Virus record (IMG/VR): IMGVR_UViG_3300031993_000006
Coordinates: 195,975-259,974 of that record
Reading direction: 5' to 3' (one strand)
Source of the DNA: a virus
Lineage: Duplodnaviria; Caudoviricetes
DNA length: 64,000 nt
In this document: piece by piece, positions 1-64,000 of the stretch
How the letters are laid out: every line of letters starts with the position of its first letter
Numbering within the stretch: the first letter of the stretch is position 1
Notes under the pieces: generated by a model
What the model was told of the DNA's origin: nothing
The model's input: only the letters and a program-made list of their open reading frames with translations
Databases searched by the model: none
Made by a program: the position numbers and the translations under genes

Positions 1-632
1 TCCTTCTGCCAACGGAGCTGTATACCGTACTCGTCTATGAGGTATCCGTTGCACCGGGTCCATGTTCCGTCAAGGAACCTGTCAAGATGTCTATGCCGGC
101 ATACCGGAAGCTTGATGTGCTCGCCACCGGTGCATTTCAGTCGGACATATCCATAGAAATATCCATCTTCGGTCAGTTCGAAATCAGCACATTTGCTGGA
201 TACTTCGATACCGGCATCGGATAAGTCTGGCTTACGTGGAATCGAAGATTCTATCTTGTCCCATAGCCGTTCGTTATATTTCCCTTCGCCGGCGAGCTTG
301 TCGAACATCGCGACACGCTTTGCTTCCTTGGACAACACTGCGCGGAGCTTGCCGCACAGTTGGTTGGTCAGTGAATTCAGCATACGGGCACTTAACCATG
401 TATCAACATCAAAATGATTGTAGTCAAGGTATTTTGGAAGTGCGAACTTGAACTTTGTAATGTTGAATTCATGCTCGATGCCATCTTCATACCATATGTA
501 TCCGTTCAACCACATGTCATCGCACAGCAATTGCATCACGCGACGCCATTCCGCAAGCAGAACTGACAGTTCATTCTGTTTGCACTGGTTTGCGTACTTG
601 CTTATGATGTGATTGGTCGAACGAGTAAACAT
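1..632 (-). CDS. tnpB: TnpB/Cas12f-like RNA-guided nuclease, N-terminal part (truncated by window edge)
   Basis: Manually translated open frame MFTRSTNHIISKYANQCKQNEL...YVRLKCTGGEHIKLPV...IQLRWQK starting 3 nt after the tnpA stop. RuvC motifs are not visible, so the call rests mainly on position. Confidence 0.65.
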   Translation of the reverse strand, partial: MFTRSTNHIISKYANQCKQNELSVLLAEWRRVMQLLCDDMWLNGYIWYEDGIEHEFNITKFKFALPKYLDYNHFDVDTWLSARMLNSLTNQLCGKLRAVLSKEAKRVAMFDKLAGEGKYNERLWDKIESSIPRKPDLSDAGIEVSSKCADFELTEDGYFYGYVRLKCTGGEHIKLPVCRHRHLDRFLDGTWTRCNGYLIDEYGIQLRWQK

Positions 633-634
633 GA

Positions 635-1222
635 CTATTCTTCCTTGGCCTCCAGGGCTTCCTTCATCTTCTTGGCCTTATTCTGCCCGCGGCGTGCTCC
701 GTATAGGCGACAGCAGAAACTTGTAACTATGGCTATCATGTCTTTTATAATATCCTGCTCGTTTGTATCATTGGGATACATCACATCGACAGTACAGTTC
801 AACCTTGATAGCAACCGTTCTATATAGTTAAACCCAAACCGAGTTAATCGGTCGCGGTTCTCGCAAATTACCGTCGTCGGGTTGCTTGAAATCATTTCCC
901 AGAACTTTGGACGGTTGTCATTCATCCCCGATGCAATTTCCTTGTATATGGCGGCAACCTTGTATCCGTTCTTCGCGGCATAATCCTTGCACCGTTCTAC
1001 TTGTCTTTCAAGGTCATCCTTCTTGTCATGGGTACTTACGCGAGTATAGATGACTACCCGTTCTTCCTTGACTAACGGATTGGCTATGTCCATGTCGACA
1101 TAGATACTCTTGGTATCTGGGTCCTGAAAAGCACCCGGTATCTTTCCGGCATGGAACTTGTCGTTTGCCGTCTGGTAGCTCATGCCGTTTTCCTTGGCGT
1201 ATTTGGATAACTTTACTTTCAT
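635..1222 (-). CDS. tnpA: IS607-family transposase (serine recombinase with N-terminal HTH)
   Basis: N-terminal HTH (VKLSKYAKENGMSYQTA), catalytic IYTRVS, EIASG, ENRDRLTRFGF, C-terminal SFCCRLYG. Confidence 0.95.
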   Translation of the reverse strand: MKVKLSKYAKENGMSYQTANDKFHAGKIPGAFQDPDTKSIYVDMDIANPLVKEERVVIYTRVSTHDKKDDLERQVERCKDYAAKNGYKVAAIYKEIASGMNDNRPKFWEMISSNPTTVICENRDRLTRFGFNYIERLLSRLNCTVDVMYPNDTNEQDIIKDMIAIVTSFCCRLYGARRGQNKAKKMKEALEAKEE

Positions 1223-1389
1223 TTCTATACCCAGTTTATATTTCCTACCATAGAAATTATCTCATATTTACATCATATAATGCATTGTTGTATTATTTTT
1301 TACTATATTTCTAGTATTATGATGAAGGACGATATATGGCATCTCACGGGAACCTCCCGGAAATCCTAAAGAAAACTTACGGAAACGAG

Positions 1390-1420
1390 TTGACAGGGTT
1401 TGAAAATTTGCTATATTTGA
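1390..1420 (+). promoter_or_regulatory. Promoter of tRNA cluster (TTGACA ... TTGCTATATTTG)
   Basis: TTGACA at 1390 followed by the GCTATATTTG motif that recurs upstream of many operons (~7002, 9401, 13666, 16734, 19416, 20592). Confidence 0.6.
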
Positions 1421-1615
1421 GTCAGCGGGGAATCCACCGAGGTTCCCGAGAAGTTTGACAAGATGGCTGCGATGCCTTCCATATTCAGGTTAAATATGGC
1501 GTTGGGTACGATATCCCCGTGCCTGAATTATTCAGGTGGCATTTTGGGAGCTTTACGAAACTCCACCGTGCCGTCCGGGAGACGGACGAAGCAGTGCCGA
1601 ATGTGCATTGCAGGA

Positions 1616-1688
1616 TACCCTTAGTGGAATAGTGAACACGCGCGGGGTCGCAGCCGCGAGATATCGCCTGCTCAGGGCGGTAGGGGAA
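1616..1688 (+). other. Aberrant tRNA-like cloverleaf
   Basis: Acceptor TACCCT/AGGGGA, D-arm GTG..CAC, stem CGCGG/CCGCG with 8-nt loop, stem ATCGCC/GGCGGT with non-canonical loop TGCTCAG. Confidence 0.35.
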
Positions 1689-1932
1689 TTAAAACCGGCG
1701 TGATGCTGGCCTACTTGGAACCAATACGGATGTTTTTGCCTTTTATCCTGGCTGTTTTACATCCGTCTCCTTTTGGTTGTATCGAACTTACTCCAAGTAG
1801 TCCAGCGTCCGCCTAGTGTTTGGATGCAATTTGGCGTCCGTTAAAAGGATGGTCAAATGTGCGTGAGCTACACGTCCATTTGTAGTCTCGAGAGGGACGA
1901 CAAAACGCGCGCATTGCATCCATTAGCCAGCG

Positions 1933-2006
1933 AACGGTGTAGCTCAGCGAGGTAGAGCGGGGGAGGAAATATCCCAGGGTCGCCGGTTCGATTCCGGTCA
2001 CCTTGT
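1933..2006 (+). tRNA. Degenerate/pseudo tRNA (anticodon loop GGAAATA, no U33)
   Basis: Canonical D-arm TAGCTCAG..GGTAGAGC and T-arm GGTTCGATTCC, but mismatched acceptor stem and atypical anticodon loop. Confidence 0.55.
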
Positions 2007-2027
2007 AGCTGGCAAGCCTTTTATTAT

Positions 2028-2101
2028 CGCGGGGTGGAGCAGTTGGTAGCTCGTCGGGCCCATAACCCGAAGGTCGCGGCGTTCGAGTCCCGCTCCCGCT
2101 A
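2028..2101 (+). tRNA. tRNA-fMet (CAT)
   Basis: CGCGGGGTGGAGCAG..GGTAGCTCGTCGGG-CCCATAA-CCCGA; three G-C pairs in anticodon stem; C1 unpaired; C33. Confidence 0.92.
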
Positions 2102-2204
2102 CGAAACCCAAACACCCAAATACACCCACGGCGAATCCTCGGAATCGCCCGCAGTGTTCATGGCCCGGGCCATGGATAATCCCCGGGGAAATTTTGATAT
2201 GGAA

Positions 2205-2279
2205 GGAGTCATAGCTCAATTTGGTTAGAGCACCGGCCTGTCACGCCGGAGGTTACCGGTTCAAGTCCGGTTGGCTTCG
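2205..2279 (+). tRNA. tRNA-Asp (GTC)
   Basis: Cloverleaf, CCGGC-CTGTCAC-GCCGG, GGTTCAAGTCC. Confidence 0.95.
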
Positions 2280-2720
2280 CTAAGCGATACCGCTTTATGT
2301 TCTTTTGGATGGATAATCATGGCGTCGACTCACCTCTTCGTTTTGACCTCCTTTTTGGCTTTCTGCAGCGAGCGGTATCGTTTGAAGTTTGCCGATACAT
2401 GTAGGTTGTTCCTTTTTCTCACTTGAAAAGTTTACAACCCGTGTCGGCTATCAATTTCCCGGACCTGTACAACTCTGTTAAAATTTTGTTCCGACTGGCT
2501 CATACAGGCCCGGGCAACCTCATTAAGTAGTGCCTTATTGTTAAATACGGTTCGAGTCCGGGCGGTCCTTTCCTCGCCAAAAGTAAGGAAATCTGGACAG
2601 CTAGAGGAGGAAATATGGTTGGCGATTCCGGGTGCTATGATGTTTTGGACAGTGGCCACATAGGAAGTTCCTTTAATTTCGATTGGATGAATTTTACTTC
2701 CCGGCGTTCTGTCCTATCAT

Positions 2721-2796
2721 GTCCCGGTAGCTCAGTTGGACTCAGAGTGCAGCCCTCCGAAGGCTGAGGTCACAGGTTCGAGCCCTGTTCGGGACA
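2721..2796 (+). tRNA. tRNA-Arg (CCG)
   Basis: Cloverleaf, CAGCC-CTCCGAA-GGCTG. Confidence 0.93.
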
Positions 2797-2824
2797 CTAC
2801 GATTGAATTTGATTTGTGCTATCC

Positions 2825-3122
2825 GGGTTGCTAGCAGTTAACGAAAATGTTAGCAAAACTTAACTAAATATAACGAAATATTCTATTGAAATACATAGAA
2901 AATAACCTATATTTAGAAATGCCTAGTTTGACATGCCGACCGTGTTAAGGCTCTTCAGCAATGGAGTAGGACTAGGCAAGTTAGTCGTATTGCTTGATGC
3001 ATATTAGGAATATCGCGTAGATGCGGCTGATTAAATGCCATTACGGCCTACCCAGCAATGGGCAAGGTAGGAAATCACATAGGTCTATCTCTTGGTAGAT
3101 TTAAGTAGGTTTCAGTTAATGG
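2825..3122 (+). mobile_element. ORF-less IS607-like miniature element carrying a structured RNA (putative omega-RNA), copy 1
   Basis: Closely similar inverted copy at 41977-42264. GG at both ends, IS607-type right end GTAGATTTAAGTAGGTTTCAGTTAATGG, compensatory changes between the copies. Confidence 0.7.
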
Positions 3123-3176
3123 TCTTCAGACTCTCCCAGTTAGCTTCTTAAGGGATGTCCTGTCGCATTACCAATA

Positions 3177-3384
3177 CGCGGCGGTGAGTGGCAGGGCATC
3201 CCGCTTGAGTGTCTTCATTGGATAGACGGGGACTCCCACTTTATGCACAGTAGGCCAAACGCACCTTCCAGCCAGGGTCACGATGCCCCTCCAGGTCCTG
3301 CCGGCGATATTGACGCCACGACTGAGGTGACGAGGTAACTGCGCAATATGAGGCGCCACGGCGCGGCGGTACCCACTGGCCGCG
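3177..3384 (+). ncRNA. Putative structured ncRNA of unknown class
   Basis: Closing helix CGCGGC-GGTGAGT/ACCCACT-G-GCCGCG and inner helix GGGCATC/GATGCCC; GC-rich; lies among RNA genes. Confidence 0.4.
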
Positions 3385-3422
3385 GGAGAAACAGTTGAGA
3401 GGCTGTTGCAGTGGGACGGTTT

Positions 3423-3495
3423 TCCGGAATAGCTCAGTTGGTAGAGCGGCTGCATCGTAAGCAGCGGGTCGCTAGTTCGAGCCTGGCTTCCGGAG
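3423..3495 (+). tRNA. tRNA-Thr (CGT)
   Basis: Cloverleaf, GCTGC-ATCGTAA-GCAGC; U1-A72, G73. Confidence 0.88.
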
Positions 3496-3839
3496 TAACT
3501 GTGGAGATAGAATAGCTTGCGCGGCATCGAGATGCCTGAATGTTGTCGCGTGGAGTTTCTTGGGGTGACAGGTATCTAGCCCCATGTTATTTTTTGGAGT
3601 TTTTCTCCCCTGCCTTTCGGGCGGAGGGTTCGCGCGTGGTCATCGAAGTGGTCACGCGAAGGTAAAACGATAACCGGGCGTTAATACCCGGACTATGTTT
3701 AAAAAACGCTTGTGTTCCTTTTGTAATTTGGCCTTAAAAGGAATGAAAAGACTGGCTATATAGCGTGATGGCTAAAACCGTAATGCGGTGCGATTGATGC
3801 TGGTCAAAGAGGCAAGTTATGGCGTTTCTTGCCTTACCC

Positions 3840-3912
3840 GGGCGGGTAGCTCAGTTGGTAGAGCAGCGGTAGCGAATGCCGCGGGTCGCTGGTTCAAGTC
3901 CAAGTCGCTCCA
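3840..3912 (+). tRNA. Degenerate/pseudo tRNA (loop AGCGAAT, nominal CGA, no U33, no long variable arm)
   Basis: Canonical D-arm and GGTTCAAGTCC; imperfect acceptor and T stems. Confidence 0.55.
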
Positions 3913-4281
3913 CTAAAGAATTTGATAAAGTTTGCCGTGCAGACGAATGGTTTTCTCGTGGGTTTTCCTACTTCATTGAACGAGATTATCGTGAGTCTGC
4001 ATTGAGAAAGCCCGTATAGCCATACGGGAAACCTCAGGGGTATGACAGGCACCCGGGCATACTTGTCTGTTTTACTATGTCTTCCGGGTAATTGTAGTGC
4101 AATGACAGTTTTCTCTTTTTGTTTCTTTTCGCATTACAGATATACGGGGTCCGGCTCCAAAGGTAATCTGGAAGCCGTGAGTACATTACATTATTGTGCA
4201 TACCCGGGTGGCTCCGGGAGATTCCTGGGTTGAATTTCTTGGATGGCCGCTAGCAGGTTTTCAAGGGAAACAACCCATTCC

Positions 4282-4357
4282 GGTTCCGTAGCTCAGTTGG
4301 ATTCAGAGCGTCTCGCTACGAACGAGGAGGTCCCAGGTTCGAGCCCTGGCGGAACTA
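4282..4357 (+). tRNA. tRNA-Arg (ACG)
   Basis: Cloverleaf, TCTCG-CTACGAA-CGAGG. Confidence 0.93.
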
Positions 4358-4489
4358 CTATTTTGATTTTTCTGAATCCCGCTAGGTACTTAGGGGGATA
4401 GGGCAGGACAGCGTGTCAGAAGCGTTGATTACCGGGGCGATGCATTGCCAATGGGAATCTAACTGACCCCGCGCGTTTGATTGTTTGAT

Positions 4490-4564
4490 GTTCCGGTAGC
4501 TCAACTTGGACAGAGCGTCTCCCTCCTAAGGAGAAGGTTGCGCGTTCGAGTCGCGCCCGGGATA
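4490..4564 (+). tRNA. tRNA-Arg (CCT)
   Basis: Cloverleaf, TCTCC-CTCCTAA-GGAGA. Confidence 0.93.
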
Positions 4565-4571
4565 CTAAACT

Positions 4572-4651
4572 CGGGGTGTAGTTCAGCCAGGTTATTATAG
4601 AGTGCTTGCTTTGGAAGCAAGATGTCGTCAGTTCGAATCTGGCTACCCCGA
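4572..4651 (+). tRNA. tRNA-Pro (TGG)
   Basis: CGGGGTG acceptor, CTTGC-TTTGGAA-GCAAG; enlarged D-loop. Confidence 0.9.
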
Positions 4652-4666
4652 CGAGAAGATTTTTAC

Positions 4667-4758
4667 GGAGGCGTGGACGAGTTGGTCTATGTCGCACCCC
4701 TGCTAAGGGTGTAGGGCAGATAAAACTGCCCTCGCTAGTTCGAATCTAGCCGCCTCCT
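4667..4758 (+). tRNA. tRNA-Ser (GCT)
   Basis: CACCC-CTGCTAA-GGGTG with long variable arm. Confidence 0.93.
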
Positions 4759-4765
4759 CTAACTT

Positions 4766-4838
4766 TCCGGATTAGCTCAGCTGGTAGAGCACCTGATTTG
4801 TAATCAGGGGGTCGGCGGTTCGAGCCCGTCATCCGGAG
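4766..4838 (+). tRNA. tRNA-Thr (TGT)
   Basis: CCTGA-TTTGTAA-TCAGG; U1-A72, G73. Confidence 0.92.
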
Positions 4839-4935
4839 CGGATTTTGGGAGATTCCCGGCGGTTTCCCGAAGAACTGAGAAAGACTCATGTTATATGTCC
4901 TTGTGTGTCACCGGGGTCCCTTTTAGGTAACAACA

Positions 4936-5091
4936 ATGAAGAAGAAACCATACACTTCACCAAAGATGGAAGTCGTCAATTACGAAGCCGAAACAAGGCT
5001 TCTCGCAGGTTCTTCCACTGAAGACGATGACCCGTACTGGAAACCGCCTGAGACTCCGGCAGGATGCCAGTCTGCATGGTGGTGCGGGTAA
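4936..5091 (+). CDS. 51-aa peptide with YxxPxxEVV...LLAGS leader-like motif
   Basis: Manual translation MKKKPYTSPKMEVVNYEAETRLLAGSSTEDDDPYWKPPETPAGCQSAWWCG; AGGT RBS upstream. Confidence 0.75.
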   Translation: MKKKPYTSPKMEVVNYEAETRLLAGSSTEDDDPYWKPPETPAGCQSAWWCG

Positions 5092-5099
5092 GGCTTTAC

Positions 5100-5172
5100 G
5101 GCGCTATCGTCTAGTGGCCAAGGACAAGGCCCTCTCAAGGCTTAAACACCGGTTCAAATCCGGTTGGCGCTA
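5100..5172 (+). tRNA. tRNA-Glu (CTC)
   Basis: TCGTCTAGTGGCCAAGGAC D-arm, AGGCC-CTCTCAA-GGCTT. Confidence 0.93.
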
Positions 5173-5880
5173 TAGTTTAATCGTTCCGTTCGCAACCGAG
5201 ATTCTCCGGAGAATATCCCGGGGGACAACGAGGTTGATATGGAACTGGCCCTTCGTGGTACTTGCCGCGAAATACGGGCCGTAATCATCGAAGTTCCTCA
5301 GCAGGGTTCTCCCGTGGAATCTCGTGGTGCTCCCGTTGCGGACAGTATCCTCTCGTCGGGCGCGGTAGCCGTTATCTGCCCAGCATTCCTTTATTCGTTC
5401 GCACCGGTCGTTGATGCTTTCCATCGTGAGGCCGTATCGAGCGAGTTCGGCGAGAAGCCGGGGTTTTGCAACAAGGGCGTACTTGATTTCCTCTGGGTGC
5501 CACTCGGGTTCTGACCGGAAGCGGTCAATCCAGAGCAGCATATAGGAATCGGTGAGTATGTCCGGGTTGATGAACCATCCGGGCTTTCCCTCGGTATCAT
5601 CCGGGGAATGCGTGGTGAAGAGTTCGAAGCTGTATGTCCGGAGGGCGTGGCCTTCACCGGTACAGGAATCGACTCCGTATGATGTCGCAGCCTTTTCGTC
5701 ACACTGGTATGTTTTATTTTTGAGATAGAACGATATGTCGATGCCCAGCTTCTGTGTGCTTGCGTCTTCATTGCGCTTGACTTCGGAGAATCCCCAGGTA
5801 TCGGTATATAGGTTCGCGTCAAGTATAGTACCGAGGTACTGTTCCTGAGCGTGGTCTTTCTTGTAAGAGTGATGGAACAT
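5170..5880 (-). CDS. Hypothetical protein, probable PD-(D/E)xK nuclease fold
   Basis: EQYLG...QKLGID...CDEKAA...FEL pattern. Confidence 0.6.
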   Translation of the reverse strand: MFHHSYKKDHAQEQYLGTILDANLYTDTWGFSEVKRNEDASTQKLGIDISFYLKNKTYQCDEKAATSYGVDSCTGEGHALRTYSFELFTTHSPDDTEGKPGWFINPDILTDSYMLLWIDRFRSEPEWHPEEIKYALVAKPRLLAELARYGLTMESINDRCERIKECWADNGYRARREDTVRNGSTTRFHGRTLLRNFDDYGPYFAASTTKGQFHINLVVPRDILRRISVANGTIKL

Positions 5881-6188
5881 ACTTGATGTTTATAGATTTC
5901 GACCCGGTAGTTTAAATGAGCTATGGCTAAAGACCAAGTGCTTAGAACACTGGCGGCACGAGGGCGCAATGAAGTTTTGTCGAATAATGGATGTGTCAAT
6001 CACCGCCGGCAATGCAGGTAATTAGTCCTGTCCGGTTTTCTTTTGTGCCTAGCTAAGGTACTGCGGAATCGTGGTATATCTGGCGCCCTGGTCAATGCGC
6101 AAGGCCCAAAGGTTCCCGATGAAGGTGGACGGGACAACGGCACTCTTTTGATATAATTTCCTGATTGTTATTGGTTTGAGGTAGGAAT

Positions 6189-6707
6189 ATGTCTGTATTG
6201 CATATAATGGTGGGAATACCGTCATCGGGGAAGAGTACATACGCCAAGAAGCTTGCCGAGGAAACCGGTGCTGTAATCATATCTAGCGACGGAATCCGCG
6301 CGGAACTGAGCGGTACCGAAGAGTATAACGAAGCCCAGAATTACAAGGTGATTTGCACCATCCGTGGCAGGCTCCGCCATCTCATAAAGGACCACGATGT
6401 CATCATAGACGCTACCAATGTCCATGTTGCCGATTGGAGGGACTACATCGACCGATGCCCGCCCGATATCACCGTTAAGGTGCATTGGTTCGAGATTCCG
6501 CCTGAAGTCGCTATGCAGCGTATGGAGGGGCGTGAGCGCAAGGTCTGCAAGGAAGTTCTCCGGGACAAGTGGAACACGATGACCTCCAACAAGAAATTTC
6601 TCGAAAAATACATAAACCCGAAAATATCGTGTACATTACGCCCGATATGCACTAGATTACCTCGTAGGATAACTAGAGGTATTGTATATGGCAAAGAAGA
6701 AGCGTGA
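6189..6707 (+). CDS. P-loop kinase (AAA_33 / polynucleotide-kinase-like)
   Basis: GIPSSGKST, ISSDGIR, IIDATN, RxxxR lid. Confidence 0.85.
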   Translation: MSVLHIMVGIPSSGKSTYAKKLAEETGAVIISSDGIRAELSGTEEYNEAQNYKVICTIRGRLRHLIKDHDVIIDATNVHVADWRDYIDRCPPDITVKVHWFEIPPEVAMQRMEGRERKVCKEVLRDKWNTMTSNKKFLEKYINPKISCTLRPICTRLPRRITRGIVYGKEEA

Positions 6708-6867
6708 TTTTGTGCTTGAAACCGACGAACAGCGTAAGGAACGCTGGGCCAAGCAGGCCAAGACGGTGAAGACTTTTGCCCGCGTCTGCGGCATCGATGC
6801 TAAGAAAATCAAGCGCGAACGCGAATGGACTGAGAAGCTAGCCGAAATGGCCCGGAGGGATTACTAG
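6688..6867 (+). CDS. Hypothetical protein
   Basis: GAGGT RBS, 59 aa ORF. Confidence 0.6.
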   Translation: MAKKKRDFVLETDEQRKERWAKQAKTVKTFARVCGIDAKKIKREREWTEKLAEMARRDY

Positions 6868-6876
6868 GGATTTACC

Positions 6877-6966
6877 GGCGGGTTGCCCGAGTGGTTATAA
6901 GGGAGCGGTCCTGAACACCGCCGACGTGCGTGAGTGCGTCCATCCGTTCGAATCGGATACCCGCTT
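6877..6966 (+). tRNA. tRNA-Ser (TGA), C33
   Basis: GCGGT-CCTGAAC-ACCGC, long variable arm, GTTCGAATC. Confidence 0.88.
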
Positions 6967-7036
6967 TTTCTAAGGCGCCGTGCAGAAATGCGCGGCGCTT
7001 TTGCTATATTTGTTAAATATAAATGATGAGGAATTT

Positions 7037-8050
7037 ATGAGTAATAAGCCTAGTGTATATATTGGTGGTCCACTGGTTAACCAAGCGGACGAGGAAAAAC
7101 AAGTACATGTGTCTGTGGAAACCGGGAGAAGGAATCAGCAGGTACTTCTTGTAAGTGGTATGCATGGCAATGAGCAGAATGCTGTACTTGCTTCGATAGG
7201 GGTGGTATCTTCCTGCACTTGGTCTGATATCGATGTGTCGTATATAATTGGAGTTAACCGGAATGGGTTATTGCGGTCGGTTCGCGATTTTGCACCGGTT
7301 GACAATAAGCCGGTGACCGATATGAACCGGGTATTCAATGTACTGACCGATAAGGACTTTCCTTCTCCAGAGGATATGCGGGATGGAATTGTACCGGTGA
7401 TTTCTAAATCTGATATTGTTGTCGATGTACACAATTCTCCAAGCTGTTCCAATATGGTTGTTATCGACAATAACGAGTATGCGGCCAATATCGTCAGGTT
7501 CTGCTTGGCTCACGGCATTCAGTACTATGTTGCCAACAAGAGCAATCCGGGAACGCTGAAGCAGTACGCGTTCAGAATGAATAAGCTTGGGTTTACCGTG
7601 GAACTTAATGGGATGACCATCGGGCCTCTCCATGGTAAAGTGATTGCTTCCCAGAGAGCGTTCTTGATTAATCTCCTTGCTGCGCTCAATACGACATCGG
7701 CCACAGAAATAAAAGGACTTCCGTGCGAACCCATCCCGTATGAAAAGGCTACCCGTGAAATATACAACTGCGGCGGGTATGGGATTGTTGAGTTTGATGA
7801 GCGGGTTTTCGCGGGCGATATGTCCAGAGAACTGTTCAGGAAGGGCGAAACTTTTGCACATATCATTGATATGGAATCCCACGAATCCCGCGAACTCAAG
7901 ATGCCTTGCGATGGGTGGGTAATTGATATTGATGCTGCCGTCGATTCCAAGACGGATTCTTCCATCTTTGCTGTTCCGGGAAAGGCTATCTGTACTGTTC
8001 AGCCGAAAATCAACTATACTGACCTCCCGGTACATAAGGCGGAAGCTTGA
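7037..8050 (+). CDS. Succinylglutamate desuccinylase/aspartoacylase (M14) family protein
   Basis: GMHGNE, DMNR, VDVH, TVE motifs. Confidence 0.85.
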   Translation: MSNKPSVYIGGPLVNQADEEKQVHVSVETGRRNQQVLLVSGMHGNEQNAVLASIGVVSSCTWSDIDVSYIIGVNRNGLLRSVRDFAPVDNKPVTDMNRVFNVLTDKDFPSPEDMRDGIVPVISKSDIVVDVHNSPSCSNMVVIDNNEYAANIVRFCLAHGIQYYVANKSNPGTLKQYAFRMNKLGFTVELNGMTIGPLHGKVIASQRAFLINLLAALNTTSATEIKGLPCEPIPYEKATREIYNCGGYGIVEFDERVFAGDMSRELFRKGETFAHIIDMESHESRELKMPCDGWVIDIDAAVDSKTDSSIFAVPGKAICTVQPKINYTDLPVHKAEA

Positions 8051-8898
8051 TGAAGATTCTGATGATATCCGACCTTCATCTCGAAGGCTATACCGTGCTG
8101 TCCGACAACCCGAAGACTCTCCGTGACGAGTTCGAGCAGATATACGAGAAGATGTTTACCCCGGCTGATGCAGTGTGTATCGCGGGGGACATCGCCGAAT
8201 ACGAGATGCTGCAGGTGAACTTCCTGAAGTTCATATCCGAAAAGTATTCACAGGTGTACTATGTATTTGGCAACCACGAGCTGGTGGTGAAGCGGATATT
8301 CCCGCCCGAGAGGTTCAAGACATCCGAGCAGCGTATCCACTTTGTCAAGAATGCAATCAGCAACTACCCGAATATCCACATCCTTGATGGCACGGTTAGC
8401 CCCGACGGTCTCGTTGGTGGTACTATGGGAATGACCGACTTGCGCTACAAGGTGCCGAATCCGGTAAAGGGAAAGAAGCCGTTTAACCCGGCCTCCTATT
8501 GGAAGAACGGGTGGCATGATGGGCGTCACTGGAACTACTTTTCACAGAACATAGCTACTATATTCGACCACGAGATGGAGAAGCTCGCCGCGGTATGCGA
8601 GAAGCGTCCGCGGATAGTGATGACACATTTTTGCCCCGACCAGATTGGGGTTGCCGAGCAGTATGCTAATGACCCGGTATCCGCGATGTTCTACTTCAAT
8701 GCGGCCAAGTATCTTGAGATGCTCGACAATGGCACTATATGGTTGTGCGGACATACCCATTCGCAACGGGACACTACTTGGTCGAGTCTCGACCATAGCA
8801 AGAAAGTCCGGCTATTGTGCAACCCTGTGGGCCATCCGGAAGAAAGGAATCTTTTTGCGATATGCCGGAAAGAATCCGTATACCTATTGGATGTGTAG
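8047..8898 (+). CDS. Calcineurin-like metallophosphoesterase
   Basis: SDLH, AGD, GNHE, TH, GHTH, NPVG motifs. Confidence 0.92.
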   Translation: MMKILMISDLHLEGYTVLSDNPKTLRDEFEQIYEKMFTPADAVCIAGDIAEYEMLQVNFLKFISEKYSQVYYVFGNHELVVKRIFPPERFKTSEQRIHFVKNAISNYPNIHILDGTVSPDGLVGGTMGMTDLRYKVPNPVKGKKPFNPASYWKNGWHDGRHWNYFSQNIATIFDHEMEKLAAVCEKRPRIVMTHFCPDQIGVAEQYANDPVSAMFYFNAAKYLEMLDNGTIWLCGHTHSQRDTTWSSLDHSKKVRLLCNPVGHPEERNLFAICRKESVYLLDV

Positions 8899-8906
8899 GA
8901 GGCAAT

Positions 8907-9389
8907 ATGGCGTCTGAAGATGATGAATTTGGGTTGAGGGCGTCCCTTGCGAAGACGGAGAAGGAATATGCCGAAAGCGTGGCTCGGCGTGAACAGTGGG
9001 TCAAGGAGGCTAAACACCGGTTTGACGGTCGTTGGATTCGTAATACGATTAATGGGAACTTATATCAGGTTCTTGAGATAATCAAATGCGAGAACCCGTG
9101 GGTCGGTGGACATTTCAAGAATACACCATCGGAGTCCAAAACGAATATGCTCTATACGGTAAAGGTTGCTGCCGAGATTGACCCTAACTTTGAGGGGGTT
9201 AATCGGTATGATAATTTTGCTGAAGTCGGGATTTCGATTATGGACGGCAAGTGGGTAGTTGCCACTAAGCGTGAAGTCGCCAAGGCCGCAATGGAACTCT
9301 CGGATAAGATTAATGCGAAGATATCGAAAGAACTGGACACGGTTTCTACACTGATGACGATATACCGGTTGTCCAAGGGACTCACGTAG
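8907..9389 (+). CDS. Hypothetical protein
   Basis: GGAGG RBS, co-oriented ORF. Confidence 0.7.
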   Translation: MASEDDEFGLRASLAKTEKEYAESVARREQWVKEAKHRFDGRWIRNTINGNLYQVLEIIKCENPWVGGHFKNTPSESKTNMLYTVKVAAEIDPNFEGVNRYDNFAEVGISIMDGKWVVATKREVAKAAMELSDKINAKISKELDTVSTLMTIYRLSKGLT

Positions 9390-9449
9390 TTCTTTCAAAA
9401 TTGCTATATTTGAAATATCAAAAGGAGTTTTTATGAAAGGGATACTAAT

Positions 9450-9764
9450 ATGATTTCGGTAAGAGAAGCAGCAGAAAGTATTGCAGATGAATATTTCGGC
9501 AGGGGCCGTTCGGCATCATTGAAGGATGCCGATGCTATCGCCGATGGAATCAAGGAAGGTCTTAAGAAGCTGGGATGCTCCGATTCGATTGTTGATGACT
9601 TTGACGGTCCGCGTCGTAAGCATATCAGTGATTTGAATGATGCATCCGAACAGCTTATCGAGAAGTACCTTCACTCTGAACCGTCGGTTGGCGAAATCGA
9701 TATCTTGAAGCAGAGTATCGTTGACGCGGTTAAAAAGAACGGGTTTACCGGTATGATTTGGTGA
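9450..9764 (+). CDS. Hypothetical protein
   Basis: ORF after GCTATATTTG motif. Confidence 0.7.
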   Translation: MISVREAAESIADEYFGRGRSASLKDADAIADGIKEGLKKLGCSDSIVDDFDGPRRKHISDLNDASEQLIEKYLHSEPSVGEIDILKQSIVDAVKKNGFTGMIW

Positions 9765-9831
9765 GGCTGCCATAACAATTTGCTATCTTTGAATGTGGCC
9801 ACCGTGGCCACATTTTTTGTGAGAATATATT

Positions 9832-10140
9832 ATGATTGGATTTTTGATACATAACGCGATTGCTATCCGTATACGGCAGAAGCTGTTTGGGTGGAAGGTC
9901 GCCCAACGGCATGGGGTGGAGATTTGGTTCCAGAAGATTCGTGTGTACCCCGGGTATAGGGAATATGACTATGAGCCGATGCTTGAACGGGCTTGGATGA
10001 TTGCCAGGAAGAATAAGAAGAAGTTCCCTGGCTTGAAGGTGGCTGTGAAGGTCGAGACATTCTATTCCAGCGGACGACCGGGTATCGGTGTCCGTAAGGT
10101 TCACTATACTATAATGCCCTATAAGGAAGTATTTGGATGA
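9832..10140 (+). CDS. Hypothetical protein
   Basis: ORF with ATGA overlap to next gene. Confidence 0.6.
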   Translation: MIGFLIHNAIAIRIRQKLFGWKVAQRHGVEIWFQKIRVYPGYREYDYEPMLERAWMIARKNKKKFPGLKVAVKVETFYSSGRPGIGVRKVHYTIMPYKEVFG

Positions 10141-12101
10141 TTAATTCCGCCAAAGTTGATGCCGCTAGGGCTGCAATGCGCCGGTCAGCAATGATTATGT
10201 CCCGGGTAGTCCCTGGGATGCTCCCGGTGTATCTGTCGACTAGGCTCATACCGACAGAGGACCCGGAGGTACTGCTGCGCGTTGGCGTGGAGTGCGGGGT
10301 GGCCGTGATGGAGTTTAATGTGGATGTCGCCTTGAGGCTCGAAAAGTCGCTACTCGGGTCGCTCATCTATATGGGGTGCCTGAAGATAGGGTTGCATCAC
10401 TGTGACCAGCGAAAGCAGGAACCGATTGAGCTGCTCAAGCTTGCCAGTGATATCGTCGTAGCCGAATATGCCAAGAAGGTCGTCGATATATCTGTGGGGA
10501 GAAACTTGGAGATTCTGAACCAGCTGTTCCCCTCGTATATGAACTACTGGCAAGTTCTTAAGAAGCACGATTTCCACCCGGAAGTCGACCTCACCCTTGA
10601 AAAGCTGTTCAAGATTTTCAAGGAAGAGTATGCTGAAATGAAGAAGCAGATGCCTCAGGAAAGCGAGGACGAGAAAAAGGAAGAAAATCCTCAGACTAAT
10701 CAGGACGATTCTACCGAGGGCAAGAAGTCTAGCGATTCCAAGCAGGGAGAGGATGGAAAGGGAAAGGGAAAGCCGTCCGATAATCAGAAGGCTGATGGGA
10801 ATGAACAGCAGGGCGGTCAAGGTGGCAAGGGCGATTCCAAGGAAGGTTCTCCTGAAAGTAAGGGTCAGGAAGGCCAGGACGGAAAGGGCGAAAGCGACAG
10901 CAAGGAAGGCGAGTCCGGTAAGGATGGAAAGGACGGAAAGGGTGAGTCCGGCGGTAAAGGTGAATCGGAAGGTAGTAAGGATGGTAAAGGTGATTCCGAT
11001 GCCGATGGTTCCCCGGATGGCTCCAGTGATGAATCCGGGGATGAATCCGGCGAGCCGTCTAATGATGACTCGGTGGGGAAGCCTGACAGCAAGGGCGGAA
11101 ACGGCCAGCCTAGCGGGAATAATCCCCAAGACCAGCAGCCGCAGCAGAATGACACTCCGCAGGACAACGGACCGCAGGATTCCGGGATGGGTGGCGACGG
11201 TTCTAGCGGCGAGGGTGCCGATGGCGGTTCTCAGGCTGGAAACAAATCTGGCGACGGTGCTAGTGGTGACGGCGAGGGAACTGACGGTGACAAGACTGAT
11301 GGCGAGGGTGGTACCGAAAGCGAAAGCGGCGCCCCGGATTCTTCCAAGCAGGGTTCCGGTAGTGGCTCCCCGTCTGCCCCGAAGGATGACTTCTCTAGTA
11401 TGTCCAGATTCTTCTCATTGACCAACGCGGCCAATGACTTGGCTAAGTGGGACCAGGATGAACTTGCGCAGGATGCGACCAATGCCAAGGTAAGGGAAAG
11501 TTTGGATAAGGGCCTGTTTAATAAGTCCCGCAGTAACCTACCGATTATGCTGCGTAATGCAGCCCGTGTCAAGGTGGATACCACGGCGATGTTTAAGCAT
11601 TTTATGCGCAACCTCCAAGATGACGAGCCGATTGCCACTTGGAGTCGCAGGAACAGAAAGTACTTGAAGTATGGGATGATTGCCCCGGGCTACATCTATG
11701 ACGAGATACCGAAGATACTGTGCTGTATCGACGTGTCCGGCTCGATGTATCAGGGTAATGTCCTTGCAAACTGCCTTACGGTGATGGAGAATGCTCTTGA
11801 CGGGGTGTCTATCGACTTGGTATATTGGGATGCTGTCTGCAGTCCGATATTCAGTACGCTGAAGACGATATCGGAGATGGCTATTTACGGTGGCGGTCGG
11901 ACGGACCCCGACTGCGTTCTGCAGAAGCTTGGGCCAGAGCGTTTCAAGTATGACGGGCTGGTATTCATCACCGACTGCGTGTTTGAGTGGCCGGAACCGC
12001 CTAAGTCCAAGCAGATAATGATATTGCGCTCTAACGGGAATGCTCCGTTCCCGGACTGGTGCCGCTACACTGAAGACCTCGACACATTTATAGGTAATTG
12101 A
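10137..12101 (+). CDS. VWA domain protein with degenerate metallopeptidase-like N-terminus (DUF2201-like) and long G/S/D/E/K linker
   Basis: TWSRRNR, MIDAS DVSGSM, GGGRTD, ITD motifs. Confidence 0.85.
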   Translation: MINSAKVDAARAAMRRSAMIMSRVVPGMLPVYLSTRLIPTEDPEVLLRVGVECGVAVMEFNVDVALRLEKSLLGSLIYMGCLKIGLHHCDQRKQEPIELLKLASDIVVAEYAKKVVDISVGRNLEILNQLFPSYMNYWQVLKKHDFHPEVDLTLEKLFKIFKEEYAEMKKQMPQESEDEKKEENPQTNQDDSTEGKKSSDSKQGEDGKGKGKPSDNQKADGNEQQGGQGGKGDSKEGSPESKGQEGQDGKGESDSKEGESGKDGKDGKGESGGKGESEGSKDGKGDSDADGSPDGSSDESGDESGEPSNDDSVGKPDSKGGNGQPSGNNPQDQQPQQNDTPQDNGPQDSGMGGDGSSGEGADGGSQAGNKSGDGASGDGEGTDGDKTDGEGGTESESGAPDSSKQGSGSGSPSAPKDDFSSMSRFFSLTNAANDLAKWDQDELAQDATNAKVRESLDKGLFNKSRSNLPIMLRNAARVKVDTTAMFKHFMRNLQDDEPIATWSRRNRKYLKYGMIAPGYIYDEIPKILCCIDVSGSMYQGNVLANCLTVMENALDGVSIDLVYWDAVCSPIFSTLKTISEMAIYGGGRTDPDCVLQKLGPERFKYDGLVFITDCVFEWPEPPKSKQIMILRSNGNAPFPDWCRYTEDLDTFIGN

Positions 12102-12102
12102 G

Positions 12103-13332
12103 ATGCGAGAGATGGTTATTAAGGAGGCTTTGCAGTTCGATATGCTCAAGAGGGGCATTGAACTGGCAAAGAAGATTGAGTCATACGGATATAGCGCCAT
12201 GCTTGTCGGCGGGTGTGTAAGGGACCTTGTGCGCTGGACGATGAACCGGTGCGGCGAGCCGTCCTTTCATGATGTCGATATAGCGACCAACATGCCTATG
12301 GATGAACTCTATAAGCACTTTACCTGTGCGAGCAACAATGGGGAAGCCCACGGGACCATCCTTGTCCAGCACGACAGGGTGTATTTCGAGGTAACCCAGT
12401 ACCGTAGCGACGGCGCATATGAGGACGGTAGGCACCCTTCCGAAGTTAAGTGGGCGGAAACTTTCGAGGAGGATTCCCGTCGTAGGGATTTCACTATGAA
12501 CGCCCTTGGGCTTGATACCGGGTGTAAGGTAATCGACTACCATATGGGCATCGACTCGATATATGTCCGTACAGTAGCGACGGTAGGTGATGCCGCTGAC
12601 CGGTTCGGTGAGGATGCGTTGCGCATACTTAGGGCTTGCCGATTTGCCGCCCGCTTTGATTATCGGATGGAACCGCATATGAAGCAGGTCGCTAATGATA
12701 TGGCAGACCGCCTGGAAAAGATTTCGATGGAGCGTATCCACGACGAGTTCTGTAAGTGTGCCGAGTACGGGGTGCGTCCATTCTGCCGCATGCTGGATTT
12801 ACTCGATGGGCCTATCGGAAAGTCCATTTGTTCGGACATCGACTGGTGCATGGCATTTACCCGGTTCAACCGTCTGCAGTACAGTCATTGGGAGGTTGGG
12901 TATTTGTTCCCGTTGCTGCTGGAGAATATTGCTCAGTTCCGCAAGTTTAAGTGCAGTACCGAGGATATGGCCGCGTTCCGGTTTATCCAGAAGTACTACC
13001 CGAAGTATATCGCGGGTACCCTTGATTTCGTCGATATGGTCGAGGGGATGAAGAGTCCATATTGGGAAGTGTTCCGCGCATACATTAAGTCACGGTTGGA
13101 CGGAGTAGCTATCTCGCGCAAGCACGAAGAAAAGGTGAAGGCTATCGGTGCGCTGCACCCCGATGAGGGTGATATCTCACAGCTGATGCTGGATAACGGT
13201 TGGAATCCGGGTCCTGCGTTCGGCGTGGTACGCCGGGCGGTAAGGCTTGCCGTATTGACTGAAATGTACGAGGGGCGGACGCCGGACAATGAGTGGATAT
13301 TGGATAAACTGAGTACGTTTACGAAGGTATAG
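12103..13332 (+). CDS. cca: tRNA nucleotidyltransferase (class II CCA-adding enzyme family)
   Basis: VGGCVRD, DVDIAT, EVTQYR, RRDFTMNAL, RFGEDALRILRACRF, SMERIHDE. Confidence 0.92.
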   Translation: MREMVIKEALQFDMLKRGIELAKKIESYGYSAMLVGGCVRDLVRWTMNRCGEPSFHDVDIATNMPMDELYKHFTCASNNGEAHGTILVQHDRVYFEVTQYRSDGAYEDGRHPSEVKWAETFEEDSRRRDFTMNALGLDTGCKVIDYHMGIDSIYVRTVATVGDAADRFGEDALRILRACRFAARFDYRMEPHMKQVANDMADRLEKISMERIHDEFCKCAEYGVRPFCRMLDLLDGPIGKSICSDIDWCMAFTRFNRLQYSHWEVGYLFPLLLENIAQFRKFKCSTEDMAAFRFIQKYYPKYIAGTLDFVDMVEGMKSPYWEVFRAYIKSRLDGVAISRKHEEKVKAIGALHPDEGDISQLMLDNGWNPGPAFGVVRRAVRLAVLTEMYEGRTPDNEWILDKLSTFTKV

Positions 13333-13336
13333 CTCT

Positions 13337-13627
13337 ATGTTGATGTTCATTCTCGGAATCATCTGTTTTGTCCTCAGTATTGCCGGCGCTCTGGCATTTG
13401 CGTTCAACCTATTGCCGCAGTTCATTGATGCCTGCAAGACGAAGAAGACCGGACTTACCGATGGGTATTTTGTGTTGGCGTTCATTGGGAACATCGGGTC
13501 TGCTGCGGGGGTATTCTGGAATAACCTGCAGACCGGGGTGTGGCAGTGGCCGCTCTACGGGAACTACCTGGTGGCGTTCTCGTTCACCCTTGCGCTGTTC
13601 ATTATGCGTATCAAGTACAAAAAGTGA
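13337..13627 (+). CDS. PQ-loop / SemiSWEET-like small membrane protein
   Basis: LLPQ motif, three hydrophobic helices. Confidence 0.8.
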   Translation: MLMFILGIICFVLSIAGALAFAFNLLPQFIDACKTKKTGLTDGYFVLAFIGNIGSAAGVFWNNLQTGVWQWPLYGNYLVAFSFTLALFIMRIKYKK

Positions 13628-13705
13628 GAAAAAATTAACCCGGCCGTCGGCGCCGGGTTTTTCATTTGCTATATTTCTAATAGAACCTATGGAGAATTAT
13701 AGCCG

Positions 13706-14983
13706 ATGAGTGAAGAGTATTTAGGCGGTATTGCCGGCCGGGACGGCATATCGTTCGCTCAGTTTTATGATTTGATGGAAGTTTGTGGTCCGGGTACCGC
13801 CGTCCTTATGGAGGGCGAGACGGGTATCGGTAAGTCTACTGTTGCTGCCCATTTTGCTCGGGATATCGTCAAGCTTCCTTTATGTACGATTCAGGTGTCC
13901 GAAAGTACGGATATGACCGATGTGTTCGGTTTGCCTGACATCGATGGTGACCATACCATCTACAAACCGCCTTCATGGTATATACCGGGTCAGAAGTGTG
14001 TCCTGTTTATGGATGAAGTCAACCGTAACAAGGTTGTTATGAAGGGCCTTATGCGCCTTGCTACTGACGGGCGTATCGGTGACATTCAGCTGCCTGAAGG
14101 TAGCTATATCCTTGCAGCTATCAACCCCGAATATGGCAATATGTATCAGGTCGTCGAGATGGACCCGGCACATCGCGCCCGTTTCCAGGTTGCGTTGCTC
14201 AAGCCGACCGTCGACGAGTGGATTAGCCATGCCACGGAAGAGGGTGTTCCTGATATTATTACCCGATACGTAAAAAACCATCCGGATGACTTGGATACTT
14301 ATGCCGATACGCGTAATGTTGCGCAGGCCAAGGGTAAGTACTATCATCATGTCCTCCCGTGCCGCCGCCAGTGGAGCGAGTTTGCTAAGGAGATGGTTCG
14401 TGGCGAGAATTTCCGCAATACTGGCAAGTCTAGGTTTGACCCTATGCTGTATGATGATGCGGAGAATTTCCTTTATGCGGTTGCCGCTGGCCGTCTTGGT
14501 GTAGGCGTCGCCACAAAATTTGTCAAGTATTATTACATCATGAAGGGCTGCCAGACTGAAATAACAGCGGAGAAGCTGTTGTTTGGAACGGATAAGGAAT
14601 GGAAGAGTGATGGCCCACTCGTAAAGACTTTGCAGACATTGGCTGAGAAGGATATGAATTCCCTCACTGTGCTTGGCGAAGAATTATTCGGGTTGATAAA
14701 GGACAACGAGCCGGATATGTGGAATGCAAAGCATAATGGCCATAGCGACCGGGCTGTCAAGTTTGCGGTAAATACATATAAGTTTTTAAAGCTTGTTCCG
14801 CCCGAAGTACTGAGTAGCCTTTACTATACTTGTATACGGCCGGCATCTGATTATGTCGACGAGGCGAAGGAAAAGGCAGCTAAATATGGCGTGGTAGACG
14901 ACGCCCCGAGATGGCCGAGGTTGTTGTGCCGGGCATTGCCTAAGCTCAATACTTTGCTGGACGAAGTAATCTTGCACGACTAG
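13706..14983 (+). CDS. MoxR-like AAA+ ATPase
   Basis: GETGIGKS, DVFGLP, LFMDEVNR, AAINP, MDPAHRARF. Confidence 0.9.
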   Translation: MSEEYLGGIAGRDGISFAQFYDLMEVCGPGTAVLMEGETGIGKSTVAAHFARDIVKLPLCTIQVSESTDMTDVFGLPDIDGDHTIYKPPSWYIPGQKCVLFMDEVNRNKVVMKGLMRLATDGRIGDIQLPEGSYILAAINPEYGNMYQVVEMDPAHRARFQVALLKPTVDEWISHATEEGVPDIITRYVKNHPDDLDTYADTRNVAQAKGKYYHHVLPCRRQWSEFAKEMVRGENFRNTGKSRFDPMLYDDAENFLYAVAAGRLGVGVATKFVKYYYIMKGCQTEITAEKLLFGTDKEWKSDGPLVKTLQTLAEKDMNSLTVLGEELFGLIKDNEPDMWNAKHNGHSDRAVKFAVNTYKFLKLVPPEVLSSLYYTCIRPASDYVDEAKEKAAKYGVVDDAPRWPRLLCRALPKLNTLLDEVILHD

Positions 14984-14996
14984 TAAGGAGAGTGAT

Positions 14997-15572
14997 ATGG
15001 GAACCGATGAAGAGCAGAATCAGGAACTTGTTTGTACTCCGGACAATAAATCCGGAATTACCCGTGTCGAGAGTCTTGATGAGGAAGATTACATTACCCC
15101 GTTGACCTCGGACGAGATTTCGTCCTTTATGGCCGAAATGCGGAAGAAGTACAGCGCTCTAGTAGTTGACCGTATAGAAGAAACGGGCGAGCACGACGAG
15201 GAAACCGGTGGCCGCAATATCGTGGTTATCGACGGTATGGAAGATGCTATGATTGGCACGGTAAACATCCCGCTTGACAAATCAAAGCTTGCCAAGGATA
15301 AGCAGGGAAAGTACTACGGGAAATCCGAGTCCGAAATACCGGGTAGCATATGCGTGGCAGTGTACGAGGAAGAACTTTGTGTCGAGGCTCTAGCTCGGAA
15401 GTATATAAAGAGCGGCGATTATGAGACCGAAGAGAAAGCCTACGAGGCCGCACGGGAAAATTTCGGATATAATACGGTGGGTTACTACCCGAATTGGAAA
15501 CAGCGCGCCCCGCTGATGATTCGCGGGTTCAATGTGGACCGAGACAAGTGGGAGGCTTTCCTAGATGCCTAA
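14997..15572 (+). CDS. Hypothetical phage protein
   Basis: DGMEDAMIG...VAVY...YNTVG pattern resembling uncharacterised phage proteins. Confidence 0.7.
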   Translation: MGTDEEQNQELVCTPDNKSGITRVESLDEEDYITPLTSDEISSFMAEMRKKYSALVVDRIEETGEHDEETGGRNIVVIDGMEDAMIGTVNIPLDKSKLAKDKQGKYYGKSESEIPGSICVAVYEEELCVEALARKYIKSGDYETEEKAYEAARENFGYNTVGYYPNWKQRAPLMIRGFNVDRDKWEAFLDA

Positions 15573-16251
15573 TGCAATAAGTTACGAGCGTGTGTTGCAG
15601 ATTGCCCGTTCATTGGGCTTTAGTCTGTCTAAGAATGCTGTCGGGCCGGCATTGGTATACCGTTCCAGTCTCGGCATCGTCAGGGAATTTACTGTTCCTT
15701 GGCTCCAGCAGGGGAAGTTCTACCCTGATGACCAGGTTCGAAGCCAGTTAGAGGGGATGCACAAGTCAGCGAAGGCCGAGGACGATATCGTCATTTTCCT
15801 GAAGAATCAGTCGAATGTCGATGCAATCAATGAAGCCTGCGTTGAGTTCGGAATGGTGTACGACCAGGAAGACCGGCGGTTCTACTATGTAGTCAACCAT
15901 GTGGCTCTGTTCGGCCTAGACCACGACTATATTGCCAGCCTGTTGCTTACCAAGTCTGCGTCCGTGATGGACCTGATGTGCGCCGACTCTAAAGATGGGA
16001 AGTTGCCGGCTATGAATATGGGTAACTCCAAGGAAGTCATCAAGACCGCCGTGAAGTCTATCCTCGCCGCCCACAAGATGGACGCCGAGGAGAGCCGGAA
16101 GAATACCCGTGCTGCTTCCGGGGAGGACCTGGTGGGCAAGCCGATTAAGGGGACGCTTAAGAAGAAACCTGAACCGACCAAGGTGGCCACTCCGGCCAAG
16201 AAGAGGACCAATGCTAAGTCTGCTAACAAAAACAAAAAGAAAAAGAAGTGA
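15565..16251 (+). CDS. Hypothetical protein with basic tail
   Basis: Overlapping operon ORF. Confidence 0.7.
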   Translation: MPNAISYERVLQIARSLGFSLSKNAVGPALVYRSSLGIVREFTVPWLQQGKFYPDDQVRSQLEGMHKSAKAEDDIVIFLKNQSNVDAINEACVEFGMVYDQEDRRFYYVVNHVALFGLDHDYIASLLLTKSASVMDLMCADSKDGKLPAMNMGNSKEVIKTAVKSILAAHKMDAEESRKNTRAASGEDLVGKPIKGTLKKKPEPTKVATPAKKRTNAKSANKNKKKKK

Positions 16252-16702
16252 GCTTCCATCGCTTACCATCGCGGTTGATTTTGACGGGACGCTCGCGCAC
16301 GGCGCTTGGCCGTTCATCAACGAGCGGTCTAAGTGGAATGACATACTGGCCAAGTGGCTGGTCCGTCAGCGGGACACGAAGGGGGATACCCTTCTTCTAT
16401 GGACATGCCGCGAGAACTACGGCGGGGTGAACTATCCGGACGGCGAGTACCTCGATATGGCGGTATCCTACTGTGGTGAGCACAAGCTGTTCTTCAGTGG
16501 AATCAATGTGTCCAAGGGGGAAACGGTAGGGGAGTACCAGCTGGGTTCCAGGCGCTTCGGGCGGAAGATAATGGCCGATGTCTATATCGACGATAAGTCG
16601 CTCCCGTTTAGCCCCAACGGGTTCCTGTCGGGTCTAAAGTGGCGAATATACCTATGGATGCTAGGCAGACGGATGCGAAAGATGCGTATCGCCAAGCAGT
16701 AA
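16211..16702 (+). CDS. HAD-superfamily protein
   Basis: IAVDFDGTL, LWTCR, KIMADVYIDDK. Confidence 0.85.
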   Translation: MLSLLTKTKRKRSELPSLTIAVDFDGTLAHGAWPFINERSKWNDILAKWLVRQRDTKGDTLLLWTCRENYGGVNYPDGEYLDMAVSYCGEHKLFFSGINVSKGETVGEYQLGSRRFGRKIMADVYIDDKSLPFSPNGFLSGLKWRIYLWMLGRRMRKMRIAKQ

Positions 16703-16778
16703 TGAACTATGACCGCTCCACGAGGGGCGGTTTTTGCTATATTTGGTATTAGGCGAATACAAGTAAAATTAAAGAACG

Positions 16779-17132
16779 ATGTCACACAAAGATAGACATA
16801 ATTCCGAATCCAATCAGGATAACAAGGAATTACGCAAAGAAATCGAAAGGCTCCGCAAGGTTATCGACAATATGCGGAGTCGTTCGGGTGTATATGAATT
16901 AAAGTATACTATTGAAGACGGCGAGGTCGTCAAGACATTCCGCACTACCTACTGGAAGCGCAAGGATGCGATGAACGACCTTGGCGTATATGGACGAAAG
17001 TTCGACAAGAACTCAAAGAATCATACAACCGCACAGCCTAACAACGTGTCGCCCAAGAAGACCGTGTTGAAGTTCACTCGGGAAGACGGGTCTACATTTG
17101 ATGGGTATGTCTTACGAATAAAACCAATATGA
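16779..17132 (+). CDS. Hypothetical protein
   Basis: ORF after GCTATATTTG motif. Confidence 0.7.
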   Translation: MSHKDRHNSESNQDNKELRKEIERLRKVIDNMRSRSGVYELKYTIEDGEVVKTFRTTYWKRKDAMNDLGVYGRKFDKNSKNHTTAQPNNVSPKKTVLKFTREDGSTFDGYVLRIKPI

Positions 17133-17142
17133 GGATAACATT

Positions 17143-17685
17143 ATGCCAGTACCTCTTTCTCGAATTATGAAACTAGGAACTCCGAAAATGGACTTGGCCC
17201 CCGGCGCCTATCCGGCTCACATTGTAGCAGTGGTGTATCCGAAGGAACCCAACGGTACTTGCCGTCGTACTTTCGGTGAATTTCTCCTCCAGGTACACAA
17301 GGGGGATGGGGTGTGCTATGTTCCTACAAAACTGTTTGACATTTCGATTAATGAGCAGAGCCCGATGTTCCACTTGCTGAGTGGTCTTACGGGTACTCAC
17401 AACAGTACTGAGCTGTTCAAGTGGCTCCAGAAAAAGAACATGCTTGGTGAAGATGAATTTGACGAAACCAACTTCCTTGGCTCGCCGGTACTGGCCCAGG
17501 TTGACCGTCTTACAAGGAATAGCGACAAGTACCCAGGAACATACAATGTCGTTACCGGGTTCGCTCCGCTTCCAAGCCATCTAGAACCTAACTTGGTGAC
17601 CGACAGGTTAATCCCGTACAGCTTTGCCAAATTTGACAAGTTTGTAATTGAAAAATTACCCGAACTTGATATCGATAACGGGTAG
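17143..17685 (+). CDS. Hypothetical protein, possible OB-fold/ssDNA-binding family
   Basis: PGAYPAHIVAVV...LG.PV...YNVV pattern. Confidence 0.55.
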   Translation: MPVPLSRIMKLGTPKMDLAPGAYPAHIVAVVYPKEPNGTCRRTFGEFLLQVHKGDGVCYVPTKLFDISINEQSPMFHLLSGLTGTHNSTELFKWLQKKNMLGEDEFDETNFLGSPVLAQVDRLTRNSDKYPGTYNVVTGFAPLPSHLEPNLVTDRLIPYSFAKFDKFVIEKLPELDIDNG

Positions 17686-17688
17686 TGG

Positions 17689-17994
17689 ATGGCTAACGAT
17701 GGACCTGAAATGGTGATTGCCGATGCCATGATGCAGATGTGCGACGGCATCCACCATACAACAAAGATGATGTCCTTGGGAAAGGACAATAAGATTGCCT
17801 ATCTCGAACTCGACCAGTTGAAGGACGATATGGGCAAGAAGCTTACTCGAATGAGCCGAAAGGATTTCCTCGACCGCATAGAGGCTGCCGGGGCGACCGA
17901 CGGGGATATGGAGAGGGTATACGGCGAATATAACTCGTATGCGATTGCACCCGAGACTGGTGAACTTTTTGCATGGTACAACAATGACAGATAA
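17689..17994 (+). CDS. Hypothetical protein
   Basis: Operon ORF. Confidence 0.65.
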   Translation: MANDGPEMVIADAMMQMCDGIHHTTKMMSLGKDNKIAYLELDQLKDDMGKKLTRMSRKDFLDRIEAAGATDGDMERVYGEYNSYAIAPETGELFAWYNNDR

Positions 17995-18586
17995 TCAAAG
18001 AAATCGTCCGCGTGACAGCGGAAAGACTACTGAACTTAGTGATGACCTTTTGAAGCGCGCTAAGGAGATGTGGGGCGAAGTGTCCAACAACTGTGTCGTC
18101 GAGCAGATTGAGGGCGACGCGTGGAACTACCGTCTGAAGTGGCGCGATATGGAAGTTGCTCTCCTCACGCAGATGGAGAACGATGTCGCCGTCACATTTA
18201 AGGTCGATATCAATCCGGCCACATTGCGACTGAACGACGCTATCATCCAGCTTTCCGAAGACCGCGGCAAGGAAAAATTTGGGAAGTTCTGTGGCGAGGT
18301 TTCCTTTAGTGAAAGTACGTTACGGCTCTGGCCTTCGGTCAAGCGCGACGAGGGCGGAAATTACATTTGTGGTGATGGCAAGGGCGAGTATGCCCGAGTG
18401 CTGTGTACTATGAGCGAAATCAAGTACACCATCATTACCCAGTATACGCCCGGCACGAAGGATGGAAGATGGCAATATGTCGATTCAAGAAGGTTCAGCG
18501 AGTACACCCACACGATTCTGAACCTGTTCAAGAAGAACGAGGACAACAGGGAGAAGCGAAGCCTGGATGCCTTGATGGAACTATAG
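17984..18586 (+). CDS. Hypothetical protein
   Basis: Operon ORF. Confidence 0.7.
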   Translation: MTDNQRNRPRDSGKTTELSDDLLKRAKEMWGEVSNNCVVEQIEGDAWNYRLKWRDMEVALLTQMENDVAVTFKVDINPATLRLNDAIIQLSEDRGKEKFGKFCGEVSFSESTLRLWPSVKRDEGGNYICGDGKGEYARVLCTMSEIKYTIITQYTPGTKDGRWQYVDSRRFSEYTHTILNLFKKNEDNREKRSLDALMEL

Positions 18587-18799
18587 ACTGGGCCGAAAGG
18601 CAGATATCCGAAACCGAGAAGGAACTGGAGGAACGCTCCACTCCTTTGCGACTGAGGGATAAGCGGGTGGCATCTGATGATGGATACCCGGATTATCTCA
18701 CTGTGGCCGAAGAGCTTACCCGCTCGGTAAGGGTAGCTGCATCGAAGGAGAAACTTAACTTACTCAAGTCGTTCAAGAATGACATGAAGGAAATATCAG

Positions 18800-19078
18800 A
18801 TGGCAACAGTAGATGTGGAAACCTATGTAAAACAGATAAAAGGCCGACCGTTCATCAGTGTCGCGACCGAACTCGTACGAGACGGCTTTTCCGAACGGAA
18901 GAATGTCCGCCTGCATGGGACGACGATGAGGAATAGGGCCAGGTATACCCGAGGGACGTATGGTGCGTCGACTAATATCGACATCGAATACGACTGGGTT
19001 GACAAGATGAAGACCGGGGTTTGCACTCCGGGTAAAGTCCTGAAGGCGACAATCGTAAGGGAGAAGAATAAAGGATGA
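18800..19078 (+). CDS. Hypothetical protein
   Basis: AAGGA RBS, ATGA overlap with next gene. Confidence 0.6.
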   Translation: MATVDVETYVKQIKGRPFISVATELVRDGFSERKNVRLHGTTMRNRARYTRGTYGASTNIDIEYDWVDKMKTGVCTPGKVLKATIVREKNKG

Positions 19079-19395
19079 CAATCACAGAAGCATTCAATGA
19101 ACTCTTCGCGGCATGCGAAGATAATAAGGCAAAGGCCAATGTGGCTAACTTGTTCGGGTCTGTAGGGGTGCATTACCCGGAATCCGAGGATGGTCCAGAC
19201 TTTACATTTGTCCAGTCTGAGTTCAAGGTACTCGTCGGTATGGCCTTGGTGAACAACAAGACCGTCAAGGTTAGCGAGGAGGCGGCAACCGCGTTCAAGA
19301 CCGGTTACCACCTGATGCTCTCCGGGAAACCCGCGGAAGGCATCAGTGATGCCGCTATGGACAAGGACATTGACGACAACCTGGATATGCTCTAG
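19075..19395 (+). CDS. Hypothetical protein
   Basis: Operon ORF. Confidence 0.65.
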   Translation: MTITEAFNELFAACEDNKAKANVANLFGSVGVHYPESEDGPDFTFVQSEFKVLVGMALVNNKTVKVSEEAATAFKTGYHLMLSGKPAEGISDAAMDKDIDDNLDML

Positions 19396-19453
19396 ACCGT
19401 CAGGTAATCAGAAAATTGCTATATTTGTAATACAACCAAAAAGAGGTACAATA

Positions 19454-19744
19454 ATGACTAATACTCAAATTAAAATCGTTGCAGTAAGCGCAGTGAGCGT
19501 TGCTGCTGTCACCGGTATCGTGTTCGGCATCCGCAAGGTAGCCAAGAAGATTGGCGAAACGCTCAGTGAATTGGCTAGCAGCGCCGAAATCAACGCTGAA
19601 CCGAATGAACAGAACAACGAAGTGCTCGCTGAAGCATCCGCTGAAAATGTTTGCGGTTGCCACTGTGAAACACCGTCTGACGCTATGAGACCCCGCGACG
19701 CAGTTGAAACCTGCGGTGATTCCGCCGAAGGCTGCTCCGCATAA
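19454..19744 (+). CDS. Hypothetical membrane-anchored protein
   Basis: GAGGT RBS, N-terminal hydrophobic helix. Confidence 0.65.
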   Translation: MTNTQIKIVAVSAVSVAAVTGIVFGIRKVAKKIGETLSELASSAEINAEPNEQNNEVLAEASAENVCGCHCETPSDAMRPRDAVETCGDSAEGCSA

Positions 19745-19824
19745 TAGAGCTTCTATTGGGACAGAATATAAGGGGAGGGCGGAAGCTCTCCCCCTATAAA
19801 CTTTTTACACTTACGGAGGATTTC

Positions 19825-20535
19825 ATGGCTGCTACTGTCATTTATTCTGATATGGGCGATGTGGATTGCGCAAGCATCCCGCTTCTTTGGGAAGGTATTC
19901 CCGATATCAAGCTTTACCGTCTTACCCGGGAAAAGTCGTATTTTAAGGAAGAGCTGAAGAAGGCTATCGAGGATGAGGACGATACGCTCATCATTTGCGG
20001 TCATGGTACTCCGGATGGGCTGCTTGGGTATCTGAATACGAAGGATTCTGGCAGTAGCCGCTTTTGGCTCGATGATGATTCCCGCGATGCCGATTATGAG
20101 CGACTCCGTAAGGCTGGCGGTGACCGTGCCGGTGTGCTTGGACCGTCTGCTAGGAGGAATCGCCCTGCCGAGCAACCTACTGTCCGTACGATGTTGGATA
20201 CGGCAGTAGACCGCGATATGGCTAAGTTGTTCCACGCAAACCGAGTGATTTGTGTATGGTGCCACGCATCCGATTATGCGGAAGCGACGGGTCTTTACGG
20301 GTTCTGGTCGTCTATGTTCATCTCGAATGTCGGCGAAGCGCACTGGTGCAACATCAATGATGTGGACCAGGAAACCATCGTATCCGAGACCTACAAGTTC
20401 TGGCGGGATGCCAACAAGTTGCTCCGTGAGAATGTCCCTCTCGACCAGTGGATTGAGAAGCTTGTTGAAGTCGGGAATATGCAGTACGCTACCACCCGGT
20501 TCAACTATGGTGGACTCCGGTACTACGCTAAATAG
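19825..20535 (+). CDS. Hypothetical phage protein
   Basis: GGAGG RBS; CGHG, VWCHA, MFIS motifs. Confidence 0.75.
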   Translation: MAATVIYSDMGDVDCASIPLLWEGIPDIKLYRLTREKSYFKEELKKAIEDEDDTLIICGHGTPDGLLGYLNTKDSGSSRFWLDDDSRDADYERLRKAGGDRAGVLGPSARRNRPAEQPTVRTMLDTAVDRDMAKLFHANRVICVWCHASDYAEATGLYGFWSSMFISNVGEAHWCNINDVDQETIVSETYKFWRDANKLLRENVPLDQWIEKLVEVGNMQYATTRFNYGGLRYYAK

Positions 20536-20632
20536 AGTTTTGTAAAATTAAACTTACAATTAATCCTACTTGATGCTCATCGGTGGGATTTTTGCTATAT
20601 TTGTAATATCGATACAACACAAGGAGTTCATT

Positions 20633-21268
20633 ATGTACAAAAATACCTTTCACATCATTGGCCGCAAGTGGGTTACCCGTGAACAGATTGAATTGGTTCT
20701 CAAGGAGTTTCCGGCAGATTCATATAGCGTCTATGTAGTGTTTGCGGACAAGTCTGCCAAGGCGTTGTCCCACTGTACCGGTAGCGAAACGAATATCGAC
20801 AGTATCTATATCGGCTATAGGGATGGCTCGCTTTCAATTGACCGGGAACCGTACAGATTTATTGTCACTCGTCCGTTCGACGCCGGTTTCTTCCTTACTC
20901 TTGGAATCAAGGACTACTTCATCAAGCGCAGCAAGGATAAGGAACTGTACCCGCAGACACGCAACGAGGACCCTGACTTTGAAGAAAGGATTCGCTGTGA
21001 GGTGATGACCAAGTTCCTTGGATATGTTCACATGAACGGGGTTGACCCGCAGGGCGTAAAGTCCAAGGTCGTCCGTATTCCGGTGAACTGCTTCGACCCG
21101 GAAGGCAGAAGCAACCTGCTCAGGTTCCTGGCCAACCTTGACAATGACGGAATCCAGACCTTTATTGATGTCCATTTCGACCACGCTACGGTTGACCAGC
21201 TCCAGCGTCTCGATACGATGATGGAGTTCGGTGACATTGCCGATGTTCTCAAGATGGCCGGCGAATAG
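20633..21268 (+). CDS. Hypothetical protein
   Basis: AAGGAG RBS after GCTATATTTG motif. Confidence 0.75.
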   Translation: MYKNTFHIIGRKWVTREQIELVLKEFPADSYSVYVVFADKSAKALSHCTGSETNIDSIYIGYRDGSLSIDREPYRFIVTRPFDAGFFLTLGIKDYFIKRSKDKELYPQTRNEDPDFEERIRCEVMTKFLGYVHMNGVDPQGVKSKVVRIPVNCFDPEGRSNLLRFLANLDNDGIQTFIDVHFDHATVDQLQRLDTMMEFGDIADVLKMAGE

Positions 21269-21392
21269 AAAAATTAAAATATTTTTTGAGTACCACGGTC
21301 TCATCCGGATAACCCCGGATGAGATTTTTTGTACCCGGGGATATAAACTACCTGCAATCATGATTAGTAACTCACCAACAGGAGTTTTCCAT

Positions 21393-22433
21393 ATGGATAA
21401 GAATTTTGAAACATATCTCGCTATGCTCGAAAGCGCCGCCCCGGCATCCAAGAAGGCTGATTTCCATGCAGCCCGGGAGCTTTATGCCAAGCGCGCTCGT
21501 CTTGAAAGCGACAGCATTGGCCTCAGCAATGCCGCATCTTGGGGTAAGTCTGATACGGCTACCTTCGGCGGTTCGCATCTAGGTGTCCCGGGAGCAAAGC
21601 GTGACCCTGAACAGGTGAAGGCCGACAATGCTCGTGCTGAAAAGCTTCTTGGCGCCGACCGCGGCTTTGATTCTGCCGCCGATACGGTCATCAGCGTGGC
21701 TCAGCAGGACCCGGGTAAGGTAGACGCATGGGTTGATTACCGTTTGAAGCCGGCTATCCAGCGCGCCCGTGAAACTGGCAACATCGCTACTACGCCGGAA
21801 GAGTTCACGCAGGCTTCCAAGGAAACCTATAACGAATGGGCTGAAAAATATAAGACTGAAGACCGCGAAAAGAGAGAAACCGAAGAGCGTCTCCGTAAGG
21901 AAACTATCGCCAAGGCTGACGATATTGCAAGGCAGAAGGCTAACGGTGAACGCATTGCCGCTGATGTCAAGGCTGGTAAGAAGCTTAACAAGGCCGACCA
22001 GGCCATTTGGGATACGCAGCGCGCCGAAGAGAAGAAAGCTGGTGAGGAAAAGAATAGGCTCGGCGGCATCGCTGACCGTCTCAACTTCCCGGGCGTCGAG
22101 GATGGTAGCCCGATGTCCGAAAAGGAATTTGCTGGTGTTCAGGCCGAAAAGGCCCGTCTTGGCGGTATTGCCGACAATACCAAGGATGAAGGCTACGAGG
22201 CCGGCAATCCGATTTCCGAGGATGAATTTGCCGCTAATAAGGCTGCTGAAAAGGCCGAGCAGGACAAGTATGCTAACCTCGCCGATACATTCGATTTCGA
22301 TATGTTTGAAAGCGTTGCTACCCACAAGCTCCGTGCCGCTTTCGAAAGCGTCTATGGCTCTTCTCGTGGCATGAGCGATGCCGAGATTCGCACCATCTGC
22401 GAATCCTGCTACCGCCGCTCCAAACAGCGCTAA
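21393..22433 (+). CDS. Hypothetical charged protein with internal repeat and (L/F)ES motifs; possible internal virion protein
   Basis: AGGAG RBS; RLGGIAD repeat x2; LES/FES motifs near both termini. Confidence 0.7.
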   Translation: MDKNFETYLAMLESAAPASKKADFHAARELYAKRARLESDSIGLSNAASWGKSDTATFGGSHLGVPGAKRDPEQVKADNARAEKLLGADRGFDSAADTVISVAQQDPGKVDAWVDYRLKPAIQRARETGNIATTPEEFTQASKETYNEWAEKYKTEDREKRETEERLRKETIAKADDIARQKANGERIAADVKAGKKLNKADQAIWDTQRAEEKKAGEEKNRLGGIADRLNFPGVEDGSPMSEKEFAGVQAEKARLGGIADNTKDEGYEAGNPISEDEFAANKAAEKAEQDKYANLADTFDFDMFESVATHKLRAAFESVYGSSRGMSDAEIRTICESCYRRSKQR

Positions 22434-22457
22434 TCGGGAAAACAAAAAAAAATAAAT

Positions 22458-22484
22458 AAAGCCCCGGGGATTCCCGGGGCTTTT
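22458..22484. terminator. Bidirectional intrinsic terminator
   Basis: AAAGCCCCGGG-GATT-CCCGGGGCTTTT between convergent gene blocks. Confidence 0.85.
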
Positions 22485-22500
22485 CAATTATAAAAAATAT

Positions 22501-22956
22501 TTAAATGTTGCCGTTGACTGTAAGCGTGGATGCAGCGTCGTAAGAAATCTTGGATTCCGGTTCGCACTGAGCTTCCGTAACCTGCTGTTCGTTGATATCC
22601 TTGACCTGCTGTTCTACATGGAGTACGCCGTCCAGAGTTCCTTCGGGGTACTGCGTGAGCGTGTTGAACCATCTTTCAAGGGAATTTCCGCGTTCCCCTT
22701 CGGTAGCCCTTACGCTGGCGACAAGTTCATCGAATGCCTTTGCTGTTGCCGAGTCAATATGGATGGGTTTTCCGTGCATGTCGATGTGGCTGTATGCATA
22801 ACGGTCCATCAGGCCATAGAAGTCGTTTTCTATAGCTTCCAACTGGTTAGTTACTTCCGGCGCAAGCTTACCATCGGACTTGCCGTTTTCGTCGATATGG
22901 GCTGCAAGCGCGTTGATGAACTTTGATATCTTGTGGAGTGATTTGGTCTTGAACAT
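22501..22956 (-). CDS. Hypothetical protein
   Basis: AAGGA RBS. Confidence 0.65.
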   Translation of the reverse strand: MFKTKSLHKISKFINALAAHIDENGKSDGKLAPEVTNQLEAIENDFYGLMDRYAYSHIDMHGKPIHIDSATAKAFDELVASVRATEGERGNSLERWFNTLTQYPEGTLDGVLHVEQQVKDINEQQVTEAQCEPESKISYDAASTLTVNGNI

Positions 22957-22979
22957 TGGCTTATCCTTGAAATTGAAAA

Positions 22980-23753
22980 TTAAAGTACGCTTTGGTCGAT
23001 GCACCAGTCCCTGTCGAGGTTGAGCTGGGTCTTCATCTTGGCGAGCGCATTGCGGTGGATGCGGGCGAGGATATCCTTGCTACGCCCGGTATGTCTTGCA
23101 AAGGAGCTGACAGACCAGCAATGGTTGGTTGGAAGTCCTTTGTCGTCCGGCTCGAGTTCAAAGAAGCACTTGTCGACGATTTCCTTTTCGTCGCTCGTAA
23201 GGGCGCTAAGGAGTCGGGTAGTGATATCCACATACTGGGACTGTGTAGCATCTTCGATGATTGTGCTTGCGGTGTCTCCCTGAAGCACATCGAACATGGA
23301 GGTCTTGCCATCGCCGCCTTTGAGCGGGGCATGGCCGGATTCGACCTTACCAAATTCATCGCGACGGTTTTCCTTGACATAGTTTTCCGGGACATGCACG
23401 AGGGTATCCTCGTACTTCTCCTTGTTCATTTCGGACCTAGCCCTACCCTGGAGGAATGTCCAAAAGCGGTTGTTCGTGCTAAGGTCAAAGTCGTTAATTA
23501 CGTTGTCCATAACGGTAAGGGCGCGGGCGACAAGTTCAGCCGCGTTGCCCTTGAATACCTGATAGCTGTTTCCGCTTGCAAACTTGATGAGTGCCGGGAG
23601 CTGCTTTTCGAAAAGCGTGTTGCGAGCGCTGATGTCCCCGTTCTTTGCACGACGGATAAATTCTCTTTCAATCTCGGCGTTGGGGATTAGTTTGGATGCC
23701 CTGTCGTAGGCTATCCGTACTTCGTCCTTAAAGGTGTCGGTTGCCTTTTCCAT
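22980..23753 (-). CDS. Sigma-70 family RNA polymerase sigma factor (divergent)
   Basis: EREFIRRAKNGDISARNTLF (region 1.2/2.1), FDLSTNNRFWTF (2.3), LVHVP, LSALTSDEKEIV and RIHRNALAKMK (region 4). Confidence 0.85.
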   Translation of the reverse strand: MEKATDTFKDEVRIAYDRASKLIPNAEIEREFIRRAKNGDISARNTLFEKQLPALIKFASGNSYQVFKGNAAELVARALTVMDNVINDFDLSTNNRFWTFLQGRARSEMNKEKYEDTLVHVPENYVKENRRDEFGKVESGHAPLKGGDGKTSMFDVLQGDTASTIIEDATQSQYVDITTRLLSALTSDEKEIVDKCFFELEPDDKGLPTNHCWSVSSFARHTGRSKDILARIHRNALAKMKTQLNLDRDWCIDQSVL

Positions 23754-23899
23754 GATAGTTCCTGTCTCCTTCGGTGGCGGTCTTTATCCGCCGGTTGTAT
23801 CGTTTGTTTGTACAAACAAATAATGCCTGTACAGTTTTAAATATAGATAAAATGTAATCCTTTTGGTAATGTTTTTGTAATTTAGATGTAAAAAGATAT

Positions 23900-24508
23900 T
23901 TACTGTTTCTTGCGTTCGTCAAAGACGCTCGGGTACTCCTTTCGCATTGACTTTACCCCTTCCGAGGATATCACGATGCTGTCGAGGAGGTGAATACCCA
24001 ACGATGAGGCATTTTTGTAAAGCTTGCGCGCACTGTCGATATCCTGCTTGCTGAAGTCGAGGGTTCCGGATGGGTGGTTGTGTGCGATGATGATGCTCGT
24101 GGCACCGTCGGCAAGGGTCTTGGCAAGGAGGTCGCGCTTTGACACGCTGACGCACTCCGCGGTGCCGATACCGCACTCATGGCGGTTGATTAGGGTGCGG
24201 TCCTTGGTGAGTGTGAGAAGTACATAGTGTTCCACACGGCAGTCCTTGAGGTCGCACAGGTATGCGCCGACAAGGGACGGGTCGTTAATAATGATTGGGT
24301 TGCGGTTCAGGAGATACTGGAAGGAGAGTTGCGCACATGCGTAAATCTTCTCCGCCACGGAATGGGGTATTGCGAGCGCCTTTTCGATAGCGTCAACGGC
24401 GGGTACGCGCTGTTGCTTGGCGAGGTATGCGATGGCGCATTCTGCCGTGACACGGCGTCCCAATACCTTAGAGAGTAGGTCGATTGCGGTTTGGTTGTTC
24501 TTGTTCAT
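23900..24508 (-). CDS. radC: RadC-like JAB/MPN domain protein
   Basis: EHYVLL, IIIAHNHPSG..S..D, LLDSIVI. Confidence 0.92.
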   Translation of the reverse strand: MNKNNQTAIDLLSKVLGRRVTAECAIAYLAKQQRVPAVDAIEKALAIPHSVAEKIYACAQLSFQYLLNRNPIIINDPSLVGAYLCDLKDCRVEHYVLLTLTKDRTLINRHECGIGTAECVSVSKRDLLAKTLADGATSIIIAHNHPSGTLDFSKQDIDSARKLYKNASSLGIHLLDSIVISSEGVKSMRKEYPSVFDERKKQ

Positions 24509-24518
24509 AAGGGTTCTC

Positions 24519-25790
24519 CTAGTATTTCCAGTTCTTTTGTGCGAACTCGCGCATTGCGATAAGGTCAGCCTGTGTCAGCATGCACCCGTGTAGCCTCTTC
24601 GGAATGTCCGTATCGGGCCCGACATAGAGCATATCACCGTGGCCACAGAGCGATTCCGCGCCCGGGCAGTCGATGATGACCTGTGAATCCACCCGGGAGG
24701 CTACTTTGAGGGCTATTCGGGTGGACAGGTTGGCCTTTAGTGCACCTCTGATAACATCCGTCGATGGTCGCTGTGTTGCGAGAATGAGGTGTATTCCCGT
24801 GCTACGGGCCTTTGCGGCCAGCAAGGAAATCGGGTCTTCGAGCTTGGGGTAGTTCATGAGCAGGTCATAGAACTCGTCGATGACCAATACTTTCAGCGCC
24901 CCGCGGTCATTGGGACCGCAGTCCTTGTGGATGTTGCATTCGCCGTCGAGGTGCGCGATGGTGCGGTGGTGGTGGAAGTTGTCGAAGTGGTTTGCCTTGA
25001 AGAACGCGAGCCTGTTGTTCATGAGGTTCACGAAGTAGTCAAGTGTATCGCCAGCTTCCTCCGATGAGCGGATTGTTCCGTCGCATTTCCCGTCTGCTCG
25101 TTCGATGCCGATGTGCGGAGTTCCCTCGAAGTAGTTGAATTCCGTACCCTTCGGGTCGATGATGCACACATCGCAGTTGCCGTAGAAAGCGTTCCCGATA
25201 AGCCCCGCGATTAGGGAGTTGAGGAATACGGACTTTCCGCTACCGCTCTGGCCCGCCACGAGGATGTGCGGTGCTTTGGCAATGTCGATGCAGAACGGGC
25301 GCCCTGCTGTGTCTACGCCGAGGTTCACGAGTTCCGTGGCTATCGACGAAATGTCGGGTGTGTTTCCGCTAAGGTAATCATCGAGTCCGAGGTTGTATGC
25401 CCTTGCGGTCTTTTTGTAGACCGAATCGAAATCGATTGGGATGACTGTCTCGGGAGGGACGATTACGCGGTTCTTGTTCGGGATTTCGATGGAGAGTGCT
25501 ACCTTTCCCTGCCATTCGGTTTCACCGATAAGCACCCTGGAAGCCCCGATTCCGAGACGGATGCCGAGGTCACGCTTGAGCTTCTCAACTGCGGCAATGC
25601 GCTGTGTATCGTCAAGAAGCTCAAAGACATACTTGGAGACCACCGGGCCGCATTCCATGCCGATGACTTTCATTTTCACATTATTGACCGTGAAAAAGTT
25701 CTCGATGCGCTTCGCGGTTTCCTGCGAATCGGTCGGGGTAGCAAAAGACATCGGCTTAAAAGTGAAAAAATTTCTGTTGTACATGCTCAT
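24519..25790 (-). CDS. ftsK: FtsK/SpoIIIE-family ATPase without TM or gamma domain
   Basis: GPVVSKY, IEIPN, PHILVAGQSGSGKS, IDPKG, VIDEFYDL, ARSTGIHLILATQRPS, GAESLCGHGDML. Confidence 0.92.
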   Translation of the reverse strand: MSMYNRNFFTFKPMSFATPTDSQETAKRIENFFTVNNVKMKVIGMECGPVVSKYVFELLDDTQRIAAVEKLKRDLGIRLGIGASRVLIGETEWQGKVALSIEIPNKNRVIVPPETVIPIDFDSVYKKTARAYNLGLDDYLSGNTPDISSIATELVNLGVDTAGRPFCIDIAKAPHILVAGQSGSGKSVFLNSLIAGLIGNAFYGNCDVCIIDPKGTEFNYFEGTPHIGIERADGKCDGTIRSSEEAGDTLDYFVNLMNNRLAFFKANHFDNFHHHRTIAHLDGECNIHKDCGPNDRGALKVLVIDEFYDLLMNYPKLEDPISLLAAKARSTGIHLILATQRPSTDVIRGALKANLSTRIALKVASRVDSQVIIDCPGAESLCGHGDMLYVGPDTDIPKRLHGCMLTQADLIAMREFAQKNWKY

Positions 25791-25812
25791 CGTATTACCT
25801 GAAAGTTAAAAA

Positions 25813-26457
25813 TTAAAGTCCGTCCCACTGGTCCGATTCGGTGTCGAAGTCGTTTCGGATATCCCCGGGTTGTGCGCTGAATCCGAACCAGTAGTCAATC
25901 TGTCTCCTGTACCGGGGTCCACCGCATTTGTCCACGAGGGTCGGCTCTGTGACGAACAGGAGGTCTATCAGGGAGCCGTTTCGGAAGTAGGGGGTGGCAT
26001 CCTCGTAAGGTCGGAAGTCCTTGGCAGCGACAACCTGCATCCTCCCGTTCTCTACCACGGTGGCGATGATGTCGGGACAGTATGGCACGAGGTCCGTAGT
26101 CAGCTGCGAGCCTCCCCCGGGAACCGCTATGTCGTACCCGCATATCATCCCCTCGCACTTGCCGCCGTATCGCTGTATGTCGATTGAGTGGATGTGCCTG
26201 ACCGTGATGGCGGGACAGTAGTATGCGTTGGCCCGACGGTCGTACTTCGCGGGAAATACGAGGTCCCCAAGGTACGAGCATGTGGGGCTACCCGAGGCGT
26301 CCCTGTAGAGCCTCGCGTTGGTCGCGTTGAGGTACCACGCGGTACCTTTGCGGGGGACGATGCCGAATGTGAACTTGGGTGGCAGCCCCTTTACATTTCC
26401 TGCGCTCGCTATGGCCATTCCGGTCCATAGGGCTATTAGTGTATTCCTGATGCTCAT
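25813..26457 (-). CDS. Hypothetical secreted protein
   Basis: Signal-peptide-like N-terminus, Cys-containing. Confidence 0.65.
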   Translation of the reverse strand: MSIRNTLIALWTGMAIASAGNVKGLPPKFTFGIVPRKGTAWYLNATNARLYRDASGSPTCSYLGDLVFPAKYDRRANAYYCPAITVRHIHSIDIQRYGGKCEGMICGYDIAVPGGGSQLTTDLVPYCPDIIATVVENGRMQVVAAKDFRPYEDATPYFRNGSLIDLLFVTEPTLVDKCGGPRYRRQIDYWFGFSAQPGDIRNDFDTESDQWDGL

Positions 26458-26861
26458 TAAGCCCTCCTAGCCCCGAAAGCGGCCAAAAGAAGGGTATGCG
26501 CGTCTTGCCCGAACGGGCCTGAATACTTCTTGAGTCCATGTCTGAAGAAATGGATGGCGCCTTCGATTCCTCCCTTGATGGTCTTGGAGAATAGCGCCCT
26601 CGTGTGTATCGGGGTGCCTTCTTTCGAGCGTCCGTCGATTGAAATGAGGGGGTCTTGGTAGATTCCGTCCGTGCGCAATACATTGAAGCTACCGCGGATG
26701 GTTACCGTGGAGTCTGCGGGGATTCCGTGTTCGGCTAGGAATGTCGTGCGTTCTTCGTCGCTATCGAAGGATAGTCTGCTGACTAGCATAAGGGCGTCCT
26801 GTGTATTTGCGCTCGGGCATCGTGGGATGCAGCTTTCAATTTTGTCAAACTTCATATACAC
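26457..26861 (-). CDS. Hypothetical protein
   Basis: GAGGT RBS after repeat element. Confidence 0.65.
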   Translation of the reverse strand: MYMKFDKIESCIPRCPSANTQDALMLVSRLSFDSDEERTTFLAEHGIPADSTVTIRGSFNVLRTDGIYQDPLISIDGRSKEGTPIHTRALFSKTIKGGIEGAIHFFRHGLKKYSGPFGQDAHTLLLAAFGARRA

Positions 26862-27006
26862 CTCATTTCGTTGATGGATTCAATATGTCCCTAGAGTGTC
26901 CCCCCGTGGCTCCCCATGGGAAAACCCGATGAGTTACCTGGGCTGCTGACGGGCGGAAACAGAAACGGAGGCCGGGTGGCCTCCGTCTAGATTCGGTATA
27001 GCTTTG

Positions 27007-27516
27007 TTATTCGATACCGATTTCGGGGCCGATAACAAAGTGTCCGTTAGGGAGTTCCTTGGCGTACATGTAGTGCCGGTACACATATTCGAGCGTTGGC
27101 GGCTCATATTCGCCGGTTTCGCTATTGAAGAGGTCGTCATCATGTTCTACGGCGGCGAGGAGTTCCGCTTCGGTATCGTATTCGTAGAACGAACTGTCAA
27201 GCGAGACGGCCATTGCATAAGCATCGCGCATATCTTCATCGTCAGGACGGGTGCTGATGATGTAGTCTGCCGCTTCCGGGGTGAAGCCGTGGGTATCGAT
27301 AAGGAGTTGCGTGACGATAATGTGGGAGAGTACCCTAGCGGCGAACCTGCGGGCTTCCGGGGAGACCTTCATGTAGTCCGGGATGTAGCGGATGGGCATA
27401 TCCTTGAACTGTATTGCCGGTTCTTCGCGGTCTTCGTGCTTTTCTGGGATAGGGATTCGGCGGATTGTAGCTACTCTCGATTCGGGTACATATACCTTGA
27501 GTTCTTGTTCAGCCAT
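27007..27516 (-). CDS. Hypothetical protein
   Basis: GGAGG RBS before MAEQELK. Confidence 0.7.
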   Translation of the reverse strand: MAEQELKVYVPESRVATIRRIPIPEKHEDREEPAIQFKDMPIRYIPDYMKVSPEARRFAARVLSHIIVTQLLIDTHGFTPEAADYIISTRPDDEDMRDAYAMAVSLDSSFYEYDTEAELLAAVEHDDDLFNSETGEYEPPTLEYVYRHYMYAKELPNGHFVIGPEIGIE

Positions 27517-27517
27517 C

Positions 27518-28006
27518 TTATGCCTCCAGTTCGGCGCCAAGTTCCTTGGCGACCTGTTCGAGTGTTTTGTTTTCGCGTTTGGCCTCGCGGGTAGCCATCG
27601 CGGTGAATTTTTTGTTGAGGATGCTGACCACTTTGTTGCAGTCTGCTTCGGACACAAAGTACGAGTCCACGAACTTCCTCGCGGGGAACCCGTCGTCCAT
27701 GCTACCGTCGTCCTCTTGGTACACCCACGGGAGAAATCCGGCGGGCGGAACGCTGTCCTTGATAAGCTTGGTGACTTCGGGTTGCCTGATGCTGGAGCAG
27801 TTAAGTTTGTCTGCAATCCATTCATTAGACAAATATTCCCCGTCAGGATTTGTAATCGCGAAAATCTTGTTGGAGAGTACGGAATTGTCTATTGTGTAGG
27901 GCTTGATACTTTTACCGTAACCCATAACTTCAAGTTTCGTCTTTCCCTTGAAAGGGGTTTGTCCGCGGGCAATGCTTTTGGCGTGGAAGAAAATTAATTT
28001 TGCCAT
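27518..28006 (-). CDS. Hypothetical protein
   Basis: GAGGT RBS. Confidence 0.7.
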   Translation of the reverse strand: MAKLIFFHAKSIARGQTPFKGKTKLEVMGYGKSIKPYTIDNSVLSNKIFAITNPDGEYLSNEWIADKLNCSSIRQPEVTKLIKDSVPPAGFLPWVYQEDDGSMDDGFPARKFVDSYFVSEADCNKVVSILNKKFTAMATREAKRENKTLEQVAKELGAELEA

Positions 28007-28009
28007 TGG

Positions 28010-28600
28010 TTACCTCATTCCGAAAATGGTGAAAATCGTGTGCAGACGGTTGATGGTTTCGGATGCTTCGTCCCCGGAGAACCTAGCCTCCTCGGCATCG
28101 TCGTTGGCCGACCCGCACTTGTCTTTTGCCGTACGGTTGGAAGCCTGGGTTTCCCCGGTGTCCCCGAGAGTGGTTTCGAGGTCTTCAAAATCATCGTAGT
28201 TCCTATCTTGGCTTGTCGTATAGTGGGTGACGAGCGCCTTGGTGACCCGGGCGACTTCCCGGAGTTCTTCGATGGTGAGCCTAGATGCGTCGAGCTGTTC
28301 CTGTGTCATTACTGATTCGGGGAACTGCTTGCGGTAGGCGTCGAGGTCGTCTACGGCAATGAACTTGTGGCCTCGGACTCCCGGGGTTCCCCAAATGGGG
28401 CAGCAGAAAAGCTCCAGCTTGTCCTCGGTGAGCGCGTTCAATGCTTCCTCGCGGGCGAGCAGGATAGTGTACTCGTGCAGTTCCTCGACGGTCATTGCAT
28501 CGAGTGCGTACTTGAGTCCTTTCTCTGCGGCCCTTTCGGAAACCTGCTTGTTGATTTTCCACATGCGGTCCTTGACTTCGCCGTGCGACATCATTTCCAT
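28010..28600 (-). CDS. Hypothetical protein
   Basis: AAGGAG RBS after repeat. Confidence 0.7.
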   Translation of the reverse strand: MEMMSHGEVKDRMWKINKQVSERAAEKGLKYALDAMTVEELHEYTILLAREEALNALTEDKLELFCCPIWGTPGVRGHKFIAVDDLDAYRKQFPESVMTQEQLDASRLTIEELREVARVTKALVTHYTTSQDRNYDDFEDLETTLGDTGETQASNRTAKDKCGSANDDAEEARFSGDEASETINRLHTIFTIFGMR

Positions 28601-28685
28601 ATTTCAAAGCTCCTTTCGTTGCATCACCTGTATATCCCCGTGGGAAGCCCCCGTGGCCCCCCATGAGGAATCCGGGTAGTCCAAT

Positions 28686-29219
28686 CTAGATTTCCCTGCG
28701 GGTCAGGTCGTATTCGCATTCCGGTTTCTTTCGCCACCACCTATAGTTGTAGATGCACATTAGCATCAGTAGTACCAGTGCCGCGATACCCATCGCGACA
28801 AGGAATCCGAATAGGTTGCTGTCCCCGACATCTTGTTTAGATAACGCGATTACGACCGCAAGTGCTACCAGTTCAAAGATAGTAAGAATGGCGAGTGTGT
28901 GCTTGCGGTAGAACAGGCCGAATGCCTTGAGGAAGCGGTATTTGAGGCTCGGGCGGTCTTCTTGATTGGTGAATACTTCACGGGGCTTGTCCTCGTTGTC
29001 GAACTTGATGATGAAGCGCGGGAACTGACCGCCTCGGCCATAATGACAGTCACGGGAAAGTCTATCGATGATTTCGTCGGCGCCTTCGAGATTTTCCTTC
29101 TCCCTTCCCCAGCATTGCGGGTTGAGACTGGCCGAGATATCGCCGCGCCACACGAGGCTTTCACAAATGATAAGGTATTCTACATTTTTCCAAGTGGTGG
29201 GCATAGTGTACTGTGACAT
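28686..29219 (-). CDS. Hypothetical membrane protein (2 TM)
   Basis: Two C-terminal hydrophobic helices; native RBS split by the tnpB element. Confidence 0.7.
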   Translation of the reverse strand: MSQYTMPTTWKNVEYLIICESLVWRGDISASLNPQCWGREKENLEGADEIIDRLSRDCHYGRGGQFPRFIIKFDNEDKPREVFTNQEDRPSLKYRFLKAFGLFYRKHTLAILTIFELVALAVVIALSKQDVGDSNLFGFLVAMGIAALVLLMLMCIYNYRWWRKKPECEYDLTRREI

Positions 29220-29226
29220 ATCTAGT

Positions 29227-30775
29227 CTGCCTCATAAAATGTATATAAAAGTATAGACAGAAATGCCTATATCTTAAATATAGCAATTTACGGTCGCGTG
29301 AGCGACTTGGTTCCATAGGCGATTAAAGAAATCGTCCACCATTGCCGCCCTACCATATCTGGTAAGTAAGCAATGAGCATCATTCTCGGTAGTTTCACTA
29401 CACCCCGAAAGGGATGTAGCCAGAGCTTCCAAGTCCGCTGGCGTGAATTTCCGACGGGCAATGTCGGTATTGAATCTCTTATTTAGTTCGATGAACAAGG
29501 CTTCCGCAAGGATGTTGATTGCTGCGTTGGTATCACGGTCGATAGCCAGTCCGCATTCCTCGCAGATGAACTCTCGTTCGGACAATGAAAGTTTTTCTTT
29601 CACATGTCCACAACCGGAACATTTCTTCGAAGACGGGAAGAACCGCCCGACTTTCAAAAGCAATGTTCCATACTTGGCACTCTTGTATTCTAGGAATCTA
29701 CGAATCATGCCGAATCCGCAGTCCGAAATGGCAGACGCCAACTTGTGGTTGGACACCATGCCCTTGACATTCAAGTCCTCTATGGCGACAACCATATTGT
29801 GCTTGACTATCTCTGTCGTCGCCTTGTGTATCAAGTCCTTACGGTAGTTCTTGATATAGGCATTCTTCTTGTCAAAAGTCTTCTTGATATCCTTGTAATG
29901 CACTGAATTATACTTTCGGCGGGACATCATTTTTTGATATCGTTTAAGACGCTTGTAATGCTGTTTGATGATATGCTCGTTGGCGACGCATTCGCCTGTC
30001 GATAACTGCATCAGCGTCTTAACACCCATATCTATACCAACGATACCGTTATCGTCCGTTCCATACAAACTATTTGTATCATCATAAGTATAGGATATCG
30101 AAATATACCAATGGTCGTTGCTTCCCTTGGATACAACGAAGTTGTTTATCTTACCGGATAGACACTCCGGCCGTACTGGCTCCGCCAGTCTAACCGGTGT
30201 CTTGATTAACGGTAACTTGATATGAGTAGAATCGATAAGCCTAGCCTTGTCGTTCTCTATGTAGAATGCGCGCTTTGACTTGTATTTCTTCCGCTTGGGA
30301 AAACCGAACAGTTCCGGATTCTCGTAATGCCGTTTCTTGGCAAGTACGAAGTTCTTAATTGCCTGGTCCATAGAGCCTTTAGGACTCTCGTACATCCAGC
30401 CAACCTTCTGTGCATTGAACTCCTTGCGAAGTCCCGCGCACGTCACTGATTCTTGCCCAGCAGCCTTCTTGGCAAACCAGGTATCCCTAGCCCAGTTGTA
30501 TGCATAGCGAGCACAACCGCATGCGCGGTTCAACGCGCTTGCCGTCTTGCTGTCGACTGTCAACATTATCTTTTGGGCTGTACTTATCATACATATAGGA
30601 AATGCCCCGAAGACACTTAGTGTAGGATTTAGCATCTCCAGGGCATCTAAACTCTTTTTCGCATTGAAGAAATCCTACTAACTTCAATTTATACATAAGT
30701 TTATATAATTGCAGATTTATTTTATCGATATCTTCCTATACATTTATATATGAAATTATGTACTAGATACCATCT
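29227..30775 (-). mobile_element. Non-autonomous tnpB-only IS607-like element
   Basis: Low-GC block bounded by AG at both ends (AAGGAG|ATGGT ... TATACATTTTATGAGGCAG|ACTAG); removing it restores an RBS-ATG. Confidence 0.8.
29274..30635 (-). CDS. tnpB: TnpB RNA-guided endonuclease (start possibly 30590)
   Basis: GCARYAYNW, GIDMGV (RuvC-I), IEDLNV (RuvC-II), FPSSKKCSGC..CEEC zinc finger, DRDTNAAINI (RuvC-III). Confidence 0.95.
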   Translation of the reverse strand: MLNPTLSVFGAFPICMISTAQKIMLTVDSKTASALNRACGCARYAYNWARDTWFAKKAAGQESVTCAGLRKEFNAQKVGWMYESPKGSMDQAIKNFVLAKKRHYENPELFGFPKRKKYKSKRAFYIENDKARLIDSTHIKLPLIKTPVRLAEPVRPECLSGKINNFVVSKGSNDHWYISISYTYDDTNSLYGTDDNGIVGIDMGVKTLMQLSTGECVANEHIIKQHYKRLKRYQKMMSRRKYNSVHYKDIKKTFDKKNAYIKNYRKDLIHKATTEIVKHNMVVAIEDLNVKGMVSNHKLASAISDCGFGMIRRFLEYKSAKYGTLLLKVGRFFPSSKKCSGCGHVKEKLSLSEREFICEECGLAIDRDTNAAINILAEALFIELNKRFNTDIARRKFTPADLEALATSLSGCSETTENDAHCLLTRYGRAAMVDDFFNRLWNQVAHATVNCYI

Positions 30776-30856
30776 CCTTGTTTCTTTACATAGGGGTTAT
30801 GCCCCCGTTGCGACCTCCCGTGGCCCCCCATGGAGAACCCGGGTAACCCGATGGGG

Positions 30857-31897
30857 CTAAACGATGTAGTCCACGGCGTCGGCGGTAACTGTACCCTTTC
30901 GGCGGTATGCGTAGTGGGCTTTGATAAGCACGGTCTTTCCGCGCATTCGGGCGTAGTGGGCGCGGACTAGCCAGCTCGGGACTGTAAAGTTCTTTTGCTC
31001 CCTGACGGCTGTGGATGCGCTCTCGTACTTCGCCCAAGTTTCATCCGTGATGTGGATGTACCGGTAGGCTTGCGAGTGCTTCATCGGCTTCTTTCCTGCG
31101 AGGATAACAGGGCGGTCTGTCGCATGGCGCACGGTCTCCGGCTCCATGCAGACCTCGCAGGTCTTCAGGTTCTCGGCAATCCAAAGGTTCGTGAGGAATC
31201 CCTCGGAGTCGAACACATTGCCCGTGGAGGCGTTGTCGTACTGCTCGTCATAGTCACGGGTAGCCCCGAGCAGTTCCCTTTCGCGGAACTCCTTGATGAC
31301 GGGAATGTTCATGTATTCGTTGAGTCCGCTTCTCGGGTCCCGCCTGTGGATGACATGACACATTTCGGTGGATGCGATAAGGTAGAGGTATTCGGTTCTC
31401 CCGTTGATGGGGAGTTCGAGCATTTCCTCGTAGAACTGTCCACCCGCAAGCCCATCGACAATCTCGAACGGGCGCTCGGTAGCCATACTGCACAAATGAG
31501 CACGATATTCTACGCGGAGTTCGTCAGTCGGCGCACCGAGCGAGAGGAGGAACTTCGTAGCTCTTTCGGATAGCTTTCGGTACTTGCACCCGTCGCCCGG
31601 GTAGATACAGGAGTCGGCAAGGTATTCGTTGATGGGGCAACCGAAAGCGCCCTCAAGGTCGAACTTCTGTCCGATGCGTTCTAGGGCCGCGATGGTCACC
31701 GGGAGGACTTTCAGTCTGCGCTTCTTGTGGAGAGTCTTTCCGTCCAGCAGGGACTTCACGATGGGGTTCGTCTCGGAGCTATGCCCGATGGTGCTGTCGA
31801 TTTGCTTATCGACAAGCGCGTTGCACCCGAAAACGATGGGGTTCACGGGGACTTCAACTTTCTTTGTAATCTTTATCGGCTTCTTGTGCTTTGACAT
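30857..31897 (-). CDS. Hypothetical protein with C-terminal WLVRAHY motif
   Basis: 346 aa ORF; VRxH motif. Confidence 0.75.
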   Translation of the reverse strand: MSKHKKPIKITKKVEVPVNPIVFGCNALVDKQIDSTIGHSSETNPIVKSLLDGKTLHKKRRLKVLPVTIAALERIGQKFDLEGAFGCPINEYLADSCIYPGDGCKYRKLSERATKFLLSLGAPTDELRVEYRAHLCSMATERPFEIVDGLAGGQFYEEMLELPINGRTEYLYLIASTEMCHVIHRRDPRSGLNEYMNIPVIKEFRERELLGATRDYDEQYDNASTGNVFDSEGFLTNLWIAENLKTCEVCMEPETVRHATDRPVILAGKKPMKHSQAYRYIHITDETWAKYESASTAVREQKNFTVPSWLVRAHYARMRGKTVLIKAHYAYRRKGTVTADAVDYIV

Positions 31898-31904
31898 ATT
31901 TTAC

Positions 31905-32417
31905 CTACCTATGAGCGAGCTTGTATTGCAAGTCCTTGATTAGTCGTGTGCGGACATTCTCGATATCCTGTGGATTGAAGTCTGCTTTGAATGGTTCGAG
32001 GATTCTGTCGATATCGGCTATCGTCCAAGCTTTCTTGAACTCCTGTTGGAACCAAAAATGTTCGTAGAGCTGGACGAGCGTCGGGTTCTCGGTATGGGTG
32101 ACTCGGACGATGGCGGTATTTTTTTCGAGCCAATCCCATGCGTCACACGGGAGCCACCCGTTCACCGTCATGTGTTCAAGGTAGATGACAAGGTAATGGT
32201 TATTCTTGTCGAACTTGAGAAGATAGTCGTTGATATCTTTAGTGGTAATGTTGCCGGGGCATAACACGATGAAGATGCCCGGCATATAGTTCCACCAGCT
32301 CTCGAACATCTGCTTGTTGTTGACGATGTGTGCTTTGGCTTTTTCGAGGAAAAATTCGCGGGAACCCCGTTTAATCTCAACGGCGATAAGAAACATATTA
32401 CGCGGTTGCATCTTCAT
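31905..32417 (-). CDS. Hypothetical protein
   Basis: WWNYMPGIFIV...NGWLP..AWDWL. Confidence 0.7.
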   Translation of the reverse strand: MKMQPRNMFLIAVEIKRGSREFFLEKAKAHIVNNKQMFESWWNYMPGIFIVLCPGNITTKDINDYLLKFDKNNHYLVIYLEHMTVNGWLPCDAWDWLEKNTAIVRVTHTENPTLVQLYEHFWFQQEFKKAWTIADIDRILEPFKADFNPQDIENVRTRLIKDLQYKLAHR

Positions 32418-32440
32418 AGTTGGCTCCTGAAAGTAAAAAA

Positions 32441-33115
32441 TTATTTTTTGACCGGCTTGGTTACTGCAAGATTGGTACGGTTGCCCTCCGGGATAAACGA
32501 GAGGTTCTTTGAGTACACTGTCGGGAGTCGGTCGGTGTATTCCTGAAGAGTAATTGCATCTTCGGGTAACTTAAGGGGAAACACGGGGTACTCGATGCCC
32601 ATCGGCACGATGACGATTCGTCCGTCGCCCTCTCCGTCGATGCCGAGCTGCAATCCGTTCTTTTCGAGAGCTGCACCTAGTTCGGAAAGTGTCTTCCTCG
32701 TCTCATGTAAGGCTTGGGCATAATTGGCAGTATTTCCGTTGATTCGGTCTGTGGTGCGCGCGCAGTGGTCGTCGTGGATAAGCATATCGCGGAGATTGAT
32801 AAATGCGCTGTCCATACCCTCCGGAGTCCTTGGGATTTGAGTATAGTACATGTTCGCGGCGTACGCAAAGTTCGCTTCGGAACAGAAGTCCATATAGATA
32901 GGGGAATCCCCGTAACCGAAGAGGGCGGCACCTACATTATACAGTGCGGGACCCCACCCCTTAAAAGAACGCGAGTCACGGATAATCTTCACGACAACTG
33001 TCATATTGTCGCGGGTGATGCGGTAAGCTTCGAGTGCGTCGCTCGTATATGTGCTGATGTCGTTTTCGTGTTTTTCGTTCTTGTAGTCGTCGTTGATGTT
33101 GTTTAGCCTTGACAT
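32441..33115 (-). CDS. Hypothetical protein
   Basis: AAGGAG RBS after repeat. Confidence 0.7.
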   Translation of the reverse strand: MSRLNNINDDYKNEKHENDISTYTSDALEAYRITRDNMTVVVKIIRDSRSFKGWGPALYNVGAALFGYGDSPIYMDFCSEANFAYAANMYYTQIPRTPEGMDSAFINLRDMLIHDDHCARTTDRINGNTANYAQALHETRKTLSELGAALEKNGLQLGIDGEGDGRIVIVPMGIEYPVFPLKLPEDAITLQEYTDRLPTVYSKNLSFIPEGNRTNLAVTKPVKK

Positions 33116-33206
33116 GTTGATAACTCCTTTAAGTGGTCGGTTTCTTGACACTAACTGTATAGCTCCAAAGCGTCCTCCCGTGGCTCCCTATGAGGAACCC
33201 AGGTAA

Positions 33207-33641
33207 CTAGACGGACATACCGTGGGCTTCCCGGAACTTCCTTTGCATTTCGCGCACTTCGTCCCACGGGACTACACGGCGGGGAATGATTGTCTCGCAG
33301 AGAATCCAATCGCCACCTTGCATCAGGGAGCGCTTGTAGGTACGGATTTCGCCTTCCCTGTCGCACTCAATCCATACGCGTTTCTCGCCATCCTTTTTGG
33401 TCTCCTTGAGGTGTTCCGCGAAGCAGGTGAAACAGCAATGCCATCCACCGATGTTTCCTTCCCCGAGGCTACGGGGGGCGAACCCCTTTGTGGGGATGAA
33501 CTCGCAGTCCATCCGTTCGCCAAAGCGGAATGGCTTGTCCTTGCCGATAAAGAGCGGGTAGAGGTTCCCGTCCTTGCCCTGTCTTACGAGCTTGTAGACG
33601 GTTCTAGGGGCGGTTGCCGAGGTGATTGCTTCAGTTGCCAT
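33207..33641 (-). CDS. Hypothetical protein resembling a domain of large polyvalent phage/plasmid proteins
   Basis: YKLVR..KDGNLYPLFI...GFAPR..GWH...VWIEC motif. Confidence 0.65.
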   Translation of the reverse strand: MATEAITSATAPRTVYKLVRQGKDGNLYPLFIGKDKPFRFGERMDCEFIPTKGFAPRSLGEGNIGGWHCCFTCFAEHLKETKKDGEKRVWIECDREGEIRTYKRSLMQGGDWILCETIIPRRVVPWDEVREMQRKFREAHGMSV

Positions 33642-33721
33642 TTTGTAGCTCCATTGGATGAAAGTTCTGTGTACCGGGTATGCCCCGGGAGCAACCGCCC
33701 GTGGCTCCCCATGGGAAAACC

Positions 33722-34345
33722 CTATGGGGCGTCCTCGTCCACGGTGAAGTTGGTCGCGAAACCATCGTGGCAATATCCGAACTTGTTGGAGAGCCAATCG
33801 CTGATTTCTTCGCCGGAGGTCATTCCGAACGGGAGAATTACGGAGCCACGCGGGAGGCCACAGTCGGCATAGGTGGCACCGTCGGTGTCCCACTTGATTC
33901 CGTAGGCGGTATGCGGTTTTACCTTGACGAAATTGACCGCGTGACGCATCAAGAACAGTTCATGGTCGCCATCACGGGATTCCATAAAGGGGGCGCCTGT
34001 CTGCTTCAGTTCGTCGAGGTCGCTCTTCAGTTCGCTACGCAGGCGGGAGTCGAGCTTCTTGAGCTGGTGCTTCTTCCATTTGCTCCAAAAGTCGAGGAAC
34101 TTCGATGACTCTTCGTGGTCGAGAAAACCGGAGTTCATCGTGAGCGCTTCGATGTGGCAATCGGCGGTGCCGACTGCGATGCCGCGCATGATTCCCTTGT
34201 GGTTGGGATAGTGGATGTTGGCTTCGATATCGAATACCGGGGTTTTACCATCGTTGTGACGGTAGTAGCTGACCTGAAAGGTCACATCCTTTCCGCAATG
34301 GAAGAGAACTTGAAATTCGTTCTTGCTTGTGTCGATGTTTGCCAT
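33722..34345 (-). CDS. Hypothetical protein
   Basis: AGGAG RBS after repeat. Confidence 0.7.
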   Translation of the reverse strand: MANIDTSKNEFQVLFHCGKDVTFQVSYYRHNDGKTPVFDIEANIHYPNHKGIMRGIAVGTADCHIEALTMNSGFLDHEESSKFLDFWSKWKKHQLKKLDSRLRSELKSDLDELKQTGAPFMESRDGDHELFLMRHAVNFVKVKPHTAYGIKWDTDGATYADCGLPRGSVILPFGMTSGEEISDWLSNKFGYCHDGFATNFTVDEDAP

Positions 34346-34509
34346 AATGATATCTCCTGTTTTCTTTCTGTATCGCGTATAGCCCCGAAGTTCCCTCCCG
34401 TGGCGCCCCATGGGGAATCCGGGTAGCTACGATGGGGTGACCCGGGCGGAAGGCGAAGAAAAACGCCCCGGGAAAATCCCGGAGCGTAACGGAGGGCTAA
34501 AAGTATGTA

Positions 34510-35381
34510 TTAAGCTTGTTGCTCGGCAGGTTTTCCGAGGGGCTTCCCGCAGAATGGACATTTGGGGAACTTGAACACGCCTTTGCGGTCATCATTCCTT
34601 ACGGTGACTTCCCCTGTTTCTTTAGAGTAGCGCATCGTGTAAATGGCGCTTGCGTATGGGTCATAGTGTGATGCGACTTCCTTGCACAGTTCACAAAAAT
34701 CGCATGGGGAGGCTTTATCAGGGGTTTCTGACGATTCCGCTTGATTAGTGGAATCATCGTTTGTTATGGGATTAAACTCGTCGATTTTTTGTTGATAAGG
34801 TCGGCAAACACATCCATCCTCTTAATGTCTACGGTTTCGTCAATGACGGCCTTTTCTTGACCGTATGTGAGTTCTGCGTGACACTTTCCGTCAGGCTCGA
34901 AAGTGGCGGTCAGCGAACAGCCTCTTGGATTGCATACGAGGGTAGTAATGGGCCAAGTGGATAGGTCGATGTCGGACTTCATTCCAGCATTTTTCAATCC
35001 AAGATATTCTTCAAGTCGCTGTGCAAATGTGCAGAAATTTGAAGTGACGATTTCTCGCAACTTTTCGAGGTCTTCGATTTCCACCTGCTCAAAATCGGAG
35101 TTGGTCAGGTGCAATACGCTGAATGTCGCCTCGTCCGTCTTACGGCTTGCCCGTAGGCACAATCTTACATTCTTGTACTCAAAGCCCTGGTCGTAAAGGA
35201 CACTTTCGTTGTCGTCGTTTTCCTTGATTTCCTTTTGCGTGAAGTTCCCCGTGCCGACAACTGCTTCGGGAAACGCACTCCAAATGATTTCCATTGCTAA
35301 TTTGCGAAGCTCGCTTTTAAGCGCCAATTTAGACAAAAGGAAGCGTCCGATTTGCGGAACCGAAAATTGATAGTCGGCCAT
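34510..35381 (-). CDS. Hypothetical protein split by -1 frameshift at A6 (34785-34790); downstream part is a Zn-ribbon
   Basis: ORF 34764-35381 plus a start-less -1 frame reading IDEFNP...CDFC...CPFCGKPL to stop 34510. Confidence 0.65.
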
Positions 35382-35427
35382 TGGTTTCTCCTTAAAAAAA
35401 TTATTCTATCGCAAAGATAGCAAAAAA

Positions 35428-35967
35428 TTATTTCTTTCGGGAGAACCCTAGGGAACCCGTTACCGTTATCCCGTGCTGCTCACAGTAAGTGTTGATTTTG
35501 CGTAACTGTTCGGTAACATATTCGTCTTCCCACGGGGCTGTCCCACTTTCATCAAAGTGCGAGTCGATGAAGTCGTGAACGAACTTGTAGATGTCCTCGA
35601 TTTTTTCAACCGGGACCGCCTCGCCGTAATAATTGTTTCCGGCGGCATTGAGGCTCACCATAAGGTCCGGACTTCTGTCGTGGTTAAGGTATAGGGTGAT
35701 AGTTATTCTGGCACCACGCGTCTTTGCTATTCGTGTGTCAGGTACCGGGCCGTAAAAGTCGCATACGATATTTCCGCTACTGAACTTGCGAGCGTCCATA
35801 CCGAAGATGGACTTGCGGGGATTTTTTGCGTTAAGATGCAATGCGTCCACTACGGTTGAAATTGCATCGTTGTTTCCGAGCAAGCATCGGCTGATGTCGA
35901 GTTTCCACCCCTGCAATTCCTTGATTGCACTAGCTTTTAACTTATTTGCAAATTCCGTTCCTGTCAT
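35428..35967 (-). CDS. Hypothetical protein
   Basis: AAGGAG RBS after repeat. Confidence 0.7.
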   Translation of the reverse strand: MTGTEFANKLKASAIKELQGWKLDISRCLLGNNDAISTVVDALHLNAKNPRKSIFGMDARKFSSGNIVCDFYGPVPDTRIAKTRGARITITLYLNHDRSPDLMVSLNAAGNNYYGEAVPVEKIEDIYKFVHDFIDSHFDESGTAPWEDEYVTEQLRKINTYCEQHGITVTGSLGFSRKK

Positions 35968-36057
35968 AGCGTTAGCTCCTTTGTTTCTTGGTTTCTTTAC
36001 ATACGGGTTATACCCCGGGAGCGCCCTCTCGTGGCGCCTCATGGGGAATCCGGGTAG

Positions 36058-36237
36058 CTACCCGCCCTCGAAACCGTCCATCGAGTCATCGGTTCGCCCG
36101 TGGTTGCGCTTGAACTCATTGAGTTGTTTCTGTCGGAACTCCTTGAGCGGGCCGTCGGGGGTGTTCTTGAGGTCCGCTTCCAATTCGCGCAGGTAATCGC
36201 GGTACGCATTGCGTTGTTTCTTGTGTTCCTTGCCCAT
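36058..36237 (-). CDS. Hypothetical protein (59 aa)
   Basis: Manual translation MGKEHKKQRNAYRDYL...; TGATG coupling with upstream ORF. Confidence 0.55.
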   Translation of the reverse strand: MGKEHKKQRNAYRDYLRELEADLKNTPDGPLKEFRQKQLNEFKRNHGRTDDSMDGFEGG

Positions 36238-36436
36238 CAGTTGCTACATCCGTAATTCATAGGGTTTACACATGCTGAACGGTACCAATCTCCCGCGGTA
36301 CCGCCGTAGCGGGGGACAATGACCTCCTGATAACCGCTCTTTGCCCCATTGGGTTTCGGCGGTTCTTGCTTCGGCGGGTCCCCGTTACAACAGAGAAGTA
36401 CACACGCGGCCATTACTAGCATTGCTACGATTTCGT

Positions 36437-36751
36437 TCAGTTGGGTGCCTCTTTAGTTTCTTCTAGAAGAAAGGTAGGAAATCCCTTGCCGTCACGGGTT
36501 ACCCTGAAGCGCCTGCCGAACTCGTCAAAGTTGATAATCGGGAGTCCCTGTTTTTCACAGGCGCAAAGGTCGATGGAAAGCTCATGATTCCCGTCGTGGG
36601 AACATAATGCCCCGACCGAATCTACCGGTCCGGCATCGCGGTAGGTGCCAAAGCTGATGCCGTGCTCGTTTTTGTCATCGTAAGCCCAAGCACGGGCGAC
36701 TCGCTTTTGGTCTAGCTGGGTTTTCCCGGTCAGAATCTTACTTATTGCCAT
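36437..36751 (-). CDS. Hypothetical protein
   Basis: GAGG RBS. Confidence 0.65.
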   Translation of the reverse strand: MAISKILTGKTQLDQKRVARAWAYDDKNEHGISFGTYRDAGPVDSVGALCSHDGNHELSIDLCACEKQGLPIINFDEFGRRFRVTRDGKGFPTFLLEETKEAPN

Positions 36752-37118
36752 TGGTTGCCTCTTTCTTGTCGTAGGTGAATGTCCCGAGTACTACATTGGG
36801 CAAAATCTTGATGGCGAGCCTGTCGAGCTTGTGTACACGGCTGATGAACCCGTACACGGCTTCGATAATCTTGCTGTCGCTCTTGAACCACCACTCGCCC
36901 CCGGGAATGCCCTCGGAGATATAGATGTCTCTCGATGCAAAGGATTTTTCGCCCAAGCTTTCCGAGGTGGCTTCGAGGGTCACCTTGACATGGCCTTTCG
37001 GGTCGTTGCGCCCCATATACTCGCAGATGCGCTCCGCTACTTCGTAGGAGAGCTTCTGCTTATTCGATGGGTTCTTCGGCATTTCCACCGAGAACTTGTA
37101 GCCGTTGAGAATTTCCAT
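36738..37118 (-). CDS. Hypothetical protein
   Basis: GGAGG RBS. Confidence 0.7.
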   Translation of the reverse strand: MEILNGYKFSVEMPKNPSNKQKLSYEVAERICEYMGRNDPKGHVKVTLEATSESLGEKSFASRDIYISEGIPGGEWWFKSDSKIIEAVYGFISRVHKLDRLAIKILPNVVLGTFTYDKKEATNGNK

Positions 37119-37303
37119 AATAGCCTCCTAGCTCTGTTTGATGTATTCCCTGATATTCATTTCGGCATCCTGTCTTGCCTTACCTGTTATTCCCCGGGAG
37201 CGGACTCCCGTGGCGCCCCATGGGGAAACCCCGTGGGCTACACGGGGAAATCGTGGGTCAATCCGTTTTTGCGCGGGGCTACCTACCGTTGTATTTGCGG
37301 CGG

Positions 37304-37699
37304 TTAGAAGCAGGGGTCTAGGTATTCCTCCGCCTTGCCCAAGAACCACTCGGAACTTTCAAGTTTCCTGGTGAGGCGGGTTTCCCACTTTTTGTCCCCA
37401 AGAAACACGTCCTCCGCCTTGCGGGACCGCCAGCGCCCGCCTCGGAAGACGAGGTACTTGACTTTGCCGTCGGGGTCGGAGGTGTATTTGTAGGACTGCG
37501 ATTCGGATATGCCGTTGCGGTCGGTCCTCTCGGCCTTCAACGCGCGGATTTTGCAGTGGGTCTTGTCCTGAACCTCGATGACCTCGTATGCGTGTCGGTC
37601 GCTCCAAAGGAGTTCGGTGACCCCCATGCCAACCTTCGGCTCGGGCATCTTGGCCGCGGCCATTAGCCTGTTTTGAATACATCCGTATATCTTGCCCAT
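37304..37699 (-). CDS. Conserved-looking hypothetical phage protein
   Basis: PKVGMGVT..LWSDRHAY...EYLDPCF pattern. Confidence 0.75.
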   Translation of the reverse strand: MGKIYGCIQNRLMAAAKMPEPKVGMGVTELLWSDRHAYEVIEVQDKTHCKIRALKAERTDRNGISESQSYKYTSDPDGKVKYLVFRGGRWRSRKAEDVFLGDKKWETRLTRKLESSEWFLGKAEEYLDPCF

Positions 37700-37872
37700 G
37701 GTTACACCCCCGGCTAGTCGTAGTTGTCGTGTTCGACGATGGCCCTGTGGCCGAAGCTCTTGCTGAATGCAGTAATTTTCATTCTAGGCCTCCTTGCCTC
37801 TTGAGTTTCTTTCCTGTTTCCATATAGTCCCAAAGGAGCCGCCCGTGGCGCCCCATGGGGAAACCCCGTGGG

Positions 37873-38490
37873 CTATACGCCGATGGCCTTTGCGATTTCT
37901 TCCGTGGTCATCCCCTTGAGCTTTTCGTCTACCCGTTCCTTGAGGGTGGGGGCGAGCTTGGGCTTGTAGTTCCTAAAGTGTTCCTTGAGCAATTCGCCCT
38001 GTTCCTTTTTCTTTGCGGATTCTTCTTCGCGTTCGGCGATGTGGCTAAATACGCGTTCTAGCTTTGTCTCGCAGAGTTCACTGATGAATGCAGCGGCTTC
38101 TTCGGGGGTCCAAAAGTCCTTGCAATGGCGCTTGAGGATTCCGTCATAGTAGGATTCGCCCGATTCTTGTGCGGCGCGACCGTTTACCGTGCATGTCGAA
38201 TAGTCGATTTTGTGGATTCTGAAATATATCATTCCACCGTTAAAATTGTCGTCGATTTCCAAGATGGAATCTTCCTTTGGCCATTTCTCCTTGACAATCT
38301 CGAGGATTGCTTCACGGGAAATCTCGGTGAACCTGTGAATGTCCCGCCTGATGGGTTCAATAATAACGCCGTATGAGTCCACGGGAAACCAATTCCCGTC
38401 GATGCAGACCGCCGGGAAAATACAAGTTTCGCAACCGTTGCGGACACAGATTCCGCGCTTGCCTGTCGATGGTGCGTATTCTGTAGCCAT
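37873..38490 (-). CDS. Hypothetical protein
   Basis: GGAGG RBS. Confidence 0.7.
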   Translation of the reverse strand: MATEYAPSTGKRGICVRNGCETCIFPAVCIDGNWFPVDSYGVIIEPIRRDIHRFTEISREAILEIVKEKWPKEDSILEIDDNFNGGMIYFRIHKIDYSTCTVNGRAAQESGESYYDGILKRHCKDFWTPEEAAAFISELCETKLERVFSHIAEREEESAKKKEQGELLKEHFRNYKPKLAPTLKERVDEKLKGMTTEEIAKAIGV

Positions 38491-38508
38491 AGTCGCCTCC
38501 GTAAAAAA

Positions 38509-39024
38509 TTATTTACCGTTTTCCCTGTGGGGCAACGGATAGAAGTTGAAGTGGGCCAAGAGGGTTTCGCGCAGGGTGCCGAGGTCTTCCGGGTACATAC
38601 GCACATGGCTGGGTCCACCCTCCCTTACGAGGTTCTTGCCCACGCACAGGTTAATCTCCGGGTCGTTGTCCACCCCGTCGATGCTGAACTCGATTTCGTT
38701 ATCGGGAGACGCTTGGATTCCGAGGTCGTCGAAGTCCTTGATTGCCAAGCCGGGGGCATACACGATGTCGCACGAGGCGAACCAAGTGTCGCCTTGCACC
38801 CCGAAGCGGGCGTTGCCTACATAGGCTTCCGGTAGGATGATACCGATAAGGTTCTCGAAGAGGGTGCTGACGCTGACGGTCTTTCCGTCGATGCTGATGT
38901 CGTATTTGCGGTCGCCGTCCTTGAGCCAGCTACATTCATTGGCCGCACGACGGATGATGTCGCGGTAGGCGGTTCCGATTGCGGTACCCGGTGTCTTGCT
39001 GAATGCGGTAATAGATTCGTTCAT
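38509..39024 (-). CDS. Hypothetical protein
   Basis: AAGGAGG RBS after repeat. Confidence 0.7.
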   Translation of the reverse strand: MNESITAFSKTPGTAIGTAYRDIIRRAANECSWLKDGDRKYDISIDGKTVSVSTLFENLIGIILPEAYVGNARFGVQGDTWFASCDIVYAPGLAIKDFDDLGIQASPDNEIEFSIDGVDNDPEINLCVGKNLVREGGPSHVRMYPEDLGTLRETLLAHFNFYPLPHRENGK

Positions 39025-39109
39025 TATAGGCCTCCTTGCCTGTTGATTTCCTTTCCACTCCCCGTATATCCCCGAAGGAGCCTCCCGTGGCTCCCCATGG
39101 GGCTACCCG

Positions 39110-39538
39110 CTAGAACGATATGCGCCTGATTCGCTCGAACGGGACAATCATCCGGCGGTACCCGTCCTTGAATGTCTTTCTCCCGTAGTAAGCCTGCTTC
39201 ATTTTCCCGTAATCGTCCGCGTACCACCCGGACAGCACGGGCTTGCTACCGTAACTGCACCCATTGTCCTGCTTGTAGACGCTGTTCTTGCTTACCACGA
39301 GGTACCCGTCGAACACATCTATCCTGTCGAGGTAGTCGCTAGGCTTCTTGCCCTCGCTCTTGATTACCTGACGGAGCGCGTTGTAGTCGTCGTTCTCGAA
39401 CAGGGCGCTCTCCCCGAGAACCACATCTAGGGTCTCAAGTCCGCATACCCCCGACTCCCCGTCGATGGCTATCGCGCACTTGCCGATTCCGTACTTCTTT
39501 ATCTGCTCCACCATGGAGACTACTGATGACTTCTTCAT
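39110..39538 (-). CDS. Hypothetical protein
   Basis: AAGGAG RBS. Confidence 0.7.
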   Translation of the reverse strand: MKKSSVVSMVEQIKKYGIGKCAIAIDGESGVCGLETLDVVLGESALFENDDYNALRQVIKSEGKKPSDYLDRIDVFDGYLVVSKNSVYKQDNGCSYGSKPVLSGWYADDYGKMKQAYYGRKTFKDGYRRMIVPFERIRRISF

Positions 39539-39592
39539 AGACGATTCTCCTTTAATTCCAAAATTAAAGATTCATAAATTTTATTCCCGAGC

Positions 39593-39865
39593 CTACATCG
39601 GCTTCAGGCTGAACTTCTCCGCGAACGCCCTGCCCTCGCGGACAACCTCGTACCGCTTCCGCTTGAAGGTGATGTACTGCGGCCCCTCGTCGCCCGACCG
39701 GTCGCCCTTCGTACGGCAAACCTTCGTGTCCACCCCGTCGGTAATCAAGAGGGAACCGTAGGGTATCGAGTGGATGTTCCCGAAGAACGGGTATGTCCAC
39801 GACTCTATCCCCGCCACGCGGACTTCTTTGGCGCCCGCCCCCTGTTCCCTATTCGTTGTAGCCAT
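39593..39865 (-). CDS. Hypothetical protein
   Basis: GGAGG RBS after repeat. Confidence 0.65.
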   Translation of the reverse strand: MATTNREQGAGAKEVRVAGIESWTYPFFGNIHSIPYGSLLITDGVDTKVCRTKGDRSGDEGPQYITFKRKRYEVVREGRAFAEKFSLKPM

Positions 39866-39961
39866 ATTCGGCCTCCCTGCATTAAGTGATTTTCCTTTCC
39901 TCTACCCATATACCCCCATAGGCTCTCCCCGTGGCTCCCCATGGGCTACCCGGGTAATATC

Positions 39962-40324
39962 CTAGTCCCTACCCGGGCGGTACGCGTAGAGCTTCTTCAC
40001 CTCCACGGGCTTGCTGTTCCCGCCGAACGCCCCCGCGTCCTCAAGGTCGTCCGCGAAGTCGCTCTCGTATCGCTCCACTAGCACCCGAACATCCTCCGGG
40101 TCGCACTTCCCCGTCCCCGCCCTAGTGATGTCCGGGTAGTACGCCTTTACCTCGTCGTAGTACTGCGTCTCACCGTCCTCCGTGAAAAGACCGCATATCC
40201 AGCTACGCTCCCTGTCCGCTGACCTCTCCCAAAACAAAATCGCGGGAAACCACTTCCTGGCGTACTTGTTGTATTCCTGACGGAGAACGTACACATTCTC
40301 CCAAGTCTTTACCTGCTTGTCCAT
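39962..40324 (-). CDS. Hypothetical protein
   Basis: AGGAGG RBS after repeat. Confidence 0.65.
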   Translation of the reverse strand: MDKQVKTWENVYVLRQEYNKYARKWFPAILFWERSADRERSWICGLFTEDGETQYYDEVKAYYPDITRAGTGKCDPEDVRVLVERYESDFADDLEDAGAFGGNSKPVEVKKLYAYRPGRD

Positions 40325-40419
40325 ATAAGCCTCCTGCGGCAATCAAAAATTTTCCTTTCCTATCCCCATATACCCCTATAGGCTCTCCCCGTGGCTCCCC
40401 ATGGGATTCCCGGGTAACC

Positions 40420-40527
40420 CTACCACGGCTTGAGCGTGAATGTAGGCTTGTATTGGTCGCGCTTGATTTTTATCTCGTAGCGCTTGCGCCTGAAAGTGAT
40501 GATGTGTAGGTATGCGCCTTTCTCCAT
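40420..40527 (-). CDS. 35-aa peptide, paralog of the C-terminus of 39593-39865
   Basis: IITFRRKRYEI...FTLKPW versus YITFKRKRYEV...FSLKPM. Confidence 0.55.
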   Translation of the reverse strand: MEKGAYLHIITFRRKRYEIKIKRDQYKPTFTLKPW

Positions 40528-40566
40528 AATGTTAGCCTCAACTAATAAATAAAATTTTCCTGTTTC

Positions 40567-41112
40567 CTAGTACACGATGCTCTTGATGTACTCCGCCGGA
40601 ATCGAGAGGTTGTGCATCAACCTGCTGTGGCTGACCCCAAACCCCGACTTCTCGATTTTGCGCTGATGTACCGCGCCTGAATCTTCCCGGTGGAAAGTCA
40701 CGATTTCGTTGGTACAGTTCTTCGGGCGCATTTCCTCGTCGGGAACTTCAAGGTAGCCGTTCTTCTTATTGTTCAGGTTGATAATGTTTGAATGAAAGTA
40801 GTCCACGGCAAGGTGACGGAGCGTGAATGTCACTATCCCGCTCGCCTCGTCCGCATGGTAGCTGTCGAGGTAGTCCTCCAGCTTCTCGGGCGGGTCCAGC
40901 ATGGCGAGGGATTCCTTGAGGTCGTCCGTCTCGCGCTTCCCGCACGGGTAACCCGTGAGGTACAGGTCGATTTCCTCCACGTTGGATGTCCGGTCGTCGC
41001 CCCCGCCCGCCGAGAATACCTTGCCGGGGACGATGTAGCTAACCCTAGCCACCCCCGAACCCCTCGAACTCCTCGCGAAGTTAATCGCGGATTCTATAGC
41101 CTTTATGTCCAT
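40567..41112 (-). CDS. Hypothetical protein
   Basis: GGAGG RBS before MDIKAIE. Confidence 0.7.
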   Translation of the reverse strand: MDIKAIESAINFARSSRGSGVARVSYIVPGKVFSAGGGDDRTSNVEEIDLYLTGYPCGKRETDDLKESLAMLDPPEKLEDYLDSYHADEASGIVTFTLRHLAVDYFHSNIINLNNKKNGYLEVPDEEMRPKNCTNEIVTFHREDSGAVHQRKIEKSGFGVSHSRLMHNLSIPAEYIKSIVY

Positions 41113-41199
41113 GTATGCCTCCCAGCAAATAAAAGTTTTACCTGTTTCCTCCAACCATATACCCACATAGCGTCCACCCGTAGCCCCCCATGGTCTACC

Positions 41200-41970
41200 C
41201 GGGTAACTCCATAGGGCAAACAGGGGAGATACTTCAGACTGATATACGGGAGCTACACGGGGGAACCCATCGGGCGAATACATAGGGAACCCATAGGAGA
41301 AACCATAGGGAACCCATAGGAGCCAATAGGGAGAAAACAAAAAATAAAAAATAAAAATCCCCCATAGCCACGGAATCCACAGAAACGGCCACGGGAGCCA
41401 TCGCAGATACGGACCCTCCCCTCTATACCCTAGAACCACCGCAGGGGCTACGCGCCCCGTTTCCCGGCTCCCTGCAAGGGGTACTCCCCCGAAGGTACCC
41501 CACCCCGTCCACGAACACCCCCTCGCACGGGCGAACACGGGGTGCCACGGGGGAGGACCTACGGGGTACTATGGGGCCACCTGTGCGGATGTGCAGGGGG
41601 TCTGCCCGGATGTGCAGTGGGGCTAACTCGGGGGTTAGGGGGGTTAAACCCGTGTTCAACGACAGGTTCATCCCGCGCTTCCCCAAAAGCTCAACCCGAG
41701 TTAGCTCCGTCTAACAACCCGTGTGTCCCCCAAGTGTCCCCCAAGTGTCCCCCAAGTGGCTCCCGACCGCCGAGGGGAATTAGCCGGGGCTAAGTGGGTG
41801 AACAGGTGTGCAGTACGGAGGGGCTACTGAGGAGAACCGGACGGGGCCACGCATGGCGCCCCATGGAGCTACCCGGTGGGGAACATATAGGAACCGTGGG
41901 ACAGCCGGATGCGTTTTTGGAACAGGGACTTTGAAAAATAAAAAATAACCCCTGGCCGGGGAGGGCAGGG
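41200..41970. other. Non-coding region with short tandem repeats; candidate replication origin
   Basis: CATAGG-type repeats 41281-41336, A-tracts, (GTGTCCCCCAA)x3 at 41723-41758, C-rich to G-rich switch near 41530. Confidence 0.5.
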
Positions 41971-41976
41971 GCGCTA

Positions 41977-42264
41977 CCGTTAGCTGAAACCTACTTAAAT
42001 CTACCAAGAGATAGACCTATGTGATTTCCTACCTTGCTCATTGCGGAGTAGGCTGTAACGGTACTTAATCAACCGTATCTACGCGATATACCTAATATGC
42101 ATCAAGCGACACGGCTAATTTACCTAATCCTACTTCCTTGCGGAAGAGCCTTAACACGGTCGGCATATCAAACTAGGCATTTTTAAATATACGTTATTTC
42201 CATTAGCAGATTTAAGTATATTTAGTTAAATTTTGTTAACATTTTTGTTAACTGCTATCAACCC
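41977..42264 (-). mobile_element. ORF-less IS607-like miniature element with structured RNA, copy 2
   Basis: Reverse-complement homolog of 2825-3122. Confidence 0.7.
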
Positions 42265-42299
42265 CGCGATGGGAGCGGGGAGCAGGTAGGAGGCAAATT

Positions 42300-42527
42300 C
42301 TATTCGTCTTCCTCGGGGTCTAAGTCTACGGACTCCACGGTGTCCAAGGAGTCGATTCCGTAATACGAGGCGGTGTCGCGGTCGTTCTTGAGGATGACGG
42401 TATCGTTGTCCGTGATGCCCTCGTTTTCGAGCTTCGCCTTGAGCTTGCCCCAGGAGATACCCGAGACATCCGCCGGGCTGTACCCGTTGGACCCCATGTT
42501 GATGATGAATGCGGTCTTTCTTGCCAT
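42300..42527 (-). CDS. Hypothetical protein
   Basis: AAGGAG RBS. Confidence 0.65.
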   Translation of the reverse strand: MARKTAFIINMGSNGYSPADVSGISWGKLKAKLENEGITDNDTVILKNDRDTASYYGIDSLDTVESVDLDPEEDE

Positions 42528-42538
42528 AGTGATACTCC

Positions 42539-42745
42539 TTACTTGCCGTTGTCGTGGTCCGGCGCGAGGACGGTGAGAGTTACAGATACGAGACCTGTCG
42601 GGTGTTCCCTGAGTACGGATTCGAGCGCGTCACGGAAGCCGTTGGAGTTGAAAGTGGTCATCGTGCCTTTCTGCGGGACGAAAGCCTTGGTGGATTCATC
42701 GTATGCGAATGTGGTGTATTCGGACTTGAATTGCTGTGTTGCCAT
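42539..42745 (-). CDS. Hypothetical protein
   Basis: GAGGA RBS. Confidence 0.6.
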   Translation of the reverse strand: MATQQFKSEYTTFAYDESTKAFVPQKGTMTTFNSNGFRDALESVLREHPTGLVSVTLTVLAPDHDNGK

Positions 42746-42824
42746 AATGATTGTTCCTCTAGGTGAAAATTGAAAAATAAAACCTGGGAATCCCCTGTAG
42801 AGGACCCCGGGGTGATAATGGGGG

Positions 42825-43505
42825 TTAGGTATTGTCAGCCCCGAGGTTGTCCGCGAAAGACTGTGCGGAGAATGCCTCGGCTACGCGACCGATTGGGTTG
42901 TTGAGGGGACGGCCCTCGTTCTTGCGGGCCTCGATGGATGCCGCGATGGCGGTGTACGCATCGGAGAACGACTTTTCGGCCGGGAGGTCATAGGCGTGTA
43001 CGGGCTTTCCGTCGGGACCCTGCTCGTAGATTTTCGGGATGAACGCGTCCGGGTAGACTTCGTTGTCGAGTTCTACGGAGTCCTTTTCGAGGAACTCGTC
43101 GAGCTTCTTGCAGGTATCCTTTACGGACTGGCCTGCATTTTCGATGGTTTCCTTGAGGTCGGAGATTTCGTCGGCCTGCGATTGGAGCTTGGTCTTGGCG
43201 TCTTCGAGTTCGGATTCGAGGTCTTCGCACTTGTCCTTGAGTTCGTCATAGGCGGAATCGTCACGGGTAGCGCTAGGGGTTACCTGTGGTGTCACCCGTG
43301 GGGTGGCGGTAGGGAACCCGATGCCCGAGACTGCGCGACGGAGGTAGTCTCCTGCGAAGAAGAGGATAAGTAATCCCGTGACCACGACTTCGACGATGGC
43401 GGTCGCCGTGGCCTTGCCGAGGGCGATGAGGACGATGTTCGCGAGGAATGTGAGTACTACACCGATTGCAACGACGTAGATGAGTTTTTTGGCGATAGAG
43501 GTCAT
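42825..43505 (-). CDS. Membrane protein (2 TM) with coiled coil
   Basis: AAGGAG RBS before MTSIAKK. Confidence 0.7.
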   Translation of the reverse strand: MTSIAKKLIYVVAIGVVLTFLANIVLIALGKATATAIVEVVVTGLLILFFAGDYLRRAVSGIGFPTATPRVTPQVTPSATRDDSAYDELKDKCEDLESELEDAKTKLQSQADEISDLKETIENAGQSVKDTCKKLDEFLEKDSVELDNEVYPDAFIPKIYEQGPDGKPVHAYDLPAEKSFSDAYTAIAASIEARKNEGRPLNNPIGRVAEAFSAQSFADNLGADNT

Positions 43506-43618
43506 ATTGTTGTCTCCTTTATGATTGATTAAAGATTTTTTGTTGTAGCCCCCGAGGGGCAAGACGGGTATGCCCCCGAGGTATCTCCGCGTGGCTCCCC
43601 ATGGGGAACCGGGGTGGG

Positions 43619-44059
43619 TTACTTGATGAAGTCGGCGATTGCCTTGAAAGTGGCTTCGCAGAAGTCGCCGGAGATGTCGTCGCCCGTGACGGTGTTCACC
43701 ACGGTAACCCTTGGGTTCTCGCCGGGGAGGATTTCCATCTTGAGCTGGAAGTCGGTGCAGGCCCCCTTGTACTTCCTGTCCTTGATGGACTTGACGGTGT
43801 AGATGTGGAACCACCCGATGAACGCCTCGGACTGCGAGGATTCGGGTTCGTCCATCTTGAACGACTCGGCGGGGTCTACGGTGAACTTTCCTTCAGAGTA
43901 GAACATGAGGCACGATTTGAGTGCCTGACGGCAGGACAGTGCGAACTTATTGTAGGTCGGGATGAAGTGCGCGATGGCGGCCCCGAGGTCGCTTACCGCT
44001 TTGGGGGAGAATCCCTTGTTTTCGGATTCGGTGGTCTTGGTTTCAGTTTCGTTTGCCAT
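43619..44059 (-). CDS. Hypothetical protein
   Basis: AAGGAG RBS after repeat. Confidence 0.7.
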   Translation of the reverse strand: MANETETKTTESENKGFSPKAVSDLGAAIAHFIPTYNKFALSCRQALKSCLMFYSEGKFTVDPAESFKMDEPESSQSEAFIGWFHIYTVKSIKDRKYKGACTDFQLKMEILPGENPRVTVVNTVTGDDISGDFCEATFKAIADFIK

Positions 44060-44161
44060 AATGAGTTAGCTCCTTTAAGTTTCAGGTTAGGCGCCCCGAG
44101 GGGCATCCGTGGTATATCCCGGGTGGCTCCTCCCGTGGCGCCCCATGGGTAACCCGGGTGG

Positions 44162-44392
44162 TCATCTGTTGACATAGGCGGGGTTCCACGGGTCGGGAAG
44201 TTCGGCCTTGTGTTCGCGCTCGCAGTCGGAACATACATAGACGTGGGCGACGGAGCGGTAGGTCGGTTTTCTACAGAACTTGCAGAGGTGGCGAGTCCCT
44301 GCGGTCTCGGACTTGCGGTGGTAGCCGGGGTCTCCGTAGCAGGTGTCGATTTTGGCGGGCGGGTTGGTGTTGGTTGGCCATATTGCAGACAT
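44162..44392 (-). CDS. Small Zn-finger protein
   Basis: CKFC...CSDC; AAGGAG RBS. Confidence 0.6.
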   Translation of the reverse strand: MSAIWPTNTNPPAKIDTCYGDPGYHRKSETAGTRHLCKFCRKPTYRSVAHVYVCSDCEREHKAELPDPWNPAYVNR

Positions 44393-44461
44393 ATCTTCTC
44401 CTTCGGGCGCATCCGGGGAGTACCCGGGTGTAGGCCACATGTCAAATATAGCGAAAGCTGG

Positions 44462-44635
44462 CTACTTGAATGTCTTTTTGGCCAAGTGGGGCTTCCCGTC
44501 GGGTCCGATTTCGGGCCAGATGACCTGTTTGCCCTTGGTGACGAAGTGGGAGAAGATGTCCTTTTGGCCCAGTCCCTTTTCCTTTACTAGAGTTTCTTGG
44601 ATGAAGTTGTTGGCCTGTTCGGTGTATTCTGCCAT
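44462..44635 (-). CDS. Hypothetical protein (57 aa)
   Basis: Manual translation MAEYTEQANNF...; AAGGAGG RBS. Confidence 0.55.
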   Translation of the reverse strand: MAEYTEQANNFIQETLVKEKGLGQKDIFSHFVTKGKQVIWPEIGPDGKPHLAKKTFK

Positions 44636-44646
44636 GTGGGGCCTCC

Positions 44647-45273
44647 TTATGCGGTCAGCTTCGCCTTGGCCCGTTTGTAGACTTTCTCCGCGAGCTTCAT
44701 CGCTATTGCGAACGCCTGCTTTGCGAGCGGGGTGTCGAGTTTGACCGTGACTTTATTGTAGTCACTTATGCCGTAGGCGGGGGACGCGAAGATTGCGAAG
44801 TCGTAGGTTGTCCCGTTGGTTCCGGACTGCTTGAGGGAGCAGTATGGAATCTTTGCGTATTTCGAGAGCGGGTCCGCGATGAACTCAAGGGTGAGCTGTC
44901 GGATTAGCGCCACGGGTGTCCTCGTTGGGTACTTGCCGTGGAGGTACTTGCCTAGCCGGATGCTGTACCCGTACCAGTACTGTTCGCGGTTGTTGGCGAT
45001 GGCGAAGGCTAGGGCGCCTATGCGCTTTGCGGTACGGTGAGCCACCCCGGAAGCCTCAAGGGAGTCCACGATATTGTCCCGGTTGAACGGCCATTTGGGG
45101 GTCTCGTGTCGGGGTAGCGGTCCGTTGCGGAGGATGGTTGCTCGTACGAGCTTGCCTAGTTTGTGACGGAGTTCCCACGGCCTGTATGTGGGGTTGAAGT
45201 AACCAAGGGATTCCTGCGCGAGCTGTGCCGCGCTTTCCTTGATAAGCTTCTTGGATGGTATCTTGGGTTTCAT
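44647..45273 (-). CDS. Hypothetical basic protein
   Basis: AGGAG RBS after repeat. Confidence 0.7.
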   Translation of the reverse strand: MKPKIPSKKLIKESAAQLAQESLGYFNPTYRPWELRHKLGKLVRATILRNGPLPRHETPKWPFNRDNIVDSLEASGVAHRTAKRIGALAFAIANNREQYWYGYSIRLGKYLHGKYPTRTPVALIRQLTLEFIADPLSKYAKIPYCSLKQSGTNGTTYDFAIFASPAYGISDYNKVTVKLDTPLAKQAFAIAMKLAEKVYKRAKAKLTA

Positions 45274-45454
45274 AGGTCTAGCTCCTGTTTCGCCCCGGGT
45301 ATCTCCCGGGTGGACCCGCCCGTAGCCCCTCATGGAGCTACCCGGTGGGAGATATAGCGACCGGTCGGGAGCAGGCGGACGCCGGGGCGAACAAGAAACC
45401 CCCCGGGGGCTAACCCGGGGGCAAGGAGGCCAACTGTTATGACGCAGATTGAAA

Positions 45455-45763
45455 TTACTTTAGGAATAGTTCTAGGGAATCGTCGTAGCGTTGGGCGGTG
45501 AAGTCGAGTTCGGGCATCGATTCCCACGGGAATGTGGGGGCTTTCCTGTTCATGTTGAGCCACGGGGCTTCAATCTTGAGTGCGTCCGGGATGACCCTGA
45601 ACTTGACTTCTTCGGTGGTGTCCTGTGCGACGAGCTTTACCTTGTAGTACTCCTCGAACTGCCTGATGGTGTTAAGGCATTGGGCGATTCCGTCGATTGC
45701 CTGTTGGGGAATCGGCGGGGTCGCTGGGGTGTTCTGTTCGGGGGTTTCCTGTTCTTCTGCCAT
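45455..45763 (-). CDS. Hypothetical protein
   Basis: Follows GCTATATTTG motif; AAGGA RBS. Confidence 0.65.
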   Translation of the reverse strand: MAEEQETPEQNTPATPPIPQQAIDGIAQCLNTIRQFEEYYKVKLVAQDTTEEVKFRVIPDALKIEAPWLNMNRKAPTFPWESMPELDFTAQRYDDSLELFLK

Positions 45764-45800
45764 ATCTAGATTCCTTTTTTGATTCAAATATAGCAAAAGT

Positions 45801-46535
45801 TTAGCCGTTTTGGAGTCTCATCTTGTTCTTTTCGGGGTAGACGAAGTGGTCGTACGAGGAGTCGAACGAATGGAGGCCGAGGTCGAGCATCGGAACCTTG
45901 TCTTTCTTGATTTCGGCATCCGGCTGATAGATGTCGGAATCGATGTTGGCGCTCTCCGGGAGTACGAATACGGACTGCGTGGAGTTGAGGTTCGTGTCAA
46001 TCCACAGGTTCACGCAGTTCTTCTTGCAGAGTTCCTTGATTGCCTCGATGTGGGGCTTGATGAGGGCCGAGACATTTACCGCGTGGGCGAGGTCGGGGTC
46101 GGTATTCTTGAGGATGGAGTTGAACTTGGCCTTGTACATGGTCCTGAGCAGGCCGAGGATATTGAAGATTGGCGTGGCGTAGTCCGCGAACTTCTTGAGG
46201 TCGAACCCGGAGTCTTCGCGTTCGGTGTCCCCCCATTCGGGAAGCAGGGCATCTGCATCGTCCACGATGACCCCGCGTACACTGTATGAGTCCTTTTCAA
46301 CATAGAAGTCGATGCGGGCTTGATATTCGGTGCTGGAGAGCCAATGGGGTTTGAAATTAAAAATAAATTGGAGCGTCGTCCCGAACATCAGGTATTCGCG
46401 GGAATCCACGAGGTCGTCCTGCTTGCCGATTACGGATTTGAGTACGGAGAGGAGTTCCTGACGGCGGATTGGGTTTTCTCGGTCGGTGTTCGGGATTGCC
46501 TGATAGGTGGTGAGAACTGTAGCGAGGGCGTTCAT
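45801..46535 (-). CDS. Hypothetical protein
   Basis: AAGGAG RBS. Confidence 0.7.
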   Translation of the reverse strand: MNALATVLTTYQAIPNTDRENPIRRQELLSVLKSVIGKQDDLVDSREYLMFGTTLQFIFNFKPHWLSSTEYQARIDFYVEKDSYSVRGVIVDDADALLPEWGDTEREDSGFDLKKFADYATPIFNILGLLRTMYKAKFNSILKNTDPDLAHAVNVSALIKPHIEAIKELCKKNCVNLWIDTNLNSTQSVFVLPESANIDSDIYQPDAEIKKDKVPMLDLGLHSFDSSYDHFVYPEKNKMRLQNG

Positions 46536-46559
46536 ATATTAGGCTCCTTGTGTAAAAAA

Positions 46560-46919
46560 TTATTTTCTAAGCGGTTTAACCCACTTGTTAGTGTTGAAAC
46601 GCTTTCCATCACGACCTGCCTTAACCATTACCCAACGGTCTTTGAGGGCACGGGGGAGGCTGTCATTGATGTGTTCGAGAACCTGCGAGTTGCTTGTGAT
46701 GGTATCGTAGTAGCCGACAATATCCTTGTAGTCGCCATTGTCGCCGTGGCTAACACGCACCACATACTTGCCGCGCTTGCCATACGCTGTAATCTTGTCG
46801 AGGCTGATGGGAGACAGCTTATCACGCTTTGCAAGGATGATGTTGCTGATGGCTACGACAATGTTCTTACGGGCCTTATTGCTGATATTAATGTACCGAC
46901 CTTTAAAATAATCTTTCAT
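46560..46919 (-). CDS. Hypothetical basic protein
   Basis: Lower-GC ORF starting MKDYFKG. Confidence 0.6.
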   Translation of the reverse strand: MKDYFKGRYINISNKARKNIVVAISNIILAKRDKLSPISLDKITAYGKRGKYVVRVSHGDNGDYKDIVGYYDTITSNSQVLEHINDSLPRALKDRWVMVKAGRDGKRFNTNKWVKPLRK

Positions 46920-46944
46920 ATTAAACCTAAAATAAAAAATATTT

Positions 46945-47319
46945 TTAGAGTGTCCCGTACTCCACTTCCTTGTCGCGGAGTACGTTGTAGGCCCACACGG
47001 TAACCTCCTGTGCATCCATAATCGCGGTTGTGCCACCATAGGGGTCGATGAGTGCATCGATGTTCGGGGCGATGTACACGACAATCTTCTTCCTGCGGGT
47101 GCCGTCGTCGATGGTGATGCGGGTGTCTAGACTGTAGGTCGGGTACTTGGCGATATGGTGGTACTGGTCCTCGAACTTGATGGGTTCCTTGAGCGGTTCC
47201 ACGGTGAAGCGGAACCCGTGCTCTTTGAGGAGGCGGAGCAGTTCCGTGTAGCACCTGTCGTATCTGCGGTGGCGGGTCTTCTTTTTGCCCGTGTTTGGGA
47301 AGTTTTCTGTGTTGGCCAT
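46945..47319 (-). CDS. Hypothetical protein
   Basis: AAGGAG RBS after repeat. Confidence 0.7.
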   Translation of the reverse strand: MANTENFPNTGKKKTRHRRYDRCYTELLRLLKEHGFRFTVEPLKEPIKFEDQYHHIAKYPTYSLDTRITIDDGTRRKKIVVYIAPNIDALIDPYGGTTAIMDAQEVTVWAYNVLRDKEVEYGTL

Positions 47320-47412
47320 AATGGTAGCTCCTTTGGATGGTTAGGCGGGTCCGCCCGTGGTATCTCCCGGGTAGCACCGCCCGTGGCTCCCCATGGGGAA
47401 CCGGGTGGGTTA

Positions 47413-47805
47413 CTACAGGTCGTTGAGGTCGTGCCGGGTGATGGTCCACTTGGCGTGTGTTCCCTCGCTGTCGATTTGGATTTCGAGGGACTTTGCTTTG
47501 GATGTGATGTATTCGGTGAGGTCTTTCACATTCTTGTATTCCTGTTCGCCGTCGATTGATTCTACGGTATCGTAGTCGATTTCCCCGGTCTTGGGGTTGA
47601 TTGCTTCGTTGTCGTTGAGGTACCTGATGGCTACCTCGTTGAGCCTTTCGCGGGCTTTCTCGATGGTAAGGCGCACGGCGGGTTCGACTTCGATTTCCCC
47701 GGAGTGCCTGTCGCTTGCGGTACAGGACAGGGTGAAGATAGTGGAGCCATAGGGGAGCCACTTATTGGTGTTCTTGTTGTAGCGGAAGAGTTTGAGTTTG
47801 GACAT
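47413..47805 (-). CDS. Hypothetical protein
   Basis: AAGGAG RBS after repeat. Confidence 0.7.
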   Translation of the reverse strand: MSKLKLFRYNKNTNKWLPYGSTIFTLSCTASDRHSGEIEVEPAVRLTIEKARERLNEVAIRYLNDNEAINPKTGEIDYDTVESIDGEQEYKNVKDLTEYITSKAKSLEIQIDSEGTHAKWTITRHDLNDL

Positions 47806-47961
47806 TGATAACTCCTTTGGTTTCCAAGCGTGGTATCCCCCGGGTGGCGCCTCCCGTGGCTCCCCATGGGGAAACGGGTGGGTTACTGTGGATGGTTAAG
47901 GTTATGTGTCGTCAGTGTTCTTGTATGTGCACTCGATGACCGCTTGCTTCATATAGTTTCC

Positions 47962-48378
47962 TTATACATCATGCCTGGTGAACGCAAACACATAGCACAT
48001 CCGGGCATGGGCGGGCTTGTTCTCTTCGCTTTTCGGCTCGATTACTGCGTCGTGGCGGTTGTAGATGACCGCGTTGATGAGTGCCCGTCGGACTTGACAT
48101 TCCTTGAAGCGACCGTCCACGGAACACTCGAATCGCCCGAGTGGAGTGGGGGCGACGGTCGGGGCATTTGCAAGCGCTTGTGCATATCCGGCACTTTTGC
48201 CGACGCGGTAGAAATAAGTTTTCTGCTTGCGGCTTCCCTTAGCACACACTTCATTCAGCTTTTGCGGGTTGGTTGCTGCAAGGTATTCCCTAATGGACAT
48301 GGTTTTCTTCATAGGGGTGGGGTCCGCGCTGATGTTGCCGAAGCAATCGCGATAAAGTACGATGCTATAATGGGTCAT
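47962..48378 (-). CDS. Hypothetical protein
   Basis: GGAG RBS after repeat. Confidence 0.65.
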   Translation of the reverse strand: MTHYSIVLYRDCFGNISADPTPMKKTMSIREYLAATNPQKLNEVCAKGSRKQKTYFYRVGKSAGYAQALANAPTVAPTPLGRFECSVDGRFKECQVRRALINAVIYNRHDAVIEPKSEENKPAHARMCYVFAFTRHDV

Positions 48379-48556
48379 GATGCTATCTCCGTTTGATATG
48401 CCGTCTATGTGAAGGGAAGTACACCCCCGTGGGCGCTACCCGTGACTAGTTCCGCCAGTGGTATTACCCGGGTGGGTCCGCCCGTGGCTCCCCATGGGGA
48501 ACCGGGTGGTACATAGGGAGGCGCTGTATGTTCCCGGGCGGACGGCGGGGTAAAGG

Positions 48557-48586
48557 AAAGCCCCCGGGAGCACCGGGGGCTTGTTA
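48557..48586 (-). terminator. Intrinsic terminator (near-identical copy at 50441-50468)
   Basis: AAGCCCCCGG-loop-CCGGGGGCTT followed by T-run on minus strand. Confidence 0.75.
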
Positions 48587-48721
48587 TTAGGAACCTATGG
48601 AAGTATTAAGATTTTACAAAAGTAAATTTACAAAATTTTTTTCTAGGTTGTGTATATGTAAGTTAAAAGTATTTGTAAAATTAAACTTACAATTCATTCT
48701 CAGGGTACCATTCGGCGAACC

Positions 48722-49174
48722 TTATTTCGCGTCCCATTCGATTGTGTTGTACGAGCAACCCTCCTCATCGGTAAATACATTCGTCTTGATGTTGGCGTGG
48801 CTGAGTCGCTCCTCTTGCGCCTTGTAGATGGCATCGAGTTCCTCAAGGGTCAGCGCGTGGGCCTGCTTCAGTTCCTCGCTGATTTTGGGGTTGTCCGTTC
48901 TGTCCGACAACAGGAAGTCCGAACCGTACTTGTTCCACCCGTAGCCGTAGCAGATGCAAGAGTTTGCCATTGACATAGCATCGAGTACTTGGAGGCGGTG
49001 TTCTTCCTGCGGGGTACGGAGCCAAGTGTAGGCGATGTCGGGATGCTTGCCGTTCTCGTCTACGCTACGGGCGCAGATTGCTTTCTCGATTTGTATCGCT
49101 TCGGCATCGATTTCGTCACGGGAAAGCCCGAGTTTCCCTGTCTCGTATTTCGGGTGAAGTTTCTTGTTTTCCAT
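48722..49174 (-). CDS. Hypothetical protein
   Basis: AAGGAG RBS; VFTDEEGCSYN. Confidence 0.7.
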   Translation of the reverse strand: MENKKLHPKYETGKLGLSRDEIDAEAIQIEKAICARSVDENGKHPDIAYTWLRTPQEEHRLQVLDAMSMANSCICYGYGWNKYGSDFLLSDRTDNPKISEELKQAHALTLEELDAIYKAQEERLSHANIKTNVFTDEEGCSYNTIEWDAK

Positions 49175-49303
49175 AAGATAGCTCCTTTGAAGTGGTAGAG
49201 GTTCTTCCTGTCCTCCGTATAGCCCCGGAAGGGGCGCCTGTGGCGTCCCATGGGGAACCCGGGTAGCCTACTGGTGGGCTACGGGGGTGATTATCGAGAA
49301 TAA

Positions 49304-49672
49304 TTAGAGTTCGGCGAGTTCCTTAACTTTCTCGGTAATTTCGGCGATGTCGAACTTGCAAGTCCTTGTGTTGAGGCCCGATGCGTTGCACTTGCTAATC
49401 ATGACTGCACCACAATGGCTACTGCGGAACATAAAGGTGAATTTCCAAGTGCCGTGTGCAGGGATATTTTCGAGCTTGTACTCATAATGAATGCTCATTG
49501 TCTTATCATGACTAAATTCAGTTTTGCACAGGCTCTTTTCAGGCACGGCAACTCCCGCTGGCACAACGTTGCGAAGTGCCATAGAAGCATACAAGCCAAA
49601 GTCAGCCACGACATGATTGTGAGCATCATAGAGCCGTTGAATATCTTTTGTGACGTTGATTTTTGCAGGCAT
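49304..49672 (-). CDS. Hypothetical protein
   Basis: GGAG RBS. Confidence 0.65.
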   Translation of the reverse strand: MPAKINVTKDIQRLYDAHNHVVADFGLYASMALRNVVPAGVAVPEKSLCKTEFSHDKTMSIHYEYKLENIPAHGTWKFTFMFRSSHCGAVMISKCNASGLNTRTCKFDIAEITEKVKELAEL

Positions 49673-49703
49673 GGTCTTTTAGCTCCATTGTTTGAGTTTT
49701 GAA

Positions 49704-50312
49704 TTATGCGAGGAAGTCGATGATGGTGAACGTCCGGGTGGAACCACCGGGCATATTGACGGTTGCCGTCTCGCCTGTCTCGGCGGGCATGCGCTTCAGT
49801 ACATTGGTATAGAAGTCATTTTCGGGGTCGTCCTCGAACTGCGGGTTGTCGAAGCTCACATCGGAGTGTTCGATTTCCTCGTCCCGTGCGATACGCTCGA
49901 TTTCCTTTGCGATTTCCTCTCGGGCTTCCTCGGCGCTTGCGTAGATGTTGGTGTTGCCGTCATTGTCCGAGAACAGCGTCACGCTAGGGTTGCGTCCCTC
50001 TTCATCGGTGTCGGCCTGCGCGACCATGTACTGACGCATCTTCGGCAACGGGAGTTCCGCGATGGTAAGGACGGTCTGCGAGTCGTTGTTCACGTTGATG
50101 CAGGTGAGCTTCCTCGCGAGCGCAAGGGCTTCCACCTGTTCGGGTTCTACGATGTCCCCGCCGATGTTGCTGAGGTCGTAGCCGGAGTAGTCTTTCTTGA
50201 CGGTATCTCCGATTGCCTTCGCGATTCCGCCGAAGTTGCCCACGGCGAGGATTCCGGCCTTGAGTTCCTTGTGGTCTTGGGCCGATGATTCGTGTTCGAT
50301 AAGTGCGTACAT
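49704..50312 (-). CDS. Hypothetical acidic protein
   Basis: GGAGG RBS before MYALIEH. Confidence 0.7.
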   Translation of the reverse strand: MYALIEHESSAQDHKELKAGILAVGNFGGIAKAIGDTVKKDYSGYDLSNIGGDIVEPEQVEALALARKLTCINVNNDSQTVLTIAELPLPKMRQYMVAQADTDEEGRNPSVTLFSDNDGNTNIYASAEEAREEIAKEIERIARDEEIEHSDVSFDNPQFEDDPENDFYTNVLKRMPAETGETATVNMPGGSTRTFTIIDFLA

Positions 50313-50793
50313 AGATATTGCCTCCATTGGTTCAACCCCGGTATCTCCCGTGTAGCCCCGCCCGTAGCCCCCCATGAGGCTACCCGGTGGACTATATGGA
50401 TGCACGCCGGTTGCGCCCGGGATGCCGGTAGCGAAAATGGAAAGCCCCCGGGGAGTACCGGGGGCTTGCTGATTGGAACCTATGGATATTTTAAAAAATT
50501 ATTTCAGATAGCGGAAGCGTTGAACTTGGTGAGAATCATAGATGCTCCTTTGATAGATTAAAACAGTTCCCCGTGGAGACCCGTGCCAATTTGTGTGTGA
50601 GTGTTGCGGTAGGGCCACCACGGGGCGCCGGGCAGGGAGTCCCGGCTTCTTCCATATACATTATTCCCCGGGTAGCTCCGCCCGTAGCCCCCCATGGGCT
50701 ACCCGGGTGGACTACGGGGGGATTCCATGCGCCCGGCCGGGATTCGCATGCTTCAGACATGCAAAAAGGGGGCGCCTGCGGCGCCCCCTGGAG

Positions 50794-51702
50794 CTATCTA
50801 TGGTTTAAGCATTTTTTCTTGCAGAAAGTCTTACAGCGGAGGGGCAGGGGCTTTCCCGTGTGGTTCGTGACGGTCTCCACGGGGTATTCGTCCGAGAAGC
50901 ACCCGTCACCGCCGAGTTCGGTTACCACCTTTAGCCCATCGGGGGTATAGGTGCGCTTCACGAGGCCAACCGAGGGTACGCCGAAGTACATCACCGGGGC
51001 GTATCCTTTCGTCATGACAAATGCGGTTGCGTTCGGCACTACCGTCTGAATCTGATTGAGGAGCCGGAGGGTGACATCGGCGAGTTCAACATAGCAGTCG
51101 ATTCCGATGTTCTCTTCGGCGTACTTGTGGCACTCTTCGGGAGTCGGGGTATCGTCCACGGCATCGATGACTTGCCCGAGGGTGTCCTTGGCTTCATCGT
51201 AGGTGTCGCCGTAGTCTACGCACTTTGCCCAAGCGTCACGCCAAGCGGTGTAGGTCGGCCTGAAGTGTTCAAGCAGGGCCGTGTCGGAGATGATGAATAC
51301 GCTGTTCTTGCTGAACTTCAGCTCCACGGGGTTCCCCGTGTGGTAGTCCTTGTCTGCACGGTTCTTGGCAACGGAGAGCGCTTCCGCAATCCCGTCAATG
51401 GACTTTACATCGGCAACGCCGAAGCATACGGTGTCAGACGGGTGCTGAATAAAAATATTTATTCCGTCCGTGCGGCCCGGCGGGTAGACCCTGAACTTTC
51501 CCGGGTATCCCATATAGGTGAAGCCGAGGTCGAACCCGCCGGTTTCAAAGTTGTATTCCCCGTGGAACTGTGTCTCGATGCTCGGGGATGCCGCAATAAG
51601 GGCAAACGCCATTGATTCCGTAAGGACTTGGATTGCGGACTTGTCGCCGTTTCCGGCGGGTATTACCTGTTCTCTCAGGCGTTCTAGTGCGTTGATACTC
51701 AT
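50794..51702 (-). CDS. Hypothetical protein
   Basis: AAGGAG RBS; terminator hairpin at ~50768. Confidence 0.75.
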   Translation of the reverse strand: MSINALERLREQVIPAGNGDKSAIQVLTESMAFALIAASPSIETQFHGEYNFETGGFDLGFTYMGYPGKFRVYPPGRTDGINIFIQHPSDTVCFGVADVKSIDGIAEALSVAKNRADKDYHTGNPVELKFSKNSVFIISDTALLEHFRPTYTAWRDAWAKCVDYGDTYDEAKDTLGQVIDAVDDTPTPEECHKYAEENIGIDCYVELADVTLRLLNQIQTVVPNATAFVMTKGYAPVMYFGVPSVGLVKRTYTPDGLKVVTELGGDGCFSDEYPVETVTNHTGKPLPLRCKTFCKKKCLNHR

Positions 51703-51732
51703 GGTAGCTCCTTAAATTAAATAAAAAATTTT

Positions 51733-52149
51733 TTATGCGAGATAGCAGTCGGTGTCTACGAGGTCGGCCTCGGTTGCGTTGAGTGCCTTGAGGATGCGCT
51801 TGCCCTCCTCGGTGGGTACACGGGTGAACACGGCGGATTCCGGGATGGTGAGCAGGAGGGCCACCTCCTTTTCGGTGTCGATGACGCCCGGGACTACCCC
51901 GTGGATGCCCTTGCGGTCGAGCGCCTGAACGAGAGACTTGATGGATTCCTTGAGGTTCTGCCCAAGATGGCCGTCAATGGTGTCCCCGTCAGCTACACGG
52001 TCGCATACATACTCGAAGGCTTCCCCGAGGGTCATGTCGCCCTCGCCTGCCCAGTCGAAGTCGGTGAACTTGTCGTACGCCTCGGAGAACTTGCGGTACT
52101 CGTCCGGGCAGATGGTGGCAATCTTGGAAGTGTTGATAGATAAAGACAT
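51733..52149 (-). CDS. Hypothetical protein
   Basis: AAGGAG RBS after repeat. Confidence 0.7.
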   Translation of the reverse strand: MSLSINTSKIATICPDEYRKFSEAYDKFTDFDWAGEGDMTLGEAFEYVCDRVADGDTIDGHLGQNLKESIKSLVQALDRKGIHGVVPGVIDTEKEVALLLTIPESAVFTRVPTEEGKRILKALNATEADLVDTDCYLA

Positions 52150-52259
52150 AGATACTCCTTTGTTTTTACTGATATGACCCCACGGGTTGCTCCCGTGGCG
52201 CCCCATGTGCAACCGGGTGGGTGTTTTAAATGGTTCGGTGGAAACGACATTAAACATCC

Positions 52260-52511
52260 TTAGCATACTTCCACTTCTACATGGCCGGCGGGTTGAATGG
52301 TGGATGGGTCTCGAATCCACAATGCCGAATCGTATTCACCCTGTTTTAGATGATGACCATCAAAGGTTAAAAAGTCTTTTCTCCAATCGGTCGGGTCATT
52401 CAGCGGAACGATACAAGCAGTATTACCCACAACGATAAGTTGACCCACAACTTCTTCACCGGAAATGTTAATTCCTTTAAACATTGGAACTTGAATTTTT
52501 ACATTTGACAT
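52260..52511 (-). CDS. Small YopX-N-terminus-like protein
   Basis: PMFKG...VVGQL...DPSTIQ pattern; lower GC. Confidence 0.55.
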   Translation of the reverse strand: MSNVKIQVPMFKGINISGEEVVGQLIVVGNTACIVPLNDPTDWRKDFLTFDGHHLKQGEYDSALWIRDPSTIQPAGHVEVEVC

Positions 52512-52585
52512 ATTTGTATCCTTTGTTTTACCCGATATGGCCCCACGGGTTGCTCCTGTGGCGCTCCATGTGTGACCGGGTGGAC

Positions 52586-52906
52586 TTACTTGGCGGGCGC
52601 CTCTTCCCCGGCGAACTTCAGGGTGAACGGGCTGATGTCGCCGAGTTCAATGTCGTCTTCGGCCTTGAGGCCTGCCTTTGGAAGTTCCCGGTCGTCCTGC
52701 ATATCTTCGATTACGGTGACGGGAATGTAGCTGTCCCCGTTTACCTCGAAGCCACGCTTGATGATGCCGGCTACCTCTTCGTTCGAGAGGTCGCCGTTGT
52801 TGGCCTTCTTGAGTTCACCGAGGGTCATTTGGATATTTCCACCGAGACGGCACCATACCTTGATAAGCTTTGGTTTCCGCTTGGTTTTCGTGGTTTTCTT
52901 TTCCAT
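52586..52906 (-). CDS. Hypothetical protein
   Basis: Co-oriented ORF. Confidence 0.65.
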   Translation of the reverse strand: MEKKTTKTKRKPKLIKVWCRLGGNIQMTLGELKKANNGDLSNEEVAGIIKRGFEVNGDSYIPVTVIEDMQDDRELPKAGLKAEDDIELGDISPFTLKFAGEEAPAK

Positions 52907-52936
52907 ATAGTAGCCTGCCTTATTGAAAATTAAAAA

Positions 52937-53587
52937 TTAAATCTTGTCGTACTCGTTTTCTTCGAGCGTCATCGTGAACGACATCGGGAGGAACCCGTGT
53001 TTCAGGGCGAGTACTGTCGGTAGGTCACTATAGACCATATCCCATGTAGCCCCGTCATCAAGCGCCTGTTGCTTTGTGTCGGGGTCATCTTCGTCCAGTC
53101 CGTCAAGATAGCCACGGCCCGTACTGCGTTCAGATTGGAGGTAGCTTCCGAAGTCGGATTCAATCCATTCTTTTACGGCTTCCCTGACCTGCTTTCTGAA
53201 CTCTTCGTCCGAGGTGGCGGAGGTGTGGAACTCCACGGAGTCACGGTTGGGTTCGTCATAGGCGCAGTCGTCGTAGACGAGGCGCACATAGATGCTGTTG
53301 GGGAGCTTCGGGGCTTCCGGGTAGGACTTGATTCGCTGATTGATGAGGGCAATGAAGTCGGCACAGTCCATTCCATCGTCCTTACCGATAATCAGGTTGT
53401 AGCGGTTGATGTCGTAGGTTCGGCCCTCGAAAGCCAAGTCATCTGCTACACAGGTTCCAATGTAGGCCCTGTCTACGGGGTTTGCGAAGTCGATAAGGGC
53501 AACTTTCTTTTCACCCTTGAAATCCAAGATATTGCGGGAAATAGTGTCCGCATCGACAATTTTTACGGTGTACTTAATATCTGTCAT
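52937..53587 (-). CDS. Hypothetical acidic protein
   Basis: AAGGA RBS after repeat. Confidence 0.7.
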   Translation of the reverse strand: MTDIKYTVKIVDADTISRNILDFKGEKKVALIDFANPVDRAYIGTCVADDLAFEGRTYDINRYNLIIGKDDGMDCADFIALINQRIKSYPEAPKLPNSIYVRLVYDDCAYDEPNRDSVEFHTSATSDEEFRKQVREAVKEWIESDFGSYLQSERSTGRGYLDGLDEDDPDTKQQALDDGATWDMVYSDLPTVLALKHGFLPMSFTMTLEENEYDKI

Positions 53588-53797
53588 ATGTATTCCTTTG
53601 CGGGGACTTGGTGCCTCCCGCATATACCATATAGCTCCATAGGGAGCGCCCGTGGCTCCCCATGAGGGGCCAGGTGGGTGCCATAGGGAGACCGGCGGAG
53701 AGTCTGAAGGCGGGCAGTCCCACTCGTGCTACTGCCGTCATAATCAGAAAGGGAGGCGCCTTCGGCGCCTCCCTTGGAGCTATCTATGGTGAAAAAT

Positions 53798-54052
53798 CTA
53801 GCCTTCCGGGGCTTCGTGGGGGTTCTTCACGACTTCCCCGAGGAATATCCTGTTGCCGTATTCGGTAACCTCGTAGAGATATGCTCTTGCCGTGTCCACC
53901 TCGGGGCATTTCTTGAGTTCCTCGATGCGCTTGAGCGCTGTCTTGCGTACGGCCCCGATGCTGTCCGTGATTGCGCGGAGGGTATTGTTCGGTACGAGAA
54001 GAATGTCATCGTTGGCGTTCTGTGCGGTAAGCACGATTTCGTAGTGTGTCAT
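53798..54052 (-). CDS. Hypothetical protein
   Basis: Co-oriented ORF followed by terminator at ~53751. Confidence 0.6.
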   Translation of the reverse strand: MTHYEIVLTAQNANDDILLVPNNTLRAITDSIGAVRKTALKRIEELKKCPEVDTARAYLYEVTEYGNRIFLGEVVKNPHEAPEG

Positions 54053-54078
54053 ATTAGCTGTCTCACTAAAGTTAAAAA

Positions 54079-54216
54079 TTAGTCCCGGTCGCACTCGTCA
54101 ATCAGGTCAACGATGTCCTTTACCGAGAGCCATTCCCCGTTGACAATGCACCCACATTCGTTGTCGAGGCTTCCGTACTTGCTTTCGATTTTGTCTTTCA
54201 GTTCTTGAGCGTCCAT
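54079..54216 (-). CDS. Hypothetical protein (45 aa)
   Basis: Manual translation MDAQELKDKIESKYGSLDNECGC...; AAGGAG RBS. Confidence 0.55.
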   Translation of the reverse strand: MDAQELKDKIESKYGSLDNECGCIVNGEWLSVKDIVDLIDECDRD

Positions 54217-54243
54217 AGTGTTACTCCTTTAAAAAAATAAAAA

Positions 54244-55137
54244 TTAAAATTCCACGGTAAGCACGGGTTCACCATCGGTGTTTCCGAGGTAGAGCCTTGC
54301 GGTTTCGAGGGTGTCGGGTTCCCAAATGGCCCTAGCTTCGTCCACGGCATCTTCGGCCTTGAGCGCCTTTACCGAGATAGTCTGCCCGACATCTTCCCCA
54401 TCGGAGGTTCCCGATAGGACAACGAGGAAGTCGAACTTTTGGTTCTTGCGTACCTTTACATAGACGATTTCGGAGTCCTTGCCGTACTGCGTTCCAAAAA
54501 ATTTTCTGCCGTGGTAGGTGAAGCCGATGTCCGTACGGGTGCCTGCAAGGTTGTGCCTGCCCTCGATGTCGTAGTCGCAGGTGACCTCGAAAGTGCCGGG
54601 CCAGTTGGTGACCTTGCACCTTTCCCCACGCTTCTTCGAGAGGTAAAGATGGTAGGTCTCCCCGGGTTGGAGCTTGTCGAGCCTTTCCCCGTCAATGATG
54701 CCACAGCACTTGAAGCACATGGTCTTCCCGTCCTTGAATTTCCCGTATCCCGGGGTAAACGAGGTAGGGAGGCACAGGGAGCCACAGCGGTCGCAACGGG
54801 TGACCTCGGTGTTGCGCCCGAAGTAGGCGATGGCGACTTCCTCGGGAGCAAGGGCGAAGCGGTCGCTCTTGTTCTCCGTCATGTTGGTGCAGAAGAGTAC
54901 GCTCCCGTCATCGTTCACCATCTCGACAGTGCAGGTCTCCCCGTTGCCGTAGGCGAAGTGGTTGTGCTCGGTGGCGATGTCGTAGTATTGGTTGTCGTTC
55001 AGTACCTCGCAGTGCTTGAGCTTGCACTCCCCGTCCTTTGCGAACGCATCGTAGAGGTTCTTTACATTGAGCTGGACTACATCGCCGACCTTGAGCTTTT
55101 CCTTGATTTGGGCGATGACAAACTTGATGTGTTCCAT
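54244..55137 (-). CDS. Hypothetical multi-domain protein with CxxC pairs
   Basis: CDRC..CFKC, VTNWPG..HNLAGTRTD. Confidence 0.75.
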   Translation of the reverse strand: MEHIKFVIAQIKEKLKVGDVVQLNVKNLYDAFAKDGECKLKHCEVLNDNQYYDIATEHNHFAYGNGETCTVEMVNDDGSVLFCTNMTENKSDRFALAPEEVAIAYFGRNTEVTRCDRCGSLCLPTSFTPGYGKFKDGKTMCFKCCGIIDGERLDKLQPGETYHLYLSKKRGERCKVTNWPGTFEVTCDYDIEGRHNLAGTRTDIGFTYHGRKFFGTQYGKDSEIVYVKVRKNQKFDFLVVLSGTSDGEDVGQTISVKALKAEDAVDEARAIWEPDTLETARLYLGNTDGEPVLTVEF

Positions 55138-55496
55138 AGACTTATGCTCCTTTGGGCTATTGCTTGCCCACTATACATATAGCCCCTATAGGCGCCCCCG
55201 TAGCCCCCCATGAGCTACACGGGTGGTTACTGTGGGTACATGCGGGCGCCTGCCAGCCGACATGCTTCAGCCAGCCCGAGGAGGCACAAAAAACGCCCCA
55301 CGGGGGAACCCGTGGAGCTATCCGGTAGGAGCAGTGAATTACGCTTCGTCTAAAGACAATGCGCTTCGCGTTAATCCCGGAGGGACGCCCGCGCCTTTAA
55401 CCCCGTTTTCCGAGGCGAGTACCTTGCGATACACTAATAGTTTAGAAAATGTTCACCTCATTTGTCAAGTGGTTTTTATCTTTGTTCTATAAATCC

Positions 55497-56768
55497 TTAC
55501 TTCTTTTCGAGCTTGTCACCGCAAAGGGGGCAATTCGGGAAGACCATCGTGCCTACATAGGATTTGCCCTGTGCGTAGCACTCTACCTTGTTGTCGTGGA
55601 GGTCGCAACGCTGTAGGTACATATCGTTGGCAGAGTCGAATTTGCAGGGTTTTCCCTGCTTGCAGAACGGGCAGAAGATGTCGTCGAAGATGTCGTCCAC
55701 TTCATCGGAAAAATTGGTATCCTCGTGATTATTCCTCCACTTTTCGAGGGCTTGTGATGTTCCGTAGGTGTAGAAATAGTAGCCCACTACTTCTTTCGGG
55801 GAGGCGGTCTCGGCGAACTCCAAACGCCAATCCTTTCCTGCTTCTGTGTGGGCGATGATTTCGTCTGCTTTCCTGTGGAACAAGTCGATGTAGGTGTTCG
55901 CCTTGATGCTCACCGAGATGTCGGGTAATTCCGCCGGGGCTTCCTCGGGTTCCGCTTCAGGTTCTTCCTTTGGAGCTTCCTTGGGAGCTTCATTATTAAA
56001 AAAATTTTTGACGATTACGCTCTTGAGGTCGTGAATGTCATCAATCTTTACACGGATTTCTGAGTCGAGCGGGGAGACTTCAATAGTTTGACTTCCATTT
56101 GCATCGGCAATGAGGAAAAGAGTCCAATGCCTGTATCGGTAGTCAAAATGTGTACTATGGCGGGAAAAGGTGCTGCAAGTACAGAACGCATGGACGAAAT
56201 TCGCCTGCTCGCGGGAAATCCCGAGTGCTTCCGTGAGGACCTGCTCAACTTTCAAGTCGTGGCTATGAATTGAAATATTATTCAGGACATTACTGATAAT
56301 GTCCCTGTGGAACGGCGTATCTACTATCGTGTAGACTCCCGAGGGCAACTCTTCCTTGTTTTCATTAAAGGCATCACGGAGAACTTCCCCGAGGTGGAAT
56401 ACCACTGAGTCCTTGCTTTTCAGGTTAAGCTGTCTAAGGTACACGGAAAGGGCTTTACGGGCGATGCTGCGCTCGGTGGGACTCGATTCTCCGCCTGCGT
56501 CGAGGAGAAGCTCGATTCGGGTGCAGTCCATATTGATGAGGACAGCCATATCAATAAAGACCTTATTTTCATCTTGAAAGCTAAGCTTCTCTACACAAAG
56601 GTCGTTGAATACGAACTTGAGAATGTTGTGCCTTTCAAGATTGAGGATTCCATCGGGCAGGGTATCCACATCGGGGACGAAATTGTTGTCCACAAGATAG
56701 TCCACGCAGGAGTACCAGTCGGGGTGGTTCTTGATTAGTGTGCAGTCGATTAAGATATGCTTTGCCAT
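55497..56768 (-). CDS. Hypothetical protein with C-terminal Zn-ribbon
   Basis: CPFC...CPLCG; AAGGAG RBS after repeat. Confidence 0.75.
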   Translation of the reverse strand: MAKHILIDCTLIKNHPDWYSCVDYLVDNNFVPDVDTLPDGILNLERHNILKFVFNDLCVEKLSFQDENKVFIDMAVLINMDCTRIELLLDAGGESSPTERSIARKALSVYLRQLNLKSKDSVVFHLGEVLRDAFNENKEELPSGVYTIVDTPFHRDIISNVLNNISIHSHDLKVEQVLTEALGISREQANFVHAFCTCSTFSRHSTHFDYRYRHWTLFLIADANGSQTIEVSPLDSEIRVKIDDIHDLKSVIVKNFFNNEAPKEAPKEEPEAEPEEAPAELPDISVSIKANTYIDLFHRKADEIIAHTEAGKDWRLEFAETASPKEVVGYYFYTYGTSQALEKWRNNHEDTNFSDEVDDIFDDIFCPFCKQGKPCKFDSANDMYLQRCDLHDNKVECYAQGKSYVGTMVFPNCPLCGDKLEKK

Positions 56769-56975
56769 AGATTTATGCTCCTTTGGGCTTCATTGCCCAT
56801 TACCTATATGTACCCGATTAGCTCCCCCGTGGCTCCCCATGAGGCTCCGGGTGGGTGCCATAGAAAGACCGGCGGAGGAGTCTGAAGCAGCAGGCTGCCC
56901 GCCGGTGGGCAATAAAACGGAGAAGCCCCACGGTGTTACCCGTGGAGCCTCTAGGTAGGACACAAAAATTAAAAA

Positions 56976-57776
56976 TTAATCTTGGTTAATTGCGATTTCC
57001 TCTACGACATGCTTGCCCTCTTCGGTCTTGTAGCCGTAGAAGTCCACATAGAACAGCGTAGTCCAATGGGAATCCCCGTCATCGTCCCGTTCTTCCCTAG
57101 AGACCGCGACCACGAGGTTTTCCGCATTGGGGTCTTCCGAGTTCTTGCGAATATCTTCCGTGCCGTTTTCCGAGAGTTCAGGCGAGCTTACCACGAGATT
57201 GTCGGAACAGTACATCTTTCGGGCTACCTTTTGAACTTCGAGCTGAATGTCCCTCAAGTCCAACTTGATTGCCGAGTTGTCTTCCGTGGAAAGCGTCTCC
57301 AATGCGCTACGGAGTTCCTGACGGGCTTCTTCGAGGTTCCTCGGGATATACCCGTTGTCCCCGTTCGCAAAGACATTGTTGTCCACCACGGGAACGAGCA
57401 TATAGACATTCGGTACGGCATCGTCAGGCTTGATTTCCACCACGTCCGCATTTCCATCTTCGAGGCGCTTGAACAGAAGCTCGATGTCCTCCTGATGGGG
57501 GTTCTCGTCCGTGATGACGAACGATACGCACTCGTTGTTGTCCCTAGTGTGGCTAGTCACCTTGATGGCAAGTGCATCATCAAGGTTCACGATGCAGTCG
57601 TTGATAGTACCCTTGAGTTCCGAAACGACATTCTTTCGGGGCATCGGGGAGTGTACTAGGTTGTCCACTCCTTTGACTTCTACCATTCCAACACGGACAT
57701 CGACATTAAGCCCGTAGCCGATTGCAATGTACATTTCGTCAGGGTTGAGATTCTTTTGATTCTTTTCTTCTGCCAT
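56976..57776 (-). CDS. Hypothetical acidic protein
   Basis: AAGGAG RBS after repeat. Confidence 0.75.
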   Translation of the reverse strand: MAEEKNQKNLNPDEMYIAIGYGLNVDVRVGMVEVKGVDNLVHSPMPRKNVVSELKGTINDCIVNLDDALAIKVTSHTRDNNECVSFVITDENPHQEDIELLFKRLEDGNADVVEIKPDDAVPNVYMLVPVVDNNVFANGDNGYIPRNLEEARQELRSALETLSTEDNSAIKLDLRDIQLEVQKVARKMYCSDNLVVSSPELSENGTEDIRKNSEDPNAENLVVAVSREERDDDGDSHWTTLFYVDFYGYKTEEGKHVVEEIAINQD

Positions 57777-57868
57777 AGATTACTCCTTTGGGCTTCTTTG
57801 CCCAAATACCGTATAGCCCCACGGGGAACGCCCGTGGCGCCCCATGAGGAACCGGGTAGAATACCCCG

Positions 57869-58375
57869 CTATTCGGCGACCTTTACGGCGTCTTCGAAGG
57901 ATACCACGAGTTTAAGACCGAACTCTTCGGCTTTCTTTGCCATTTCGTTCCAAAACGGATGGAACTTTTCGAGATTCGAGACCTTTACCGTGTGGTAGCC
58001 GTTCTCGTCCAACGCTACATCGTCCCAAGTGTCCATAAATTCGGCGGGTCCGTCATCGAAGATTTCTCCCTCTTCGATGTAGCCTACGGACACTCTGTCG
58101 ATGTCCTCACGCTCGTCCCCCTCCCTGATGTACTTATACGGGAGTTCGGTGTTTTCGTTTTCGCTAGTGAGCGCCTGCATAATGTTCTTTGCCACGCCTT
58201 CGGAATTTTCGTCCCAAGTATGCCGAATGGCTTCAAAGAAGTATGTATCGCCCGTGGGTGAAACCTTGATGGCGTCAAAGGGTTGAACGTCCTTTGCGGT
58301 AGTATTGAGGACTTTAAAAATTTTCTCGGCAATCCCCTTGCAAGCGAGAATGTAGACGTTGCTTCGGTATGACAT
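57869..58375 (-). CDS. Hypothetical phage protein (MxYRSxV N-terminus)
   Basis: MSYRSNVYI...YIREGDE..D. Confidence 0.7.
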   Translation of the reverse strand: MSYRSNVYILACKGIAEKIFKVLNTTAKDVQPFDAIKVSPTGDTYFFEAIRHTWDENSEGVAKNIMQALTSENENTELPYKYIREGDEREDIDRVSVGYIEEGEIFDDGPAEFMDTWDDVALDENGYHTVKVSNLEKFHPFWNEMAKKAEEFGLKLVVSFEDAVKVAE

Positions 58376-58395
58376 AGGTTAAGCTCCTTTAAAAA

Positions 58396-58797
58396 TTAAA
58401 ATTTCACCCGTTGGGATTGGCACTTGCCGAACAGCTCAAGCGCATCGCACAGCTCCTCCTCGGTAGCTCCATCGGCTTCTCCGATGCGGTTCATGAACGA
58501 CCCGTTGGAGGTTACACACTCGTAGAGGTTGGCGTGGTAGTAAGGGTCTGCGTTCAGGGGGAGGCACCAAGAGAGCCTGACGTTCTGCCCGTCCGTAGTG
58601 GTGAAGCGGGCGATAAGGTCGATTCCGCCCTCGGGGTCTACCTGAAGCATCACGGACTCGTCGCCCTCGAAGTCGCAGTAGTCGTACGGCTTGTGGTGCG
58701 TACAGCCCGGAAAGAGGGTGTCGATGGTGGAAATGAAAGTGTCACGCACCTCCTGCAAGTGGGCGAGGTGGCGGTTGATTCTTGAGATATATGCCAT
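58396..58797 (-). CDS. Hypothetical protein
   Basis: AGGAG RBS after repeat. Confidence 0.7.
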   Translation of the reverse strand: MAYISRINRHLAHLQEVRDTFISTIDTLFPGCTHHKPYDYCDFEGDESVMLQVDPEGGIDLIARFTTTDGQNVRLSWCLPLNADPYYHANLYECVTSNGSFMNRIGEADGATEEELCDALELFGKCQSQRVKF

Positions 58798-58987
58798 AGG
58801 TTGCTCCTGCGGGGGTTAATGAGGTGTTCCCGCACAGGCGGTATATCCCCCTCGGAGCTCCCCGTGGCTCCTCATGGGAAACCGGGTGGGCGCCATAGGG
58901 TGTTCTGGGGGTTCCAGTCCCCACCGGGGAAACAGGAAGCCCCACCGTGGTTACCGGCGGGGCTACAGGAGGGAGCAATTAAATTTT

Positions 58988-59350
58988 TTAGAGGTAGGGC
59001 GCCTGCAACTCCTCGATGTTGCCGAACGGGAGGAACGATACACTACGACCGCTCACGCCCGTCTTGACGGATACTTCACGCTCGCCATCTGCGAGCCTTT
59101 CAACATATCTGTCGTCCGTGGAAGTACCCTCGATGGAGAGGTAATGGTGTTCATTAAGGGCAACCGCAATGAACTTCCCGTCATCTTCCTCGTGGCAAAC
59201 CCAATTACCGCCCTGAATGGAGTCGAAAGTTCTCGGCATAATCTGTACGCCCTTGCTGTCTGCCTGGCGGAGCATATCGTCACAAGAGATTTCCCCTGCG
59301 AAAGCACTTACCGCCAATGCGACAATCAAAATAATTTTATTCATCTTCAA
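58988..59350 (-). CDS. Hypothetical secreted protein
   Basis: Signal peptide NKIILIVALAVSAFA. Confidence 0.7.
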   Translation of the reverse strand: MKMNKIILIVALAVSAFAGEISCDDMLRQADSKGVQIMPRTFDSIQGGNWVCHEEDDGKFIAVALNEHHYLSIEGTSTDDRYVERLADGEREVSVKTGVSGRSVSFLPFGNIEELQAPYL

Positions 59351-59613
59351 TCCTTTTGAAATGTAAATAAAAGTTTATCCTAAAATGACCGACCAAAGAT
59401 AACAAAAATTTTCTTTATTGTCAATCCCTTGGGCTATTTTCTTGCCCATTACCTATATAACCCCGATTAGCTCCCCCGTAGCCCCCCATGAGAATCCCGG
59501 TAGCTCCCGTAGTTGTCGCTGGGGAATCCCGGGGACAGCAGTCCTCCTCCCGGGGAAAAGGAAAACGGACGACCCTTGCGAGCCGCCCGTTCAGGAGCAA
59601 TTAAAAAATATTT

Positions 59614-60261
59614 CTAGATAGCCGTGTAGTTGAACTGGTTAGCCCCGTCAGCGAAGCCCACGAGAATCCACTCGTCACTCTTGCCGACCATAAGACCGAA
59701 CATATCGTCTGCGTTCTCGACATTGAAGAAAATTTTCTCGTCATCGGCACCTACTCCGAGACCCATCTTCATAGTGACATTCTCAAGGCGGTCCTCGTCA
59801 CGCCACAGAATCACGGCATTGAATCGGGTTTCGGGCTGAATCTTCTTAATCTGCTCGGCAAGTTCCTTAAACTTGATGGTCTTTGCCTCGTAGTCATTGA
59901 AATCGACAAGGATATGACCCTCCCCGCTTCTCGGGTCAGTCAGCCTGCAAAGGTGGTGACCGGAGCAGAAGAAGTCCACTTCGTCATCTTCGGTTCCCTC
60001 TTCGTAGCCGTCATCGAACTTGATTTTGATGTCATAGCTTGTGCCATCGGGTTCCATTACCGTGCAAGAGCTGTACAGGTCATCGGGGTCGCTTTCGAGG
60101 CGCTTGTCGATTTCCTTGCCGAGCGTTTCCAAGTCCTGATTGACGAGGTAATCCTTATAGGAAAAGATGAAGAAGCGTTTGGACTCAATGACAATTCCGT
60201 TGATGTCATGAATCATCTGCTTGATGGTATCAAATTTTTTGAGAGCTTTCTTGGTTTCCAT
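59614..60261 (-). CDS. Hypothetical protein
   Basis: ORF after repeat; terminator at ~59564. Confidence 0.7.
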   Translation of the reverse strand: METKKALKKFDTIKQMIHDINGIVIESKRFFIFSYKDYLVNQDLETLGKEIDKRLESDPDDLYSSCTVMEPDGTSYDIKIKFDDGYEEGTEDDEVDFFCSGHHLCRLTDPRSGEGHILVDFNDYEAKTIKFKELAEQIKKIQPETRFNAVILWRDEDRLENVTMKMGLGVGADDEKIFFNVENADDMFGLMVGKSDEWILVGFADGANQFNYTAI

Positions 60262-60462
60262 AGTAACTGCCTTATTATTTGCGGAGGGCAACATCGCCCG
60301 CCTATACCAATATAGCCCCCTCGTAGCTCCCCGTGGCTCCCCATGAGCTACCGGGTGACTCCCATAGGGTTACTGTGGGCTGCCCGGCGGAGGCTCGCCG
60401 AATCCCGGAAAATAAAAACGGGCGACTCGTGCGAGCCACCCGTTCAGGGAGCAATTAAAAAA

Positions 60463-60813
60463 TTATCTTTCTAACCCCAAGAGCTTTGCCGTCTCGTGGC
60501 GCTTTTCTTCGATTACCCCCGCCCACCAATCAGGGACATCGGTAACCTTGCTGTCCCCGTTTGCATATACGGCGGTTACTTCTATTCCGAGAGGAGCCGA
60601 GGCGAGGAAATCTTCGGTATCTTCAGACTTGCGCTTGCGACCAAGCTCGTCGAAGTCCTTGAAGTCCACTTCAGCGGGGACTACATCGACCGCTCCCGCA
60701 TCGCTACCCGTGTTCACCACGAGCTTGCAACCCGCCTGTGCGAGAAGCTTCTTTCCGAACTCGAACGACTCCCGTGCGAGCTTGATGATTTCATATCTTT
60801 CCTTTGGACTCAT
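60463..60813 (-). CDS. Hypothetical protein
   Basis: ATGA coupling with upstream ORF. Confidence 0.65.
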   Translation of the reverse strand: MSPKERYEIIKLARESFEFGKKLLAQAGCKLVVNTGSDAGAVDVVPAEVDFKDFDELGRKRKSEDTEDFLASAPLGIEVTAVYANGDSKVTDVPDWWAGVIEEKRHETAKLLGLER

Positions 60814-60995
60814 ATTGTGCCTACCTTTTTTAATCTTTCGGTTAATGGACGGAGCAACGCCTCGACTTCGGGCGAACGGCTGTCCCCGAACGACATCGCA
60901 CGGGCTTGCTTGAATACTTCTCTCGAAGCGAGACCACGGGTCTGCCGTAACCTCTTCTGTTCAGCCATAATCTGTTCAATCGTTCTAGGTGCCAT
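60810..60995 (-). CDS. Hypothetical protein
   Basis: AAGGAG RBS after repeat. Confidence 0.6.
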   Translation of the reverse strand: MAPRTIEQIMAEQKRLRQTRGLASREVFKQARAMSFGDSRSPEVEALLRPLTERLKKVGTI

Positions 60996-61152
60996 ATTAT
61001 GCTCCTTTCGGGCGACCACCGCCCGCATATACCTTATAGCCCCGAAGTGCCTCCCCGTAGCCCCCCATGAGCTACCGGGTGACTCCCCGTGGGGAACCTT
61101 CCGGGGAATCCCGCACGGGTCTGCCCGCACGGGAAATTAAATAAAAAATTTT

Positions 61153-61563
61153 TTATGGAAGCTGTAACAGGAACGCCTTTGGCTCCGTCTGCTCCACCGA
61201 GTCGATGAGGTAGTCGATGAGCGCCTTGACGGTATCCTCCATCGTCAGCACCCCCGTAGACCGGTCGATAAGCCCCGTGGTAGCCAATGCGTTGCCGCCG
61301 GGGTATCCGCCTGCGATGATATGGGCGTCTGCCGTATTGAACTGCTGTGCGAGGTCAATTAGCTTATAGCGCCCGCAGCTCTCGTTGAAAGCCTGCTCTT
61401 TCAGCTCGTCCGTATCAAGGTAGAACCATTCATCTTCGCTAGGAATCCCGTCCGTGGCGAAACGGATGTCACCCACGGGCGAGCCGTAATGAACCCGAGT
61501 GAAGATATAGGTGGCGATTTCACAAGCTAGGCTCGTAACATTGTCGAATCGAAAGTATCTCAT
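61153..61563 (-). CDS. Hypothetical protein
   Basis: AAGGAG RBS after repeat. Confidence 0.7.
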   Translation of the reverse strand: MRYFRFDNVTSLACEIATYIFTRVHYGSPVGDIRFATDGIPSEDEWFYLDTDELKEQAFNESCGRYKLIDLAQQFNTADAHIIAGGYPGGNALATTGLIDRSTGVLTMEDTVKALIDYLIDSVEQTEPKAFLLQLP

Positions 61564-61719
61564 AGAATTGCTCCTTTAATACCCGTATAGCCCCATAGGA
61601 GCCTCCCGTGGCTCCCCATGAGTATCCGGGTGAGTTGTACCCCGGGGCTACCCGGGAATCGAAAAATAAAAAATAAAAGGGCGACCCCACGGGCGAACCC
61701 GTGGAATCCCCTGAATGTT

Positions 61720-62337
61720 CTAGAAGAGGTAGAAGTTAACCTTTCTTACATAGCCCTTTGTTTCGAGAAGATGCTTGTGAACATCTCGGTCGAAGCTGTC
61801 CTGCTCCTGCGGGTCGGAGTGACCATTGTTACGCCAATAGCGCAAGCCCTTTTCGGTAAGGATATAGAAAGAATAATAATCCGTGCCATCGTGGTGATAA
61901 TTCTTTGCGTGTAGACCATCTTTGTCGATAAAAATTTTTACCTTGTCGATATGGTTGGCGAACGGGTAAGTGAGCGTATCACGACCCTTGAACTCTACTA
62001 CACGACCGCCCTCCTGCTGTCCACGCCACCCCCCGAAGAAGCCGTGGATAAGCACCATCTTGCCGAAGATGGGGCTATATGGGAGGTTGACCGAGAGGTC
62101 ATCGGCATCGGTTTCGTTCATATCGTGGATAGTATTCCAATATTCTTTGGATTTTTCCACAAGCGGTTCAACGGGTTCCTCATCGCACTCGTGTTGCGCT
62201 TCGTAGTATTCCTTGACATCATCAAATGATGGAATATCCACATCGTTGTAGTATTGGACTTCTTTCTTTCCGTCCTTGTCTGCCGTGATATTGCTCCACT
62301 TGATGCGGGTCTCTTCGGGTTTCTTCTGTTCAGCCAT
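61720..62337 (-). CDS. Hypothetical phage protein
   Basis: GGWRG...HHDGTDYY motif; AAGGAG RBS. Confidence 0.72.
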   Translation of the reverse strand: MAEQKKPEETRIKWSNITADKDGKKEVQYYNDVDIPSFDDVKEYYEAQHECDEEPVEPLVEKSKEYWNTIHDMNETDADDLSVNLPYSPIFGKMVLIHGFFGGWRGQQEGGRVVEFKGRDTLTYPFANHIDKVKIFIDKDGLHAKNYHHDGTDYYSFYILTEKGLRYWRNNGHSDPQEQDSFDRDVHKHLLETKGYVRKVNFYLF

Positions 62338-62534
62338 AAATTGCTCCTTTGGGAATTAAAAATTTTTCCCCGATACCCGTATAGCCCCAAGGTGCCTCCC
62401 CGTGGCTCCCCATGACAATCCGGGTGACTCGCCCTCCCCGATGCTGTCCCCGGGAGTCCCCGGGCTGCCGCGGAGGGTACAAAAAATCCCCCCGCGGGTT
62501 ACACGGGAGGACTCTAGGTAGGTCATTAAAATTT

Positions 62535-62915
62535 TTACCACGGGTGCGATGCGTCATAGGTGGCGAAGCGGTGCTCCCACAGATTCAGCTCGTCATTGTT
62601 GAGATGCTTACCGCCCTTGCAATCGGGAGGGTAGACGAACAGCGTTACGCCACGCCCGTAGATTTCACAGACATATTTGTAGTGACCGCAAATCTGATAG
62701 CCGTTGGGAACATCGGGGAGCGCCTTGCGGACTTCGTAGGTGGTTCCGTTGAACGGCAATCCACGGGTATCTATTACCTCGTATCCTAGCCCTTGAAGAT
62801 GCTTCTCAAGCGCTTCCCAATTAAAAGGCTTTGCGCCCGTTCCGTTCTGTTCCCAATCTGTAAATTCTTCTAGTAACTTTTTGAAGTGTTCGGGATATTT
62901 CTTTTGTTTATCCAT
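62535..62915 (-). CDS. Hypothetical protein
   Basis: AAGGAG RBS after repeat. Confidence 0.7.
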   Translation of the reverse strand: MDKQKKYPEHFKKLLEEFTDWEQNGTGAKPFNWEALEKHLQGLGYEVIDTRGLPFNGTTYEVRKALPDVPNGYQICGHYKYVCEIYGRGVTLFVYPPDCKGGKHLNNDELNLWEHRFATYDASHPW

Positions 62916-63097
62916 AAATTGCTCCTTTGGGAATTAAAAATTTTTCCCAATCCCCGTATAACCCCGATGGGCTCCCCCGTGGCTCCCCATGAGCTACTAG
63001 GTGACCACTCGGGGCTACCTGTGGGGACAGCGGGCAAAAAACAGGAAAGGCGCCCGCATTTGCGAGCGCCCCATTGCGGAGTTCCTCAATGATTACA

Positions 63098-63418
63098 CTA
63101 ACCGAAGATAGGGTCTTCCCCGTGTTCCGCCATATAGGCTTCGAACCTATTTTGGTGCCGCGAGGTCGTGTTCGTCCAATATCCCAAGTTCTTTGTTTTC
63201 GTACCGAACGCCACCGCCACGATAGTAGCATAGCTTTGTAGGCAGACAACCCCGTTTGCCACGTCTTTCACGATATAAGCTGAATTTGCGCCGATTTGAT
63301 GGGGCGTAAGTTCAAGCTGTTTCAGGAATATCCAATGAGGGCATTTAGCATTGTCTGCAAGTTGCTTGCGGTATTCCTCCGTGCGGGACGGATAGCACCA
63401 TTCACATTTCTTTCCCAT
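63098..63418 (-). CDS. Hypothetical phage protein (SYxTxVA...TTSRH pattern)
   Basis: LQSYATIVA...TNTTSRHQ. Confidence 0.72.
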   Translation of the reverse strand: MGKKCEWCYPSRTEEYRKQLADNAKCPHWIFLKQLELTPHQIGANSAYIVKDVANGVVCLQSYATIVAVAFGTKTKNLGYWTNTTSRHQNRFEAYMAEHGEDPIFG

Positions 63419-63650
63419 AGTAATTGCTCCTTATAAAAATTTTTTGACTACCTAAAGGCGAATCCCTCGCCCGAATACAATATACCCCCAAGACGCCACC
63501 CCGTAGCGCCCCATGAGATACCGGGTGCGACCCCGTACCCGAATTCCGATAAAAATTTTAAAAGGGGAAAGCCTTTCGGCTAGTCCCCGATGGACCCGAG
63601 GGGCTACCCGTGGTAACCGCCCGTGCGCCCGTTGCCGTCACGTCCACTGC

Positions 63651-63956
63651 TCACTTGTGCACCTCCTTGACCTTGGACTTCACGGAGTCCGCAACCTGCT
63701 TGGCGGTCTTTACCGCCTTTTCCTTGAGGTCTGTAGCCGTTTCCTTGATGGCTACGCCTGCTTCTTCGGCAGTCTCCTTTGCGACATCGGTCGCCACTTC
63801 AACGGCACCGCTACCCGCTTCCTTTACCGCGGTGATTCCGAGCTTGGCAACGCTAGAAGCAGCGTCCTTTGCAGCTTCCTTTGTTTCGGTTCCGCAAGCT
63901 TCGAGCAGTCCGCAGACCGCAATCACAGAAATAAATTTCAACATAATCTTCTTCAT
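63651..63956 (-). CDS. Putative lipoprotein, Ala/Lys-rich helical
   Basis: Lipobox-like LEAC after hydrophobic stretch; AAGGAG RBS. Confidence 0.7.
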   Translation of the reverse strand: MKKIMLKFISVIAVCGLLEACGTETKEAAKDAASSVAKLGITAVKEAGSGAVEVATDVAKETAEEAGVAIKETATDLKEKAVKTAKQVADSVKSKVKEVHK

Positions 63957-64000
63957 GGATAGATTTCTCCTTTGGGCAATAAAAATTTCCACCCATAGTC

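Follow-up and report, generated by a model that had tools for sequence, protein, structure and literature searches.

A probable gene-less miniature of a tnpB insertion sequence, with an omega-RNA-like scaffold, in uncultivated giant phages

Introduction

Two related stretches of approximately 290 bp, which lie on opposite strands and appear to encode nothing, are found in a 64,000-nt stretch of phage DNA (referred to throughout as the window), which corresponds to positions G000:195975-259974 of a 259,974-bp IMG/VR virus record. They raise the question of what kind of element can be retained in a phage genome without genes of its own, and of how such an element might spread. A preliminary description of this DNA proposed that the two stretches are non-autonomous derivatives of an IS607-type insertion sequence, which would keep only the ends, the promoter, and the omega-RNA scaffold of a tnpB element, be mobilised in trans, and provide the phage with a dispersed repertoire of guide RNAs.

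Gene-less elements that carry guide RNAs of TnpB are already known, and the case presented here is unusually well supported. In the present analysis, the boundaries and the anatomy of the repeat are established, together with its relationship to a full-length tnpB element of the same genome, the selection acting on its RNA, its distribution and mobility, and the nature of its ends and insertion sites. The alternative explanations are then weighed against one another.

Copies, boundaries, and anatomy of the mini-element

The two copies in the window (copies A and B; Table 1) align from end to end, from GGGTTG to ..AA(T/C)GGT, with 85% identity, and their flanks do not align, which agrees with their initial recognition as homologous copies in unrelated surroundings. 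In both copies, the homology runs from GGGTT to ...AA(T/C)GGT, and the boundaries of the mini-element are read accordingly as GGG...GGT. The GG boundaries that had been reported are therefore retained in part, as the right coordinate is now located one base further on. The first G of copy A may have been derived from the target, which leaves this boundary with a margin of ±1 nt. Neither copy contains any ORF of 40 or more amino acids, in agreement with the description of the repeat as ORF-less.

The search for additional copies recovered a third one in the same genome (copy C, g87381-87679, minus strand), outside the window and with 93% identity to copy A, and a total of 43 copies overall. The complete copies are all 288-302 bp in length, with forms of ~289 bp and ~300 bp, and every one of them ends exactly at GGT, while the left ends of some other copies are truncated or replaced. 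The left ~95 nt of the mini-element is AT-rich and, in copy A, stop codons are found in all three frames inside the first 20 nt. The promoter-like box noted at the outset is present in its complete form, TTGAAA-16-TATATT, in copy A, and the TATATT box is retained in nearly all the copies, but the -35 hexamer is missing from copy B, where it was taken out by a 10-bp deletion.

Some of the other copies also preserve traces of rearrangement. The copies at L075:2359-2647 and L107:91-390, for example, have identical right flanks, unrelated left flanks, and diverged left ends, a pattern which suggests recombination between phages within the mini-element. A solo left-end remnant of 22 nt (GGGTTGCTAGCAGTTAACGAAA) is found beside a terminator at L090:5925-5960, on the minus strand, near, but not at, the site of a whole mini-element in the related contig L080, and may represent the footprint of a lost copy.

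Table 1. Features of the window and their coordinates (position 1 is the first nucleotide of the window).
Feature	Position	Strand	Remarks
Mini-element copy A	2825..3123	+	299 bp, GGGTTG...TTAATGGT; limits from alignment with copies B and C and 40 others
Copy A, left end	2825..2885	+	~70% identity to the left end of the full-length tnpB element
Copy A, promoter-like TTGAAA-16-TATATT	2886..2913	+	10/12 consensus positions; homologous to TTGCAA-17-TATATT before the full-length tnpB
Copy A, omega-RNA-like scaffold	2920..3123	+	Eight helices; invariant motifs CGACCGTGTTAAG, AGGAAATCAC, GTAGGTTTCAG..AAYGGT
Copy A, would-be guide flank TCTTCAGACTCTCCCAGTTA	3123..3142	+	Start ±1 nt; placed from the scaffold end and by analogy with CboIStron
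Mini-element copy B	41976..42264	-	289 bp; short form
Copy B, conserved TATATT box	42186..42191	-	From the alignment of copies
Copy B, omega-RNA-like scaffold	41976..42179	-	From the fold and the covariation alignment
Copy B, right flank: would-be guide AGCGCCCC..., overlapping a flank-encoded intrinsic terminator	41934..41975	-	Hairpin followed by a U-run
Resident IS607-type element, cut by the window start	1..1340	-	tnpA 635-1222 (serine recombinase, 195 aa); tnpB 438 aa, from 632 leftward
CAAATATAGCAAA motif, minus orientation	1299-1310, 1407-1418, 7000-7011, 9400-9411, 13665-13676, 16733-16744, 19415-19426, 20591-20602	-	
CAAATATAGCAAA motif, plus orientation	29276-29287, 44444-44455, 45786-45797	+	

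A full-length tnpB relative in the same genome

The origin of the mini-element is indicated by a sensitive blastn comparison with the whole genome, in which nucleotides 1-69 match g145524-145590 and nucleotides 244-298 match g147460-147514. These two matches delimit a full-length relative of 1992 bp (g145524-147515), which starts with GGGTTACTAAC.. and ends with ..CAGTCAACGGT. Between them lies an intact gene (L019:1268-3001) that encodes a TnpB of 577 aa, and its stop codon is located 15 nt before the right end of the element. The protein has a Cas12f1-like TNB domain, with the RuvC-type motifs GIDVN, VMENL, and NADCN intact and two CxxC pairs, and, among proteins of solved structure, its best matches are Cas12f and TnpB. 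This gene, which is the likely source of the effector, is located outside the window, 48 kb upstream.

The left end (alignable over ~60 nt) and the promoter are common to the mini and full-length elements, as are the right end (...AACGGT) and three RNA motifs that are single-stranded and invariant. The scaffold of ~205 nt overlaps the last ~60 codons of tnpB in the full-length element. Given that the left end, the tnpB promoter, and the right end all align, the mini-element can be described as the full-length element minus the 5' UTR and nearly all of tnpB. The presence of this 1992-bp tnpB element, with the same ends and in the same genome, upholds the original view of the repeat as an ORF-less, non-autonomous derivative in which the ends, promoter, and omega-RNA scaffold are conserved.

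The left end of the full-length element (L019:1019-1024, g145518-145523) directly adjoins the start codon (ATG) of a short ORF on the minus strand, and an outward-facing promoter-like motif is found inside the element, ~42 nt from this ATG. The element may, then, be a source of promoter activity for the adjoining ORF.

The scaffold RNA and the evidence of selection

The 3' part of the mini-element, of ~205 nt, is predicted to fold into three domains, with z = -3.3 in copy A and z = -4.1 in copy B. The compensatory changes that had been observed between these two copies (CTTCA/TGGAG versus CTTCC/GGAAG, CCATTA/TAATGG versus CCGTTA/TAACGG, and those of the long middle hairpin) were confirmed, and recur in 33 distinct copies. 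In the alignment of these 33 distinct sequences of the mini lineage (alignment A4), 98.9% of the cells correspond to standard pairs, and 14 pairs are doubly changed. None of the 500 alignments of a shuffle control reaches the pairing observed in the mini-elements, and a control in which the partners are slid relative to one another yields only 31-39% pairing. The scaffold of the mini-element is under selection at the RNA level.

The comparison of nine mini and six full-length scaffolds adds a second line of evidence. In this alignment, the motifs CGACCGTGTTAAG, AGGAAATCAC, and GTAGRTTTCAGYYAAYGGT are unpaired and invariant, while the helices differ between the mini and full-length scaffolds, with 19 of the 46 predicted pairs being maintained even though both partners have changed. 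The invariant blocks form part of the coding sequence of the full-length element (..TSTVLRG.. and ..SIGNHEK..), and they are still invariant in the non-coding mini-element, which argues for a constraint at the level of the RNA. At the 3' end, the U of the terminal GGU pairs with the base (G or A) closing the 3' domain, and thus belongs to the scaffold helix.

Searches of Rfam, at both gathering and permissive thresholds, recovered only tRNAs in the window, with no credible match for either the mini-element or the right end of the full-length element. When matches at E values of up to 10 were considered, the mini and full-length scaffolds each had a single chance match to a snoRNA (E 1.8). No better fit to another Rfam class, which had been named as a possible refutation, was thus found, and, given that no Rfam family matches, the scaffold is best regarded as a separate, uncurated RNA family.

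Distribution and co-occurrence with the 577-aa TnpB

Pattern scans (two of IMG/VR and one of the JGI metagenome contigs) returned 82 matches, which fall into two types according to the spacing between the motifs. A spacing of 142 nt corresponds, in every case, to an ORF-less mini-element, and a spacing of 146 or 149 nt, also in every case, to the end of an intact 577-aa TnpB with 77-92% identity to the resident one. The 43 copies of the mini-element are found in uncultivated, related phage contigs, with 39 distinct flank pairs, and no TnpB-like coding sequence adjoins any of them. An HMM of the mini scaffold separates the two types, with at least 190 bits for the mini-elements versus at most 25 bits for the full-length scaffolds, and none of the full-length elements among the scan matches carries a mini-type scaffold.

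The candidate effector for the mini scaffold is the related 577-aa TnpB of the same genome, which has intact RuvC-type motifs, but the two scaffolds have diverged, with an identity of only ~55% in the stems. Given this divergence, and the lack of any full-length element with a mini-type scaffold among those found, the compatibility of the mini scaffold with this TnpB is not certain. The two do, however, occur together in the genome studied here (G000), in three others (G001, G002, and G003), and in three metagenome contigs. There are three mini-elements and one full-length element in G001, and G000 likewise has three mini-elements. In G004, a 36%-complete fragment in which a mini-element is present, no 577-aa TnpB was found within that fragment.

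Outside this group of phages, the scan pattern was absent from all 185,579 bacterial and archaeal genomes searched, and blastn with the mini-element found no match in 50,697 deposited phage genomes. A tblastn search of the same deposited phage genomes with the 577-aa TnpB returned only distant TNB-domain matches, and the family is absent from this set. The family comprises 924 protein clusters (E <= 1e-5), many of which are located on contigs of 200-450 kb. The protein search of the 185,579 prokaryote genomes recovered a single full-length relative, with 66% identity (L122, JAFYKO010000179.1), on a contig of 23 kb assigned to a Clostridia MAG from the cecum of the water buffalo, in which the element starts with GGGTT and ends with ..TTGGT. 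The samples that yielded the phage DNA are themselves apparently of ruminant-gut origin. The Clostridia contig hints at the habitat and the host group of the phages, or may be a mis-binned phage contig.

Mobility and empty sites

Mini-elements with 98.6-99.3% identity are located at unrelated sites, both in the same genome (L022 and L023, in G001) and in different contigs (L075 versus L030/L067). In one presence/absence pair, at loci that are ~75% identical, the mini-element is present in L073, between the end of a gene and a terminator, and absent from L077. These near-identical copies at unrelated sites, together with the presence/absence pair, indicate that the mini-element moves. The site of copy B is also occupied in L083 and L065, and the closest full-length mini-element to that of L083 is only 86.5% identical. 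As the same site is occupied elsewhere by diverged copies, the insert of copy B is considered to be old and inherited.

The expectation that empty sites would be found in related phages was borne out only by the diverged L073/L077 pair, and no empty site was found in IMG/VR for copies A, B, or C by exact-pattern scans (left flank + 1-8 nt + right flank). The flanks of copies A and B matched only tRNAs in five related phage records, which indicates that these five genomes are too diverged to provide empty alleles. The L060/L106 and L080/L090 contigs were also considered as empty-site pairs, and were dropped as too diverged or rearranged.

The diverged empty site of L077 (..ATTGGTG..) has only two of the three Gs, so the crossover can be placed only approximately. 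The form of the empty site was approached by reading the upstream ORFs through the rebuilt junctions (n=11). When the junction is rebuilt as left+GGGT+right, the ORF reaches a stop codon after 6-14 nt, before the terminator, in five of the 11 cases, whereas the left+GGT+right version places the stop ahead of the terminator in only one of the 11, and several ORFs run through the terminator. In the case of copy A, the empty site had been predicted as ..ATCCGG-TCTTCAG.., and the read-through favours ..ATCC-GGG-TCTTCAG.. instead, although only moderately (5/11 versus 1/11). The empty site is thus likely to be N-GGG-T, a form which is moderately favoured, versus ACGG at the right end of the element itself. 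Given that the left flanks have no motif beyond the run of Gs, the proposed TAM rests on the read-through of the ORFs and on analogy.

The ends and the search for a transposase

The junctions of the mini-element are GGG-T, at 23 left ends, and CGG-T, at 31 right ends, with flanks that are otherwise random, and the full-length elements (nine left and 26 right junctions) have the same GGG-T and CGG-T junctions in otherwise random flanks. The mini-type scaffold ends in ACGG. The ends are not inverted repeats, given that GGGTTGCTAGC.. and ..CAGTTAACGGT have only the direct GGT and CAGTTAAC in common. A classical MITE was rejected because there are no terminal inverted repeats, nor any duplication past the common GGT, and an IS200/IS605 (PATE) element was rejected because no Y1 transposase (PF01797) was found in the whole genome and there is no left-flank motif. 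Overall, the lack of inverted repeats, of a left-flank motif, and of a Y1 transposase, together with the GG-type flanks, fits IS607 and disfavours IS200/IS605, and the ends of the mini-element resemble those of an IS607-like element with a GG core.

No tnpA was found beside tnpB in the full-length copies examined, and no transposase that matches the ends of the mini-element was found either in the genome or in the related recombinase loci of G001 and G003. The sole serine tnpA of the genome belongs to the resident IS607-type element at the start of the window (Table 1), the ends of which can be placed near ..CCATAT.. and ..CTGATAT by comparison with a relative in G003 (G003:29718-31720; 69% identity). 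These ends appear to be AT-type, rather than GG-type. This element, originally delimited at 1-1344 and proposed for a comparison of its right end with that of the mini-element, proved to be a genuine IS607, with a serine tnpA and a tnpB, but with unrelated ends, and its sequence gives no support to it as either parent or mobiliser of the mini-element.

A solo IS607-type TnpA (MerR HTH and resolvase domain) is found in G001, and a second IS607 in G003, and no mini-like ends were found at the serine recombinase loci of these two genomes. Mobilisation in trans by the serine TnpA of the resident element, G001, or G003 is possible, although unsupported by the sequences. The left-end motif CAAATATAGCAAA was also considered as a common transposase site, and was rejected, as it is promoter-like and has ~40 copies genome-wide.

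Guides and insertion context

The homology between copies stops exactly at the 3' end of the scaffold, for which reason any guide would be derived from the flank. The 20-nt flanks that follow the three mini scaffolds and the full-length scaffold have no second match in the genome. The dispersed guide repertoire proposed in the preliminary description is not borne out, as none of the three predicted guides has a match in the genome other than its own flank, which makes selfish homing or retention likelier than a repertoire that serves the phage. Guides of this type are also expected under the homing/retention model of Meers et al. 2023 (PMC10055086).

The guide predicted for copy B is located in the flank, as had been anticipated, but most of it forms the 5' arm of a terminator hairpin encoded by the flank, with a folding energy of -15.3 kcal/mol, followed by UUAUUUUUU. 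Using a strict detector, an intrinsic terminator was identified 7-32 nt past the GGT in 11 of the 35 right flanks of mini-elements (approximately 19 by eye, including those of copies B and C), versus none of the 25 full-length elements and six of the 400 random windows. The terminator hairpin begins, in some copies, just 3-13 nt past the scaffold, and part of a guide of 16-20 nt would therefore be buried in the hairpin.

The mini-elements are co-directional with the upstream ORF at 27 of the 39 listed sites, based on an ORF heuristic, and many of these ORFs run into the left end of the element. The site of the mini-element tends, then, to be the last few codons or the 3' UTR of a gene, just before the terminator. 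A site of this type should be cheap for the phage, and should also define the 3' end of the RNA.

Two of the mini-elements are found next to tRNA genes. Copy A is located 27 nt past the tRNA-Arg(CCG) gene, within an array of 12 tRNAs (window positions 1932-6966, plus strand), and another mini-element, in L088, likewise follows directly after the 3' end of a tRNA. A strong hairpin of ~20 bp (window positions 3152-3203, plus strand) lies 28 nt downstream of copy A, before tRNA-Thr, with a 92-nt fold of -40.2 kcal/mol (z = -4.2) and no U-run.

Comparison with known systems

The stand-alone omega-RNAs reported by Altae-Tran et al. 2021 (as presented in PMC10691335) are mobilised loci, free of both effector and transposase, which are found in genomes that bear the effector, and for which function in trans has been reported. 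The mini-element resembles these loci, as far as this account describes them, in the presence of ORF-less scaffold copies and a related, intact TnpB in a single genome. It differs from what is set out there in its occurrence in giant uncultivated phages, as a separate lineage without a full-length twin and with GG-type ends, in the direct fusion of the tnpB promoter to the scaffold, and in being known from its sequence alone.

The PATE-like minimal elements of the IS200/IS605 type are also gene-less, with ends and an omega-RNA, and the TnpB is supplied in trans (Meers et al. 2023, PMC10055086). The mini-element shares with them the combination of transposon ends and an omega-RNA-like scaffold without genes. 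The PATEs belong to elements of the Y1-transposase type, their ends form hairpins, and their left flank contains a conserved TAM, whereas the genome of the mini-element has no Y1 transposase, and its ends are IS607-like, with no left-flank motif.

A parallel for the ends is provided by the CboIStron, in which the TnpA_S requires a strict GG core and prefers TGGG, and the TnpB recognizes the TAM TGGG, with a scaffold that ends in UCGG, the C at position -3 protecting the element itself (Zedaveinyte et al., bioRxiv 10.1101/2023.11.20.567912). In the mini-element, similarly, the boundaries are GGG-T and ..ACGG-T, the empty site would be NGGG-T, and the flanks are otherwise unconstrained. The present system differs from the CboIStron in its larger nuclease (577 aa) and in the lack of a group I intron, as well as of any serine transposase in the full-length copies examined, and the evidence presented here comes from sequences. 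Some TnpBs linked to IS607 have reRNAs derived from RAGATH-18, with a conserved RNA at the right end (PMC11061315), and, relative to the reRNAs covered in that source, the mini and full-length scaffolds differ in matching no Rfam family at E values of up to 10.

A proposed mechanism and its alternatives

The repeat is probably a gene-less miniature of a tnpB-only insertion sequence of uncultivated giant phages, which would use the 577-aa TnpB in trans and parasitise the homing or retention activity of this protein. Its homology to the tnpB element, the RNA-level selection on its scaffold, its mobility, and its co-occurrence with TnpB are all observed. Under this explanation, four parts of the parent would have been retained: the left end, the tnpB promoter, the omega-RNA scaffold of ~205 nt, and the right end. 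The promoter would fire ~7 nt upstream of the first helix, and the transcript would run through the scaffold into the flank, of which ~16-20 nt would act as the guide, and would usually end at the nearby, flank-encoded terminator. The predicted RNA would be bound by the 577-aa TnpB of the full-length element, loaded in trans, and the complex would cut the insert-free site (...NGGG-T-flank) either in the genomes of co-infecting relatives or in excision products, with recombinational repair then copying the mini-element into the cut site. Insertion at new sites would be effected by IS607-type serine recombination at a GG core, through a putative transposase.

A second possibility, which appears unlikely, is that the mini-elements have been domesticated as guide-RNA genes of the phage, through which TnpB would destroy insert-free, co-infecting relatives, in a form of RNA-guided marker exclusion, or would act on the host DNA. 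The long-term selection on the scaffold at the RNA level would be expected in this case, and the same can be said of the promoter that each cassette carries, of the three cassettes per genome in G000 and G001, and of the occupation of the copy B site in three diverged contigs, which points to an old, retained insertion. The guides match only their own flanks, however, with no second target in the genome, and the sites vary widely among related phages, with near-identical copies at unrelated sites, as would be expected of a transposon. The cutting of insert-free relatives would, in addition, be indistinguishable from selfish homing. A more tentative version of the preferred explanation, itself rather doubtful, sees the mini-elements as an independent, long-lived lineage of guide-only homing elements, tolerated in dense phage genomes, which would hijack the 577-aa TnpB against insert-free co-infecting relatives. 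The stop codons in three frames at the left end, the promoter of the element itself, and its insertion a few codons before the stop, ahead of the terminator, fit this version, which would amount to an RNA-guided form of marker exclusion between giant phages, comparable to the T4-type homing endonucleases, but with its specificity contained in an RNA cassette of 300 bp.

Two further explanations were considered. It is quite improbable that the mini-elements are inert deletion relics of tnpB, moved by a transposase and with no functional RNA, the conservation of which would merely reflect recent spread. Several copies are 99% identical, and there are truncated or replaced left ends and the 22-nt solo remnant, as such relics would lead one to expect, but copies with as little as 85% identity keep 98.9% of their pairs, 14 of them doubly changed, the three single-stranded motifs are invariant despite being non-coding in the mini-element, and the complete copies are all 288-302 bp in length and end exactly at GGT. 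There is very little probability, finally, that the scaffold has been re-used without TnpB, whether as a small regulatory RNA or, where transcription units end, as an element for insulation or processing. The strong enrichment of the mini-elements just before intrinsic terminators, in the same direction as the upstream gene, would be consistent with this, as would the absence of any such enrichment in the full-length elements (0/25). In this case, however, the unpaired motifs that are conserved coincide exactly with those found in the TnpB-linked scaffold as well, the element co-occurs with the 577-aa TnpB, its ends are still transposon-like, and no Rfam family matches.

Whatever its mode of spread, the mini-element represents a natural TnpB guide-RNA scaffold that has evolved free of the coding constraint of tnpB. 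Given that the mini-element is non-coding, its invariant bases matter for the RNA, rather than the protein, and they provide a map for the engineering of the scaffold of the uncharacterised, phage-only 577-aa TnpB family. The gene-less guide cassettes known from the Y1-type (IS200/IS605) elements are extended here to an IS607-like, GG-core element of giant phages. The pre-terminator sites and the built-in stops suggest how a parasite may persist in tightly packed viral genomes. If the loading in trans and the cutting of empty alleles are real, the mini-element would represent a simple RNA-guided system of gene drive and exclusion between phages.

Other features of the genome

The motif CAAATATAGCAAA (reverse complement TTTGCTATATTTG, which is extended -10-like) is present in ~40 copies in the genome, with an orientation that switches strand in blocks, and is usually found 10-40 nt upstream of start codons. 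It is probably a promoter motif of the phage itself. One of its copies falls within the full-length tnpB element, in the left end, facing out toward the adjoining gene.

A second intact TnpB, of 453 aa, with OrfB_IS605 and TNB domains, is encoded in the window (29274-30635, minus strand), and belongs to a family unrelated to that of the 577-aa TnpB. The genome contains, in total, eight or nine TnpB-like ORFs, of at least five families.

Follow-up and report, generated by a model that had tools for sequence, protein, structure and literature searches.

A 37-kb block of small genes in an uncultured rumen jumbo phage is punctuated by a ~50-bp GC-rich element that probably constitutes a phage-specific promoter class, a reading to which we assign a probability of about 0.7 on sequence grounds. 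The window analyzed here covers the final 64 kb of a 259,974-bp contig (~91% complete), and coordinates refer to this window unless stated otherwise. The joint statement, namely that the element forms a promoter class read with the host core polymerase by P0002, a sigma-70-family protein encoded next to the array, is in our estimation an even bet. From the observations below we infer that transcription starts at the motif, at which base it does so, and by which factor the motif is read.

The motif has the consensus yCACCCGG-N4/5-CATGGGGnGCYACGGG-N10-GGGGnTATAy. Its core, CATGGGGNGCYACGGG, gave 41 matches with ≤ 2 mismatches, against 0.28 expected from shuffles. The matches at 60320 (an overlapping shift of another copy), 42483 (intragenic, 2 mismatches), and 41536 and 45551 (plus strand) were discarded, leaving 37 minus-strand copies with core positions 26903-63515. 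These comprise 36 full copies and one relic and span 26883-63529. When ≤ 1 mismatch was allowed genome-wide, 33 of 34 matches fell on one strand and 34 of 34 within the last 37 kb of the contig, and the genome-wide core scan found zero copies in the remaining 222 kb. The initial annotation, which counted ~37 co-oriented bipartite elements at 26884-63527 and none in the first 26 kb, is borne out. No indels occur between core and ATA in the aligned copies, so that the N10 spacer, previously checked in seven copies, measures exactly 10 nt in each full copy. The CACCCGG box upstream of the core, described before with an N5 spacing, does occur in that register but also in an N4 register. Counted from the C of CATGGGG, 17 bp separate GCYACG (positions 8-13) from TATAYN (31-36). 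An A occupies the -11 equivalent almost without exception (36/37 copies), and position 43 is a conserved G preceded by a pyrimidine. This geometry fits a sigma-70-family holoenzyme.

The motif precedes almost every small gene unit across the block. All 37 copies are intergenic and co-oriented with the genes, each heads a unit of 1-3 genes except the relic, and SD and ATG mostly follow 20-60 nt past the ATA. Strong minus-strand intrinsic terminators, ending 37-69 nt away, lie upstream of at least 11 copies: copy 2 (62956-63005; terminator 63072-63047), 4 (61585-61634; 61708-61683), 6 (60310-60359; 60445-60416), 7 (59455-59504; 59592-59563), 8 (58841-58890; 58964-58938), 10 (56806-56855; 56952-56921), 11 (55177-55226; 55318-55295), 15 (50661-50710; 50789-50767), 16 (50341-50390; 50467-50442), 21 (45299-45348; 45421-45400) and 32 (34377-34426; 34487-34463). 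Both the motif-RBS-ATG order and the terminators before the next element thus agree with what had been annotated. No systematic canonical promoter was found between terminator and gene. A canonical TTGACA-17-TATCTT site is present at 59424-59396, after copy 7. The other copies are copy 1 (63480-63529, from 5' box to ATA), 3 (62379-62428), 5 (61034-61083), 9 (57811-57860), 12 (53629-53678), 13 (52535-52584), 14 (52172-52221), 17 (49217-49266; 2 core mismatches), 18 (48461-48510), 19 (47833-47882), 20 (47360-47409), 22 (44112-44161), 23 (43568-43617), 25 (41157-41206), 26 (40368-40417), 27 (39908-39957), 28 (39064-39113), 29 (37822-37871), 30 (37187-37236), 31 (36008-36057; 2 core mismatches), 33 (33678-33727), 34 (33157-33206), 35 (30797-30846), 36 (28630-28679) and 37 (26883-26932). 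The relic (41830-41879, core at 41850) has 2 core mismatches, lacks the GGGG-TATA half and has no gene directly downstream. In ~13 units a leader hairpin starts at positions 38-44, a placement that would fit a 5'-terminal stabilizer.

Copy 37 heads a conserved run of minus-strand genes. It consists of p132 and p214 (25813-26855), two conserved genes without assigned function, the latter with conserved cysteines and a hydrophobic N-terminus; an FtsK/SpoIIIE-like ATPase (24519-25790; PF01580, E 1e-28); a RadC-like JAB protein (23900-24508; PF04002, E 8e-27); and P0002 (22980-23753), the candidate motif reader, which has sigma regions 2 and 4. The P0002 family profile matches RpoS/SigA region 2 (E 4e-7) and regions 3-4, and Pfam Sigma70_r2 or r4 is found in some of its relatives; judged by these matches, P0002 is a true sigma. 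A role as late factor was ruled out, as P0002 has no similarity to T4 gp55 and a separate ORF (genome positions 135750-136694) matches PHROG 234 'late sigma transcription factor' (E 1.4e-12). The genome accordingly carries a gp55-like late factor and, beside the array, the full sigma-70-family P0002 as its two sigma-like genes. The promoter-like sequences of the genome fall into three classes, TTGCTATATTTG (host type), TATAAACT (late) and the GC-rich motif, and since P0002 is not the late factor, there are three classes for the host sigma and two phage sigmas. The AT-rich class proposed earlier is real in that CTATATTT occurs 48 times genome-wide, including a minus-strand box upstream of the sigma gene (23839-23846).

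Six related lineages, mostly rumen-metagenome contigs, share this layout, with 4-35 co-oriented copies of a ~47-nt GC-rich motif that is spelled differently in each. G001 has 35 copies and none elsewhere in its 222-kb record, G003 has 29-30, and the others have 4-9 as counted within 20-kb loci. Their arrays end at a conserved p214-FtsK-RadC-sigma module, a P0002 orthologue lies directly downstream of the array in all six, and the orthologous p132-p214-FtsK-RadC-sigma operon bears its own lineage's spelling in 6/6 lineages compared. The motif register is common to the lineages; so is a skeleton of 5' box and G-run, with an A 44 nt downstream in 6/7 lineages.

Position, orientation, fixed geometry, the terminator-then-motif layout and the six-lineage architecture are all promoter-like. 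In the mechanism that we propose, the sigma gene would first be expressed from the AT-rich host-type promoter, after which host RNA polymerase core with P0002 would start transcription a few bases past the ATA, at about +39 to +43 in the above numbering from the C of CATGGGG. About 36 short transcription units, each with 1-3 ORFan genes and many closed by intrinsic terminators, would be driven by the motif, and read-through from the last copy, at the head of the sigma's own operon, would reinforce sigma expression. Such a three-class program would assign TTGCTATATTTG to host sigma-A, the GC-rich motif to P0002 and TATAAACT to the gp55-like factor. A comparable logic is found in Bacillus phage SPO1, which has a sigma cascade (gp28 and gp33/34) and a host-takeover module. 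There too, a phage sigma-70-family factor turns the core polymerase of the host towards a private class of promoters, and a terminal cluster holds many small genes in short operons with their own promoter and terminator. SPO1 takeover genes, however, are transcribed from strong sigma-A promoters, and the promoters of gp28 are short and AT-rich, in contrast to the long, GC-rich array signal; a search of a GenBank phage collection found no sequence relationship to P0002.

Several observations speak against the proposed mechanism. At ~56 bits, compared with 13.8 bits required to pick 37 genome sites, and with a box at about -55 besides 16 near-invariant bases, the conserved part far exceeds sigma contacts. 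Only 4/37 copies have a T at the -7 equivalent. Although region 2 is strongly conserved in the sigma family, the lineages differ in their -10-like box (TATA, CATA, CATCGT, TAGCAC, CCAT). The -35-equivalent position is not conserved between lineages and in G003 falls within the loop of a covarying hairpin, which a plain -35/-10 model does not predict. A merely co-inherited neighbor would also give the linkage of sigma and array.

A promoter read by something other than P0002 is the first alternative, although we consider it unlikely. Either the sigma-A holoenzyme could act with a phage activator or sigma-appropriation pair on the GC-rich upstream boxes, or an unrecognized or virion-delivered phage polymerase could read the motif, in which case the array genes would be true immediate-early genes. 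The motif and the AT-rich class have GCTATAY in common (TTTGCTATATTTG versus GGGGCTATAYGG), and one sigma region 2 could therefore serve both; the 50-bp extent and information content are larger than a sigma footprint, and the skeleton persists across lineages whose upstream boxes diverge. T4 middle promoters, which combine a MotA box with a sigma-70 -10 and depend on AsiA, likewise have a phage-specific upstream box instead of a -35, keep a -10-like TAnnn box, occur in tens of copies and, in time, fall between host-type and gp55-type promoters as a third class. This genome, however, has no detectable MotA or AsiA homologue, its box is 16 nt and GC-rich with another at about -55, and in four lineages the 3' box lacks a sigma-A-like -10. 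For a polymerase, the models are the T7/T3/SP6 promoters of single-subunit enzymes and the hairpin promoters of the N4 virion polymerase. The array motif resembles them in its very high information, strict spacing, CTATA just before a G-rich start, lineage-specific spelling co-evolving with a reader and, in G003, the hairpin inside the signal, but it is twice the length of a T7 promoter. The initial annotation allowed for a phage polymerase or sigma; the sigma part is supported, its gene adjoining the array in every lineage, whereas the polymerase was sought across the genome in vain. There were no Pfam RNA polymerase matches, the NADFDGD-type motif and T7/N4-like motif series were absent from every ORF ≥ 450 aa, and the lone 515-aa polymerase-like protein was rejected as it has a family-A DNA polymerase (DNA polymerase I) fold. 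A polymerase or factor may have been missed given the ~91% completeness, and a cryptic virion enzyme is possible, since no family could be assigned to the giant late ORFs (2703, 1691, 1520 and 1486 aa). This alternative would also leave P0002 without any promoter class.

We regard it as rather improbable that the element is an RNA signal for intercistronic processing, stability or translation within longer transcripts, bound by an RNA-binding protein or nuclease of phage or host, in the way that RNase III sites lie between T7 early genes. Many copies, chiefly at 27-44 kb, abut the preceding stop codon without a terminator, and the G003 hairpin shows 11 double (compensatory) changes versus 4.4 expected (0/500 shuffles as high; column-permutation z = -6.6). 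In this genome, too, within-copy pairing slightly exceeds column-permuted controls (z = -1.9). Against this reading, the 37 copies share no helix in register, what is conserved most strongly is primary sequence that belongs to no stem, and an Rfam search with the motif gave no match. Moreover, the strong terminators before eleven copies would exclude these from upstream transcripts, and the units behind them have no other promoter.

Less probable again is that a phage DNA-binding regulator binds the copies and controls read-through transcription there, with no initiation at the element. Long, high-information intergenic sites in one orientation and tens of copies would suit it, as would lineage spelling, expected of regulator/operator co-evolution. 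Cluster A stoperators, 13-bp repressor sites across the whole genome, are likewise one-orientation intergenic motifs near gene starts. Nevertheless, units after terminators would still need a promoter, a fixed A/T-containing box and a conserved purine stand at promoter-like distances, and the sigma is the only conserved candidate regulator adjoining the array. The start-associated sequences (SAS/ESAS) of Cluster K mycobacteriophages are also repeated one-orientation intergenic motifs near gene starts, but SAS are 13 bp and overlap the ribosome-binding site (PMC3203893); neither they nor stoperators are known to have a 50-bp tripartite build, terminators or a linked sigma.

That the repeats are mainly cassette recombination or mobility boundaries (integron attC-like or PeSL-like), with a secondary promoter look, is very improbable. 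In its favor, copies that lie close together resemble each other at variable positions more than distant copies do (identity 0.50 versus 0.40; Spearman -0.41) while the ORFs behind similar promoter-leader modules are unrelated, which gives indirect support to the recombination handle of the initial annotation; relatives differ in array length and gene content, and PeSLs play such a role in T4-type phages (PMC2839356, PMC4122927). Against it, the array in this genome has no integrase or recombinase at its flanks, the core FtsK-RadC-sigma operon bears the motif at the orthologous place in 6/6 lineages compared, and the strict spacing to gene starts indicates an expression signal, with recombination at the repeats a by-product.

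We rate the array as resembling the PeSL promoter/terminator cassettes, but with a signal that is not of sigma-70 type. PeSLs are promoter-early/stem-loop cassettes with host sigma-70 early promoters, small composite terminator/promoter units repeated tens of times in hyperplastic, ORFan-rich regions (PMC2839356, PMC4122927), and in both systems the repeats are probably also points of homologous exchange. The phage also resembles T4 in its gp55-like late sigma and its TATAAATA-like late promoter. In contrast to PeSLs, the array motif is 50 bp, GC-rich and without TTGACA/TATAAT, lies in one block, is linked to a second full-length phage sigma and is re-spelled per lineage. As the array products are almost all ORFans, a host-takeover or anti-defense role is a guess; if the phage sigma reads the motif, the array genes would be middle or delayed-early genes.

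A search of the window with the motif core CATGGGGNGCYACGGG, allowing ≤ 2 mismatches, returned 41 matches, against 0.28 expected from shuffled sequences. Removal of a shifted duplicate (1), an intragenic chance match (1) and plus-strand matches (2) left 37 minus-strand copies spanning positions 26903 to 63515, the one at 41850 being a relic, which confirms the co-oriented array of about 37 elements described in the initial annotation. When copies are aligned on the core and numbered from the C of CATGGGG, conservation runs from about -14 to +36, and the motif is built of a 5' box (yCACCCGG), 4-5 nt, the core CATGGGGnGCYACGGG, 10 nt (weakly nGGnnCCnnc) and GGGGnTATAy. The spacer had been described as exactly 10 nt, and indeed no indel occurs between core and terminal ATA in 36 copies. 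The proposed box CACCCGG was likewise recovered, its fixed N5 distance was not, since 4 or 5 nt were observed before the core; this one base 5' of the core is the sole spacing change in the motif. In total, the motif carries ~56 bits of information, and 13.8 bits would be enough to specify 37 sites.

The window is the final 64 kb (195975-259974) of a linear 259,974-bp record estimated to be 91% complete. A core search of this whole genome with ≤ 1 mismatch gave 34 matches, 33 of them on one strand and all within the terminal 37 kb; every copy is intergenic by a simple gene call. Both the absence of copies outside the array and their non-random orientation and position thus hold genome-wide. 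An IMG/VR search with the exact motif gave 50 single matches and no array, and these are regarded as chance matches because all of them are solitary. In a megablast search, 12 kb of array sequence matched no GenBank phage. Neither the array DNA nor the sigma-70-family protein P0002 encoded beside it (22980-23753, minus strand) resembles anything among the cultured phages of that collection.

Each motif copy heads a unit of 1-3 genes, with a Shine-Dalgarno sequence and start codon mostly 20-60 nt after the ATA, and several copies abut the stop codon of the preceding gene. Eleven strong minus-strand intrinsic terminators (a stem of 8-13 bp, 7-9 of those pairs being G-C, followed by a T-run) are placed so that 37-69 nt separate their ends from a downstream copy. 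TTGACA and TATAAT are absent from the motif, canonical sigma-70 sites are not commoner than in shuffles, and the gaps between terminator and gene contain only one (59424-59396). The motif is therefore the sole conserved initiation candidate for the units that follow a terminator. The single canonical site (59396-59424, minus strand) reads TTGACA-17-TATCTT with an extended TG and lies directly after motif copy 7, whose unit may have two promoters.

Among the 54 array proteins scanned, there were almost no family matches, none (0/54) received a functional Pfam or PHROG assignment, and no paralogues were found among the array genes. The array is interrupted by an inserted TnpB element (29274-30635, minus strand; IS605 OrfB with a Cas12f-like TNB domain), preceded by a TATAAACT box ~70 nt upstream, near 30705, and by an ORF-free segment (41400-42260). 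Several observations concern the latter region. Its non-coding stretch 41560-41800 (minus strand) contains an 11-bp unit repeated 3.3 times (41723-41758, GTGTCCCCCAA on the plus strand) and a CTGTCGTTGAACACGGGTTTRACCCCCC block that is conserved in the related contigs L076 and L080 despite their different array motifs; the stretch could be an origin or other control region. The GC skew changes sign near 42 kb. A near-complete motif copy in opposite orientation (CACGGGGTGCCACGGG-N10-cGGGGtaCTAT, 41536-41551, plus strand) lies in this gene-free region and points at a possible 83-aa ORF (41542-41793, plus strand). Finally, an ORF-free element following a TATATTT box (…AAATGCCTAGTTTGATATGCCGACCGTGTTAAGGCTC…) and ending in a terminator occurs three times in the genome, at window positions ~41960-42205 (minus strand) and ~2907 (plus strand) and at genome position ~87597 (minus strand).

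Three promoter-like classes were distinguished in the genome, namely a host-type extended -10 class, a T4-late-like class and the GC-rich motif. The host-type class, (t)TTGCTATATTTG, is an extended -10 signal with 48 CTATATTT sites genome-wide, many upstream of starts, so that the AT-rich promoter noticed earlier is a real class; one site precedes the P0002 gene. Its genome-wide consensus is TTTGCTATATTTG, in which TAtaTTTG is also compatible with TAnnTTTG, the Bacteroidota -7 consensus, although the phage uses strong Shine-Dalgarno sites. The T4-late-like class, TATAAACT, counts 31 sites. Outside the window, a plus-strand ORF (genome 135750-136694, L069:5750-6694) matches PHROG 234 'late sigma transcription factor' (E 1.4e-12) and, weakly in phmmer, T4 gp55. 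P0002 itself was considered as a gp55-type late factor and rejected, being unrelated to T4 gp55 (hhalign probability 0.1%).

An alignment profile of P0002 and 18 homologues matched RpoS/SigA region 2 (E 4e-7) and regions 3-4, and P0002 is the sole gene of its family in the genome; it is a sigma factor with regions 2 and 4 and the candidate cognate of the motif. Since the host sigma would take the first class and the gp55-like factor the late class, P0002 appears to be the natural reader of the third, by elimination and linkage. The motif also has a sigma-70-type arrangement of two elements, GCYACG (positions 8-13) and TATAYN (31-36), 17 bp apart in 36 copies. A G preceded by a pyrimidine occupies position 43 in 29/37 copies. 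If this position is the putative +1, TATAYN would occupy -12 to -7 and GCYACG -35 to -30 with a 17-bp spacer, which is holoenzyme geometry. The equivalent of -11 is an A in 36/37 copies, that of -7 a T in only 4/37. We assign a probability of about 0.7 to the motif being a promoter of some kind; that it is read through P0002 we hold at even odds.

The relatives, mostly from cattle-rumen metagenome assemblies (WILK20 samples), repeat this layout. Homologues of P0002, 33-94% identical to it, come from phage contigs measuring 13 kb to 472 kb and are encoded within a common local order of small genes, p214, FtsK-like gene, RadC-like gene and sigma gene. p214 (25813-26457, minus strand) is conserved in every lineage immediately upstream of the FtsK-like gene, and its hydrophobic N-terminus and six invariant cysteines suggest that it is probably secreted or membrane-anchored; it was dropped as a transcription co-factor because of this appearance. 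The HTH_23 protein conserved near the sigma gene in relatives was not found in this genome. The relative with 94% sigma identity has the same motif as here, and in each of the more distant lineages a different GC-rich repeat of ~47 nt takes its place, in unchanged orientation. These read CACCTGGTnnnGACGGGGGGAG-N21-nATA in L079 (sigma 48% identical to P0002, 8 copies), CCACCGGn-N6-CCGGGGGATGC...ATA in L083 (46%, 9 copies), CACCGTG-N8-GGGGGGACATCCCGGGAGTTCCGGGTAGCACC in L076 (53%, 7 copies), a related form with GGTCGCACA at its end in L074 (54%, 4 copies), TAWCGGG-N3-GGGATGGGATGCCCGGGA...TTCCCAT in G001 (50%, 35 copies on one strand) and nACCGTGT-hairpin-GGGGACCTGGGGGAnCATCGT in G003 (33%, 29-30 copies over 40 kb beside the sigma gene). 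The G001 array spans 27 kb and stops directly ahead of the sigma module, and no further copy exists in the 222 kb.

All lineages have a common skeleton in one register, a 7-nt 5' box followed by a G-run ~14-20 nt later, and in six of seven lineages an A is found exactly 44 nt downstream of the box's first base (counted by hand, L083 deviates by one base). In each lineage, the orthologous operon with the sigma gene carries the lineage-specific spelling at its head, and the TATAAACT late signal is unchanged in the relatives. Within each genome, the copies of the GC-rich signal have therefore undergone concerted evolution, as would a promoter class together with its reader. Long tandem arrays of 10-bp units (TTCCGGGAGRT and like) were also observed beside or inside the motif arrays of relatives (L083:1540-1720, L076:300-560, L080:5966-6403).

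Some features fit a plain two-box promoter less well. In its middle, the G003 motif contains a 7-bp hairpin that shows compensatory changes: paired cells make up 79.8% versus 75.0 ± 1.4 in shuffles, double changes number 11 versus 4.4 expected (0/500 shuffles as high), slid controls reach ≤ 59.6% paired and column permutation gives z = -6.6. The -35-equivalent position falls inside its loop. The -10-like box of G003 has the consensus CATCGT over 29 copies, all of which (29/29) keep ATCGT unaltered, and without the covarying hairpin the motif reads ACCGTG-17 nt-CATCGT. Region 2 is highly conserved in the sigma family, whereas the -10-like box differs between lineages, and the motif is longer and more information-rich than a sigma footprint. 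It is therefore possible that a further factor takes part, that a structural step is involved or that the element acts at the RNA level. The motif could be a structure-dependent promoter: extrusion of the intervening ~19 nt as a hairpin would bring the conserved far-upstream CACCnnG box as close to the -10-like box as a -35 element, and either the phage sigma or an injected enzyme that escaped recognition would read it. In the motif of this genome, complementarity in ≥ 70% of copies was not seen for any stretch of ≥ 4 aligned column pairs, real copies fold marginally better than column-permuted pseudo-copies (z = -1.9) and Rfam gave no match. Clear structure is present in the unaligned leader sequences downstream (z = -3.4), where a hairpin starts at positions 38-44 in ~13 units, all between 43 and 64 kb. 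We consider the structure-dependent promoter unlikely; if true, it would represent a new promoter architecture in a T4-like jumbo phage family, with at least seven naturally orthogonal sigma/promoter spellings.

Known systems offer further comparisons. The suggested analogy with PeSL cassettes is borne out for the layout, 11 strong terminators preceding the motif by 37-69 nt in a repeated arrangement within an ORFan region, but fails for the promoter type: the PeSL promoter is a host sigma-70 early promoter, and the motif lacks TTGACA/TATAAT. T4 middle promoters depend on MotA and AsiA, neither of which was found here (PF09158 gave only a sub-threshold fragment with stop codons, the AsiA profile PF09010 no match), and the motif box is unrelated to the MotA box at -30. 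The dedicated phage reader proposed initially survives, with the sigma factor P0002 as its candidate; the polymerase alternative finds no support in profile and motif scans. No phage RNA polymerase was found by Pfam domains, a DxDGD scan or a T7/N4 motif scan of the genome. A T7-like or N4-like promoter differs in that such a single-subunit enzyme was not found: PF00940 had no match, its control being unable to give a positive, and the T/DxxGR, motif B and motif C series is absent from all ORFs ≥ 450 aa. A phiKZ/AR9-type promoter differs in that no beta/beta'-like subunit was found (PF00562 no match, controls positive in 14/14 genomes; no NADFDGD-like motif in long ORFs). The five largest ORFs have no informative PHROG, a 2703-aa protein lacks any PHROG or Pfam match and a 1303-aa protein is the tail sheath. 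A 515-aa polymerase-like protein encoded outside the window (genome 90114-91661, L065:12114-13661, minus strand) has no Pfam or PDB sequence match and is a member of a large family without annotation, with 1516 representatives at E ≤ 0.001. Its predicted structure (pLDDT 90.7) adopts a family-A DNA polymerase (DNA polymerase I) fold, lacking the exonuclease domain and with HDS in place of HDE in motif C; T7 RNA polymerase is not among the top fold matches, and the protein is not counted in favour of a phage RNA polymerase. Compared by eye, the sigma-54 (GG-N10-GC) and sporulation-sigma consensus sequences do not fit the motif.

The element works like PeSL or sigma-cascade systems, yet stands outside the sigma-70-type PeSL family. 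It is most likely a private promoter class of an uncultured jumbo phage family with T4-like late transcription. At its variable positions, adjacent copies have 0.50 identity versus 0.40 for distant ones (Spearman -0.41, p about 1e-28), and the genes headed by similar neighbouring copies are unrelated. This pattern would fit local duplication or conversion of promoter-leader modules with gene swapping at the repeats, as described for the PeSL cassettes of T4-type phages (PMC2839356, PMC4122927).

The motif would mark a regulon in which ~60 ORFan genes of this uncultured jumbo phage are co-regulated, a candidate list for host-takeover or anti-defence functions, and a three-class programme (host type, private sigma, gp55 type) becomes recognisable without culture. 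Seven lineages with one architecture, different spellings and diverged sigma orthologues form a natural series of possibly orthogonal sigma/promoter pairs, which are candidate parts for heterologous hosts. That tens of regulatory sites evolve together also bears on how hyperplastic regions grow and are shuffled in large phages.

Follow-up and report, generated by a model that had tools for sequence, protein, structure and literature searches.

Gene exchange at a recurring putative promoter module in an uncultured T4-like phage

Why should one ~55-nt element, a putative promoter signal, stand ahead of some forty small genes of a single phage, and why should neighboring copies share private variants? 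The sequence analyzed here (the window) is a stretch of 64,000 nucleotides from an uncultured, 260-kb, T4-like phage, whose polB is 27% identical to T4-like cyanophage gp43 and whose genome encodes a gp25 baseplate domain. From its sequence it appears to be a distant T4-like jumbo phage. An earlier note on this DNA had proposed that genes are gained, lost or reordered as element-bounded modules, in an integron- or PeSL-like manner.

The element and the intergenic module around it

We found 37 full copies of the element between positions 26903 and 63500 of the window, all in a single orientation (Table 1). Its core, CCCGTRGCNCCCCATG, was matched 41 times in the window when up to 2 mismatches were allowed, against 0.26 matches expected from shuffles. 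The remaining 196 kb of the phage genome contain zero copies, and 5 extra copies lie beyond the window end on a 100%-identical contig; the density is at least 42 copies per ~40 kb in one orientation. In IMG/VR the element was not found, except for single chance hits. The genes that carry it are on the minus strand; the genes of the array are small and nearly all without a Pfam match. On the minus strand the consensus reads cACCCGG-N3-CyCATGGGGnGCCACGGGnGG-N8-GGGGnTATAy. The blocks CATGGGG, GCCACGGG, GGGG and TATA are invariant across 126 distinct instances of the element, and the 58-nt core, with its invariant blocks, has a mean identity of 62% between copies. The possibility that the element is a MITE or an IS was rejected, since all copies share one orientation and a fixed register to genes, and since the genuine IS elements of the array (TnpB, and an IS1595 with 27-nt TIRs) look different.

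The order on the gene strand is stop codon, putative terminator (in many copies), element, 5'UTR (frequently a hairpin), Shine-Dalgarno (SD) sequence and ATG, with 57-80 nt between the CATG anchor and the start codon in most copies. The earlier note had placed upstream stop codons close to the element edge, and ORFs do end there: in 15 of 36 copies the stop is at the distal element edge, 8-24 nt ahead of the CATG anchor. In most of the remaining copies the distance upstream is 80-135 nt, and a terminator-like hairpin usually occupies the gap. Conservation spans ~100 bp, from the upstream stop codon through the SD or start of the next gene, and the intergenic modules of non-orthologous genes align over 150-200 nt with 72-80% identity. 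The best ten terminator-like hairpins of the 44-64 kb region are all on the gene strand, each placed after a stop codon and before the element that follows it; because of their position, transcription must presumably restart at the element. We propose that the element would be the promoter part of a composite intergenic module, with GGGGnTATAy as a -10-like box, and that over 40 transcription units, with 1-3 small ORFan genes apiece, would each begin with such a module. A sigma70 consensus scan placed no sigma70 promoter on any element: GCCACG occupies the -35 position, the upstream region is GC-rich, and the -10-like TATAy is the sole sigma70-like feature.

The element might instead act in RNA, as a processing site, an attenuator or a terminator of read-through. 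Strong hairpins fold in some copies (50681, -30.7 kcal/mol, z -3.2; 37207, z -2.65), and in the 27-53 kb half of the array the element abuts the upstream stop without a separate terminator, as such a role would allow. However, folding of 12 copies gave a mean z of about -1.0, marginally more stable than shuffles, no base-pair covariation for a conserved fold was found among the 126 instances, no U run lies 3' of the element, and in the other half separate hairpins of canonical terminator type lie upstream. A TATA box at constant spacing is among the best-conserved letters, and the element has its GCTATA core in common with a second, genome-wide, gene-proximal promoter-like motif, TTGCTATATTTG. 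These results make a role at the RNA level very unlikely.

Table 1. Features of the element array and of its variable genes, in window coordinates
Feature	Coordinates	Strand	Remarks
Hyperplastic region: element-headed array of small genes, mostly ORFans	26883..64000	-	runs past window end
Element copy	26883..26940	-	last along transcription direction
Element copy	28630..28687	-	
Element copy	30797..30854	-	TnpB gene downstream
Element copy	33157..33214	-	
Element copy	33678..33735	-	
Element copy	34377..34434	-	
Element copy	36008..36065	-	
Element copy 37207	37187..37244	-	paired with 37842
Element copy 37842	37822..37879	-	UTR and first codons common with 39084 (89 nt, 82%); downstream ORF apparently frameshifted
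Element copy 39084	39064..39121	-	
Element copy	39908..39965	-	homology island between unrelated cassettes, strains L238/L239
Element copy	40368..40425	-	homology island between unrelated cassettes, strains L238/L239
Element copy	41157..41214	-	
Element copy	41830..41887	-	degenerate, no TATA box
Element copy	43568..43625	-	
Element copy	44112..44169	-	
Element copy	45299..45356	-	
Element copy	47360..47417	-	right boundary (-13), cassette replacement vs L235
Element copy	47833..47890	-	
Element copy	48461..48518	-	left boundary (+29), cassette replacement vs L235
Element copy	49217..49274	-	
Element copy	50341..50398	-	
Element copy 50681	50661..50718	-	its gene (203 aa in relatives) deleted in this genome
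Element copy 52192	52172..52229	-	downstream direct-repeat member, 83-aa cassette
Element copy 52555	52535..52592	-	upstream direct-repeat member, 83-aa cassette
Element copy	53629..53686	-	
Element copy	55177..55234	-	
Element copy	56806..56863	-	
Element copy	57811..57868	-	orthologue doubled around 87-aa gene in L223-225, L227
Element copy	58841..58898	-	four-allele slot, right border
Element copy	59455..59512	-	four-allele slot, left border
Element copy	60310..60367	-	
Element copy	61034..61091	-	metagenome contig L128 stops here
Element copy	61585..61642	-	
Element copy 62399	62379..62436	-	UTR common with 62976
Element copy 62976	62956..63013	-	UTR common with 62399
Element copy	63480..63537	-	
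Terminator-like hairpin with T run	56921..56952	-	between stop codon and element
Similar terminator-like hairpins	63047-63072, 61683-61708, 60416-60445, 59563-59592, 58938-58964		
Similar terminator-like hairpins	55295-55318, 50767-50789, 50442-50467, 45400-45421		
TTGCTATATTTG motif	44443..44454	-	precedes mid-operon gene
Further TTGCTATATTTG motifs in array	29275-29286, 35412-35423, 45785-45796		
83-aa cassette gene	52260..52511	-	GC 41.7%; absent from L228/L231, single element there
118-aa cassette gene	58988..59344	-	one of four slot alleles; others: 524+310 aa, 377+112 aa, empty
126-aa cassette	39962..40342	-	L238-L240: methylase + GmrSD + 118 aa + 139 aa instead; breakpoints +48 and -13
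90-aa + 142-aa cassette	39110..39865	-	L238/L239: four other genes instead; breakpoints +53 and -3
138-aa + 130-aa units	47413..48378	-	L233/L235: single 172-aa gene instead; breakpoints +29 and -13
126-aa gene	62535..62915	-	L227: 99-aa gene, ORF-for-ORF swap; breakpoints +83 and stop codon
122-aa gene	49304..49672	-	present here, absent in relatives; between stop codon and next element, without element of its own
TnpB (OrfB_IS605 / Cas12f-like) gene	29274..30635	-	within array
Small serine recombinase ORF	635-1222	-	beside TnpB-like ORF, 26 kb from array

Likeness of neighboring copies

Adjacent copies had been described as each other's closest matches. We determined the best match of each copy and found it to be a positional neighbor in 16 of 36 cases, compared to a mean of 2.6 and a maximum of 11 in 5000 shuffled orders. 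Mean identity of adjacent pairs was 0.685, against 0.617 +/- 0.010 in shuffled order; similarity thus correlates with adjacency, and the signal lies chiefly in the distal arm and the UTR. The individual pairs singled out previously bore this out. Copies 37207 and 37842 have an identical stretch of 34 nt, 39928 and 40388 share about 55 nt with 3 mismatches, extending into the UTR, and the common UTR of 62399 and 62976 covers 51 nt at 94%. The pair 52192/52555 is alike over 65 nt at 88%, including the private variants CACATGG and GCAACCCGTGGGG.CATATC, and encloses one 83-aa gene of lower GC content than the region (41.7% vs 52.7%).

Such likeness could also result from tandem duplication of a gene plus its promoter followed by divergence, or from gene conversion alone, and not from cassette insertion. 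Several observations fit: similarity in the distal arm falls off regionally as rank distance grows (r = -0.45), informative sites at the 83-aa site are interleaved and do not separate cleanly into left and right, and the 37842 and 39084 copies have their UTR and first codons in common. However, no paralogy of neighboring genes was detectable by blastp or tblastn, and the most similar pair encloses the 83-aa gene, which is foreign in GC content and missing from two strains. This origin is therefore rather unlikely. We favor cassette insertion, by which neighbors with private variants would both descend from a single resident promoter that a gene insertion had split; gene conversion may also contribute to neighbor likeness and has perhaps homogenized neighboring copies.

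Breakpoints and junctions among strains

To see how the array varies, about twenty strain-level contigs were compared and 32 events with 64 breakpoints were catalogued. Gene order and content differ between the related genomes, and many breaks of indels and replacements are within the element, where junctions show homology and single copies are chimeric. The cassette predicted at 52192-52555 is a real presence/absence polymorphism, the gene being absent in L228/L231. Gain, loss and replacement of genes as modules were thus borne out, whereas reordering, also part of the original proposal, was not seen among the strains.

In eight pure indels the variable segment has an element copy at either end, and the two copies form direct repeats, in register, that extend over 19-120 nt with 82-100% identity. 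One of these is the perfect 78-nt repeat that brackets the 87-aa gene in L223-225 and L227. For 6-7 of the eight, the allele with a single copy is chimeric: its left side corresponds to the upstream copy, its right side to the downstream copy, and a single switch, between -10 and +35, lies in the core. Both breaks lie inside the element in five cassette replacements, and at replacement sites the element is the only DNA conserved between the unrelated cassettes. Since the flanks are 92-99% identical, the indel alleles are not diverged orthologues. Logan contigs come from short k-mer assembly, which could in principle collapse repeats; the alleles that recur in independent JGI, ENA and Logan assemblies are those of the 87-aa site, three of the four at the four-allele slot, and the 126-aa replacement, while the empty slot in L227, the deletion in L229 and the losses in L128 are each seen in a single contig.

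The element occupies 10% of the sequence and contains 28 of the 64 breakpoints, but if breakpoints are assumed to be confined to intergenic DNA, this share of 44% is roughly the fraction of intergenic space that the element takes up. In-register junction repeats and chimeric junctions, and not enrichment, therefore carry the case. Could the element be a bystander, a regulatory island amid illegitimate recombination and selection for indels between genes? Besides the breakpoint share, this would account for the 13 of 32 events outside the intergenic module (mid-operon small genes, ORF-internal deletions, TnpB and IS1595 insertions), whose ends lack the element and share just 3-12 nt of microhomology. 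It does not readily account for the pure indels, all eight of which end at the same position of two copies with long homology and chimeric products between nearly identical flanks; by our estimate, same-position element ends are expected for about 6% of random intergenic breaks per event. A bystander role is therefore decidedly unlikely.

The same junctions bear on an integron-like, site-specific system, in which a dedicated recombinase would cut the element, as an attC-like site, at one set position. Co-oriented repeats bracketing single genes, and the partial palindromes that flank CATG, recall such a system. Junctions, however, occur anywhere between positions -115 and +100, counted from the anchor, with no single crossover point, each cassette has its own putative promoter, unlike integron cassettes, and the covariation and folding results above give no attC-type structure. 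No tyrosine recombinase (PF00589) was matched in the 260 kb, with positive controls in 14/14 genomes. The window, said earlier to lack an integrase, does encode a small serine recombinase, but this ORF lies far from the array and has a TnpB-like ORF beside it, so that it appears to belong to an IS607-type element. We consider an integron extremely improbable.

Taken together, these results indicate that the array is likely a promoter/terminator cassette system of the PeSL type, with homologous recombination as its driving force, so that the PeSL-like half of the original suggestion stands and the integron-like half does not. Because the same 60-200 nt recurs every ~1 kb in one orientation, the module would constitute portable homology. 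Homologous recombination between two copies would delete the intervening genes and leave one chimeric copy; the reverse exchange, or a double exchange in both flanking copies, would insert or replace a gene block, and the incoming block would arrive with, or land behind, a working promoter. The direction assigned to each event, insertion or deletion, is putative. The recombination machinery is here presumed, and the Pfam RecA model detected no RecA/UvsX-like gene.

Comparison with known systems

Integron attC sites and cassettes resemble the array in that single promoterless-sized genes lie between co-oriented, imperfectly palindromic repeats and in that cassette content differs between strains. 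They differ from it in having an integrase, a fixed crossover point and a conserved folded attC structure, whereas here each unit has its own putative promoter and exchange appears to proceed by homology.

T4 middle promoters consist of a Mot box and a -10 sequence and depend on MotA/AsiA. Similar signals are the promoter-middle stem-loops (PmSLs) of Vibrio phage nt-1 (PMC4122927). Like these, the element combines a -10-like box with a conserved upstream box replacing the -35, which suggests, by analogy, that a phage factor would assist in reading this putative promoter and would recognize its non-sigma70 upstream half. The boxes themselves are unrelated (TGCTT there, CATGGGGnGCCACGGG here), and no MotA C-terminal domain was detected in our phage. 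Beyond serving as passive homology, the element could be the recognition site of an undescribed, lineage-specific transcription system as well as the site of copy-choice "promoter capture" of genes, a combined reading that we hold to be quite doubtful. If the transcriptional part were true, a phage factor or phage polymerase would read a 55-nt GC-rich promoter with no -35 box. If promoter capture were true, new genes would land just past the ribosome-binding site, with a complete promoter and 5'UTR regenerated on both sides, and the perfect 78-nt and 65-nt repeats (about -14 to SD) would be its products and not those of simple reciprocal exchange.

The closest precedent is the gene shuffling mediated by promoter-early stem-loops (PeSLs) in the T4-type phages RB49/phi1, T4/PST and KVP40/nt-1 (Arbiol et al. 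2010, PMC2839356; Comeau et al. 2014, PMC4122927). PeSLs are composite terminator/promoter intergenic modules of at least about 100 bp, from the upstream stop to the SD/ATG, as the module here is proposed to be, and both lie ahead of ORFans in hyperplastic regions of T4-like genomes. In both systems, indel and replacement breaks between close relatives fall in the module, a sister genome has one chimeric module where the other has a gene between two modules, and non-module events occur as well. The signals differ. PeSLs have a sigma70-like early promoter with a TTGACA-like -35, a 17-nt spacer (N17), a TATAAT-like -10 and an AT-rich upstream region. The element lacks a TTGACA-type -35 and an AT-rich upstream region; instead, 13 nt ahead of its GGGGnTATAy stands a CATGGGGnGCCACGGG box that is rich in GC and almost invariant. 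The putative terminator, interleaved in PeSLs, is here, if present, a separate hairpin upstream of the promoter. Copy density is also higher here, the phage is very remote, and the evidence comes from a population in which one slot can have as many as four alleles, compared to one isolate pair for PeSLs. A mechanism already known from T4-type phages would thus operate here on a very different signal, which, as far as its letters tell, is a non-sigma70, GC-rich, lineage-specific putative promoter motif.

A repeated promoter-like element in a gene array

The virus record in IMG/VR is 259,974 bp long, and the window is its final 64 kb. The family-B DNA polymerase (PolB) of the phage shares 27% identity with T4-like cyanophage gp43, and a gp25 baseplate domain is encoded as well; we therefore regard the phage as a remote, T4-like jumbo phage. 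Genes lie on the minus strand from 26.9 kb through the window end, and here the core CCCGTRGCNCCCCATG of the repeated element is concentrated, with 41 matches in the window against 0.26 expected. Full elements account for 37 of these matches, all in a single orientation, and no copy was found in the remaining 196 kb of the genome. A contig from a different sample, 100% identical to the window, extends 2.7 kb past its end and adds five copies, and a sister strain has the start of the array ~9.4 kb past the window end, so the whole array should hold roughly fifty copies. The two long assemblies of this genotype, 259,974 and 262,728 bp in length, terminate within the array (window 64000; contig L248:1-2676), unlike the sister-strain contigs, which read through it; assembly may have broken here at repeats or in variable DNA, or the genome may physically end at this point.

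On the gene strand the element reads cACCCGG-N3-CyCATGGGGnGCCACGGGnGG-N8-GGGGnTATAy, and across all strains its 126 distinct instances have near-invariant blocks CATGGGG, GCCACGGG, GGGG and TATA. Mostly 57-80 nt past the CATG anchor comes a start codon with a Shine-Dalgarno (SD) site, and immediately after the TATA box the 5'UTR often forms a small hairpin. The earlier note had placed the preceding stop codon often at or near the element edge. This holds for one class of copies, with the stop 8-24 nt ahead of the anchor; in another it lies 80-135 nt ahead with a strong hairpin and a T run in between. Of the terminator-like sites in 44-64 kb, the ten best all lie between stop codon and element on the gene strand, and non-orthologous intergenic modules are 72-80% identical across 150-200 nt.

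Position, orientation, the -10-like box and the upstream terminators suggest that the element is an array-specific promoter class of the phage. A consensus scan placed no sigma70-type promoter on the elements, no base-pair covariation was seen among the 126 instances, and folding was just marginally better than for shuffled sequence. Among possible readers of the putative promoter, searches gave no match to sigma70 region 2, RNAP beta or the MotA C-terminal domain, nor to T7-type RNAP (with a model that also lacked any positive-control match). In IMG/VR the motif gave single chance hits only, and judged by sequence it appears private to this phage lineage. A second motif, T-rich plus TTGCTATATTTG, has 36 gene-oriented copies genome-wide, 10-45 nt ahead of start codons; it is common to the IMG/VR relatives G001-G004, has the GCTATA core in common with the element, is promoter-like and is probably another temporal promoter class.

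Features of the window and of strain contigs (positions are in the window unless a contig, L, is named)
Feature	Position	Strand	Detail
CATGGGGnGCCACGGG box			part of the element
Second motif copies	1408, 7001, 9401, 9780, 13666, 16734, 19416, 20592	+
Second motif copies	29286, 35423, 44454, 45796	-	inside array, ahead of mid-operon genes
Pure indel with element repeats			524+310-aa unit
Pure indel with element repeats			377+112-aa unit
Pure indel with element repeats			87-aa gene; perfect 78-nt repeat, -14 to SD site
Pure indel with element repeats	between 52555 and 52192		83-aa gene of the window; missing in two strains, one element kept
Pure indel with element repeats			one-gene or four-gene unit lost in L229
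Pure indel with element repeats			SpoVG + 167-aa pair, lost in L128
Pure indel with element repeats			two small units
Non-module event			small genes inserted mid-operon
Non-module event	between 50681 and 50361		203-aa ORF deleted in this genome, hence element 50681 without a gene
Non-module event			1.4-kb deletion, UTR into ORF
Non-module event			TnpB insertion
Non-module event: IS1595-family transposon	L229:1515-5216; L226:~40-3700		27-nt terminal inverted repeats; cargo of EcoRI-like methylase and GmrSD/HNH-type nuclease
TnpB (OrfB_IS605/Cas12f-like) gene	29274-30635	-	within array
TnpB (OrfB_IS605/Cas12f-like) gene	L235:3826-5022		within array
Serine recombinase	635-1222	-	Resolvase domain, 75 bits
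TnpB-like ORF	3-632	-	directly adjoins serine recombinase
Gene after element 37842	37300-37790	-	begins with UTR and first codons of the 171-aa gene after 39084
12 clustered tRNA genes	1932-6966	+
tRNA nucleotidyltransferase gene	12103-13332
CRISPR-like array, related jumbo phage G004	L262:6800-7800 (IMGVR_UViG_3300028591_000075, 246.8-247.8 kb)		about 16 copies of 36-nt repeat GGTAGAGGTGCCACCGGTTTACATGGCGCCGATACC, period 65-66 nt

Gene content and breakpoints among strains

A megablast search of 10 kb against INPHARED phages gave no match, and a single array protein as query retrieved no relatives from IMG/VR. The closest long IMG/VR relatives, G001-G004, were chosen by PolB (72-82% identical in the close relatives). 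They contain neither the element nor a comparable high-copy repeat and, apart from one 96-aa match in G004, no array-gene homologues, and are therefore unusable for comparing breakpoints. Of 19 relatives, only one had the FtsK-like flank gene. A motif scan of metagenome contigs yielded two related fragments, and look-ups of their proteins led to about twenty contigs (JGI, ENA and Logan assemblies), whose gene content varies and whose shared parts match the window at 80-99% identity. Runs containing these strains are DRR855036/062/069/072/074/104, SRR9006654/55 and SRR9008933, together with those behind the ERZ272568xx/572xx assemblies. Comparison of the contigs gave 32 non-redundant events. 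Several alleles were found again in independent assemblies from different pipelines; a few are known from one contig, where assembly collapse at repeats may play a part.

Eight events are pure indels in whose long allele the element recurs as in-register direct repeats, 19-120 nt in length and 82-100% identical. In six or seven of them the single-copy allele is chimeric, its left part matching the upstream copy and its right part the downstream copy with one switch (-10 to +35), which is the expected product of homologous exchange between two element copies. Five replacements have both breakpoints within the element. In one of them, four other genes stand in place of the window's 126-aa gene (40342..39962); the breaks lie at +48 and -13, and the ~67-nt elements are the sole DNA conserved between the cassettes. 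Four alleles occur between elements 59475 and 58861: this genome has a 118-aa gene in the slot, two other alleles are units of 524+310 aa and 377+112 aa, and in the fourth the slot is empty. A further six events, of which five are replacements and one is a pure indel, have their breaks in other parts of the composite module, namely the terminator part or the SD site or start, and 13 of the 32 are unconnected with the module. These data bear out the earlier proposal that genes are gained and lost as element-bounded modules with indel breakpoints inside the element. The proposed reordering was not seen: no gene turned up in two different slots, and a same-gene search across slots returned only intergenic modules.

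The element, 10% of the sequence, contains 28 of the 64 breakpoints (p about 2e-12), a share near that expected if breaks were simply restricted to intergenic DNA. The in-register junction repeats and chimeric single copies are therefore the decisive points, and random intergenic breaks would rarely produce them.

Neighbouring copies and the mode of exchange

The four copy pairs singled out earlier (37207/37842, 39928/40388, 52192/52555 and 62399/62976) share sequence as described, and the gene enclosed by 52192/52555 is indeed low in GC (41.7% vs 52.7% regionally). Similarity tracks adjacency, as had been suggested: the best match is a positional neighbour for 16 of 36 copies, whereas 5000 shuffled orders gave 2.6 such copies on average and never more than 11. 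The signal lies mostly in the element's distal arm and the UTR, and sharing between neighbouring units is limited to promoter, UTR and sometimes first codons. Tandem gene duplication as the source of this likeness was rejected because neighbouring genes are not paralogous. The 83-aa locus has interleaved informative sites, so that gene conversion between close copies may contribute to the signal as well. Proteins from 24.8-45.4 kb, used as queries, retrieved contigs that are all 100% identical to the window, so the 37207/37842 pair offers no variation. The gene after element 37842 has a stop after 22 codons, reading resuming in another frame, and may carry a frameshift or recombination scar.

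Homologous recombination between module copies is the best account of these events: general recombination between copies of the repeated promoter/terminator module would shuffle the genes. The Pfam RecA model found no match in our recombinase search. A site-specific, integron-like system, also raised in the earlier note, is very unlikely, because no tyrosine recombinase was found in the genome, junction positions spread over about 200 nt, and the sole serine recombinase adjoins a TnpB-like ORF (an IS607-type arrangement) 26 kb from the array. The statement that no integrase is visible in the window thus stands for tyrosine recombinases, the serine enzyme having been overlooked.

At least six diverged TnpB copies occur in the genome, and a different one is inserted behind a 150-aa gene in three strains, the same site being empty in the window. 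The IS1595-family transposon sits in the array of two strains and adjoins a six-array-gene deletion in L229. We rejected the reading of methylase + GmrSD pairs at two positions as a moved cassette; they are distant alleles (30-60% amino acid identity), one being IS1595 cargo. Pfam and PADLOC scans gave no above-threshold match for the variable cassette proteins.

Comparison with the stem-loop modules of T4-type phages

In T4-type phages, promoter-early stem-loops (PeSLs) shuffle genes by homologous recombination between promoter/terminator modules (PMC2839356; PMC4122927); in the literature we found such modules described only for E. coli, Yersinia and Vibrio phages. The likeness to PeSLs drawn in the earlier note holds for position, length and breakpoints, whereas the element lacks a sigma70-like promoter, and the terminator, which only some of the copies have, is a separate hairpin upstream of the element. 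The closest likeness is to the promoter-middle stem-loop (PmSL) idea, a -10 box with an activator box. The strain contigs, among which one slot may be empty or contain one or two genes, amount to an unusually clean natural experiment; they could be used to measure how fast phage accessory regions gain and lose genes and which rules the junctions follow. The element, with its 126 distinct instances, is a well-defined handle on the factor driving early/accessory gene expression in this phage group. Taken together, our results extend the shuffling of promoter/terminator cassettes to an uncultured, deep-branching jumbo phage; earlier descriptions are confined to PeSLs of the sigma70 type in T4-like phages that infect Gram-negative hosts. 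Here the portable homology is an entirely different promoter signal, which argues that the mechanism needs any densely repeated regulatory module and no particular sequence.
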